Source: Lytechinus pictus (taxonomy: Eukaryota). Taken from it: DNA of 64,000 nucleotides. A program made the translations under genes and the position numbers. The notes beneath the pieces are model-generated. The model saw nothing but the letters and a program-made list of their open reading frames with translations, did no database searches and was not told where the DNA came from. The stretch is from the NCBI RefSeq assembly GCF_037042905.1, contig NC_087245.1:11968001-12032000 (forward strand). Reading direction: 5' to 3'. Shown piece after piece: positions 1-64,000 of the stretch (within the stretch, counting starts at the first letter, position 1; each line of letters starts with the position of its first letter).

Positions 1-618
1 TCATGCGCATCTCACTAATCAAATATTGCGAGCGTGAAGCGCGAGCAGAAAATTTTTGATATTCAGATCAGAAAAAGGACATTTTAAGGACTGATTTTAG
101 GAATTCATGAAGAGCAGACATATCTCACCGATCCACTAATGCGAACGTAATCACGGACAGGAAATGTTTTTTTTATATACGAAGACCTTAACATGGGGCA
201 ATCACTTTTTTAGTTATGTAAAAGAAGCATAGGCCTATGTCACTACATAAAACAATGATAACTCAAGTGCTAGGAAATATATTTGGTTTATATTGACTTG
301 AAAACGGGATGTTTTAGTACAACATGATTATATATCACGTTAAACAGACAATGCGAGCACCAGGAACAATGAAGACGTAGGCCCTGGGCAAATTATGTTT
401 CATAAAGTTATGATAAAAATGTTTCTTATGTAATGTAACATAACATAATTATAATATAATATAACATTATAATGAATAATACTTTCTTCTTTCCCACTAC
501 GTTTCTTTTCCTTTCTCCCTCTTTTCTCTTTTTCCCCATTTCCCCGGTTTTTTTTTTGTCAGCCGATGGCGGGAGCATGTGCCTCCCATGCCCCCCCCCC
601 CCCGTAGTTACGCCACTG
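1..618. mobile_element. Partial non-autonomous DNA transposon ending in ...ACGCCACTG|TA (CAGTGGCGTA-type terminus with poly-G)
   Basis: Reverse complement reads TA CAGTGGCGTAACTACGGGGGG...; CpG-rich interior; other end not seen in window. Confidence 0.55.
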
Positions 619-864
619 TATGTCCATATGGCAAATACCCCTCCAATATTATTATCTTTTTACCCCATGATGGTTTAATGGTTTTATTAGAGATTACATT
701 CAAATTTTTTTGACATTCCATCTTAATCCCTCCCAAAGACCCCAACATTGATGAATTGGAAGAAACGGGGGTTTCTCTTCAATGTTATAATAAGGACATA
801 AGTATTTCGTTTGGAAATGGTGAACTGGCTCTTTATTTGCATTTTATGATTCAATAATATTGTT

Positions 865-1039
865 TTATTTGTTAAGCGGTATTTTAGGAAGAATTTTCAC
901 CAATAAAACAATTATCTCTTGTGATTTTTTTTTACTTCTTTCGTAAAAAGTGGGGGGATGATTGTACAGGCCATCCCCCCCTCCTCGAAAAGTGGGGGGG
1001 ATATATCCCCCCCCCATCCCCCCGGGATTTACGCCAGTG
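865..1039. mobile_element. Related MITE fragment (CACTGGCGTAAATCCCGGGGG terminus on - strand)
   Basis: Terminus similar to the 1-618 element; alternating poly-G/poly-C blocks and a direct repeat of aaaagtggggggga. Confidence 0.45.
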
Positions 1040-1359
1040 CATAGCATTGTAAATCCAAATCAATGGAATATAATTTCGCTCTTTATCAATTCGTATAGTC
1101 GTATAGTCGTACTTTATCAATTCGTAAGACAAAGTCGTACTTTACTGAGGCCGCAATCACAAAAACACTACATGACAACAGAGAAACGGTCATATCGTTT
1201 ATGTCAAATCATATTTCAGATTTGAAAAAAAAATGAAAAGTGGAATGTATCTAAAAAATAAAAATAAAAGGTTTTCCACCTCCTAACACTCACAAACAAA
1301 AAGACCCCAAATCAACGACATGTGTATGCATGTGGCACTCCATAAACAATCTGTTGACT

Positions 1360-1647
1360 TTTCCGTAGTCTACGGCGTCATCTTGTCCATTTTGTTAGAG
1401 ATTTCCAAATAAATGCGACTCAAAGGAAAGGATTGGAAGATTTGCTTTTTAAATGAAGCTTGACTTCTGTCATTGTTCCTGATTTCGACGTAGCTGTATT
1501 TGCGATCGTGATAAAGTAAATCTTGTTCGTTCCTCTGTAACTGGACCAGTCACAAGACCGAGCAGCAGGAGCAAATCGTTAATCGGGCACCAGGACACAA
1601 AGCCAGACGGGGCTGGGCCTGCCGGTCCGGGAGTGAATGGCCGATGG
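1360..1647 (+). promoter_or_regulatory. Putative promoter, 5'UTR and first exon of the MPP7-like gene (ATG 1644, donor G|GTAGGT at 1647/1648)
   Basis: Locally GC/CpG-rich non-repetitive segment. ATG-G followed by a good donor supplies the phase-1 base needed by the exon at 8175 (M-A-L-Q-Q). In-frame stop upstream at 1512-1514. TSS not determinable. Confidence 0.55.
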
Positions 1648-4600
1648 GTAGGTTGGGAGTAGTCGGTATCTCAATTCTCACATTGTATCAGACTCAGTCA
1701 ATACACACAGTCCCAGGAAGAGCTAGGGTATTGCCACACATATAACAATGCCTTGAAAATCACTTCCCCACGAGCTGATGATGCCAAGAATCTTGTAAAT
1801 ATTTGATATCTCCAGATCTAGACTCTAGAGTAAAGTGCCCAAATATCGGACAATTATAATTGGACCAAACAAAAATACAATCATTGAATCAAATAAAAAT
1901 CATGTGTATTTCTGTAGTACAAATGTTGAATATTGATGTCATGAAAAAATTATGGTAAACGGACATTATTAACTTACTACCAGAGCCAGCTCCAGAGGCT
2001 TGTTTTTTGCAAAAAATCGGACGCGTAGAGTTATGCGTCACGATCAATTTCGGCGAATTAAATGGCGCTCTAGACCCAAAAATAATTGCTTAATTGTTGA
2101 TGAAATAATTCATTTTAGCTGCGCAAATGCCAATTTTAATTATTACTATCAATTTTGACATAGAAATTGGTAAATAATGATAATTTACTTACCAAACGGA
2201 CCTCTTTCGGCTCTGAACATCGGACATCTTATCTCAGTTGCGCGCGACTTTGTTCTGAAAACGAGCACGTGCGTCAACAGCACGCATTTCAAATTCAATC
2301 GGCTGATATGTCTGATGTTTGGGATCGTGCCATATTTGGAAGGGTGTAAAATTTCCCGCCGTAAGGAACCCCCGCAGAGGCCAATGCAGTTTTTTTTTGC
2401 GATAGATCGAACATGTGCGATCTCAGCAGCAATATTTCCGGCGGAAATCACTCCCCCCTTACAAGATTTTTTTTGGTCATCGATCTTTTGGAGTCCATAA
2501 TTAGCGATGGTCATAAGAATCTCTGGAATTCAAAATCATGGATTTTACCCCTGGATTTAACCCCTGGAATATTTTTTGGGGGCAGCAACTTGGATCTACT
2601 GTGTGTGCAGTTCAATAGCAAGTATGTTCATGTATCTTATGCATGGAAGTCCCTAGACCAAAAGCTTCAGTCTCTGTATTTTGGTTGTTCCGCTGAACTA
2701 CGTTGGCTCCACTCACCATACATAGACTGAAGGGGATGGGGCCCCGTACCTACAGCCAACGTATAGTGAACTAGCGTTTTATAGATCGCGATTTAAAACT
2801 GTTTTTTAAGCAAAATTGAAAGTTTCATGGTTTCCATTATCAGGGAAATATAAATAACTTAAGTAATTGCATACCTTGGGCCGGAGTTATTGAAAAAAAT
2901 CCTCTGGATGATTGAGAAATCTGTCATCTAAGACATTTTCACCTGACCTGACCGTTTTTCTTGCAAGTTGCCATCTTGAATGACGTCATTATCGTTATTA
3001 ACTTAATGTCTCGAATCGATATATCGCGATTATAACTAGTACTAGTACTAGTATAACTAGTATCGTTTATCTTTGGTTTCGTTCGCATATGGAGCAGATC
3101 GTATAATATCGAAAGCAATATCGATATCACATTCGTGATTGTTGACGTTCGTTTGTAAATATTTTATAGTTTGGCTGCCATTTTGACCATTTTTATCGTG
3201 TTCAACCCAATTAAACATCGGTAAAGTATATTTTTCATGCCTTTTTCATCTATATCGTTTAAAGTATTTAAATATTCGAATATCAAGGTCTAAAAGTTTG
3301 TTGTTTATACATCCTTAGATTGTAAATTCGATGTGTAAAATTACATCAAACTTTGGACTGTGAATTGACAAAAGGGAGGGAATGAGAACACATGCGAGCC
3401 CACACGTACACCCTACCGTCGGTAAATGGGGATTACAGTAAAATGTCAGAAATTGTTGAATAAATCCCCAGAAACGACGGTTATTCCTGTCTAGGAAGTC
3501 CCCTGCCAGTGCGGGTCCCTGTAGTTATGGGGAGGGAGTTGAAGTTATTTTTGTCCGATATTTGGAACCGTCCGATGTTTGGCGACTTTACTCTAGATTA
3601 AGTAAGATCTAGATCTGTATTATAAGTTTTACAAAGACAAAGTCAGACCAAAGCCAAAAGGCAAAGTGAAAATTATTTTTTTACCTATGCTAAAGTTAGG
3701 TCTAATGTTTTGTTAGATCTAACTTTACATCATGTACATGCACAAAATTGATTTAAAATAATTTTTTCTAAAATCATACTTTTCTACCGCTACCATAACC
3801 TGGGCTTAGTACCAGAAATTATCAGGCTTAGCCTAAGGTTTAGGAACAGGGATGAAGTGGACTATTTGTGGATGACAATACTGCTGGGTAGTAGTTTCAC
3901 AATGTGAGTGCCATGCCAATGCTTGCAAGGCAATAGAAGTCATAATACCATACCCATTGCAGTGTGTCAATTATCGTCTTGTGCTTGCGCAGCAATATTG
4001 TGTTCTGTGCAACTGTTTTAATTCATGCATTTCATAATACGTGCCCTTAATTTATATGACATTATTCATTCATGTATAATCCTTAGAGATCGTTCAACAA
4101 GTACGTAATAACATTAAAGGTCAAGTCCACCCCAGAAAAATGTTTATTTTAAAATAGAAATCTATAACAGGAAAAATCAAACAAAGATAATGCTGAAAAT
4201 TTCATCAAAGCTGTTGTAAAATAGTGTTACATCTCCTTGTATGACATTTTAACGTTTCGCTTATTTTTCACAAAACGGTTAGATGCACAACTCAGTGATA
4301 TGCAAATGAGAGAGCCAATGATGTCTCTCACCATTTCTTTTGTTTCTTTATTGCTTGAATAACACAATATTTTCAATTTCTACAGGTTTGACAACAATGA
4401 CCAATTTGACTGAATCACAAAATGTTAAAACAATGTTTCCACATGTTCAGGGAGGGATAAAACTTTGTTTCACTTGACAATGAGGAGAAAATTAACATTT
4501 CATATAATGAAATTCAAAAGAAATAGTGAGTAGGTGTTGTCATCAGTCTCCTCATTTGTATACCGACCATGATGTGCAATTGTGCATATAGTGTATAACT

Positions 4601-5184
4601 GTTTGTAAAATTAAGCAAAACTTTAAAATGTCAACTTTTTTCTTTAACTTCATTTTAGATTAATTTTTCATTCATATGCTTGTTTGATTTTTCTATGTTT
4701 ATTTAAATCAACTTTTTGTTGGGGTGGACTTGTCGTTTAATCATAGAATTTATAGGTGTTTCTTTTTCATCATTCTTTTTCAAAGAGATAATACCTCTCT
4801 TTACATTTCCCTGGAATTTCACTACTGATTAGTCCTATTCTACCCTGCGCTTGAGATTCATGTAAATATAAGCATTCTTATAAAAATAGGAACGATCCTA
4901 TTGCAATCTTTCTTTTCCTATTTCTTTGAAATAATGTATTTAAATAAGTCGTTCTCTTTTCTCAAAATAAAATATCTAAACTTCTTCCTGTGTCTTAGCT
5001 ATCAGGATTGGTAGGTATAACATTTTTCTTTCACTTTTGAATTATCACTAGGGGCCATGCTATCTTGTCTGTTTTGGGGGAAGGTTTCAATCCACAAGCC
5101 TCTCATTATTTTGATCATGAATGGAATATGTTGTAATAATAATAATAATAATAATAGTAATGATAATAATAATAATGATGATGG

Positions 5185-5215
<31 letters not shown>

Positions 5216-8200
5216 GGTGATGATGATGATGGTGATGATGATGATGATAATAAAACAGCTTTCATGGTTGTGGGTAGAAAGACAGAAAGACAAGACATAT
5301 CAAATGCAAACTTTGCAAGATGGCTGTGTAAGCAGGAATTTTTTCTGTACCGTACTGTTCCTAAAAAAAACTTTGCACAAAAGTTGAGAATTTTGTGCAA
5401 AAAGTAAGATGTTGATCACTCAAAACTAATGCAAGGTTAGGGATTTTGATAGTAAAAACATTCAGAATGGTCATTTTACATGTTTACCAAATTGATGGTA
5501 GGCCTACCATCAGCCAGCAGAAAGGTGATTATCAGGCCTTCCATTGCTCTTTGTGATTGACTGAGAAAGTTTCCAGGGTCCCATAACACAAAGCTTAGTG
5601 ATTGATTGTACGCTTGATTTTGACGACTGATTGTACATTATAGTCAATGGACTCAATCGTAGAAAAATGTTCTATGATCATTGCTAAGCTTTGTGTTATT
5701 GGCCCCATGTGTAATAGATGTAGCGCCAAGTACATCACTGAAACACTCAAATTGGGACATCTTTTGTTTGCAGTGTAGGAAGTTAAAGAACAAGTATATG
5801 CTGACATCAGGTGAATTTAACCCCCCCCCCCAAAAAAAAAATGAGAGAGAGAGACCAAGGGCTAGGAATATACACTTGACAAAAATGACAAGAATAACTG
5901 AACTTGAATTTACAAAGTTTTGAATTTGTATCCCCTCATTCTGTGAGCAAGTGCCACATAAATATGAATATCCAATGTCAAAGGTGGGGTGATGGAATAG
6001 TGTGATAAGAATTATGTAAATGGTTTTAGAGGCAGTATTTTTAATGTGTCATGGTCATCTCAGAAAGCAGAAATATAAAATTTGATCTTATATTTGTATG
6101 ACTATAATTAAATCATCAAAAATTATTGGACAGTTTTTTAAGATATATTGGATGGTATGTTTTTTAAAGTGAATATTTTCCCCATCCACAAGGTAACTCA
6201 TGATCATATGACTGCGCATCATTTTACGCAAGTGTGCATATACATGTATGCTGTATTCTTGGATTGTGCTACTGTAGATAATCGATTTGTGATGTTACAA
6301 TGCGATCGTCCATAATGTAATAAAATACTTCACAAGTTTGATTTGCATGGTCTGTCCACGTAGTTTGGATCTGAGACAAGATTATCAGTAAATCCACAGA
6401 AAATAACATAAGTTGCCTGTTTTTGTGGATTATAAAACAATAATGGATAAAAAGCTTTTCGGATTGAGTCCTGAGATTAGTCCAGTATTGTTTCCTGACT
6501 CTCCCAATATCTTATCTAGATATATTTCCCCATTTCTCACTCAGTCTTCCAACATTATCTATTGAAAATGTGTCTGATACATGTACAAATATAATTTCAT
6601 TTTTATTGGAAAATAGCTTTTGATGGAAATTGCATCTCCTAACAAATGAGGGAGCTGCTTGGATGTGATGCGATGTTTATAGAGAAAAAAATTGCATTTT
6701 GAAATGTTTCATCTCTCTTTATGTACAAAGTCTACTGGAGTGGAAAACTCACAAGCACTGATGAAATAAACAGTAGGGAATGGACTGGTGACTTATTTCA
6801 TGATAATGTCATCAATCAACCTAAAAATCCATGCATAACTGTTTTTTCCATTCCTACACTGTACCTGGAATTGAATGTGAGGTCCTTCTGTGATACAAAA
6901 TAGGCCTACAATTCAGTATTAGAAAAAAAACGCACCCTGATACAATACATAACTAATAGAGGGTATGAGTACTGTATAATTAGATTGCTCTCAGAGTATT
7001 GGTTGACATTGTAGTACATGTATTGTACAGTACTACCAAGCTCCCTTGACATTTACTTGAAGATTTCCCCCAGCTTACTGCCTGTCTTCAAAGAACTTGA
7101 CATGATAATAATTTTTGTCATCTTTATCTCCATGGATGTGGCATTTGTTTCTAATCCTAACTTGTACACATTCAAATTTTGAAATGATCCTATCCCTTAA
7201 ATCCGGTGTTGTATTGGATTATGAAGCTAATGTTTTAGTCATGTGTCATTGCTTTAATGAAAGATCAGTATCTTATTATCAGCAGTGATCTCATCAGCAG
7301 CTCTGGTTACATGCACGTACAGTATGCAAGAGAACTTGCTGGGTAACAAATTGGGAATCATCAATGCCTGGTAATTTTTGCTTTGATTCAAAACTGCTCA
7401 TTGGCACGTACCCGTGCATAATTCTAAAGTGCATTGAACAGAGATTGACAGGAATTTGGGAGAAAGTGGAGATATAGAGAATGGTGTGTCATGTGTGCAT
7501 TCTTGGCCAGTTCAAGAAATGAAAGCTAGATACTGCAATCTTTAAAGTGGAAGCAAACACTTGAAACCAGTTGGGTTATATGAAAAAAAAACACTATTCA
7601 GAGAAAGATCAATGAAAGTGAGAAAATTTGATAACATAGTTATGATGAACCTTGAATACTTCATATAAGGATATCAGCATATTGACAATGTGACCGAGAT
7701 GTGTGATGTGATAGTTCATCTACTCTCCCCTTTGATAGAAAAAATAATTACCCATTCTCTCATCAATAAAAAATCCAGGGGTAATACACAGGGGCTCAGG
7801 GAAATTTTGCCCCAAAAATACTCAAACAGCAATGAAAATTCAAAATGGAGCCCTAGATAATCCCAATTCATTGCATTGTTATAGCTTATCCAATGTTGGA
7901 GAATTAGGCGGTAGTTTTGTGAGAAGTAGCCCCCGAAATAAAAAATATATACATATACCGGTATATGTTTTTTGCCGGGTACAATCTATTTGCCTGTGAA
8001 ACTAGGTGCATTTTGTGAAATGTGTGTACACGTCTTCCCATACATGTGAGTAGAACCATGGAGGTATTATTAAAAGGATCTACCTATAGACTTGATAAGT
8101 TCAGACAATTTAAGTGATGTTGTCATACTGAATGTCGAACTAAAACATCTCATATTTTCATTCCTATTTTACAGCTCTACAGCAGTTGCTAGGCTGTTTA

Positions 8201-11200
8201 GATCAGATATGTGGGACGATAGGTGAACGGCAGGAGAACCAAATATTCCTCAGGAATCTACTGAACAACAAGGAACTAGCAGCTCTTTGTCAGGTATGTA
8301 TGAGAATGTGTAATATTGTGTAAAACCCTTGTTCAGGGGTAGAGATCTATTTGATTTTGCATGAAATTTATATTTAACTGTGAGTCTGGAGGGTCTTCAT
8401 TATTTCTTATATATTTGTATTTCATCTTTTTTTCATTATTCATACAAGTAGGCATATTCTGTTGTTTTATTCTTTCGGTATAAGTTATATATTTTTGTGG
8501 TTAGGATTCTTCTACAGGAATATGAACTATGCATATTGTAAGTTTATTTCATTTGTACGTTCACATAGACAAAGTCAGTATAATTCTTTATAAAGTTGTT
8601 GATGTTTACCTTCATTTGCTATCCAGGAGTCTTTACCAAGTTTGAAGTTAAAATCTAGATTGGTAAAATATCATCGTGTATTCAGGGTAGTGTTGGGAAA
8701 ACTGCAATTTTTGTATAACAACAAATCTTACAGTACGTTGACTACTAATGATAGAAAACAGGGTTGACAATTACTTGGGACATTAAGGTATTTCCTGCCC
8801 AGGTGGGAATTACTGGGAAAATTTTGTAAATGTTGGGATAAGATGTACAAACAGGTACATGGAAATGCTATGCTTGTCTTGAGAAACACCTGGACAATAC
8901 CTGAAATACTCAAGAAGTATATTTTGTAGTACTATCGTCACTTGTTGGCTTTTCCAATTTTGGCCCAAGATGCACATACGTTGAAAAGATGGAATGAGAC
9001 CTGAAGGCTGCTGGACATATGTGTGTATGCTCACTATTTTTAATTGCTGGACTGGACTGAGGATACCTAAAAAGGCAACTTGACCACTGAACTAAAAATA
9101 AGAATAATAGTGAACAACAGTTATTGCTAATATGAACAATATTAGGAAATGTTGATGTGAAAAGACAGGCACACATGTCACTTGAATAGCCATCATGGAT
9201 AAAGAATTTGTTTGGATAGTTTTAATGTCAATTTGTAACCTGTGTCTTCAACTATTTCTATTAATGATTTATGAACTAACATAGCAACATTCTTCTTTGT
9301 TCTGAATACCCCCACCCCCCTCTGTTGCACACTAAAATACATTAGCTATTAAGAATCATTGAAAATTATGTCCACCTCAAAATTAGAAAGGTTTGAATAC
9401 ATTTTGTTCTACCTGTCAGATGAATGGTTGGTTTAAGTTGAAATAATTCTGATTAATATCTTAAAGGTTATGAATACCATGATACATCACACCAAATCTA
9501 CTGAACACTTTCAAACATTGGATGGTGCTGTGGTTGCTAATCCAACACATTGATAGATAGTTCAAGGGAGTAATATTTCCTGTCGATGAAATGCATAGTT
9601 CCTATTACCAGAAAGTTCAAAGTTAGGATCATTCAGCCCTTGGATCGGGTTTCAGTTTTCCGCTAGTTTACATGTCTTTCTAAATTTGTCTTTGGAGATT
9701 AACTGTTTTTCTATGATGCAATGTAAAGCCCATGACTGATACAAGTGTCATGTTATCAGAGAAATAAATGATGAAGCAAGTTTAAAACAGTAGTTTCCGG
9801 AAGATTATTTTCAGTAATTTCTAGTTTATATTTAACTTGATGTATAAAGGATACATAGCAAAATAGTGCTAGACTTTTTTTTGAAAAAGTGTATAATCAT
9901 GGATAAGTGTCTATCATCTCATTGTTTACCTTTTTTAAAATTTTGTAGTATATTCTGAAATTAATGCATAAGCACAAACTGTGAAATGATAAATTTTCTA
10001 GAAACTTGGCTACATAGTTTTTATTCTCTCAGAAAAACATTTTTTAAACACCCCTTCCCTATTTAAGAAATAACAAGTGCCCTGTACAGTGAATGTGTAT
10101 TGTTAATTATTCGCTGCCGGTGATCCCCCTCCTAAAAATTGCATTGAATTTTTAATCCTGTTTTGGCAGTATTCAAGTGGTATCACCAGTTTGTTTGTCA
10201 GTGCGATTGTAAATGTCAACATTTTGTTGCACACCTATGTTGTACTCTAATATTGCAGGACTTCATACTGTGTTGGGGTAAAATGTTTTGCCCATAAAAT
10301 CGAGTCAAGGATTGTATTTGGTTCAATATTAGTTCACTGCAGGAATTTTGCCAAAGTTTATTCCTGACAACATTGAGGCCAGTTTACATCAGCCAGAGTT
10401 TTTAGTTTATCCCCCTTTTTTGTTCCCAACAAACTCCTGAGCAGAACAAGCTTGAGATCTGTTAGTGGGCAATTTTTTGTATAGGTTTTATAGATGGCAA
10501 TCATAAATCAACAATGGCGCAATAATTGATGACTCATCCAGTGAATTTGCAAATATAGATGTCTGTGTTTTTTTTTCCTAAGCAAATTGTATCATTGTAT
10601 ATTCTACCATTATACTGTGGTATTACACATTATTCAAATATAGCACCCAAAGTGTTCCTGAAGGTGTCTGCTCTGTAGCGCTTCTGTTACATTCCATGCT
10701 CAAGACATAATTTCAATTGGGCTGATGAAAACAGGGTTCCTTGAATCTTTTAGAGGGCTGATTGGGCTCTAACAGATTGAGTAAACTTAGGGCTTAGGCT
10801 CTTTAAAAACTGCCTTTTTTAAATTATCATTATGAAGCATTAAGAGTAGGCCTACATAGTACATGTACATGTTTAAGTCTTCATCATACAGTACACTGAA
10901 CATGTATGCATTTTTTTTTAATCAGCAAAGTGACCAGAAATTAAATCATATTTTATGAGTCACATGTTGTGCACACATTCAAGCTGTTTTTGTTGTTTGC
11001 TTGTTTGCTTGTATGTTTTTTTTTTGTTTTTTTGGGGGGGGCATATTTATAAATGTTTTGACAAACATACATGTATATGAGGAGTAAAAACAATTCTTTG
11101 CAGTAGACCTTTGAAATACCTGCCAACATGTACATGTAAATAACAAGAAATGAAGTTGAAAACCGATTGTTTGGATCTTTCTCACAACACCAATGTTTGA

Positions 11201-14200
11201 TGAGCATTTTCCACAAGCAAGACATCTCTTAGCAAATGTCAAACGAGTGTTAAAATATTCATGAAAATATTTGGACTTTAATATTCTTGCTTTTTTACAT
11301 TGGATGTGACTCATAGGTGCTCCTGTTCTATTACAGGTTGCTATGAAATTTTCTTCTTACAACACATCCATGCAGCTCATCTTCCTTGAATACAAATTAA
11401 CAGATTTCAGAGTTTCCTGCCAAACATAACCAAAAAAAGTAAAGTTGGAGGAACAGCAATGAGCATTTCATTTTTCTTTCAACATCTGTTTTGTCATACA
11501 AGATTAGATTTATTTTCACTGGATCTATAGACTTCCTGACAGACAAACAGATTCCATATCACAGGGGGAAAGGAGGATTTCTTGAAAGCTTGAGGAAGAA
11601 CCGTTCCTCATTTCGCTGACTCCATATTCGTCATGTATGTAGACAAAACTTTGGCTTAATACTTCCTGACAGATGAAAAAGTGTCGCCAACACTCAACGA
11701 GATGACTTTATGTAGGGTTTGTTGATTATTCATGCATTCCATTAGCTGAGTATGTTAATGACTTTGAGGCATTATCCGTACAGCATTGAATCGACCTCCA
11801 CAACAGATGCAGATTTCAAGCGCCACATCAATAAGATTATTGTCATGGTAATCTTTATTTTTAACTCATATCCATCGGGCGATAGAATGTCTGCTTGGTG
11901 ATTGGGAATGAAATTTTCATCAGTGTTCAGAATTTCTTGATAAGTTGTAGTGGGGCCATTTGGATGTTGGTGTCTCACTCATAGATTTATTCACAAGTGC
12001 ACAAACAGTAATAGAAATAAATAGTATTACCAATTGGACTGCAAGAAGTACATACAGCTAGGCTTAATGTCATCTAGCTTTGGTTAGTAAATTTTGTACA
12101 AGATGAACATATAGGATAGGGGGACTTGTGTCACTTGTAGTATAACCAAGGCCTAGCCTACAGAGATGTGTCACTTTGATAAATCCCCTTTTTATACATG
12201 TAGCTTCTGATTGCTGTCATCATCATTAACATCTTTCTCTCAACATCCACTGTTCTGTAAAATGAAATGTTCCAGTATGAAACTATGAATAATCTTTTTT
12301 GATGATGAATGTATTATTTCCCATCAAGATATACTGCCAGTGCCTTCTAGGTATACATGTATGTCTGTAATATGCACAAAGAAAGCTGTTTAATTCTCCA
12401 ATCAAATTTCATGAAAAATATAATATGAATCTTTTAGAGAACTGTATTTCAGATTTAGTTTGAAATTTAGTATTAAATGTGCAGAATTGTCCTTTACAAT
12501 TGAGAATCTTAGCAACGCCAAGGCACTCTACACATGTTTTCTTGTAGTAGTATAATTATCAAATTTCAACCATTTCCTTTATGCCTAGAAGGTACCTTAG
12601 CACTGACACTCACTTTAAAGGAAACCAAACCCTAAAGAATCAGTGTGGTGAAAGATATAATATTTATTCCCACCTAGTAAAGCTATTGATTCATATATGA
12701 TGAGGGATATTTTTCCTTTTGATATATGATATCATCTCTTTTCTGCCTTTCATACCTCAATTTCCATATTCTTTCTCTCATGTTTTTCAATACGTATGTG
12801 TACCTTGTTGAAGTATTTCTGTTTGAAAAACAAGAAACATTTAAAAGCTTGCTGTTAATTGGTACAGTGTATTTATTGATGTGTTTCAAATTCATTATGC
12901 AACTTAATTGTATACTGTGAACTTCTTGTGCTTTTATACAAGAGACATTATATCCCCATTATATATGTGATCTTGACACAACTGAACTGATTTCAAGACG
13001 GGGGGGGGGGGGGGGGGCATTCTACATTTTATTATTTGTGAACATGTACTTTACAATTAAACACAAATTTGAATTTGTAGAATTTAACCATTTGTAAGTT
13101 TAATAAAGAATTTCAAATCAACAAAAGAACATTGTATGATAGGCATTCATGCAGCGCCCTCTATCTGAAAATGATATTTTTCCAAGCAGATTATCATTAT
13201 TGCCACTTCCAGCATTCAGAATTAATCCTATTTACCTCACCTGGGTTGAGTGCAGCAGAATGTGGTATATTTCTTGCTTCAGGAAGGAAAATATATAGAT
13301 GGGATTTGAAACAATTACCCTGTTTGGAGGAAAAGAGTCAGAATCACAAGATCACAATATTTATGCTACGGTAATCAATTTTTAAGTTTGTGTTCCTCTC
13401 CTTATTTATTTTTTCTGCAGGCTCACTCAGTCATTGAAGATTTTGATGAATGGAAGTATCCCCCTGCCGATAACAATGCATTTCAAATGCTATATGAGGT
13501 AATTAATTACATCATTTTTTGTGTGTTACAACAAACCACATTCAAAATTGATTTCCTGTGGTATCCCAAGCTGATCTCCCATCAGCTTTGCCGATCTCTT
13601 TTTTTTTGCGTGTAGAGATGCAGAAACAGGAGTATTAAACAGAAAAGTGTGATGAGTGAATATGCAACATCACAAAATGAAACTTTTAATTCAATTCTTT
13701 TTATTTCAGCTTGGTAAAATAGCCCTCGATCAGCCAATGGCTGGTTTTCAGAAAGGCTGTGCATATACAAACAATACAAAGAATAATTAAACCATAGAAA
13801 AGTGAACAATAGTACAGCTTTAAAACTTAACGACTATGACATACTTTGATGGATTTTTGCCAAACCTTCATTGATATGTTTCTCTCATTTTCCTCCTTTC
13901 ATTAAAACCAACTGGACTTCACAGTCAAGCAAGTTGACTCCCTCTTTCAGTTTTGATGTAGTGAGAAGTGAGACCATATGATGGTTGACTTTACTATCTG
14001 TTTTTAATTCAGATTTTGTTTGTTATATCCTTTCATCTTATCTCAGGTCTGTGAAGAGCTGCAAGACTTTGTCAACATGCCTGAGGTCATGGAACTCTGC
14101 TGCCTGCTCACAAGAGCCCACATGAGGGCAGTGTTTGACATCCATGACCAGATCGCCAACAAGGACTATGTACCAGAGCTTCCCCCAGAGTTCCCAGCTG

Positions 14201-17200
14201 ATATCACTCCCTTGTGTAGTGATGATGAAGAAGCAGGGGTCAAGATAGTCAAACTTGTCAAAAGTGTCGAACCTCTGGTGAGGACAAAATATGAGCAAAT
14301 ATTGGGCATGTAGATGATAATCACATTTTTTAGTTATTCATTATGTTCATTTACTGTTGAGTTATTGTTTCGGCGATTCTGTGTGGTGTTTCATAAACCT
14401 GTTTGTAACATTTATACAACTTTACACACAATTGGAAAGTGTTTTTACTCTAAAGTGCCAAACTAGCTACACAGGGATATATTATTTAACACAAGAACAG
14501 GTCACCAGTTGTGCTCAAAATAATGAGAAATTTACAAACAGCTTTTTAAATGACACCTGGTGTTGTTTACACCTATAAGTTTCCAAGATACCTGTACAGA
14601 TGTGGATATGTTGGCAATGTTGGACCAAAATATAACTACTGTTAAAATTTCATCTTACGAAGTACATGTATACAATCTACAAGTAGAGAGCGGGAAAAAT
14701 TGACTTGCCTGCTGATTTCCCATGTAATTGCAAAGTCAGCCACCAATATCTCAAGGGGTGGGATCTGCTTATTATACAATTTTTTAATGCATGGGAGTGA
14801 TTAAGTAAAGTGTTATGGATTATATTAAGAGTAATCTTTACTCTTTATTTGTTCGTTTTTCAGGGAGCTACGATCAAATATGATCCAAAGACTGGAATGA
14901 TTGTGATTGCAAGGGTGATGCATGGAGGAGCAGCAGATAGGAGTGGTAAGTAAGGGAGATTGCATGGTCCAGCATTGGAATGCTCATTATACTAATGTCA
15001 CATCAATGAAACCAACTCCGAACCGATCAATGATTGGAAATAACATAATAAATTTGGATGATCTGGAGTTAGTTGCACTGGTAGGATTATGGGATTAGCT
15101 TGGAAGACCTTCAATACACATTTGTTCATAGATGCGTTTGCATGCATATTTTCATCAACATTTTTTATAGTCCATGGAAAGGATTTTTGCTCAAGATTTA
15201 AGAGTGAAATCAGGCTGTGCTTAATCGCCTGTGCTACATTTCAACATGATACATGAATCTAACATGAAATATTTGATGAGTATTGTTCATGGTAGCATGC
15301 TTAATCAAAGCATGTGACCTATCAGACCCACAGATAGAAAGTTAAATGTGAAGTGTGATTTGCACTTGACTACTGGTATCTGTAAAATACCTCTCAGATG
15401 GTTAAATCATTAAAATGAAGCCTTGTAAATAAAATTTTGCAAACATCACGGAACAAACGTGAAGGAATGGAAGAAAGAATTTTAACTTTTCCCAACACTG
15501 CATGGCCTTGTAACTTGTATTTTGAATAACTGACCATACAGGTTGGTTCAGGTATTGTGAACCTTTGTAGGCTTTTGCACGTGCATGTTTAGAAGATCCA
15601 TAGGTTCAAGCAGGTAAGGATAAAATGATGATACATGTAGCACTCCTATCCACGAACAACCTGCATATTAAAGGCTCCTCAATAACTTAGCTCGGTAACC
15701 TATTATTGTAGTCAAACTAAAGCATACATAGGGCAGGTCAACATTTACACCTGGGTGGAGACTGACAAATGTTAATCACTGTCCGTCTAAATGACATTAA
15801 TGCAGTGGTGAAACTTGAACATCAGGGTTTTAAGGTCTTTAGACTTCTCCACTGTTCCACAATGCCTGTACATAGTAATGGTAATGAATGTTGGCGTGAT
15901 TCAGTAGTGGGATTTGAACCCTAGACCTTATGGATCACAGTAGACTTTATCCACTGATTCACACACTTGTCCATATCAACAGTTAATGATACAGCATTGA
16001 AATGAATGTGTGGGCATGAGTCCATGCTTCAATTTCTAGGTTAGGATATAGATCTTAAATTGAATTCATAACGGGTGCAATCGGAAGCCAATGTGAGGAT
16101 CAGAGGATTCAAGTTAATGTGTTCTGATTTTCTTCATTTTGTTTATTCTCGCTCACTCAGCAGTGATCTTGGACATAGCTGTAATGCAGATATATGACTT
16201 GTCTTTTATAGATTCATGTATTCCACTTTCCATGCTGTTATAGCCTACAGTGGAGCTGTTCTTGGTTTCAATCAGAAAATATATAAGTGAATTCTACTTC
16301 CATCATTTCCACATATGATGCAGCCCCTCTTCACCTACTAGTATTTTATAACTGGGTGTTGCAAGATATTTGGAATCAATTGCGGGTCAATTTTAGGTTC
16401 TAAAATCAATCATAACTTGTAAAAATAATGACATTATTTGATATAGATGTGTACAGTATGCACATCAACCAACAAGCTGCTATTAAAGGGTGCTCCAATA
16501 TTACCCTGGCTTCTCTTGATGACCTATTAGTGCAAACATACATATAAGGAAATTTATCCCTGCTGGAATGCATTTACACTTTGGTCGCATTGCATAAAAG
16601 TTACTATTATAGTAACTTTGCCATCCAATGGTAACCACCATGGTGACACTGAACAACAGCCAATCAAACTCAAGGATTCTGTGCAAGTTACCATTGCATG
16701 GCAAAGTTACCAAAATGCAATGGGGACCTGATGGAATTGGAACCCTAGACCTTGTGCATCATGGTCTGGAGACTTGTCCACTGATCCATAACTCTTTGAA
16801 ATTGATTGTAGATTTAATGTACAATTTATTCTTTGCTACAGGTATTATGAATTGATTTGTTATGGCCTTTATTGATCTATTCATTTCAGTGGAAACTTAA
16901 ATCAGTTTCAGATAATTTGTTTGCAACCTATTCAAGATTTCTTTCATAATATTCGTCAGCTGGATAATAAGACCTGGTAGCATAAAATGTTTGATCCTGG
17001 ATTTTGATTGACTTTTATAGAGGAAGATTACCATCATTGAAGTCTTGTAAGCAGAGGTCCCATAACTGGGATGTTTATAAAAGAGGGCCCTGAATGATAT
17101 CATGCTGCATCTGATAAAATGATGACAAACTTTACTTGTAGTTTATGATAAAAAGTACATGTTGAAAAAAGGGGGAGGAGTGAAGGGGTGTTCAATAGGT

Positions 17201-20200
17201 TAATAGTAACCAATAAATTTGTAGAACCTCCAATTAAGAGGTCCAGTGAGTTTCTTCCAATCAGTTGATACCTTTCTGTCATGGCTTTTCAATAAAAAAA
17301 CTATGACAGCTGTAATTTATATTCCCAAATCAATAAATGACAATTCGGTATTAAATGGGAATTAAGAAAGTGGCTATTGAGGCTTATCTATAGGTACTTC
17401 ATCATCCAAGGTGTATGCTTTGTTGTCACTAAAACTTATCAAGTTGACACCTTTATTAATGCAGTTTAGGATGTTACCTTCTTTGAAGTCAGTTACCATG
17501 GAATTGCCCTCAAGATTGATTTTTATTGAGGAAATTGTTGGCTTTGCACTGATTGACTGAATTGGTTACTGAGTCAGTACCATGGGCTATAATCAGCTGA
17601 AAGATATTCCTGAAAGGACCTATTGGGAGAAAGCCAAATCTGGAAATTTCACCGCCCCCTGCTTTCAAGGGAAAATCCACTGGGATAATTAAGGGCAGAA
17701 CCACGAGAGAGAAACCTGCTGAATATTGGAATTTTTTTCCTACAAAACAATATCAGAGAATAATGCACCTGCACATTTGAAAAAGGTAGTTTTAAAAGTT
17801 TGAAAAAAAAAACCATATGTTGAAGATCTCTCCTGTTTTATTCTTACTGAGTCTATTAAAATCTTGGTTTAATGATATCACATGTATATTTTCCACACAC
17901 AAGAAATAATTTTAATAAATGCAACTTCTTCTACGTAGTTCTGACAGGGATATAGAGTTTATAAAGAAACATCTAGTTTGAACTTTTTGATGCCTTTACA
18001 CACAAAAAAAATTGAAAGGAAGCACTCCATTGCGTGAAAAATGTATTTTTAAAACTTATTTTAAAAATAGATCTTATTCTAATTGTGAAGTTTTATGTAG
18101 AAATGATCTTGGCATTGGATGAGCTCAGATTGATTCTTTCATGACCTTTGATTAGTAGACATTGTGGCAAGTTTTTGCTTTGTTCTCAAATCCCCCACTA
18201 AAGTCTTTTCTACATGTAATTGTACTACTGCACTCCTACCAAATGAAAAATGTAAAGCAGCTGTGAATGTATTCCTTTGTCATACTGAGAGGATAAAAAT
18301 TGTCTTAATCATACCATTAACTTATAATGACTTGGAATGAGTGAATAATTAAATTCAGCACTTCTTTATGTATGATTATTGTTCATTGAGCCTGAAGTCA
18401 TAGCTATGATCTAACAAGAAAAGACATCCAGGAAACAACGTGTAGCTATAATCCATTTTGTGTTAACAAGACCAAGGCGGTGTACCTGTTAAGTTGCAAA
18501 GTGACGTTTCAATGTGTACTGTGAGTTGCACTGTCACGACAGTCGACTTTGGTTAGATCAGCCTTCAAGCTAAGGGTCCGTCTCACAAGAAATTAAACCA
18601 CTAATGGCGTGGAAGGATTCCTCTTTGTCCGGTGCCAATTGGTTTTGTCATGTTGACCATAGTGATTTATTACTCCGAGGCACTTAGAGTCATTTCTCAT
18701 CAGGTTTTCCTGATCCTGTTTTCCCCAGTCATCCAGACACACCTGCTTGGAAAATCACAATGTTGTTCTTTTTCTCTATAGATAAGGTCAAACATTGATT
18801 AGGTCGAACATTGATGGAGTCGTCCAGGTCATGTCCTGTAGTTTTGCAATTGCTCTCTTTATTTTTATTTGATTTATTTTAATTTTTTTCTGTAAAAGCT
18901 CTTGAAAAAATTTGTATTACAGATATAGTTAGCAAAATAAAATTGAATTCAAAACATGTTTTTTAGTCGATACTTTTTGCGACATTACGAGGCTAAAGGC
19001 TGAATTACGTACACTGATAAGTAAAATTTAATGAAATGATATAAAGTGAATATTACATTTAACCATTCTTGGACATTTTCTTGAAAGGGTTATATACATT
19101 GTTGGAAGTAATGCATCATGTGTTTCCACATTTTCTATGTTGAAAATGCAAATGGATCCTGATTTTTATTTAAACATGAAAATTACAGTGTTCAAAAATG
19201 CTAAAAATCCTTATTTTGAATTCTTTGACCATTGTCAAAAGCATTGCCTTTTCCGCTATGAGAAGTGGTTCTATTAGACATGTACATGTAGCTTCAGTTT
19301 CTGGGAAAACACAAATTCAGTTAAAATTCATGATATTATAAAGAGAAAAAGGTTAGATTATTCCATGGTTGAAGTTCATTTATTTTTTCGTTGCGTGCAA
19401 TGGGACTGTCTGTAGTGACTAACACAATTGTCCAAGGTTCTTTTCATGACATTTGTGAGGCTCAGAACTTTAATAAATAAAGCCATTTTTATTGCATTAT
19501 TTTTGCACTATATTAGGATGAATATTAGGGGCACTATTTGAGAAGCTGAAATTGATGAAATTAAGGCAAGTTATTTGCCAGCTCTTCAAGCCAGCTCATT
19601 CTAGATATACATGTAAAAAGAGAATGAAATACTAGTAGCCATTTGGCTGGTACTAAAACGTACATCCTCTTGAGTCCCTGCTAACCTTTCGGCTCTCCCC
19701 TCCCCTCCTCGCATAAACATCATGAGATACATTCACACCCACCTTGTTAAAAACTTTAATTTATGATAACCTGTGCAGGCCTTAATATACATGTACCTGA
19801 TAATTGATATCACACATTCATACCTGCCTGAACAAGATTAAGTTTTTAAGAGTTCTACAATAGTACAAACCAGCAAAAAGTCTTCAAGATTCCTTGTATG
19901 GCAAATGTGTATATATTCTTGCCTTGCATTAAAAGTTTGGATGAAATGCTTTCACACCTGAAATATATCTTTGACCCTGGAGAAATTCCTGCAAAAATTC
20001 TTCTGATTAAAAAAGGTACCTACGAATTTAGGCTATTTTCCTCTAGGGATATTAACAGTTCTCTGCTTTCACACTTCCAAGATACCTGATATTTTCAAAT
20101 TTGGGTAGAATTCTAAATTAGTAAAATTATAAATGATGAGGCTGGTATGGAAGGAGCTATTGAGCCTTCTCACTGAATGTTTTGGGGATGTCCAGATTAC

Positions 20201-23200
20201 AGGACAGACATCCCCCGGAGGGTAAACTGGGAAAGACTGATAGCCTTAAGACTGTTTTATGCCTATTCATCACCTTACCAATTACCTGTTTCATTAGGAT
20301 AACACATTGACATATATTTAAACCAGACGCGGGCAGCAAAGTCTCGTTAATGAAGGGGAACGGCAGAACCGCTGTTTATAACTTCCTTTGTAAAATTTTG
20401 TTTGAAGACTCAACATGAGGTCTGGGTTAAGGATAATCCTATGTTTGAGGGAAAAAAGTACTTTCATATTGATAGAAATTATTAGAAATTCACATTATCA
20501 GTACCTTAGGGATAGGTAACTTCTGCTGGATCTTAGGAAGCTTCCTTGTGGATGAAGAATTCAAACGACACATTGGTCATTGTGAAGATTTGAATTGAAT
20601 TGGGAATTGTATTGAATTTAATTGGATTGGGACTCTGATGAAATTACATTGGGGGATATTGGGAATTGAATTGGGAATTAAATTAAATTGGAATATATTG
20701 TGAATCATATTGAATTGAATTCAAAGTGAATTGAAGTGGGAATTAAATTGAATTTAGCTGGCGGTTGAATATAAAATTAACATGATAACAAGTTAACGAC
20801 CGTTCATGACAATGGCAAATAAAAACCATACAGTACATAAATAACAATAGCACCCTACAGTAAGCCTAAATTCAACCAATCTTGAATAATCGCTTTAGAG
20901 TTGGTGCTAATTTCATAAGGCTTGATTCACCTTACCATGACCCAACAGTTTTAGGGAAAGAATCCCCATAGAGGTTTGAAGAGATCTTGGGGTATAGAGT
21001 TGAACCTCCCACTGAAATGCTGTGACCCCCAGTGATGCAAGATCCCTACTCCATAAAGAAAGTTTGAAGGGATCTGGGGGTGTAGAGTTGACCCCCCCCC
21101 CCCTGCCCCACTGAAATGCTGTGACCCTCAGTGATGCGAGATTCCTCCTACTCCTTAAAAAATATAAATGAATCCTGGTTTACCTTCATTTTTTAGTTTC
21201 AGTTAGGGTATATTTTAAAGGTAGGGATGAATAAGTTAGTTATTACACTATTCATCGAAGGGGGGGGGGGGTGGGGGAGGGGCTGTCATAAAGCTCTGCT
21301 GGTAGCCACTCTGGTATTCATTCTAAAATCCTTGATATTTAGATTGTATGTATTTGCTTCTTATGATTCAAAACTCACAGTATGGAAGCTTCTCAGAATC
21401 TTGTAATTTGTCATGTTTTCATAATCTTCTTCCTTTTTTTATCTTCCTTTGTCAGGTTTGATCCACGTTGGTGACAAGGTTCAGGAGGTGAACGGGATAC
21501 CTGTGAAGGGGAGAGACCCAGAGGAAGTGACCCATTTCTTGGTGAGTGTCTGATAACTCTAAGAGATAGAGGGCTCTGTCACCGGACGGAGAGTTACTCA
21601 ATCTTGACGACTCACAATACAAACAAATGTCTCTAACCCTCCCAAGGACAGGAGGATGATCATGATGAAGCTTCTTTTGTTTTGGGGGGCAACATCTCCT
21701 TCCAGCCCCCCCCCCCTCCCCTCCTCCTTACTTCCCATAACTTCCCTCCTATCTTTCCATTGCTTGGTTAGGGTCTTATTCATTTCCCCGAACAATTATT
21801 CTGGCATTTATTGAAGGAAATCCATACAATACCGATTCTTCAAGCCTCAATATAAAAGCCTGTATTATTTAAGTTTTAGTAATTTTGAAAATGACCTCTA
21901 AAGTATGATTTTAGTGTTGGTAAAATGAAAATTAAAAAAAAATCATAAACATATGTTGTGTGAAAGATTCAACTTAAAATCCATCAAGTATGGACGAGAA
22001 CACAAATTTTGGCATCCAATCTTTGTATATCTTTCTGATAATCGTTCAAAAGGCCTTTAGAGAGCATGCTATATCAATTAATGCTATATCAGTTAATGGC
22101 AATATCCAAATTTCTATTAGAAAAAAAATTGATCACGTGGTCTTTACACTTTTGTATTTTTGGAATATGCAAATGGAAGTCAAATATGAATTATGTTATT
22201 GAAACCATGGCTAAAATTCATCCAAAGCCAACTGAGTCCATGTTTTGTCCAAAGAGAATGGGGAAGAATTGAGGGAAATACAGTGTATGCTGAGTTGGGT
22301 AGACTGTGTATTGGAGCAATGGCACAAACATTCATAGGCCAGCATAAGTCTGACATCTCAGGATATGGTTTACTGCACTTCTGTTTGACCTTAGATTATA
22401 ACTTGAACATATTTAATAAAATGAGATCAGACAGGTATAAGGGGTGAAGATCATTTAAAGAGAATTATATATAGCAGTCTTAAACTGAAGTCTATGCTGA
22501 ATTGAGAACCTGTGAAGAATGTTCAGTAGTGGTGGAGTATGAGTGTACTTAGGCTGTGAACAGATAAGACATGGAGAGTGGTTTTGAAGCAGGTGAAGAT
22601 GATTGATGTTCTTAGTTGTAGCATCATAAAATGTATTGATGATACATGTACATAAAATATGACTGTATTATGGTTTGAGCCCTACAGAAGCTATTGTTTC
22701 CTATGCTATATTTCAAAAGGTAAAAATGGACTGTAATATTTTGGTTAGGCATCTGAATAGTCTTTTGCTTGCCTTAGTGTCAAACACCCCAAGAGGTCAT
22801 TATGCTGGTGTTAATCATAAAAATGGAATGAATTAAAAAGATACACAGAGTGAAATTCTTATTGACACAAGCAAGGTAGATATCCGCTCATATCCTTTGA
22901 AACAGCTGAAACCATGGCCCCAGAGAAACTAGTTTAATTAATTTCATTTGGAGCTGTGTGACGACTTTTCCAGTGGGGAAGAAGAGATATTAAAGTAGAA
23001 CAGTATGTTTTCGAGGAGACCGGAGGGATTGGATGTCCCATGAAGGAGAGTATCAGTTCTGACAATGATTCATAAGACTAACAACAGAGAAGGGGGAAAG
23101 GGCTTGAGAGGAAAAGCCAGGTGTTTGTGATTGGGTAGGGTTGCAGGCTAGGACTATCTTGGGACCATTGGTAGTAATCGCTGGCATCCTCTCCCCCACC

Positions 23201-26200
23201 CTTTCTAAAGAGATGATCTTCAACTTGCTTTTGTCCGAGCACTCCACCATCTTGGACGTGTGTCAAGTTCCATGCTTCGGTTGCAACAGAGACTGGAGAA
23301 TAGAGTAGCACTTGTTTATTAAAAAAGAATTGTTTGTTTGGTTGGGTTTTAAAATGAGAATGTAACTGTTCTCTTTAAAAGACACAATTTTGCACTCTTT
23401 ATCCCCAGAAATGTCACAATACTGTAGGTTAATAGATGAAGATCTTTTTTTCAGAAAGAAGAAATACTGTTTCATCCCCCTTGAAAAATACCCTTTCCTG
23501 CCCTCAATTTAAATGCCTTTTGGCAAGTATATGGCAACCCTGGCTGCAATATTACTAATATTGTTTGACCATTATTTGTGCACATTCCCTTCTTACAAAT
23601 ATTTAGCTTGAAGAAAGTCTTTAATGTGACCAATACACAACCATGTGAGGGTCCTTTTTGCATGATTGATATGCTATTTTAAAGACTGACTATCTTTAGT
23701 TAGGTCCATGGTTTTGGTATGAATTACATGTATGCTTAGACCATTATTCTAAAATCTTAAAAATGTGTTTAATAAATATGTCATTTTCTTTTATGAAAAT
23801 TTGAATTTCTTCATTGCTTTGCTTCAGCACACTCCATTGCCCTTTATGAAATATTATAATTATTATAAAGCAAGATGTAACATGTAAGTTCTAAGGTTTT
23901 TGTCCAATTCCATGCTTGAAATTGTGGAGCAGATTGATCCCAAGAGAGAGACAGAAAAAATATCTAGTACCTGGTTGTTTGTGTTTTACTTTATTCTGAT
24001 TGTAAACTTTTGCTATGATGTTATTCCAGTAATGAATCAATGAATCAGTAAATTCAATCTTGAAAATGAAGAATCTCCGAAACAAAACTTATTATTGGTA
24101 CTTGCACCATCTGTACACAAGAGATTCACAAGAAAAGTAATAATCTTCCAGTAACTTCATAGTTAATGAATAAACCCTACCTACTTATAAAGGACAAGTC
24201 CACCCCAACAAAAAGTTGATTCGAATAAAAAGAGAAAAATCCACCAAGCATAACACTGAAAATTTCATCGAAATCGGATGTAAAATAAGATAAGTTATGA
24301 CATTTTAAAATTTCGCTTAATGTCACAAAACAGTTATATTCACATCCTTGTCGGTATGCAAATGAGGAGACTGATGACATCACTCACTATTTCTTTTTAA
24401 TTTTATTATATGAAATATTCCAATTTTCTCCCTTGTCGTGTAAAACAACGATTAATTCCTCCCTGAACATGTGCAATTAGCATTAATACTATATGGTTCA
24501 ATCAAGTTGGTCCTTATTGTCAAATCTGTAAAAATTTGAAATATTGTTTTAAAAATTCAAACAATAAAAAACAAACAAAATAGTGAGTGATGGACATCGA
24601 TGTCTCATGTGCATGTCACTGAGTTGTGCATATCACTGTTTTGTGAAAAATAAGCGAAACTTTGAAATGTCATATCTCTCTTATTTTACATTCGGTTTTG
24701 ATGATATTTTAATAATAATAATAATAATATAGAGTATTTCTAAAGCGCCAAATCCACATTGATTATGTGCTCAAGGCGCATAATGATTGTTTGATTTTTC
24801 TCTATTTATTCAAAAACATTTTTCTGGGTTTTTTTCTGGGGTGGACTTGACCTTTAATGATATCAGATGACATCCTGTAAAAAAATGGTGTCATTTATTG
24901 AATTTCAAAATTTTGATGGGTTTAAAAATGACAGAACTCCACAATGCATTTATAAGGAAGTGAAAACAGTAATTATCATTTGTGTCAATGTTTGTAAATA
25001 TACAGGATGAATGGTAATAATCAAACCACATATTTAGATCAAACCAACCACTTAATAGCAGTTCAGACAATTTTTGTTTCCTTTTAAAATGACTAACATA
25101 CCACATTGTAAACAGTTGAAAATACAATGGAATGCAATAGTGCCAAGCAATGATTCCTACATGTATATTTCTTATTAAAAGAAAAAGTCCATCCTGGCTT
25201 CAACTTGGTTCATAAAAAAAATAGAAAAAGTTATCATTGAATTTTTACAGTCTATGATAAAAACATCAAAAGTTCTGATTTTTTAAAAATATTTTTATTT
25301 TGTAATGTCACATAATGTGATGTACCAAGTACTAAAGTTACATGAATTGCATTTTTTTTATTTAAAAAAGAAAGGATTAATATTATCTGCATGACACACA
25401 TTGCTTCATACAAATTTCTATGGAAAAATACTCCTTAATCATTATACATGTACATGTAAGTTATTTCAAAAGACAATTATGGTCCACATCATATGGGGAG
25501 CAGCTGGCTTTCATCATCACCAAATTGATATTTTAAATATTCATAACTCTGCATGAAAAGCTCATTCGATGGATTTTCAGCAAACCCATATTCTGCTTTT
25601 ATAATAATCCACATGACACCGGTGGATTTTCTCCTTCAATACAACATTTTCATCAAATTAAATGCATGAATTATAGATCATCAAAAGTAAATGATAATTT
25701 TTTTCCCCTGAAAGGTATTTTCGCTATGCGTGTAAATGAGCCTCGTAAACTGCCGATGTTGATTGAATCTTATCCCTTAATTTTCACCTTAATTACTAGT
25801 CTCCTAAACCCCAGGGGGAATGCTTCTCCTTTCCACTTAAAAAGACACTCATCAGGTTATACCCTTGTCTATAGTTAATTTAATTTTTAGTCAAGGAGGA
25901 GGGGTGCCCAATCAACCCTGCCCTCTTTGTTGACAGCCCCCTCTTGAGTCGAGCCATCTTGAAATCTAATCGACAGCTTGTCACTTTTCATAGGAATAGA
26001 CCACCGATCATATATCAGATATGATCATCATGATCATTATTCACTATGAAATTTGTCAAGAACTATTCAGTGTAAGGTGTATGGGATACATATAACCACT
26101 GGGATGTTTATTCTCTATCTTGTTAGGAAAATAACTTTTTTGTTTGACTGACTAGATAATCTATCAATTGATCATCTATCCAAATCCTAGCTTTCAATCT

Positions 26201-29200
26201 AAAAAAAATTAAACTGCCCTGCTATATCAAACAAAATAATTTCCTATCATAACCATATCTGGATTTTGTTTCACTCCTGAAAATGTCTATTTTTTGAGAA
26301 ACATGGCTTTGTTGACCAAGGATTGATAGTCTGTAAAGAATGAAAAATTGACCTAACCACATCTTCGAAATGATTGGAGTCTTCTCTCAGCCATCCTTAA
26401 ATTGTACAAGGTCTGTTGATTATCTATTCAGGAGACAACAGGACATGTTGTGAGATGTTTGATACTTCAACTTCTAAAAGAAAAAGAAAACTAGACCAAC
26501 AACAGCACGGCAGTTGTGTGTGTGAGTTGGTGGGTGTATGGTGTCCTGAAATGAAACGGCCGAGAATCACAACAATATGTCAGTGGAAATTCAATTTTAG
26601 GAGTCGGGAACCCCTCAGGAAATTGGTTGGATTTCACTTTCATTTCTCTTTTTGATTTGGAGAATTCACCCCCTCCCTCAATTTCAAGTTCTGTTGAAAG
26701 GGGCACAACAGTTGCCTCGGATGAAAATCATCTGAACATCCAGGGTTTCTGAATTTAGGTATTTTCCCTTTTGTTGTTGTTGACTTTGGAAGAAAAGATT
26801 TTTTTTCAAATGCTTTCTTGACTAGATAAGCAATATGAGGAAAGCAATAAATATTTTTAAATTTGCAAATTTTGTTTTGGTTTTCCATTTCAAATTCCAA
26901 ATTATTTTCATTAATATGTAACCTTGAGGACGTAATTTGTAGAAGATGATGTAATGTGGTTTTTTAGATGAGCCGATACAAGTGGGTGGAAGTTGTTTAT
27001 TCTAATTTTTAATCTCCAACTGCAACTACTTTACAGGAAATTACCTCTGACATTGAAATACTCCAGGATATTTTGCCAATCCGCCTGCAGTCAGGGGAAT
27101 TGGTTTGTCTCATGATTTTTTTTTAGATATGAATGCATTCTGATTCCATTGTTGTATCTTTGAATTTCACATTTGCATTAAATTCTGATGATTTTTATAA
27201 CATGTGCATAATGCATTACCAGGCAGGTCATGTTTAAATCCATGAAGGAATTTTTAAATCCAGGACCCTTAATAATAAAGCTTCTTTCATTTTTTTTCTG
27301 ACATTCAAAATGAAAATTCACCAGCCAATTTAAATAGTCTCATGTTCTCTGTATAAAGCGCAATGCATTAAGTTGCAGTGCGGTATAAGTAATTTCTTTG
27401 AATCTTATTGAAATTTGATCTAAGTTTACAATATTCTCTTTTTGCATTCTTGACATGGTCATTTTATAAGCTCCTGATTTTCAATTGATACTATATTTGC
27501 TTTAAAATTCAATTTTTTTTTTACTAAAGAATGAAAATGGAATAGTATGAAATTAATCTTGATCATTTTAAATCTCAGTATAGAAAAAAAAGTAGAATCC
27601 TCTTTGAAAAGATTAACACTTGTTGGGATATTCCATTTACAACTTCAAAATAATGATCATTGGAAAATTGCATCATTTGAAAAGATAGCAAGGCTTTCAG
27701 GGCTGTTTTACTACAAGATATTTACCACTTATATCCACACCTAAATATGTAGCTGAAAGTGGAATATCACTCACTAACTTTTTATTCTATGTTTAGGGAT
27801 ATGCTACCGTATAGTAATCAAGGAGATTATGTGTTGAATACCATATTGTTACCATGGCGACAAAACCTTATACCTCTAAATGTATGTAAATGCTTTCAGA
27901 TTCAAAAAAGGAAGCTGCCATTACACTGCTTCTAATCACAAAGTCTTCCATTTTACAAGGCATAATGACTTGTTATATGCGATCAAAAGCATGGATTTCA
28001 ACAGAATATCACCTCATAATAGTTATGAAAATGAATATATTCCAATCATATTAATGTGCACATGATGTATACATGTACATCTATATTTTTTTAAAACTTG
28101 AATTGAACATTGAAGCATGGTTTAGATAGATTTCATCATGTCTATAAACGTGATGTGTGGTACTGTAGTGGAGTGGTTGATATTGCTAGATGATGTTGTG
28201 TTCAAATGTGAAATGTACCAGCTTTTGTGGAGTGGTTACATGATGTTTGGTACTTTTAGAAGAGTAGGTTATAAGATGTTGTGTTTGACTCACTGACGGG
28301 AGGGTCAGATGTTAAGTTTAAGGAGGTGTGTCTAGTCATAGAGGTACAAAGAATGCCATTGGGAATACCCTAGGCAGCCCTACCCAACTATTCACCGCCT
28401 CATAAAACTTGGCCGGTCCCATCTTGTTTATATTTCTTCTTCATCTTGAACACTCATCTCCACGCTTCCTGGCATAAATAGCAAATTTCCCTCGGATTGT
28501 TGGTTAGAATAAAGGAATAAAAGGAGAAGAAACCATCTGATTTACCTTGAAATCGACCAGATTTGATCTGCGATATCTTTAGACATTATGTCAGATGGAG
28601 AATCCTTGTTTTCAGCACAAATGTCATTTATTGAATTGTTTTTATGTTGTTTAAAATTTAGTTTAGAAAGATCATGGTTTTGAGCTTCCCTTTTTATAAG
28701 ATCTAAAGATTCTTAACATCATCACTTCTTGGGATTGAAAGTGTTGTGCTACATGAAACATGATCTAGACAAGACTTTCACTTTTTCTGATATCTTGTGA
28801 ACTGCTGATGCCTTTGGCACACAGGGGCAGCACCAGGGTAGCCTACTAGTATTTTGTTTGGGGTGGCAATGAGACCTATTGGTGACGTCACTTTTGTTCT
28901 CAATTGAAGAATAGATTATCATAGAGTAATATGACGAGAAACTCTCTCTTTAAATACTTTTTCCCTTTTGACTCCCATTTTCAACCCTCTTTCTTATTAC
29001 TTGAAAAATCACAGAGGGTGAGGGTGACCACCCTCTTCCCCCCATGACGCTGGTCCAGAAAGCAGGGATATATTTGAAGGTTTTAACCATAAATGTTTAT
29101 TGAGATCTGAATCAAAGTAGTCTGATTTTTCACATAACTGAAGCTCCTGATGATACTTTTGACTCTGACTTTTTACTAGGGTGCCATCTTTATATAGCTT

Positions 29201-32200
29201 CCATATGCAACATGCTTTATGCAGCTCATATTTTTTACAGAGTTACATAAGTCATGATAGTTATGTTATAGTTAATGTATTTTAGTCTTACGAGTGGCAT
29301 GCTTCCATATCTGCCGACTCACCTCTCTTTTTTATATTCTTTGCTCATCTGAAGTAGTGTCTTGGCCTGAAGGACAGGATTCTGTCACAGAAATTTACCA
29401 TGGCAATAGTGAACAGCCAAAAAAAAGAAAAATTCTGGATGTAATGGCAAATTAACCATAAGAACTTAAAAGTATTTTTTTAATGGACATGGGCCCTTGT
29501 TCATGTGTGGTTGGGGGGGGGGGGTTGGGGGGAAAAGTGTTGAAACTTTTTTCCCCTTTTTTTAAACCTATTCTTGTTTATTTTTTATTTTTCATTATTT
29601 GTTTTATTTTCCCCGTTTTAATTATTCCATGTTTGTATTATATGATTTTAAAATTTTAATGTTGTTGACATTGGTAAAAATGTATTCTTTGTGACTATAA
29701 TGATGATAATGGGGATTGATAGTGATAATGATAATATTATCAGTAATACTTGTTCATAAAATAGACATGCTTAAGAGGCTCTTTTCTGTAATTTCCATTA
29801 ATATGTTTTCCTTATATTTCCATTTTCTCTAGGCTTCCCTGGACGGATCCATCACATTCAAGTTAATACCAGCTGATAATGATACAAAGAAGATCGCACA
29901 CAATAGTCAGGTACAACATGCACTGATCATACAGAGTTTTATTTACTGTTAGTAGTACAGATGTAGATTTTAGCAGGGAGGATGTAGGAGGGAGAAACAG
30001 TATGCTCACCAAACCTCACAATTTTTCTGAGATTTGGGCAAACCCAGCAAAGAGTAAAGATTTTTTTTATAGCTCTTTTGACATCCCTATTTTTCCTAAT
30101 ACTTTTGCCTTCATTCAGGCCTATTGAAAATTATGTTATTTTATAATTGTTTTGAAAAAATATCTCTATTTTCAGTTCGGAAGGTTTAGGAGATCTGATG
30201 CTGTATGAGCAAACAGTGTTTTATGTGCACATTGGAAGTGGTATCAATATAGTTACTAAATTTACTAATTTACCAAATTTAGAATCTCAAATATTTTCGA
30301 GAGTATTATTATTGCTACCATTACACTATTTGGTTGTGAAATAAAGAGCATACATGTATCAAACTCTTTAACATGAATGGCATGCTGAAAGGAATGAATA
30401 TGCTTAATAAGGTACACCATTTTGTTTTAAAAAATATTGAAAATTATTATAGAATGGCATTTTTTGTATAGCCAGCATGATGATTTTAACACTTTTATCA
30501 TAATGATGGGTTTAATTTGAGTTTGACGCAGTTTATTATTATTAATTAAAACATATGTATGCCATTTGAGATTGTTTAAAATCAAGAACTCACAAGCACG
30601 ACACATCATTTACTAACACATGTTCTGATTAGCAATCACTTATATACAGTGCATGGAGAATATTGGTTTATAGTGTTTCACCACTTGCCTATCATGTTGA
30701 AAACTGCACAGTTAGTTACGAACAACTTGAGATTCACTATTACATGTTGTAAACCTTGGAAACAAAATTGTCCATAGTATTGAGGCAGATAAAGGATTTA
30801 ATGAATGAGGGGCCAAAACTCTTGTTGATTTCTGAAAAGCAAAGTTTAAGAAATGTTCTCAATCCTTAAAATGATGAACTGCATCCAAATCTGACAAGTA
30901 GAAAAATTGAAAAAGTTATCACTTTAAAAATGGAAGGTTCAGTGCCAATTTTGGTAGAAATAGGGATGTGTACCCCCTCCCTGATCTGCACCTGACTTAA
31001 TGAAAAATATTCTTGCAATTTTAACTTTGATGAACTTGATGAAACAAAGGTGTACAGATGTTTAAACAAACTGGGTAATTTTGTGAAATATGCACCTAAT
31101 AGACACAACAACAAGCATTTTCATTACTTTTTTTAATTGAGCAAGTAATTGAATTGTATATCCCCAAAACATGAGTAATATTAATTATTGCTCAGTCCTT
31201 CTAAGCCATATGCTTATCTAACTTTTGGAAACTCCCCTGTATGAACAAAAAAATACTAAAAATACTAAAAAGTTTGATGGTAAGATATGAGCAGTCCCAC
31301 ACCTCCAAACATAGAATTCACAAATCCCCATAGTTAACTCACATGCATGTGTATGCTCACTTACATTTGTATGATTTGATTTCATGTAATCTTCACTCAT
31401 TTGCATGTGACAAAGCAGAGCCAAGTCACTACCACACCCCTACCTCCCTTTGGAGCCTCTGTTGCATCCGGCTTCTTGATGGAAGACTTCACAGGGGCTG
31501 GTGATCCTGGAAAGGTTTGTAGTAGCAAGGTAGAAAGGGCACACTGACTTGTGATCCTTTTTAGGATGATTTTGATATGAAAATCAAAATTATCAAATTT
31601 TCCACTTTTTTATGGAAGTTATATCAGTTGTTTTAATTTGGAGTTATACAGGTACATGTAACTCTGCCAAAGTCTAATCGCTAGGGACAACAAAAATCTT
31701 ATAAAATCTTCCTAAATTGGTTAAAAGGTTTCGCATAGTTTAAGTCTGAATAATTTCTTCGACTTTAAGCAATGATTTGACTTGTAGATGGTAGGCTTAT
31801 GCAGACTTAAGTGTATTGCATTTTTTCCCTCTTTATTACTGTGCACACATTGGAGAATGAAAATTTGCTAGAAACAAAAGGATCTGTGTGTATTGGATTT
31901 GCTATCTCTCTCTAAGAAACGTAACACATACTCGTAATAACTCCCAGGAAATACCTATTATTCCGACCACCCTCTCCTCCAAATATTTTTCCAATAGACC
32001 GGTACTTACTGACAGAGTTGGAAAAAATATATTGTGCTTTTTTTCTCCTGTGGGTAATGTATATCAGATGGAATCAATTTGAGAAGGGATGCCAGAAAAT
32101 TGATGATTGGTCATTGGTTGACAAGTCCTGGGGTAGTTGATTCTTTACCTAGTAATAGATAGGCCAAAGTCATCATGAAGAATTTGGGATAAGATGGTTT

Positions 32201-35200
32201 GACTTTCCGGTTATTTAGTGGAGCAATATCATTTTCATATTTACCTCTCACCTTATGAAATGTATTGTATTTTTTAGAATTAGTAGATAGTCTGGCTTCA
32301 ATGCAGGTGAATCCATTTTTATCAGGTTAGACTGAGATTATGGCCTGCTACACCAGACTTTAGATTACTTATACATGCCACAGAGTTTAATAAAATTTGA
32401 ACACATTATGAATTAACATGATTATGGTTTGAAAACATAATTTAAATTAGTGACTACTGCTGATGAAAAATAAACTTGGCATGATCATTATTAACATTAG
32501 TTGCTACTCATTTTATTGACAAAAGTTGTAGCATATTTTCACTTGTATTGTTACGGTATGAATGCATGCTATTCTAACAAATGAACTCACTAAAAAAGGA
32601 ATGCTAAAGTACTAACATCTATATCAGCTGTCACTTACAAATTGTAGTCAGGTTTTATATCACTTGTCCGATCGATCGGTAAACACATTAAGGTTTTAAG
32701 ACTGTTTGTCCAATTATTGTGATGTTTTGTCTTGTTGAGTGGGCTTTGAGGAAACCCTGTTATACAGATGGTATAGTAGCCATTGTTGCCCTCGATAGTA
32801 TGCAGTTGTTTACATGTGAACTGGTATGCTCTACTGATGATTTTTCCCCATTTCCACATGTCAGGGTAGATAACATACACTCACATGCACACATGTAGTC
32901 AATTAGTCAACCTGTGATGTTATGGTAGATGGCAGAGGCGGATCCAGGATTTCATAAGGGGGGGTGGATGGCGAAAGAATGGGTCTCAAGACAAAACAAA
33001 TTAATTTATCACCTTCTCGCTACAAAGGGAAAGGGGGTAATATCACTTCAAAAGGGGGACACTTGACTTCTCCAAAAACTGAGACACATGCCCTCTGTGC
33101 CCACAACACAGATCCTTGCCTGGAAGGTGAATGTATCTCATCATACTTCTAAATTGGCATAATATTCTCTTGGTTTTCTGAGGTATTATTCATCCATTAT
33201 ACATGTATTGTTCTATTCAAATCTCTATTGGTTCATTTTCGGGACTTGAAAGTTTTCTTTCAGGGGAGCGTTTCATCAATATTTTCATCCGACAAGTTGT
33301 CAGATCTGACATCTTTCCATGATTTTGATTGGCTGAGAGGCACTGTTCCTATGGTAACTGTCGGATAAAATGGGACTTGTCGGATAAAACGTCCGACAAG
33401 TCCTTTCATGAAACGCCCCCCAGATGTCACTTTTTAATTCTCAGAAATTTTATGAAAATCTGCTTTTTTGTTTTTGGGCTTTTCCATTGGAAAATTATAA
33501 TACTTACATGAAACATTTGAAATAAACTCTATGAATAGATAAATATGACATCCAAAACAACTTGGTGTAACAAGTTCCATGATATGTATGAGCCTTGATG
33601 TAAGAAGTTATCATAGTGAAATCATTGATTTAATCAGGTGAAGATGAGAGCTCACTTTGACTACGACCCCTACAAGGATGAAATGAACCCATGTCCTGAT
33701 GCTAGTCTATCATTCAGGAAAGGTGATATACTTCAGATAGTAGACCAAGGTGATCCTCATTGGTGGCAAGCTAAGAAGATAGGAGAGAAAGGATTACGGG
33801 CTGGACTCATTCCTGGTAGACAACTCCAAGAAAGGTAATGTTCAATGAGCCTGTGTAAAGATCATCGTCTATCTATTTGCATGTATTTAAATATTTACGT
33901 TTCCATTTTTATTTAAGGGGGGGGACTCTACATAAAAGATAGCTATTACTGGTGTCACATTACAATAAAAAAATGATATACGAAATTACAGGCAAAATAA
34001 ACATTTTTATGGGTACTGTTATATCAAAAAGTCACATGGCTTACCACTGATTTCTAACACAACCAGATAAAAAAGATAAAGGGGGGTCATTATATATGTA
34101 GTGATCAAATTTTTTATTGCAATTCTGTCTTTAGATTCACCCATTTTATTAAACCGTTTGGTCTATTATCTTTCTGTCCAGTAAATTGATGTCAGGTTAA
34201 CCCTATCTAGGCGGGGGTATTTTGGGATATTTTATGGTGCCGAAAATGGGCATGCAGTTTGTCTGGGACATAATCTACAAAATTATATTTTCATTGATTT
34301 CATCCAAATTGCTATTAATTGATTATGCTAATCTATGCATAGTTAGTATGTAAAATCACACTTTTTTCTCTACCTCCCCAAATAAAGCTCCACATGTTCT
34401 GATTTTTGGTGTAGAAACTCTTTGTGGTGTTCTTAGCAAATGTACGTGAAAAAATTTGTGATATCAGATCAATTTCTTATGTATTATTATTTTTTTTCAA
34501 TTTCTTATGTATTTCTTTGTGTTTCGTTTTTTTTCCATGAACTTTGTTGGGGAATCTTTTGAGATCGTAAACAGCATAAAATTAATCCATTAAGACCTGC
34601 AAAACTAAAAATAATCATACATTTATGATTTTTTATTGAAAACACAATTTGCATTAACTTTGTACACAAAATCAAATTTTTTAGCCATTTTTGGTCTGAC
34701 ATGCACTTACGAAATGTTGCGTAATTTCTGATCCCTGTACCCAGGCATCGCAAATTTGGTCTTAAAAGATGCGCAAGACTTGAAAGTAAAAAGTCAGCGA
34801 GCAGCGCGGTCAAAAAATTTTGTGCAGCGAAAATATTGCGCAGATTGTTGAGGGGGGGCCTGGCCTGTTAATGGTCAAAATCTATTAGAATTTATTGATA
34901 TGATATGATTGTACGCCATTTAAAAGCTTATTTAAACACTGTACTTTTATGTTGTATGAATTTAAATTGTCATGTCTACATGTAAAATAGTACAGTGTGG
35001 TCAAATAATTCCAAAGACAATGAATATTTCAATTATTTATTAAGTAACCACTTTCCATAAATTTTGCAGGAGGTTATCTAATCAGCGTTCCATCATAAAT
35101 GGAAGTCTCGGCAGCAATTCATCTTTAGATTTATCGTTCAAAGAGAGTAGTAAGTATTGGTGACTTCAGACAGTATATACGATTGCAATGTACTCTGTTG

Positions 35201-38200
35201 AGTGATATGCAAATCGATGAATTAAAATGAATGTCATTCAACTACATTTATGTTGAGATATAATTATGATGTTTATGATTGTGCATTGGCTGTAAAATTC
35301 ATTCCTTGCTTATTGAATTTTATGATTGACTTATAAAAGTGTGTAGATATTTTTATATATTTATTTTAAAATCCCAGTGTCTATTTTCTTCAATCAGTTA
35401 AATGAATTGACAACATATAACAAGTAGTTAATGTACTGTGGATATGTGAATAGATTAAAATGGGCTTATTTTTTATACACAGGTGATTAAAGAGCATTGT
35501 TTTGATGTAAGGATTAATAATTAATATGTTTTGTTTTTATTACAGGTGTAAGAATCAATGTAAGAAGTAGCTTCAGAACAAATAAAAGAAAGGTCAAGAA
35601 AGTAATGTATCTTGCTAAACAAAATGAAGGTAAGGAGGTACTTTCTTTGATTTTTATTTATGTTTTGCATTTGTCTCTGTCCCCTGTCATAATCATTTCC
35701 TTATTATTTTTTGCATTTTGGTTACCCTTTCATACTTTTATTGTAACTTTCTTTAAACAATATTTTAAAGCCAAAAGTATATCAGAGCAAAGTCATTTTG
35801 TATTTGATGATCCTCATTCATGTCACAATATGAATTGATATCAAGTTTGTCAGTGTGTACTGGGAAAGAAGAAGAAAGTGATTTGTCAAAGATCAAAAAT
35901 CTATTTAGAATAACATCCAAATGAGGTGATTCAAAAGGAGAAAAGAACTGCTTAAAGTAGTATGGTATCAATGCACCGCTTTTTCATCAGGTATTGTCCT
36001 CAGGTTATGGGTGTGACCAGATTGACCACATAATTGCTGCAAAGCCCTTATCCCCTCCTTCCACTATGCCATGATTCATTCAGTGCATCCTTCATCTTCA
36101 ACCAAAATGTGCCAAAATACAAATCCCTTATTTCCCATATATATGCCATTGTGTGGAATATGCAGTCATCTCATATTTACAGAGATAATCCATGTGAAGT
36201 GCACACATTTTCTTTCACAAATGAGTGCTAGAAGTATAAATATTTTGTCTTGCATTCATCACTATCACTCTTACATTTTAAACCCTTTCATTATTATTAT
36301 CTTTCTTTACCTCAGATTATGACAATGAAGAAGTATTAACATATGAAGAGGTAGCATTATACAAACCACCTGCATCAAGACCAAGGCCCATCGTTATTAT
36401 TGGTAAGACTAGGGAAATATTTCATAAACACTACTTTGCCTTAGAAATGTAACCCCCTCCCCCCCCCCCCACCCACCCTAAAGAATGCTGGTGGCCTCAT
36501 TTCCCAATGGATTTCTTTTAGACTCGCCATTGATGTTTATTTTGCTATATAATCTCCAAACCTGTAACTTTGGTGGTGCTGCCCCCAGAGTCATTTCTTC
36601 TTTAAGGTCATATGAGTCCAAGCCTTCTGTTAATTGGTGGAAGGAGATGGGGGTGTCGGGGGGGACATGTTCATGTTGTGCAGTAATGCACATTTTCTTG
36701 GTCTTGATATTGTTATTGATATAAATTGTTTTCCTTCTTTGACTTAAATGTTTCAGTAGGTCTGAATGATCTTTTAATGATCTTTTAATCTATTATCTCT
36801 TTCTTAGGTCCTCCTGGTGTTGGTCGCAATGAATTAAAGCGGAGACTCATCGCTTGTGACCCAGATACTTTTGGCAGTGCAATTCCCCGTAAGTACAATA
36901 TCTTGCTTACTATATCTGGGCACCATAATGCAGTGCTTGTCTAACAACTTTTCCATGCAGTTCGTGATAAATGTTCATGCAGCATAAGTAGTGTGAACAA
37001 TACAGGAACCAGTAAACTCTCTTGCTGGACACCACCCTAAATAAATGATCAAGTACATGTTACCATCATACTATTTTATTGGAGTAAGGTGTTCGTAATT
37101 GAAATACTGAATAAGGTGACATTTAAAAAATATGTCGCAGAGTCTCTTTTCTATGAAACCCATTTTTTGTAAATTTTTGTTTTCCTTTTGTTCTTCCCAT
37201 CCTAGACACATCCCGCCCTAAACGGATTATGGAGGAGGACGGGATGGAGTATTATTTTGTCTCCAGGGAGGTGATGGATAAAGCAGTAGAATCAAACCGT
37301 CTCATAGAGTACGGGGAGTATAAAGGTCATATGTATGGCACCAGTATCCTAGCAACTAAGAGGGTCATTGATGAGGGTCAAACCTGTCTTCTCTGTGTTC
37401 ATCCTCAGGTGAGAAGAAATATCTGTCTCTATGTTCCCCATGATAATTGCTTGAGTGGAAAGAATCTGCACATTAAACCATTCATTAAACCTAACACCAA
37501 ACCTAACCCTAACATGTATTTTTAGAATTTATACTGAAGGGCATAAAATGACCATACTTTTGTACGTCTGTCCCCCATTTTTCTCAAGTCTTACTTCACT
37601 TCATAAACTGACCAAGTCATGGTCATTTGAGAGCATTACAGACTGTCAAAAGAACAAGAAATCAGAGACAGAAAATTTCATGAAGGTCCTGCATATAGGG
37701 TGCCGGATGTACATGTTTTATGGAAGCTATATTGTTGCAGGAGCAAATGACTTGTTATCCTGATTTTCTTTTCATCAGTTGAAAATTACACTTTCTAACA
37801 AGTATCTCTATTGAATGCATTTTCAGTGTGAACATGAATGAAAGTTACATGGCAATCATAAACACATATACATGTTAAGTATTTTTTTATGGTAAGTTTT
37901 ACTTCACAATATATGATCTCACCCACAGTTGTATGAACAGTGTAAACATGAATGAAGTTACACTGCAATCATAAGTACATAATAATAATAATTACTTCTT
38001 ATAAAGCGCTTTTTCAAAAGTTACAAAGCGCTGTACAAATCACAAGACAAATACAATCAGTGAAAACTTAAAACAATGAAATGAAACACAACTTGAAATA
38101 TATTAAACATGTTAAAACAAATGAAATGTAAGCATCTTCTTAAACATATCAATAGAAGAACATTGTCTAAGTTTATGAGGTAATCTATTTCAATATTTTG

Positions 38201-38973
38201 GGGCAAACACAGAAAATTGTAGGTGTAATTTTTTTCATGGTAAGTATTACTCATATGATCTAACCCATAATTAAGTTGGATCTTCCAATTATCCTGTTTG
38301 TTATTTGTGTGATTTTGATGTAGGCCTTGAGGATCTTAAAGCAGTCTGAGCTGAAACCCTATGTAATATACATCAAGCCTCCATCAATAGATGTCCTTAG
38401 AGCTACAAGAATGTCCCGTAAAGCTATGGTCACCATGAAGAAATCACACACAAGACCGTTTGCAGTAAGTAGTTCCAAAGATATCTATTTGTTTTCTTTC
38501 GTTTAAAAATATATATTTACATTTATGGTTACCATAAAGAGTCACCATCCACATAAAAGCTACATATCTATCAAAGCTGATTTTACTTACCATCCAATAG
38601 CTATGATTACTATTGAAAAGTCTCACATAAGGCTTTTTAAAGTTATTGAATTGTGAATGATATATTTTTCTTTCCTTAAAAAAAATCAAAGTAGGTTTTT
38701 GTTACTTGAATATATTATTAATTTTCAGGGCCTTAATTGAGTTACTAATGATTTTTTATTGAATGATGAATGTATCGTTTTGATTGATTATTCCAGGATG
38801 AAGACCTTGTGAATATGGTGCAGGTCGGTAAGCGAGTGGAAGCAATGTACCAGCATTATTTTGATTACACCATCACCAACGACAACCTTCAACGCACCTT
38901 CATGGAACTGAAATCGGTCATCACCCGAGTACAGACGCAGGAGCAGTGGGTCCCTAGCAAGTGGTTGAGATAG
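1644..38973 (+). CDS. MPP7: MAGUK p55 subfamily member 7-like gene (whole span). Coding exons: 1644-1647, 8175-8293, 13421-13498, 14047-14277, 14864-14945, 21456-21541, 29833-29910, 33638-33834, 35070-35149, 35546-35629, 36316-36402, 36808-36888, 37206-37408, 38324-38464, 38797-38973
   Basis: Manual splicing at GT-AG sites gives one open frame of 1728 nt (575 aa + stop) with domain order L27, L27, PDZ (EPLGATI...[18 protein letters not shown]), SH3 ([39 protein letters not shown]), HOOK, GUK ([34 protein letters not shown]) and C-terminal QWVPSKWLR. Family is certain; MPP7 versus MPP3/MPP4 orthology rests on remembered motif similarity plus WAC adjacency. Confidence 0.9.
1828..3593. mobile_element. 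1.77-kb non-autonomous Tc1/mariner/pogo-type DNA transposon in MPP7 intron 1
   Basis: Left TIR GAGTAAAGTGCCCAAATATCGGAC; right end GTCCGATGTTTGGCGACTTTACTC; flanked by TA on both sides; subterminal repeat tgtccgatatttgg; no transposase ORF. Confidence 0.85.
4118..4736. mobile_element. TTAA-flanked MITE (Kolobok-like termini), copy 1
   Basis: TTAA|AGGTCAAGTCCACCCCA ... TGGGGTGGACTTGTCGT|TTAA; extended internal inverted similarity; second copy at 24191. Confidence 0.85.
5134..5252. repeat. Compound trinucleotide microsatellite (AAT)n(GAT)n(GGT)n(GAT)n
   Basis: Directly visible; explains the four low-complexity ORFs at 5002-5407. Confidence 0.95.
5576..5705. mobile_element. Short palindromic MITE (PIF/Harbinger-like)
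   Basis: gggtcccataacacaaagcttag ... ctaagctttgtgttattggccc inverted repeats. Confidence 0.7.
8175..8293 (+). CDS. MPP7: MPP7-like exon 2, first L27 domain ([40 protein letters not shown])
   Basis: Acceptor ttttacag, donor CAG|gtatgt; L27-like amphipathic pattern; phase 1 to 0. Confidence 0.85.
13421..13498 (+). CDS. MPP7: MPP7-like exon 3 ([26 protein letters not shown])
   Basis: Acceptor ttttctgcag, donor GAG|gtaatt; links the two L27 domains; phase 0 to 0. Confidence 0.88.
14047..14277 (+). CDS. MPP7: MPP7-like exon 4, second L27 domain and start of PDZ (VCEELQ...HDQIANKDY...[13 protein letters not shown])
   Basis: Acceptor tctcag, donor CTG|gtgagg; lies within ORF 14020..14313; L27 H-D motif. 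Confidence 0.93.
14864..14945 (+). CDS. MPP7: MPP7-like exon 5, PDZ ([28 protein letters not shown])
   Basis: Acceptor tttttcag, donor G|gtaagt; classic p55-family PDZ motif. Confidence 0.95.
15700..15970 (-). mobile_element. Degenerate tRNA-derived SINE remnants
   Basis: B-box-like GGTTCAAATCCCA on - strand (about 15908-15920); related decayed heads near 15805 and 16735 share gaaccctagacctt/tccactg motifs. Confidence 0.5.
16582..16730. mobile_element. Short palindromic MITE
   Basis: ggtcgcattgcat...gtaactttgccat / atggcaaagttacc...atgcaatggggacc inverted repeats. Confidence 0.6.
20589..20756. repeat. Degenerate (GAATT)n pentanucleotide repeat
   Basis: Repeated tgaat/gaatt/ggaatt units. 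Confidence 0.8.
20967..21158. repeat. Two-copy tandem duplication (about 90-100 bp unit)
   Basis: gtttgaag.gatct.gggg..tagagttga...cccactgaaatgctgtgaccc.cagtgatgc.agat..ctactcc occurs twice; the second copy has an expanded poly-C. Confidence 0.85.
21456..21541 (+). CDS. MPP7: MPP7-like exon 6, PDZ ([28 protein letters not shown])
   Basis: Acceptor ctttgtcag, donor TTG|gtgagt; GD..EVNG PDZ motif; phase 1 to 0. Confidence 0.95.
24191..24853. mobile_element. TTAA-flanked MITE (Kolobok-like termini), copy 2, opposite orientation
   Basis: ATAA|AGGACAAGTCCACCCCA ... TGGGGTGGACTTGACCT|TTAA; homologous to 4118-4736; carries an (AAT)n-tailed insert at about 24711-24781. Confidence 0.85.
29833..29910 (+). 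CDS. MPP7: MPP7-like exon 7, end of PDZ and linker ([26 protein letters not shown])
   Basis: Acceptor ttctctag, donor CAG|gtacaa; G.ITFK.IP motif. Confidence 0.92.
33264..33420. mobile_element. Short PIF/Harbinger-like MITE with 3-bp CAG target duplication
   Basis: CAG|GGGAGCGTTTCAT ... ATGAAACGCCCCC|CAG; internal tccgacaag/cttgtcgga inverted motifs. Confidence 0.8.
33638..33834 (+). CDS. MPP7: MPP7-like exon 8, SH3 domain
   Basis: ORF 33638..33838; acceptor taatcag, donor AG|gtaatg; MAGUK-type SH3. Confidence 0.96.
34201..34867. mobile_element. Probable piggyBac-like non-autonomous element, right end degenerate
   Basis: Begins TTAA|CCCT and ends near a poly-G ... TTAA; CpG-richer than flanks; right TIR not clean. 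Confidence 0.45.
35070..35149 (+). CDS. MPP7: MPP7-like exon 9, HOOK region ([26 protein letters not shown])
   Basis: Acceptor ttttgcag, donor A|gtaagt; phase 2 to 1 is required to join exons 8 and 10. Confidence 0.8.
35546..35629 (+). CDS. MPP7: MPP7-like exon 10, basic HOOK segment ([27 protein letters not shown])
   Basis: Acceptor ttattacag, donor G|gtaagg; K/R-rich HOOK; phase 1 to 1. Confidence 0.88.
36316..36402 (+). CDS. MPP7: MPP7-like exon 11 ([30 protein letters not shown])
   Basis: Acceptor acctcag, donor G|gtaaga; conserved TYEEV motif before the GUK domain. Confidence 0.95.
36808..36888 (+). CDS. MPP7: MPP7-like exon 12, GUK ([26 protein letters not shown])
   Basis: Acceptor ttcttag, donor C|gtaagt; degenerate P-loop of MAGUK GUK. 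Confidence 0.96.
37206..37408 (+). CDS. MPP7: MPP7-like exon 13, GUK ([20 protein letters not shown]...LCVHPQ)
   Basis: Acceptor atcctag, donor CAG|gtgaga; ORF 37229..37525. Confidence 0.96.
37981..38225 (-). mobile_element. Short SINE/L2-type 3' tail insertion ((AAT)n plus aaagcgct motifs)
   Basis: aataataataattacttcttataaagcgctttttcaaaagttacaaagcgctgtaca resembles the insert at 24711-24781; interrupts a local duplication. Confidence 0.5.
38324..38464 (+). CDS. MPP7: MPP7-like exon 14, GUK ([21 protein letters not shown]...TRPFA)
   Basis: Acceptor gatgtag, donor GCA|gtaagt; KPY.I.IKPP motif. Confidence 0.94.
38797..38973 (+). CDS. MPP7: MPP7-like last coding exon (DEDLVNMV...[14 protein letters not shown]...QWVPSKWLR*)
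   Basis: Acceptor ttccag; MAGUK C-terminal WVP motif; TAG at 38971-38973. Confidence 0.96.
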   Translation, partial: DEDLVNMVQVGKRVEAMYQHYFDYTITNDNLQRTFMELKSVITRVQTQEQWVPSKWLR

Positions 38974-40560
38974 ACTCGATAATCCTCAGACCATCAGATG
39001 GTCTTGTTTTCACACGGTCACAGTGGACTGCATTTCAATTATAATTGCACAGATTGTAAGCAGAGACAAGCGCTTCGGTATTACTTGCCCGGACTACATA
39101 CATGAGGCCACTGGACCATGTACTTCATACCAGTGACTTTGACAGAAGCCTGGCAAAGTGACCTTGTGGATGGCCTAGGTTTGTTCCCAGATAAAGAAGA
39201 CTAATGCATTTATATGATTATGCTTGCACCAATCTAACAGACAGATTTAACAGAACTGAAGGACCAAGTCTTTGTTCCAAGAATATCCCAAAGACCAGTC
39301 ATATCAACTTGTATTCAAGAAGCATGAAGACAAGTGTATGCTTTTTCTTATTCTGTTTTGGGAAATTAAAGTATTTCTGTAGTGTGCTCTGTTTGTATAT
39401 TCATATTCGGTTCATATGCCCTAAATAGGACCAATTAGATTGTAATATGATGAATTGTCATCTGAAACTTATCCTTTGTTTTAAGACCTATTTGTCACCA
39501 TTTTCAATGAGTTCTATTCTAAGCAGTAGCAGCAGAATTCTTAGTTGGTATACATGTCATCTCATGAATGGCATTGAAATATTGCTATTACAATTTTTGT
39601 TTTAATCTGAAAGATAATTCAGATCTACAGCAATGTTTCAAAAGTGTTGTCCGTCATCATATGTTGTCTTTGCTGCATGCAGGATTTCAGATCGGCTTTC
39701 ACACCAATCTTCCTTTGTTTTGTATGAAGATGAGAAGAAGGGGAGGAGTAACAGGGAAAAGGAAAAAGCGAATTCTAGAAAGACACATAAAAAGCAGTTC
39801 AGACTTATATTCAATGTGCTTAGAGAAATGTACTTAAGTTGTATTGGAAGTTAAAAAGATGTTTAAATCTCTAAACTAGAACTTGTTTCTAAAAAATATC
39901 CTTTAAAGCTCTTAGAAACAACCCTGATCTATTAAGCGATGTATTTGTTATGTGGAATAAGGATTTTTTTTTCAATCTATTGAATATTTACTGCTGAGTT
40001 TGCAATAGATCATAACTTTGTATCAATAGTTCTTGCCTTCAAATTGTACTTTGTATTTATTTGTCATCATCCCCTCTCGGCATACCAAGATCCCATTCAA
40101 TGATCAGATTCAAATAGTTAAAATATTAAGTGTTCATTGCAAATCTAAATGATCTTCAAGTAACAAATTTATATGTTCCTTCACCAAATGGGACAGGTTC
40201 TGAAATAAAAAACCAAACAAGTGTATAAGACTGCTAGCAATATCTCATTTGTTAATTCATTTTACATGCAGTGATCTTAGATTTCCAAGAAAGTACTGTA
40301 CCTCATTTAAAAAAAAAAGAAGAAAGGAACATCTGACATAAAAATTGTAAAAATCGTATTCCTGGTAATCTGGAAGATTGTCCCAACATAGCATCAAGCA
40401 TTGCATATTTACAGGAAAGAGAAATCTATAGTAACATGTTTTATATAATTTTTTTCCCCTTTCCTCTCTTTTGCCCTTCAAAATACACACACTTAAGAAT
40501 GTACATTGTGATCTTAGCTGTATTTGTGTATGTATTGGTAAAACTACTTCATTATTAGAT

Positions 40561-40620
40561 ATTAAATACTTGATGTGATTATTTTGGTGCTTTGCTTTGA
40601 ATTTTGTTGTTTTTCATGAA
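40561..40620 (+). terminator. Candidate poly(A) signal for the MPP7-like gene (ATTAAA plus downstream GU/U-rich element)
   Basis: ATTAAA at 40561-40566 followed by ttttggtgctttgctttgaattttgttgttttt; other AATAAA hexamers nearby, so site choice is uncertain. Confidence 0.35.
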
Positions 40621-42184
40621 TTGTAGATGGAAATGAAGGTGATTATTTGCACCAGCCTCAAAAGTTAGTGATGATATATGTTGATGTGCAGTGATGAATT
40701 GGAAATAAAATAGGGGCCATTTTATATCTACGTCAATCTAGTGGCTAATAATACTATTCAGGCGAAATTCAAGGAAGTAACAAAGATACCAAATAATCAC
40801 TGATAAGATTGATGTTAAGAGTTTTTTTCTTTGATGTAAATTGATATTAATTTATGCATGAAGTGATATTACATATAAATCACTACTAATCTAAGCTTAC
40901 TGTTTTATTTATAAAAAGAAATTTTAATGAGATCCTCTTCAACAGTATTTTAAGATATATGGGTTTAAATATTTAATTCTGATATATTGCATATTTTGTC
41001 AATCTTCTGAGGTTTTTCAACCTATTTACATTTCTTATTTCTAGAAATTTTCTATTACACTTTTGCAATCATATATCATTAGCTAATTTATTATTGTTTG
41101 AGTAAGCTTTGAGATAGTGAAAGGGGATTTATTCTGTATTCCTAGAAAAGACATGCAAATTGCATTGAATTTGTACACAACATGTACACTTTTATTCTGT
41201 ACTAAACTGTACTTACATAATGCTATGTAATAGACCATGCACCAAGTGGGGGTACACGAGTGGTTTAAGAGTCAAGATTTTTATTTTATTTGAGGAAGGT
41301 TAAGTTAGATAGGATAAAACCTGGGAGTATTATCTTCATTATATTTATTATTATGTAATTTTGGCAATTTATGTACTTACCAGTAGCCTACTCATATGTT
41401 GAACTCAACACAATCAACACTTGTTGTTGCATGTTCAATACAAAGGGGAAAAAACTGATGAGTGAGCTAATGAATGAAAGTGAAACATGGATAACGTGCC
41501 TTGAATAATAATAGACTGCCTAGAAGAATAACAATATTAGAATATATTCATTTGAAGAGCTACAGATAATGTGAACTCATTTAATGTAGATGCTGATACT
41601 GCAGCATTGCCAAGTTAACTTGTCCAAACAAGACACCACATGAAATTCAACTGAGAAATGGTGTATTCATGGATGAATATTGGATACTGTATGTATCTGA
41701 TTATAATGTTTTATAGTTTTTCAGATGTATTATTTATTTTTTTATTGGTAATATATGTTTATTTGGGGGTAATACAAGATTGAAAAATTGTGTCTCTATT
41801 AGTAGTTGAGGATGAATGAAGATGATTTTGTTTTCCAGATAAGTGTACAAATATCATATTCTCATTTATGATATACATGTAATACATTGGCTTACACTAG
41901 TGTTGTAATTATTTTCTCTCTAGTATTTTCATGTTTTACTAAATGGTAGCATTTTGCTTATTCAAGTATACCTTTGGAATGAATTGTATCACTACCGTAA
42001 GTCAAAATTCACTTCAGATATTGATCAGAGATCAGTATACAAGCATTGTATTCTCATACAGGACACATTACAATGAATCACTGTATTTAATTGATATTAG
42101 TTATACTTGCTAATGGGTAGTTTATACACAGTATTTATTGAATTGATGTGTAATTCTAAATTATCTTTGCAATAATATAGAGTA

Positions 42185-42480
42185 TATTTCTTTCCATTCT
42201 TTTCTCCTCAATTTTATTGATCTTCGCTTAATTTCGCTATGATATTTTTCTCTCCATTATATTTAAATTCTGCCTCGCTTTGCTTTTTTCTGTCAAGTCT
42301 TTTTTCTTTCTTTATATCTTTATTCTTATCTGTTTAATATATTAGCTCTATTTCCCTTTCTACTTTAAAATCCTATATATTTTTTTCTGTGTGTTTATCT
42401 CTCTCTGTCTCATGTCTATATTCCCTTCCTCCAATATTTTTTTCAATCTTTTCACCCTTCTCTTCAATTTTCCACTAACT
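42185..42480. repeat. Pyrimidine-rich low-complexity tract
   Basis: CT-rich run downstream of the MPP7-like stop codon. Confidence 0.7.
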
Positions 42481-43425
42481 TTCAGATACATGTATATTTG
42501 GCTGTCTCTACTTAATTATCCAATGACAGTATTTGTATTCAGGCACTTAGATATTCCAATTTTTAACCATTTGATATAGGTAATGTACACACAACTCAGT
42601 ATTTGGCTTCTTGTGTTTTTTTTCTTCTGATCTTTATCCTCTTCGTGTTTTTTACTGCTCTGTACTTTATTCAAATGTTTCACATTTTTACAATTTCAAG
42701 TTTTGAACAAAATGTATGCATAGAAGCTTATTAAGTGTTTAAATTACATTTTGAATTAACAATCCATGATTATGCTTTCAAACTAATTATGTATTCTCAA
42801 GTTTTGGTATTTTTGTAATATCAGTAAGTGACTTTAAATGCCTGATAACATTCTAATCATTTGTATAGGCCTCTAAATAGTGATGCATTTTGCAAAATAT
42901 TCTGCCTATCAACAACTTAAACTACGAGTGTGTTTGTTGTATTGTAATTTGTTTACTTTTCCATAAAAGGTAGTCAGAATGGATTCATTGTCATCTCGCT
43001 TTATTATTATTAATTTATCAGGAATGTGAACCCACAATTAAAGCCATAACCACAGGTTTTCGCTGAATTCCTCATGGTGATCAATGGTGTGTGAGCTTGA
43101 TAAAACTAATGCCATTCTTTAGTTTAAAATCAATATGTCATTTATGAAAAATCAATTTTATGAACGGTACATGTGCAGGAATTCTCAAAATATGTACACA
43201 TCCCCACATAAAGACAAGGATGTATATAATAAAGATAAAACTAATTCATGTATATGATTATAAATCTAATCCCAGTTTGGGATTAAGAGTTTATACAAAT
43301 TTATCCTATACAAGATTTGTTACTAACATTGTGATAATCATGTATTAAAGACTACAAGAAAATCATGCTTTAATATGGCATTGCAGTTTGACTGCTTATT
43401 CTGTGATATGATTTTACCATTTCTG

Positions 43426-43642
43426 GGGGGTGTTTCACAAATATTTAAGTATGACTTAAGTCGCACTTAAATACCGAGTTGCGTACGGTATGAAAGGCTC
43501 GACTGCTTTAGTCAGATCGTGTCATGAGGACGCGCACTACTTTTTACTGCGCATCTATCAATAAGATCGAGCATTGCATATCATGTAGGCGTTAGAATGT
43601 AAGTGCAACTTAAGTCATACTTAAATCTTTGTGAAATACCCC
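43426..43642. mobile_element. Short PIF/Harbinger-like MITE with CTG flanks
   Basis: ggggtgtttcacaaatatttaagtatgacttaagt ... acttaagtcatacttaaatctttgtgaaatacccc long TIR. Confidence 0.82.
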
Positions 43643-45529
43643 CTGGATGTTTAATGGTAGTTGTTCAGGGGGTGTTTCATGGAGCTATTTACATTCTAGT
43701 CACTATTAATATCATGTATAACTTATGAAGTGCCAAACTGTAAGCCTGTAGCTTTTAATGACACAAAACAGATTATGAATGTATTTCAAATTATAATACA
43801 CAAATCAGTTGCTCTGAACATGTTTCCAAACATATATAGATATTATGTAGTATCAGCATACTTGCCATAACCACAGGTTCTTTCTATTTTAACTGGTATC
43901 CCTTCAACCAATTTGATATCTCTCACATCGCATGCTATACCAAAATGTCCAGGATATACAACCACAGAGCAGTATCACATTGCATTACATCACTCGCATA
44001 AAAAGCACACATTACATCAACATGTAACAACCTATCACAACACACTATATCATATTACATGGCATCCACAAATCATTATCACAACTTACTTCCTTCTCAC
44101 ACCCTAGTTAAGGCCAAGCAACCATACTGTCAGGTTGACTTGAATAAATGGAGTAAATTCAAACACTTCAACAAAATTTACAAAAGCTTTGCATGTTTTG
44201 TTGTGATATGTGTAGGCATGGGCAGTGTGTAAAAAGGAAATCTGACAGGTATTTCATAAAGCTGATTGAAAATTACACTTCTTTAGGCACATTGAAACAT
44301 GTTCTTGGGTGCTACATCAGATTCTCTCATCAGCTAAAGTTGAAATCTGTTTGCAAGTATAAATGACTTAAGGCATGACTGGTTACCCTTTCTTGTGCTA
44401 CATCACGAGGTAACTTACTTAGCACCTGAGAAAATGTTCCAGTCTTCTGTTAAGTCCTTCATAACTTTATGAACAGCTTCATGAAACACCCAACTGATCT
44501 CTGATTGAAGTTCTTGTTTTTACTGAGCATGAATTAATGTTTGTCAATGTTTGTTGAGAGTTATAGTGGTCATACTTTTGACGAGACACCAGGGAAAATT
44601 GGGATCATGTAATTTATGGATGTGCCACAAGTTGTGTATAATGTAATGGCTTCAGTCTTCCTAAGGATTTTCACACGCTTGATATTTTCAATGTAGTGTC
44701 TACATAATTTTCCTCTTTCAAATCAATACTATATTGAGATGGATTGGCCCTCAAGTATCAATAATAAAAAAGCGACCGAATTGGTAAAAACAATATAAAC
44801 ACATTGTGATTGCATTGCATACATTTTTTAATCTCTCACAATATGATCTTTATCGGAAGTGATAAAGAAACAATAACACTTGACAAAATAAACCTCCCCC
44901 TCTTCTGCCATTGTATGAATAGATAATTTAGGGGGCAGCGAATCATGGATGTAAAATACTATAGCCCCATTTTGACATTTTTTGTACACAGAGAAAAAAA
45001 GTCATAACATAATACCTAATATTCAAGAATTACATGATGGTAAACCACTCACTGCCATCAGTGCAGTATATAATGTGCTCTACACATGTAAAGACAATTT
45101 CATGACATAGGCCCTGTCACATACTGCTATCTATCAATCCCTTCTGCCTCCATTTCACAATTTTAATTAGATATTGTTAAACCACAAATTCAATTTTAAC
45201 ATGTTCAACGTTTAAACGGACAAAACCGTCTGTCAACTCCTAAATACATCTATTCATCAGATCAAGAATATAAAAAAGTCAAATATACTTAAATACTCGT
45301 TTTTCAGACAGAGTGTAGTACGTGACAGGGCTATTCATCTCTAGAAGCTAATCACATTAAATCATTCCTGCAGTTTCACTTAGAAATTGATTTCAAATAT
45401 CTAACCAAAACAAAAAATGAAATGACCTTATCTCTGAAATATCTACCCCAAAAGAACGAAAATGTAAACATGTATACATGAAGAAAACAAAATGAGTACA
45501 AGACAAACTAAAATGTGTTGTGCCTGCAT

Positions 45530-45586
45530 GAAAACAACTTACACAAGAACCAGCATAGTATTTGACATTTTCAAAACTGGTTTATT
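45530..45586 (-). terminator. Candidate distal poly(A) signal for WAC
   Basis: AATAAA on - strand (tttatt 45581-45586) followed by GU-rich ggttcttgtgtaagttgttttc; a proximal AATAAA also lies at 49438-49443. Confidence 0.35.
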
Positions 45587-47220
45587 CAAAGAATATGAAA
45601 CTCACAGAAATGGGAGAACTTTACTGAGAAGAATATGTTTTTCTTAATAGAGCTCTATGATTTATATTAGCTTATTGAAAACGGCAGAGCAGGAACAATG
45701 CACATTCTTAACACAATGTACTGTGCTAGTTTTTTAATACAGTCTGGAAAATGTATTCAAATGCTTCTTTCTACACTGCGTTGTAGTTATTAAAAAAAAA
45801 ATCATTCACCAATGTTTGCTGTATTGTATATGTTGGAACAAAACTTGCACAAATAAAAAGGGTTCTAAAAAATAAAACAAATTGAAAGATATTGTCGAAT
45901 TCCATCTTCCCTACCATTATAAATCTTATTCAAAGTATTTTTAAAAACCTAGTTTGGGAATGATTTCCCTGCACTAAGAAGTAGAATTACTGTTACTACT
46001 GATCTAAAAAGCTCTTCCAAAATCATGACAGGATGCGTCTCATACATGACATTTCTGAAAAACTGGAACCCCCCCTTACTTAAAGTTTATCCCCCCCCCA
46101 AAAAAAAAAACCCTCATTTTTCAGCATGCAGTAAATCCCAAGAAAGAATAAAACCGGATCTATTTTTTTTGGTAGAATGAAATAATCTTACCAAGTGTAA
46201 GTAATAATAATATTCAACTGCCTTTAAAATTCAACATCAATTAACATTCTTTTCTTCAAATAATTCAATAATCACAATAAAAAACCAGCTGAATCCAAAA
46301 AAGTAACACATTACACTTGCCTTTCTGTCTATAACTATGGCAACGGGAAAATGTCTCAAGAATTTGACTAGAATACTTTAGAATGTTTAACAGAAGGCCC
46401 ACACAAGCAACTGCTCTTTAAAAGGCACCAAAACGTTTCCTCTATAATGCAGAAAAACAAAAGCATACACTCTTTATATGATAAGGACAAAACATTTTCA
46501 TTTGAAGAAAAAAAAATCAATGACTGGATTTTATAACACCTTTGTCTAAAACAGCGAAAATCGATCAATATACTTTTCAAATTTGGGCCAAAAACTAATC
46601 CCCAGGGAAAATTGGCATTCTTGTTGTCAAATTTTATGTTTTGTATGCTTGACAGTTGGGAACTACTCTTGACACTATCATCAAGTGTGACAATAGTAAT
46701 GTACATTAACAACACGGTCTCCAAGTGTCAACAATGACTTTCTGACTCAAGAGTTGGCTGTAGTAATATCAGGGATCAAGAGAATATCCTTAGAGAGATT
46801 GGGGTAGAACCTAACCCGAGATGTTTCATGTGACATACGATAATATTTCATCGCAATGGTGCACCACCCTTTTCTGTATCATCTTCAAGATGCTTCAGAC
46901 AAAGGCACATCTTTTACTGTTCTGAAGTTAATGTCAGTCTTGTTTTGAAGCATTGTAAGGTGCCCCAAGTCTGAGCAGCCCCCCCCCCCCTTGTCTGTGC
47001 ATACACACATCTACACCATTCTAATCAAAGACATGCAATGAATGCACACTTTCTTTTCCATACAGATACCCATTAGAAATCTGATCCCGAATCATGAAAT
47101 CTGATCAATTTCACCATTTAATGCACAGACCTTACAATCAGTCATCCTCATAGAAAACCCTGAAGTGTGTGTAAAGTGAATATTAAAGTGCACAGACATG
47201 GGCACTATTGCTTTAGAAAT

Positions 47221-48421
47221 AAAACAAGTGGAGTGCCTCTGGCTGTCTCACCTGCATCGCACGATTCAATATAGCAGCAGCGCTGACTTTGAAAACTACT
47301 ATAACATAATTATTACAAAAAACACCATTCATACAATAATAAAATACTACGTTCATTGACAATAAATGACATTTGACCTTGATCATGCGACCTAAGACTT
47401 GTCAGTGATACTTGATTACCCCTATATCCACATTTTATAAACTATATCTTTAAAATTTGAAAGTTATGACAGCAATCTAATAATTACCTCCAAAATGGCT
47501 AAAGTTCCAAGGCCTTAGATAACTTTTGGTTTTGGTCATGTGACCTGAAACTCGCATGAGATTGAGATGTTCAGTGATACTTGATTACTCTTATGTCCAA
47601 GTTTTATGAAATAGATCCATACACTTTCAGAGTTATGAAGGTTATATAACAAATACCCCCAACATGGCCAAAGTCCATTGACCTTTGACCTAAGTCATGT
47701 GACCTGAAATTCACACAGGATGTTCAGTGATACTTGATTACTCTTATGTCCAGTTCTAAACTAAACCAATAAACTTACAGAGTTATGTTGTTAATTCAAC
47801 AAATACTCCCACCATGGCCAAAGTTCATTGACTTTAAATGACCTTTGACCTTGGTCATGTGACCTGATATTCGCACAGGATGTTCAGTGATATTTGATTA
47901 CTCTTATGTCCATGTTTCATGAATCAGATCCATAAACTTTCAAAGTTATGATGGTAATTCAACAGATACCCCCAACTTGGCCAAAGTTCCTTGACCCTAA
48001 ATGACCTTTGACCTTGGTCATGTGACTTGAAACTCTGGCAGGATGTTCAGTAATACTTGATTAACCTTGTGTCCAAGTTTCATGAACTATGTCCATATAC
48101 TTTTTAAGTTATGTCATTTCAAAAACTTAACCTTCGGTTAACCTTCGGTTAAGATTTTGATGTTGATTTCCCCAACATGGTCTAAGTTCATTGACCCCAA
48201 TGACCTTTGACCTTGGTCATGTGACCTGAAACTCCGGCAGGATGTTCAGTAATATTTGATCAAGCTTATGTCCGAGTTTCATGAACTAGGTCCATATACT
48301 TTCTAAGTTATGATGTCATTTCAAAAACTTAACCTTCGGTTAAGATTTGGTGTTGACGCCGCCGCTGCCGTCAGAAAAGCGGCGCCATAGTCTCACTCTG
48401 CTATGCAGGTGAGACCAAAAA
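47221..48421. mobile_element. Helentron-associated (HINE/DINE-1-like) non-autonomous element with internal six-unit tandem array
   Basis: 13-bp subterminal inverted repeat GTCTCACCTGCAT (47245-47257) / ATGCAGGTGAGAC (48403-48415); extra GTCTCAC at 48390 forming a terminal hairpin; A-runs at both ends with no clear TSD; repeat units anchored at about 47381, 47535, 47694, 47854, 48017 and 48216. Confidence 0.8.
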
Positions 48422-49769
48422 ATGACTCGGCTTACTTTTCTTGTAGACTATGTGCATTATTCTAATTTTCATGCATTCGGCACAATTCAGAATTTAAACG
48501 AATAACATCATGAATTTTTATGGAATATGAGAGAAATTCTAGTTGATCTAATATCAAATAATATGCATCAGATATGGCCCTCGCCCCCCCCCCCCAAAAA
48601 AAAAATCATAATGCAACTTGTATAATTCTAAACACGAAGTACATGTACTAATAGGCTTTAAAGTGCACTGAAGCAGGCAAGACACAATCTTAATATCAAC
48701 ACCTATTACCATACTTAAAGTCCCCCATTGTCTTCCCAGGTATTTAATACATGTGCATGTGAATTCTAAAGAAAAGCTGTCTATGCCCTAGCATTAAGTA
48801 AGTGACAGGTCAATAACAAGGAATTGTTCCGAATCTGCATTCACTCTAATCTAGTTGCAGTTTGCATTTACAATGGGTTATCAAAATTTACACATACATG
48901 AAAGAAATTTAAAAAAAACACACATAAAATATGAAGGCAAAATAGTTCCATGAAACACAATTTGAAGTGGATTTATGATTCAGATTTAAATATATCTGTA
49001 TCATTTTGAGTATCTAATGAATACATTGATAAACTGGTAATTATCCAATGCTTACAGGAAAGGACACTATACTCAGCCCCTGTTTCATAAAACAATTTAT
49101 CATAAACACTTAGCATGACTGTTTTGTTATGAGAAACAAGACCCTTGTCTCTGGCTGGCAGAGGGGTGATGAGGTGAGGGCTCAAGTATCATTCAAACCC
49201 TTCTTGACGATGTGTCATCCATATAACCTAATTTAAATATGGAGCAACAAAGCTCAGCGACATTTTTCTCATCAGTAGTCAGATATAGTGGATAGTCATG
49301 TTAATAAATGCACGTTAAAGCCCTATGCTGCCAGTCTAAAAAGGCCCAAAGTGGACAATTTCATGACATCATAATGATTTCATCATGTCCTCCTGAGTCA
49401 GAATGATCTAGTCGGTGTACTTAGCTATTTGAAGAACTTTATTAAAAGTATACAGTTTGTCACCTTGTGTAAATGTCTTTTCCTCAGCAGTATTATTTCT
49501 GCACCTCATATTCCTTTAAATTTCTACACAAAATGGCACTGAGCTTTGCAGCACTGTGTTAAACAAGCCTTATAAACTGACTATTCCAATTCCATATACA
49601 AAATAACACAATATAGGACAAGTACTCTTACATGTCTAATCCTTCTTGAAAATTAAACTGCACTTTTTTCATCTGTGTTTCATGTTCAACAAAAAATAAT
49701 ATCAAAAGAAATTACACTGAAAAAAAAAATGTCACCTCATGGAATACACAAAATATGATAGTTGAACAA

Positions 49770-49960
49770 AAACAGATGGGAGAGGGGAAAGAATATAGGA
49801 AGAAGACAGAGGGAAGGAAAAAAGAAGCTGAGGGAAATAGAAAAGGGGTGGAAGAAACAGAAAGAAAGAAAGAAGAAAATGGAGAAAGAAAAGAGAAAGA
49901 CATAAAGAATAATATAGAGAAAGAAAGATATATGAAGAAAGGAAACTGCAAAAAAAAGAT
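49770..49960. repeat. Purine-rich low-complexity tract (pyrimidine-rich in the WAC 3'UTR sense)
   Basis: GA-rich run; explains the F/S-rich and K/E-rich ORFs at 49712-50116. Confidence 0.8.
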
Positions 49961-50123
49961 AATCAATGTTGCTTTTGAAAAATGAGGGGAAAACATACCA
50001 AGGGACATCCAGCATACGTTTTGGCTATAAAGCTTAATATGCCACATATTTGAATATTCAGTGTAATGAAAATATAGTGTATACATTTTGTAAAACTGAT
50101 TTAATTCTACTACCATCTTGCTG

Positions 50124-50193
50124 TTATGTCATGAAGGCATTCTCATTCTTCAGTTTCTCTAATTCTAGAACTTGTTTGCGAAGAAATAATACT
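50124..50193 (-). CDS. WAC: WAC last coding exon ([22 protein letters not shown])
   Basis: Acceptor tttctgcag after long pyrimidine tract; TAA at 50126-50124. Confidence 0.95.
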
Positions 50194-53100
50194 CTGCAGA
50201 AAGAAAAAAAGAAAGAAAATAAAAGGGTTAAAAATCAGACCTAAATAGTGGGTTACAGATATGACAGAATCGGGAATTGGTTTTGAAGTAACTATCTGCC
50301 TTTTCTTTTCCTACTCCATCTTCTTTCCATTTTTCTTAAAATATTCAGCATATCTTCAAGAATGGAAAACTGTGATATAATTACAAACTATTCCATATTT
50401 TATATTATTGCAATTCAAACAAAGTTCCATTACTTTTCCAAAGTTGAAATGAGTTATTGAACATGAATAGATTCTATCATATTGTCTTACATGGTTATTT
50501 TTTCCTTGATAAAATATATGCTCTGAATATCGCTTTTCTTTAATTCTGAAACCAATCAATGATGAAATAAAGAAAATAAATGCTCATTTGAATTGAAATG
50601 AACTGAATTTGACAGTCTCAAAAATATCATAGTGACAATCTATCATACAATTGCTTGCCCCCTTCTTAACATGTTTGAAAACTTACTTTTCTCTGAAATC
50701 AAGTGACTTAAATAAATCATGAAGTAATGAAATAAGTTACAAAAATAAATTTATTTGAAAAGCCCCAATAAAAAGCTCAAAATAGATGGACACCCAAATG
50801 AAAAAATAATTCATTTTTGTGTAACAAGACGTCAATGAAAAGGGATTGGGCACATTTTGGTCAGTGTTTATACATATATTGACCAACTTCTGTGCAATAA
50901 TAAATAAAATCAATCAAGTTGTACACAATCACACATGACTTGAATTTCTAGTTCAGTTTTACTCTAAATATAATTAATCAACAACTGTAGAAATACCTCT
51001 TCCAGTTGTAATATCAGGCCAAAAAAATAAAATAATCATCTTTCATTTTGAGGGCTACTTTTTACAACCTACTGCCTAATTCTGCAACATTGGATCTTTA
51101 ACATTGCAATGAATTGGGATTTTCCAGGGCTCTTTTGAGCATGGGGGGGGGGGGGGGGAGTTGTCCAAAGCCCCTGTGTAACTTTTCCCTAGTAATTATT
51201 ATCATTATTTTAATTGCTCCAAAAATTTCTGTTATAAAATACACCATATTCATTTAGAGAGAGATCACTTCTTTGTGACTTAGGTGTACAAGAATTCAGA
51301 AATAAGTGAAACAGACTTTTCTCACCTTTCTTCTTGTAGGTTGGCCTGAATTTCTGATACTCTCACTAACGAACGAGCAAACTTGAGATCTACTGATAGC
51401 TGTGTTGTGCTTTCAGCTCCAAGTACATGGATTTCATCACTTGCTTTGGCAGCCTGGTTAATGTAAGAAAGCACATTAAAACAATGAACTAGGATAAATA
51501 TGACCCTCAGCAAAAGACAAGGAAAGAAAAATCATGTTTTAGAGCAAAGAACCAACCAAAACAGAAGAATTGGGGTAGAAACCAAAATTTGATACTTGGT
51601 TGCTGTACCTAGAAACACTATGGTCACATGGCAATTGATGCAGAATGGGCAAAATCTCTGAAACCTTTAGACCTCAGTGATCATGAGAGCTTTAATTCAT
51701 TTATGATGCAATGCATTTGCCCAATACTTCAATCAAAATCATAATAGAGTACAATAAGTCAGTGAAGTGCCTATCATGCTGTGGGTACATTCTGTAATGA
51801 AAAACAAACTCAAGATGTTTGGTAGAAGAATAGGTTACCTGTTTCTCTCCAAATTCAGATGCCCATCCTGTGATATGTTTAGTCAATTCTTCAGTGACAT
51901 AGGAAGTGAGGGAAGTAGATAGCTGCATTTGGGTTGGAATATTTTCTGCAGCACTGGATTCTGAGGGGACCTTTTTGTTGGAGGAGTCAATGTTGTCAGA
52001 GCTCTTCTCAGGAACAGATGACTTCTTATCCAACTCCTCGCCATTGGTTTCTCTACTAGAGATTAAAAAAAACAAAAAAACAATACCGTATATCAAGTAA
52101 CTTCAATAAAGTAGTTCACCATGATTGAAATGATCAGTAAACAAAATTGCTATATCAAATGGAATTCTTTGTTTATATAAGTTAAATGGTGTATTATATT
52201 GTAATTGAAAATTATAAAAGCCCAGTAATTAATATACATTACAACTTCCAAGTTTCACCAAGGTGTCAAATTAAAGTTCTTAAAAAAATCAATTCAATAA
52301 CCATTTATGCATCACTTTCAACAATCTACATGTAGCAAGCCACTTCCAATGCTTACACATAGAAATTTTGCAAACATTGTTGAACATCTAAATGAGATAA
52401 CTACACGCCAAAGGTAAAAAAATAATTTTATGTCTTTCTCTCTATTCCCAAATTTTGTATTTGGTATTTGATTAGAAAAATCACAATGAGAATTCATACT
52501 TGTATAATAAGGGAAATTGTGACTAATTTTTCCAAGAAGAGTGGTGGTCATTGTTGTCATATTCACACCAAAAAAACAACTTCTCTACCTTGACAACTAT
52601 TTATTTTATCCTCATACTACACAAAACATCCAAGTATGCAACATCTAATTGTAGAAATATCAATACTAATATAATAATTAATCACATCAGTACCTATTCA
52701 AGCTGTTCACATGCTGAATAAGCAACTCGTCATACAAGTACAAAATGAAATTAGCTCATGACGTTATGGACTTACTGATTCTTGATACATACATCATTCT
52801 TTAATGACAATGTTAAGTTCAAAATTCTTTAAATTTGCCAATGTTCATTTCTTGGATACTTGGAAACTCACACTCATATAACATTGTGTGTTAATCACCA
52901 ATAGAAATAAAATAAGACAGTTAAAAAAAAAAGAATAAATAAGGAATGCAAATACTTCTGGGTCCTGCTTCTCAAAAATATTTGTCTGTCTCTCTAGACC
53001 ATCCACAGAAAAGTGTTATATATGTAGGTGACCTCTACGGCATATTCACCAATAGGTTGTTTTACAAAAACTTACGCCCAGCGCACACTATGCTACGCAA

Positions 53101-56100
53101 TTGCACCAAGATCCAATTGCAATTGCCAACAACTCAGTGTAATCGCATCACAGGCCAGTGCACACATTGCAACAGCTCTGCAACACGCTGCAACGCCATG
53201 GCACCTATTCTTTTACACGTATGTTGTTTTCGCTGCAGCAGCACAGCAAATTGGTCATGAAGTCATAGTCTAGGACAAATCTGATTGGCTGAATAGCAAA
53301 ATTTCGGAAAAATTGCAGGAAGATTTGACATGTCAAATGTCTGAGATTGGTCTGTGATTCTCCTGCAACAAATTGGATCGCCACTGCAGCGCATTGCAGG
53401 TTGGCGCATACTCTGCGATTTTAGTGCAATCGGATCCTAGTGCAATCGCATCGCATAGTTGTGCACTGAGCTTTATAATCAATTTTAGGTCCCCAAAACA
53501 ATTATAAGTCTTGCAAATTTGCGATTGATTGCTGGCCTGATCCTTGCCTCAACAAGTATTAATTGGTTTGCTTTAGTTAGGACCGACCTATCAATTCTAA
53601 ATTTGCAACACAAGTTTGCAATCATTCGCATGTGTTCTCTTGCAACACCCCCTTCAACTTTTTAGGATGTTGTGAAATATTATAGTGGAAAAAATTGAAA
53701 TGTTACCTTGATGATGTTGTTGGACTGCCTGTCTTCTCTTTGGTGTCCGAAGCCGACTTGTCATCATGTTTATCATCAGATTCTTTAACGTGTTTATCAC
53801 TTTCAGAACTGTTCTCTGTTACAAGAGGCTTGTTGTTTCCAGAACGGTGTGTCTCCTTTGACTTGTCACCATTATGAGATGGTTCTGAATCCATTGTTCT
53901 TTCATCTTCATCCTCCATTTCAATGTCATTATCTACAATTTCATTCTCCTTTTTATTTTGAGTCCTGTCTCTTTCCTTGTCATATTTATTGTCTTTATTC
54001 CTCTCCCTTTCTCGATCACTTTCCCTTTCCTTTTCATTTCTCCTATCCTTATCCCTATCTCTGCTCCATTCTCTATCTCTATCATGATCTCTGTCGCGTT
54101 CTCTATCCCTTTCTCGGTCGCGTTCCTTATCCCTTTCGCGTTCCCTCTCCCTTTCGCGATCACGCCCCTTATCCCTTTCTCGGTCACGCTCCTTGTCCCT
54201 CTCTCGGTCGTACCTTTGCTCCGAATCCCGTTGCCTTTCCCTTTCACTGTCAATATCCCTATTCCTTTCCTTCTCCCTATATCTGTCACATTCTCTGTCC
54301 CTACAATGTGATGAGGAGTTCTTTCCACTACTTGAAACAGATGAGGATGTTGGTGTATGATTTGACGTTCCGCTTCTACTTGAGTGGTGGTTTTTCCTAT
54401 ACCTATCCTCAACAGATGACCCATGAGACGAGCTATCTGCTGTTCCTTTACTGTCCTGGTGAGTTCTTGATGTCCCTGGTGTTGTGTGCTGCAGCCTAAA
54501 GGAAGGGTGGGACGGAGAAGGTGACTGCGAGGCTACAGACATTGGCGACTGGCTTGATAACCCTACAGAAAAGAAGCACAAACGATATACAATATCTAAA
54601 TGCAAGGAATCACTAGAACTTATTTCATTTACTTATTGGACAAATGAATGTCTGACGACTAATGTCTCATTGACTTTTGAACAGTGATTGCAATAAGATT
54701 CATATTTCATTTTGCTGCTGGGGTGATAAACCTTGTACCTCAAAATGTAAAAACAGCTAAGAGAAAGCTTGATTTTAGAGGTCTTGGTATAAGTGCCATT
54801 CTTGCCTGGGAAGAAGTTCTCTACAGGAATGGGAAACAGTTTTTTTAAGGTAATGTAAGGTTGCGGTCATTGCCATATTATTTAAATACACTTTTCCTAA
54901 GAGACCATCAATATTCTTTAATTCTAAAATACGAGGTTCTCATACCTGAGCAATTATTTCCTGTCAAAATGAATAGAACTTTAATTTTAAAAAATAAAAT
55001 TTCATATCGAATGGAAAGATATCATCTCATCTCTCTGAAGAAAAGACATCATGATAATTGAAGGATTGCAAGTTACAATATGATCATAGAAAGGTCTTAA
55101 AATATGTATTATCACATTAAATGATCCATAATCATTCATGCATGACTGGTCACAATTTGCAACTAGCTGAGAAAAACAAACTTTTCTCTTCGTATTATAT
55201 ACAATTCATAAGCCTTGAATGCTTGAGCTAAAGCCGGGGTAATAATAATAGGAGGGCCTGCTTGGAGAACAGTTTTCAAAACTGAAGTGGCTTCACTGGG
55301 TAAATATACTTATATTATTATCATTATTATTGGTATTTCAAGCTTATTTCATCTCTTCCTTTTATAATTTTGTTAATGTATAGTGTACAATAATTCCTGG
55401 GGACACGATACATGTATCAACATGCTTACTTTCTGTAAGTTCATCATTCCTTTCATTTTGATGCGAGTGCCTATCTCTATCTGTTGAAGGTGACTTTGAT
55501 GGGAAAGGTTTACCATGGAACCTAGGAGTGACTGGTGATTGAGTGTCTGCAGGAGACGGTGTGCTTCGTACCCGAGGTGAATCTATCAGGAGACAATAAA
55601 GATACAAGATTCCATGACATGAGCAAATTTTGCTCCAATTGCCCAATTAAAAATCTGCACATTATAAAACTAACCTAATTTTAAACCTTAATATGTACTG
55701 TGCATAAGTGCATGCGCTACGTGACTGACTGATGATTGACAGCTGCATGCAAATTATGTTGATCATCTTCATAATAGCCGACAGTATTATAACAAACCCA
55801 TTCAACAGCGCCCTCTCAAATCCTTGGAATGCATACCTTTGAAAGCAAAAGAATGTACTTGCAGCTAACAATTATTTCATGAGTAAGTGTTTAAAATCAA
55901 GGTTAATTATCACCTTATTCTGGTACAACATAAACTTACCTTTGTGAAATCATGAAATCTTAGCTGAAAACTGACAACACTTGTGATCATTAATGTAGAA
56001 AAGCATATATGGGACAGGGTATTAATCTTCCTTGGAAAAATACCCAACATTTGATGGAATTCCATGTTTATTTTGCTCATTTCTCAGCAATTACACATTT

Positions 56101-59100
56101 TTTCCAGTGCTATCTAGCACATTTTTTTTTTTCTTACATACAAACACTTGGATGGTCATTATATTGGATTCTGCTTGAACTCATTTTGAGATCATAACCC
56201 AAAGTGGCGTTTCTCTTTTATGTCACTTAAGGTATCAAAGATTGACAAAGTAATCTTTACTTATTTTGTGACAAGATATTTCACTGAAGGTGATGTTGTG
56301 TTCTCAATGCAGGAGAGATTGAAGAATATTGAATTCAAACTTTCAAACTGGAAATAGATGACAAGAGTGTAATTCAACATAGTCTAGATGTCAGCTAGAA
56401 CTGATCAATGGCCTAAAAGCGATCTTGAACTATTGATTCTGTTCAAAGTAATAGATAAAATAGACGAGGACCTCAAGGCATTTTTCTTTAAGTCTGTTTA
56501 AAATTTTTGTAAAGATTCAATGAAGTGACTGCTATTTGATTACTCTAATATTACAATCTCACAAATATTCATTAATTATCTTCCATTTACCATTTCTTTA
56601 TGAAAATGTTAATTAGGCCATTAATCAGCACCCTCTCTCTATTTGATATCATTTTGACTCTCCAACCATATACCTCATAAAGATAGTATTTATATTTCAC
56701 AAAGGTATATAAAGACATTGTTTCCATATATTTCCCCATTCCATGCTTGAAAAATGGATTTACACCAAAAGAATTATGGAAATCGCTTGGGATCTGATTT
56801 TTATGATTCAACAATCATAGATCTTAGACTGCATTTCTCATACAACCTATGTTCTATGATATACTAGTACTCTTTCAGCTAATCTTTAAGTTAATTTAAA
56901 CTTATTCGAGGAAAATAAATGCGAACACTTAATACATACTTGGAGATTGGCAGAAACCCAATTGTTTACTCACCGTTATCAGACCCTTTGGGAGGATGTG
57001 AAGCAGCTACAAGATTTTTTAGCCTTCCATACATATCAGTCGCTAGTGACACTGGCATCCTTAAATTGCCTGCCTGCATATCCCTTTTTGAATGCTCATT
57101 ATAATCATTCTGAGTCTTTTCTGTGTTAGGTGGCCTGGATATAGACGATTGGGGATGGCCCGTTGATTTGGGTTGATATTCATGACCCTGTTCTACACGT
57201 TGACTAGAGTGAGACGAGGATGACAATGAAGTTGATTGGCTGCTAGTAGATTTAGCTTGCTGTGATTGGCTGGTTGAGTAACCTGTATTGGTACTGGATG
57301 ACGAAGAATGTGAAGAGGCCGGCTTAGCATGTGGACTGTGAAGCTGAGGTTTGCCCTTTGTCTGGCTGATGTTAGATTTTCTATCCTGCAAGTGATTGTC
57401 AGCTTGTTTCTCAGCTTTATCTGAGGTGCGAGCTTCTCGCTCAATTTCATCAGGCTTGCAATCGCTGGAATGCTTGTCATTTGGTAAAGCTGTAAAAAAA
57501 AGGGTTGGGAAACAGTACATTAATGCAACTGGAAAAATGCTTACACAAAACACCATCTCGTGGCAATACCTCATATCAATAATTTCATGGAAAATCTCTT
57601 TTTGTTTTAATGACTACATAACAATCTATCAAGTAATTAATCTTCACTGTCCTTAACATTCAACGATACATGAAAGGTGACTTCTTTGGTGGGTTTGGGG
57701 TTTTTGTAAATTTTTCCCTTTCTATGAAAGTGCTGTGCAATGGCCTTGGAGAAGACCGAAACTGAAGACCTTAATGTCAGTCAACTGGGGGTGGGGGGGT
57801 ATGCAGATCACAGCCTAGCTCATGATAAAGAAACATTATTCTACTGACACAAAATATTGAACACTGTCCTCTAAAAGGATTTTGATATTCCTCTGACAAA
57901 TTCACTTCAGACAAATTTGAATTCATTTTTCCACATGATATGAAAACTAGTATACAACACATAAGAGGTTTTCCTGGCTCTCTTTATAAAGCCATTGCCT
58001 TCATCAAGCAAGAAATCAACTATTTATCATACATAAGAAGTTAACTAGAAATCCACAGACTTAATTTTCTTTGTAAATGACAGGGTTTGATGTGAGTTTA
58101 CATACCTTTAGAGGACGCAGTAGGGGTAGTTGATGGTTGGTGAGGTGAATCACTGGCACCCAATTTTCCTGTACCGACGACTCGTTGAAGCTTTTCTCTG
58201 GAAAAAAAAAGAAATATGATTCAAAACTTTATATCAAGAGGAAGAGTATATTCGTAAATGAGAAACATTCAATAAAAAAATGTACTTTTATCCACTTGTT
58301 TTTCTATATAACATCTTTTCAGCATTTCATTTGCACTCATGCACAAACATTTGTACACACTTCCATATTAAACCATTCATAGTAGCTAACTTACATAAAC
58401 ATTGTTCATTACAAGCATGCATATTGCTTGATTGGGCTATTCCATGTTGATCAGCTCACTTCTAGATTGCACTAAAAAAGCTTGAAGAGTCCCAAAGCCT
58501 TGAATGAAACAAAGCTTATCAGTTCAAACAGAAATCAAACATTCTTGTTCAGTGAAAATGGCTTATTTTCTGGTTATTTCATTTCCAAGGGTAATATCAC
58601 CATGAGTGTATAAAAGTATAAAAAAACATTTGTAATGAAAGAGTTCGGTAAAATAAAACAAATATGTTCTCAGTACTGAATGGTACAAAGGAAGAAAAGG
58701 AGACACAGGCTAACACACTCTTAAAATACTGGTAACAGATTTACATTGCCCATGTGCCTATGGCTTCATACTATACAGCCTATTAACAATTCTCGCTACC
58801 CCAAATAGCGATTTCGCCGAGATCCGGGAAAATCCCTGTAACGTGCATTGCATTATGGGATAGCTTTTTCGGTATTACAACTTCCTGTTCGGAAGTCCAA
58901 CGCACTGTTTTGCCATTTAGATCAACAGTGCCGTCATGCACAACAACACAACGTAGCTTTCGCTCAGAAAGTTCGTGATCACAACCCTCTCTTTCACTAA
59001 CAGTTTTACAGCCTTTTCTGCTAAAGTCACTAATTCTGCCTGACGCTTTCCATTGCACGGTATTCATCTGTCAGTTAAGATTTTTTTAAGTTCCGAAACT

Positions 59101-62100
59101 GATTTTTATCCATTTTGTGGTCGACGAAAAATTGAACGAAATGAATGCTGAATATATTTAGTGTCTAGTTGAATACGATCGTGATGTCAGGCCGGTCGCT
59201 AAATGCAAAATTTTAAGATATTCATTATTTGTTTGATTTTTTTATAACCAAATAAAAACATGAATAAAAATTATTCTCACGTGAAATATATTTTTTATTT
59301 TTATTTATAATTCAAATGAAATCAAAACTGACCAAATGTAAAACAAAGTATTATACTCTGTACATATTACGCTGATTGGCATCGATTTCAGCGTGGTGGA
59401 AAACTCAGTATCGCGAACCTCGCGCGAGCATGACTCTAAACCGGAAGTGGTGATGACGACCCGACGGAGTGAAAATTATCTCGTCTCGCGCATTATGAGA
59501 TTTTTGTTCCTATTCGGGGTAGCGAGAATTAAATGATAGACAAAAAATCAATACATCATCAAAGATCAGAATATCCAGGCATCCTGTTCATTGTGCTTTA
59601 TAGTAATGCCTTTGTGTACTAAACACACTGCACAGTGAGTGTGGGGCCAACTTCCTTTGATTTCTCCTAGTTTTTTTGCTTTTTCTTATGGGATTATCAT
59701 GGTCTTAGTAATGCTGGAAAGCATATTCAATTATCTGAACTAAAAAAATCAGCAACAGTCACAAGAATGTCAAATTATGACAATATCTCCTTCATTTCAT
59801 TGGCAATTGAAATATATTTATAAAAAACAAATATCACACAAACAAAATTAGTATACATGTAGCAATAAATGAGAAAAAGGTTTATAAAGAGAACTCACTT
59901 TGATTCGAACATTGCTTCGAAAATTCCAAATGCAAGTTACATACACATGTATAGCACTCTAAATGAGTTTGTGAAATGAAATTTATTTTAAAATAATGTG
60001 GAGTTCTAATGGTCCACGGAAAAAGCATAGCAACCTTGTATAACATTGGCCATGTTTCTAATGCATTTTAATCCAAGACCACCAAGTCCACGGCTGAGGA
60101 TGCCCACTCGACTGGGTCTCAAAGACCCTCTTATTGAGCGCCTTTAAGCCCCCCCCCCCCTTGTGTTGTAATATAGAAATGTAGCTGGTTGAAAGTTGGC
60201 CAATATTGACATCTGAGGCCAGTGTAAGCATTGAGCTTCTTATTAGGCCTATATAAGTTTTGATAAGATTTCAGCATTATTACATGTAATAAAGCTGTAA
60301 TAGAAAGTTGATGGCCTGGTCAATATTTGTTCCGGTGTGTGGCCAGACTGTTAAACACAAGTTCATATAAGTCATAGTGTGACTTCTATACCTGACCATT
60401 CTTGGAACTATCAAAGTTTGACTTTCTCCCCATCTCTTGATTTTTAAAGGCACTAGAGCAGGTAAGTCAAATTGCACAAAACTTGCCATATGACTTTGCT
60501 AAGCAAGGCAACTATATGTAACCACAGTTCAATTGCTATCATAAGCATGGTTTGAATCAACAAATACCAATTATTACAAATTTACCAATAAAAATTACAT
60601 GTGAATGTATTATGCAATAGAACCTTACAGAACCAAAGACACAAGCCTTATTGCAGAGAAATTGCCATTAAAGATAACTTTGATAACTTGTATGGTATCA
60701 CAGCTCAGACACAAATCAAAGCAAGGTGTCTAAATGAAATACAAATGATCAAAATGGTAGATTTGATGAAATAAGATCAGAGAATCTCTTACCTCTCAAC
60801 CCATTCCTTTGGCTTTTCCCATTGTGACACTTCTGTTCTACAGTTGTAGTAATACTTCTTTCCTGATGAACTCTTGTGTTCAGACCACTCTTTGGCCTTT
60901 TCCAAAATCTAGAGGGATAATTGAAGAAGGAAAACGAGAGAGGGACAAAAACAGAGATATTTAACAGTCATCCCAATGTAAGTCATGTGACTTTCATTCA
61001 AAAAATTAATCTTTGTCAAGATTAACTGCTTAAAGATTCTATTTTGCTACAAGTTACTGTCTAATCAACCAATTAAATTTGCTTGATATCAAGCTCACAA
61101 CTCCTATTTCTGAAAAATTCTGGAATTCTCATTTTAAAGCCATTCAAAAAGAAAAAAACCTTTCCTGGAGAAATTACAGTGGTACTCGATAAAAGCTGAC
61201 TGGTACTGTACATGCAACAAGAACCATTAGGAGAAAACCTGAACTTACTGTTTTGATATGCCGTTCATGGTCAGCTGAATGGTGTGAATTTGGAGGAGTA
61301 TGGAATTGATGATTTGCCGTCTTGTTCTCTGTATTTTGAGTAGAGTTGGCTGAATTGACAGCAGCATCATCTGTAAGTGGAATATTTAAAAGAAAAAATA
61401 CAGTAAAAAAGTGATCCACAGTTCAACAAAGATAAAATATCCTTTATATTAATAATATAAGTCAGTCCTAACTCTTATTCTATCCCTCAACGTTTCACAA
61501 AATATGAAATCAAGCAATTTCATGCTTACCATGAGTGAAATTACCGGTAACTATACAATTTTGTAGAATATGTCAATGGTGACAAACCTGCCTCATTTTA
61601 TTGTAAATACATGTACAACACACATCCTATGACCAAGTGAGAGTGAATTATACATGTAGATCAATGATTTTTAAGTACACACTGGCCAAGATGCATTTAA
61701 TTTTAAAAATGAATTCTCATGACAAACAAAATATTATCAGCAACTATACCTGTCTACTAAAATTTACTTAAATCTGCGGATATTGTACTGCACATAAAAA
61801 AAAGACACTTGAAAATGTACCAAGTGCTCTAAATTGCTTGTCATAATCATCTCAGTTACTGTCATAAGAGTACCACATGGACCACATGTATGATTGAAGC
61901 TTTATTTTCACTGAATTCAATGACCATTTGAAAACATAAATTTAAGTACATACACTTATTTTGAATAATTACATAGGGGAAGGCGGGGTAAGCTGAGCAT
62001 AGGGGCAAGTTGAGCCACCACCCCCAGGCCAATAATGAATGAGTCGGACATTGTGGTGGCGTCATGTATTGATGACCCATTATATTACCCCTAACCCCAC

Positions 62101-63731
62101 CACAATGTTTTCAACTTTGAAACAAAAAGTACTCTTTTTGAGGGAAAAATACAAATTTCAGCCAAAAAAGTAAAAAAGGGTGTGAAATAGATAAGTGCTT
62201 TTTACACACACACACACACACGTCTTTAAATATAATACAGACATGAGAACAACATTGTTAGTCCAGGTATGGATCTTCATTCTTGCTATAGTCTTTTAAA
62301 TGATGGATGCATAAGAAATGTGTGGATGCGAAATTATCGCATTAAGTTCGGACTGGGGTAAGTTGAGCCAGCCAACATGGGGCAAGTTGAGCCATGGTAC
62401 TTCTTATGGTAATGTATATATATATTTTAAAAAAAAACATTAAAAAGCCATAGATATGCAGGCAGAAAGGAGCAAGTTTGCATGACGTTCTTTTCCTTTT
62501 AGAGGATGTTAGTATTTATAGAGAATTAGCAAGTGAAAAGACTTTAAATAAAATAATTGACATGCTGGTTCTTCCCCCATACATTTTGTACGTAGTTTTT
62601 GTGGCTCAACTTACCCCCAGAAGGTGGCTCAACTTACCCCACATATGGGGCAAGTTGAGTCATTTGACATCTATTTTTTCAAAGGTGACAATGACTTTCA
62701 GTGTGGGTGTAGAAAGTTATGTATAGGTGAAAAATATTTCATCAGAAATAAATTTTATGGCAAGGTACTTATTTCTACAAAATTATTAATCATATCAGTT
62801 CTAACATGCAAAAAGCAAGAATTTTCACAACTTACCCCGCCTTCCCCTACTCTTGTCCTTGTTATACACAGTGCTCAAAGTGTATGAAAGATATGTATGA
62901 AGCAATGTTTTCACTTCACATTCTTGCATAAAAAAATCTTGATGTCCCATTTTTAAGTAAGAGTAAACATGATAGTTTGATAAACAATAAGAACTTAATA
63001 TTTGATTGAATTTTAGAAACATCAACTAAATGTCTTTCTTCATCCCTTTTCTTTTTAAAGTATTATATTTTAAAAGTTCTTGAGTACTTTGTAATAGAAT
63101 CATTTGACTTTTTTCCCCTGAAATGATTAGCCTTCAGTTTTTCTATTTGTTAGGGAAAAGGTTCATTATTTTTCTACCGTAATTGCCAAATTTACATTGA
63201 ATTAAAAGACTTTCTCTTAAAATCATCGCTAACAGTGAAACAACTCGTAAATATAAGATTTTCGCATTGAACAGATTGCAACAAGAATGATCACCTGGTT
63301 TGCCTTTATCTTTCTGTCGCTGCAAGTACATGTTTTTACTGATGACGTTCCTAGGACTGTTTTGAGTAGATGCTGGATGGCCGTCAGTGTTTTGATTGGT
63401 TGATATATGGCTTCCAGTAGCCGATGATGAAGGCACAGGTTTCTTTCTCTCCCTTTCCAGTGCCACCTCAGTGATATCAAGATTGTTTGAGTGGTTCTCA
63501 ACACCCTGCTGTAATATCAACAACAAACACAACTTAATCAACTACTAGTATGCACTCATGTACACGCATACAGAGATGGTAGAACTCCAACCCCCCCCCC
63601 CAAAAAAAAAAAAAAAATGGGGTCAAATAAAAAAAAAATCTTTGCACATTTTGCATTTCGTTATAAATGATTAATAAAGATATTACTTTCAACTGACCTG
63701 GAAAAGATGGGCATCATTCCTTTCATGGAAC
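50124..63731 (-). CDS. WAC: WW domain-containing adaptor with coiled-coil (5'-partial). Coding exons: 63698-63731, 63295-63505, 61249-61370, 60793-60908, 58106-58197, 56974-57489, 55430-55582, 53707-54562, 51839-52052, 51326-51453, 50124-50193
   Basis: Phase-compatible GT-AG exons totalling 2512 nt. WW domain [30 protein letters not shown] and C-terminal coiled coil [43 protein letters not shown] closely match vertebrate WAC as remembered. First coding exon lies outside the window. Confidence 0.95.
51326..51453 (-). CDS. WAC: WAC exon 11, coiled coil (AAKASDEIH...[18 protein letters not shown])
   Basis: ORF 51322..51513; acceptor taaccag, donor AG|gtgaga. Confidence 0.95.
51839..52052 (-). 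CDS. WAC: WAC exon 10 (ETNGEE...[16 protein letters not shown])
   Basis: ORF 51701..52096; tandem TAGTAG acceptor (start 52055 or 52052), donor CAG|gtaacc; H..GW....EKQ motif of WAC. Confidence 0.93.
53075..53472. mobile_element. PIF/Harbinger-like MITE with TTA target duplication
   Basis: TTA|cgcccagcgcacactatgc ... gcatagttgtgcactgagct|TTA; internal tgca/cgca-rich repeats. Confidence 0.7.
53707..54562 (-). CDS. WAC: WAC exon 9, Ser-rich plus long RD/RE mixed-charge tract
   Basis: ORF 53703..54605; acceptor ttctgtag, donor AG|gtaaca; 856 nt, phase 1 to 2. Confidence 0.88.
55430..55582 (-). CDS. WAC: WAC exon 8 ([11 protein letters not shown]...NDELTE)
   Basis: ORF 55362..55646; acceptor ctgatag, donor A|gtaagc. 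Confidence 0.83.
56974..57489 (-). CDS. WAC: WAC exon 7, Ser/Thr/Gln-rich disordered region
   Basis: ORF 56966..57574; acceptor ttttacag, donor G|gtgagt. Confidence 0.88.
58106..58197 (-). CDS. WAC: WAC exon 6 ([30 protein letters not shown])
   Basis: Acceptor ttttccag, donor G|gtatgt; phase 2 to 1. Confidence 0.85.
58792..59526. mobile_element. 735-bp non-autonomous DNA transposon flanked by AATT (possibly Sola1-like)
   Basis: AATT|CTCGCTACCCCAAATAG ... CTATTCGGGGTAGCGAG|AATT; CpG-rich interior inside a CpG-poor intron; superfamily tentative. Confidence 0.8.
60793..60908 (-). CDS. WAC: WAC exon 5, WW domain
   Basis: [39 protein letters not shown]; acceptor cctctag, donor AG|gtaaga. Confidence 0.97.
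61249..61370 (-). CDS. WAC: WAC exon 4 ([10 protein letters not shown]...HERHIKT)
   Basis: Acceptor cttacag, donor ACA|gtaagt; phase 1 to 0. Confidence 0.85.
61976..62847. mobile_element. 872-bp TA-flanked pogo/Tc1-mariner-type MITE in WAC intron 3
   Basis: TA|GGGGAAGGCGGGGTAAG ... CTTACCCCGCCTTCCCC|TA perfect 17-bp TIR; multiple internal GGGG(C/T)AAGTTGAGCCA motifs in both orientations; (CA)n at about 62204-62221. Confidence 0.92.
63295..63505 (-). CDS. WAC: WAC exon 3 ([10 protein letters not shown]...KDKGKP)
   Basis: ORF 63143..63541; tandem CAGCAG acceptor (start 63508 or 63505), donor G|gtgatc. Confidence 0.82.
63698..63731 (-). CDS. WAC: WAC exon 2 ([11 protein letters not shown])
   Basis: Acceptor tttttacag, donor CAG|gtcagt; resembles the short second exon of vertebrate WAC (CHDRRGDSQPYQ). 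Confidence 0.75.
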
Positions 63732-63930
63732 CTGTAAAAACAACAGAAAAAAGGACATACATGTAAGAATACATATTTTATACTCATTTTACATGAAGTA
63801 TGGAAGGGTCATGTGCTTCTTATTTCCCCTTTAAATTATGGGAGATCCCTCTCCCTTATGATTGCATTACTAAAAAAACCTAGAAGTCTTTGCAGTGACA
63901 CAAAAATTCATCTATCTGCAACGATGCATG

Positions 63931-64000
63931 AAAAATACAAGTGGAACACCTTTGGCAGTCTTGCCTGCATTATGTAAATAGCAGCAGTGCTGACTTTGAA
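63931..64000. mobile_element. Start of a second, more diverged HINE-like copy (truncated by the window end) in WAC intron 1
   Basis: acaagtggaacacctttggcagtcttgcctgcat...atagcagcagtgctgactttgaa aligns with 47224-47293. Confidence 0.8.

Follow-up and report, generated by a model that had tools for sequence, protein, structure and literature searches.

A short TA-bounded palindrome in large excess in sea urchin DNA as a probable footprint of transposon excision

The palindrome TACATGTA was found 34 times in a 64-kb stretch of sea urchin DNA (the window, meaning the whole stretch that was analysed), against 2.8 copies expected, and it is accompanied by several enriched sister words of the same TA-core-TA build. 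We consider it probable, with considerable room for doubt, that these words are fossil end-joining excision footprints of several TA-targeting families of the Tc1/mariner/pogo type. The letters agreed at all 33 positions of TACATGTA given in the first-pass annotation, and one further copy was found at 52327.

6241..63765, no strand: dispersed TACATGTA, n = 34, with starts at
6241, 6578, 7015, 10860, 11068, 11131, 12195, 12354, 14663, 15632, 18211, 19283,
19608, 19788, 22643, 23725, 25158, 25445, 25451, 28070, 30351, 31653, 33200, 34977,
41874, 42487, 48640, 52327, 55409, 59854, 60281, 61608, 61651 and 63758

The earlier estimate of about 2-3 expected copies was borne out by Markov models, which gave 2-4 (2.3, 1.8, 3.1 and 3.8 for orders 0-3; 2.7, 2.8 and 3.3 for orders 2-4 with the motif cores masked from the background), and the excess persisted under these backgrounds (P about 6e-25). 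The maximum in simulated sequences was 8 for order 2 and 14 for order 4, with 40 runs each. An unmasked order-5 model raised the expectation to as much as 16, because TACATGTA inflates its own background when unmasked. The density was about 0.5 per kb with a mean spacing of about 1.9 kb, and the first 6.2 kb, which include a CpG-rich stretch, held no copy (P=0.03). The copies had been described as lying outside coding exons, and indeed 0/34 overlapped the 22 exon intervals, which were hand-placed and approximate, with several imperfect borders. Repeat intervals picked by hand, 7,883 bp in all, contained none of the 34, where 3.8 were expected (P=0.017). The flanks, described as unrelated, are so for most copies, but five lie in tandem CATGTA runs and one in an imperfect palindrome centred at 60281.

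Among the 16 words of the form TA-xy-y'x'-TA, three stood 11-17 fold above expectation and another two showed a weak excess. The sister words, including a three-base form, are as follows:

3040..63550, no strand: TACTAGTA at 3040, 3046, 16336, 19630, 28844, 56862 and 63543 (7 vs 0.61 expected, P=3.5e-6)
230..60251, no strand: TAGGCCTA at 230, 5499, 6901, 10847 and 60244 (5 vs 0.30, P=1.7e-5)
7956 and 61542, no strand: TACCGGTA (2 vs 0.29, P=0.035)
within 5348..63181, no strand: TACCGTA/TACGGTA at 5348, 13367, 27805, 32552, 41993, 43484, 52084 and 63175 (8 vs 1.9, P=8e-4, the best among 32 words tested)

The three-base words TACAGTA/TACTGTA had been called frequent; all four cited places were correct, yet the count in the window (16 vs 11.2 expected, P=0.10) did not bear this out. 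No enrichment was seen in the window for the +4 words TACATA/TATGTA (73 vs 65.4, P=0.19), and TACAT and TACAG were without excess there beyond TACATGTA itself. In another eukaryote (4 pooled contigs), counted outside the first query-matched stretches and with part of the TACATGTA copies inside a tandem array, TACATGTA occurred 20 times against 1.3 expected, TACCGGTA 6 against 0.2 and TACTAGTA 3 against 0.2.

The enrichment has sharp borders. The TA-bounded versions of CATG, CTAG and GGCC were the only strongly enriched forms, the remaining 15 palindromic NN-CATG-NN words summed to 31 against 26.9 expected, and of 16 doubled dinucleotides compared, TA yielded by far the strongest words. One-mismatch neighbours of TACATGTA were in excess at the outer base only (30 vs 14.6), with no excess at the inner bases (21/17.2, 16/17.3 and 9/7.3 observed/expected). 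The number of such neighbours lay below even the neutral-decay prediction for old scars. The core of TACATGTA was independent of the flanking letters, and the flanks were not copied. A weak lean towards ATA-[site]-TAT was seen (78 matches vs 60 expected at 58 half-sites, P=0.0025), a pattern picked post hoc on data already inspected; it presumably resembles the target preference of the Tc1 family. Tandem CATGTA units were found at 5/68 half-sites against 0.9 expected (P=0.003). Two stacked arrangements were recorded:

25445..25458, no strand: overlapping TACATGTA pair with one TA in common, a stacked scar or slippage
28839..28851, no strand: mixed stack TA-GCC-TA-CTAG-TA, two cores with a common TA (1 vs 0.9 expected)

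Mixed stacks were not significant, either in the window (1 vs 0.9) or in the other eukaryote (3 vs 0.9, P=0.06). Hairpin repair, judged by flank symmetry, was considered and rejected, since only 60281 and 19608 rose above background.

From this pattern we infer insertion at TA, a transposon as its cause and repair by end joining. A TA-targeting cut-and-paste element of Tc1/mariner/pogo type would enter a TA and duplicate it; on excision, both flanks would keep a few terminal bases as 3' overhangs, which end joining in the germ line would seal, turning TA into TA-CA-TG-TA (+6). Families with other ends would give TA-CT-AG-TA, TA-GG-CC-TA, TA-CC-GG-TA or TA-CCG-TA. Six base pairs may be better tolerated in introns than whole elements, and scars could thus accumulate and outlast their parents. 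Repair might proceed by filling in two 2-nt overhangs, or through 3-nt overhangs from the ends CAT, CTA, GGC and CCG with 2-bp pairing. The latter route predicts also TACCGTA and TAGGCTA and leaves CATG and CTAG without a three-base partner, in rough agreement with the word counts. The core starts CA, CT, GG and CC are what we take to be common ends of TA-target elements.

Candidate parents were looked for in the window:

61976..62847, no strand: element of 872 bp, terminal inverted repeats GG...CC, TA at both flanks, candidate parent type for TAGGCCTA scars
609..620, - strand: element end cited earlier, TA-flanked, unlike two similar ends in the window

An element ending CACTG next to TA had been placed at 611-620. 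The letters are present, but the reading as a Tc1 end did not stand, since the look-alike ends at 1039 and 32933 lack the TA flank; judged from these copies, the end probably does not come from a TA-target element. For the 618 element, the opposite end did not turn up anywhere in the window. The same 64 kb yielded no convincing element of the form TA-CA...TG-TA and no convincing TA-flanked one with CT or CC ends, and no transposase was identified among the 5 ORFs scanned there.

We compared a related organism, about 5-6% diverged, over the region 10701-19900, which holds 11 of the 34 TACATGTA sites; the results were read from offsets and gap totals, with 12 listed among 283 indel rows.

10847..10873, no strand: TAGGCCTA (10847) beside TACATGTA (10860) with a tandem CATG unit; same net length in the relative (X6 offsets 52 at 10825 and 126 at 10899)
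11068..11075, no strand: TACATGTA; the relative aligns from 11069 and is thus not a bare TA, the first T being uncertain
11126..11138, no strand: tandem ACATGT-ACATGTA; same net length in the relative (offsets 40 at 11108 and 84 at 11152; X5, X1)
15632..15639, no strand: TACATGTA; gapless at the motif in record 19 of the relative (X6), while another contig, X8, lacks no more than 4 letters
18211..18218, no strand: TACATGTA; within a contig piece of the relative with just 2 gap letters, the left flank being 6 letters only

The suggestion that orthologous sites might be a bare TA found no support, as 0/5 resolvable TACATGTA sites among the 11 were bare. Two further TACATGTA sites allow at most one loss in the relative, and among 3 further motifs compared, at most one could be a bare TA. 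This result is unsupportive of the footprint reading rather than refuting it, because steady scar production would give 0/5 empty sites with a probability of about 0.25-0.30. It is compatible with scars that predate the split and also with conserved sites; as footprints, most scars appear to predate the split. Comparison of paralogues inside the window was uninformative, as no alignment between distinct copies covered a motif, and a probe of 20-22 nt from a high-copy urchin repeat gave 0 matches in viral, metagenome and prokaryote collections. Motif-cluster scans returned 3, at least 117 (80 listed) and 57 stretches, and 26/175 loci had at least 3 separate clusters. Among 103 six-letter gaps in the alignments of cluster loci, 6 equalled a scar unit: rows from one tandem array, L055, supplied 3, and simple AT-rich repeats the other 3. 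These gaps were discounted as footprint support; slippage explains L055 equally well.

In known footprints, the letters between the TAs are the 2-4 terminal nt of the element (PMC6943129, PMC3878927), and the accessible text of PMC3520976 lists taCATGta as a rare Tc1 footprint. The C. elegans Tc1/Tc3 system resembles the window in its TA target, CA...TG ends and end joining, with TA-CA-TG-TA on record (PMC13148408, PMC3520976). It differs in that +6 is rare there, a +4 scar is typical (78%), and germ cells mostly use homologous repair that restores the element without a scar (PMC13148408, in the sections available), whereas in the urchin window the +6 word is dominant, the +4 words are flat, and the inherited words reach a density of about 0.5 per kb. 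A strict Tc1 label for the TACATGTA scars is therefore doubtful. Sleeping Beauty leaves TACAGTA/TACTGTA (PMC6943129, PMC3878927), likewise terminal bases between two TAs and the same build as TACCGTA/TACGGTA, but its word is flat in the window. For Stowaway/Osmar5 in grasses, the portion of PMC1925063 at hand describes inherited scars at orthologous intron sites, such as the inferred footprint TACT...AGTA, and re-insertion beside an older scar; these are single loci with varied scars rather than a region's top word anomaly. Identical palindromes abound in non-coding DNA of Phytophthora as the promoter motifs TACATGTA (motif-1, M93, AM-20) and TACCGGTA (M94) (PMC3520976, PMC3597505, PMC11134190). 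There they are treated as transcription-factor sites, with PsMyb37 binding demonstrated, whereas the urchin copies are intronic and come with further sister words; in the available text of one paper, the footprint idea was raised for Phytophthora and dismissed on grounds of abundance and conservation. A literature search that took in few subscription papers and no supplements found no report of TACATGTA or of genome-wide footprints in an animal genome.

Several other explanations were weighed. An unlikely one, though the foremost of the rivals, is insertion at TA without a resident transposon, for instance through repair or nuclease activity by which breaks in methylated gene bodies gain the same short palindrome each time. 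It would suit the lack of a CA-ended parent in the window, a scar more uniform than laboratory Tc1 scars, the absence of TACATGTA from the first 6.2 kb and the recurrence of the same words in distant eukaryotes. However, the cores are flank-independent, so an outside template is needed, the core starts match common ends of TA-target elements, and a GG-ended element is present; to our knowledge, no such process has been described. About as unlikely are putative binding sites under selection, spread over gene bodies and recognised by a factor of the Irx homeodomain, MYB-like or BEN-like type. Irx preference for TACATGTA (cited in PMC3520976, as far as its open text goes) and PsMyb37 binding (PMC11134190, likewise) speak for them, as do the retention of 5/5 resolved sites in the relative and the small decay of the inner bases beside a variable outer base. 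Against them, sister words with other cores are similarly enriched, and several enriched TA-xy-y'x'-TA words make a single protein site a poor explanation; moreover, the copies lie about 1.9 kb apart and avoid the CpG-rich upstream region, selection leaves the tandem units unexplained, and the 31 motif letters without change among the changes listed are what neutrality gives at an estimated local divergence of about 4% (P about 0.25).

Slippage, or an expansion in microsatellite fashion of tracts that alternate purine and pyrimidine (TA, CA, TG) and drift to TACATGTA, is improbable. Five copies do lie within tandem CATGTA runs, metagenome matches to a triple motif were mostly simple repeats, and a 4-bp duplication is also possible at 11068, but 29/34 copies have no tandem unit, TATATATA, TATGCATA and TACACATA are not enriched, and TACTAGTA and TAGGCCTA are non-alternating. 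The least credible reading, with hardly any weight left to it, is that methylated TACACGTA, TACGTGTA or TACGCGTA turned into TACATGTA by CpG deamination. The CpG observed/expected ratio of the window is 0.37 and the CpG-poor kilobases (57/64) contain 32/34 copies, which would fit; however, the equally likely products are flat (TACACATA/TATGTGTA 4 vs 4.7, TATGCATA 3 vs 2.1), which rejects CpG decay in this window, the precursors number 1 vs 0.6 and 0, and the sister words are not derivable in this way.

The footprint reading is thus favoured by the sharp TA borders, the flank-independent cores, the tandem units, the enrichment of three words in the other eukaryote, the absence from repeat copies and the TA-GG...CC-TA element at 61976-62847. 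Against it stand 0/5 bare TAs, no CA-ended parent found, +4 words without enrichment and few one-mismatch neighbours. The original proposal of scars rather than a protein-binding site is partly supported, by the Markov and CpG checks and the TA borders, and weakened by the bare-TA result, the flat CAG/CTG words and the end at 611-620.

More speculatively, clean germ-line end joining in sea urchins and several distant eukaryotes may have produced a 'footprint code' of TA-core-TA words, and the Phytophthora motifs TACATGTA and TACCGGTA may have begun as scars later adopted by transcription factors, a possibility we regard as tentative and rather less likely than not to hold. If true, word counts would record past excisions per family and far exceed the surviving elements. 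Excision events are normally invisible, and a uniform inherited scar would make them countable and datable by word statistics and alignments; it would also imply strong differences in germ-line repair between animals. Motif searches in such genomes will flag TACATGTA as Irx-like, bound or not, and through scars transposons may furnish a genome with ready-made binding sites.

The surveyed stretch is animal-type DNA, probably of a sea urchin to judge by its repeats, with a GC content of 34.6% and a CpG observed/expected ratio of 0.37, and two genes lie on it tail to tail.

8176-38973, plus strand, p55-type MAGUK gene with L27 and guanylate-kinase domains
about 51300-63500, minus strand, second gene, which we take to be WAC-like

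MPP7 and WAC are neighbours in vertebrates too. The first-pass annotation had cited 33 positions of the TA-bounded palindromic word TACATGTA, whose core is CATG; all 33 read the word, and an additional copy was found at 52327, giving n = 34. Its claim of enrichment holds under Markov backgrounds, with 34 copies against 1.8-3.8 expected (orders 0-3), and masking the cores gave an expectation of 2.7-3.3 (orders 2-4; P about 6e-25). Once C and G runs are set aside, TACATGTA is the top 8-mer of the window, and, as the annotation had also stated, the copies lie outside coding exons (0/34 overlap the approximate exon intervals). The excess is a real and strong word anomaly.

Three of the 16 palindromes of the form TA-xy-y'x'-TA stood out, namely TACATGTA (34 vs 2.8 expected), TACTAGTA with a CTAG core (7 vs 0.6) and TAGGCCTA with a GGCC core (5 vs 0.3). 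The signal was weak for TACCGGTA, with a CCGG core (2 vs 0.3), and for TAGTACTA (3 vs 0.6, two of its copies within a TACTAG run). A run of CTAGTA units at 3030-3060, in the CpG-rich upstream region, contains two TACTAGTA copies. The remaining 15 palindromic words around CATG summed to 31 against 26.9 expected, indicating that the TA border is essential to the enrichment. Among the 32 TA-NNN-TA words, TACCGTA/TACGGTA ranked best (8 vs 1.9 expected, P = 8e-4 before correction) and TAGCCTA/TAGGCTA was not significant (6 vs 2.9); TACAGTA/TACTGTA, previously called frequent, were not enriched (16 vs 11.2 expected). The core does not copy its flanks, as flank symmetry was at background level save at 60281 and 19608. 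The former site is the centre of an imperfect 34-nt palindrome (60268-60301; 10/12 flank pairs complementary), which could be another kind of scar, and 8/12 flank pairs are complementary at the latter.

One rival explanation is that TACATGTA arose by CpG decay of TACACGTA or TACGCGTA. Such decay would give TACACATA and TATGCATA, respectively, equally often, but neither product is in excess (4 vs 4.7 and 3 vs 2.1 expected), and decay is therefore rejected as an account of the excess, a check that the annotation itself had named. Excision scars are bases left at TA after a transposon departs, and several observations hint indirectly at insertion at TA. Around the 29 non-tandem TACATGTA sites there is a lean towards ATA...TAT in the flanks (78 matches vs 60 expected, P = 0.0025, the pattern being picked after seeing the data). 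Tandem CATG units lie beside 5 of the 68 half-sites against 0.9 expected, which fits a scar serving itself as target, and slippage fits too. Within 18 hand-picked repeat intervals (7,883 bp) there was no TACATGTA copy, with 3.8 expected (P = 0.017), and the four palindromes pooled were not significant there (3 vs 5.4). The following elements were noted in the window.

61976-62847, 872-bp element with GG...CC ends, a GGG start and TA on both sides
4108-4745 and 24188-24863, two copies of an inverted-repeat element of roughly 650 bp with TTAA-like borders, sharing about 78% similarity
43426-43643 and 33264-33401, short elements with inverted repeats whose ends are G runs after CTG or CAG, presumably Harbinger-like
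47218-48351, element with about five internal repeats of 150-200 bp, its start recurring at 63931-64000
58785-59531, inverted-repeat element of 750 bp, rich in CpG, whose 95-codon open frame matches no Pfam family

The repeats at 13230-13265 and 16590-16720 are very high-copy, with contig depth exceeding that of single-copy DNA more than 1,000-fold at the first and several hundred-fold at the second. The 872-bp element is a candidate for the parent kind that TAGGCCTA scars need, and no convincing CA-ended parent was found in the 64-kb window. The end at 611-620, earlier taken as Tc1-type, has look-alikes at 1039 and 32933 without flanking TA; we assume such ends to be hAT-like.

Eight sequencing runs contained part of 10001-20000, and four were compared over 10701-19900, covering 11 of the 34 TACATGTA sites; three come from an organism about 5-6% different, and the fourth (X8) matches the window almost exactly. 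Sites were judged by alignment offsets and gap totals, and the scar unit was in none of the 12 listed of 283 indel rows. Net length was the same at 10860 (with TAGGCCTA at 10847) in run X6 and at 11131 in runs X5 and X1, while the alignment at 11068 starts at the motif's second letter, so this site is not a bare TA in the relative. At 15632 none of the record's 14 gap letters falls at the motif, on a contig that may be a repeat copy, and the piece spanning 18211 has 2 gap letters in total. None of these five resolvable sites was empty (12195, 12354, 14663 and 19788 being excluded from the count), so the bare-TA orthologues that the annotation had proposed looking for did not appear among them. 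Sites 19283 and 19608 and TACTAGTA at 19630 share one piece that lost 8 letters, so at most one is empty. Steady scar production would give 21-24% young sites, and 0/5 empty then has probability 0.25-0.30; the result supports neither insertion nor selection. The comparison suggests that most TACATGTA copies are older than the split from the related organism. One-mismatch neighbours exceed expectation at the outer base only, a pattern consistent either with a burst shortly before the split or with protection of the core.

Among the stretches listed from scans of other organisms for clustered TACATGTA copies, most were simple repeats. Four contigs of another eukaryote, whose accession prefixes are related (L011, L043, L051, L067), were chosen by TACATGTA and include one tandem array (L043); in them that word occurred 20 times against 1.3 expected with query matches masked; TACCGGTA (6 vs 0.2) and TACTAGTA (3 vs 0.2), for which there was no selection, were counted under the same masking. 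Mixed core stacks in these contigs numbered 3 against 0.9 expected (P = 0.06), and different cores on one common TA were located as follows.

L051, 2021-2034
L067, 3143, 4913 and 7223

The last TA of TACCGGTA at L051 2922 coincides with the start of a possible CAG-ended element. Alignments of the scanned motif-cluster loci contained no clean, dispersed case of a scar paired with a bare TA. In Phytophthora, TACATGTA and TACCGGTA are both over-represented motifs (PMC3597505), and PsMyb37 binds TACATGTA (PMC11134190); a passage of PMC3520976 mentions Tc1-footprint and Irx matches of the Phytophthora word and dismisses the footprint idea.

Excision footprints as such are already known. When a Tc1/mariner element is excised, 3' overhangs of 2-3 nt remain, and end joining retains the terminal 2-4 nt between two TAs (PMC3878927, PMC6943129); footprints of the pogo-type Passer are 0-4 bp (PMC9976928), TACT...AGTA has been inferred to be a scar of Stowaway (PMC1925063), and the relevant part of PMC7386202 gives target duplications of pogo families, not terminal bases. 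The +6 scars could form by fill-in of two 2-nt overhangs, or by joining of 3-nt overhangs through pairing of their last two bases. In worm soma +4 scars dominate for Tc1 (78%; PMC13148408), whereas they show no excess in the window, which speaks against a plain Tc1 copy and, to a mild degree, for the pairing route; fill-in is favoured by the sole parent seen (61976-62847), which starts with GGG. A dense, uniform, multi-family inherited record of footprints was not found in the literature searched. Judged from the sequence, TACATGTA and its sister words are rather probably a fossil record of excisions, in which several TA-targeting families would have been active in the lineage and left +6 scars behind.
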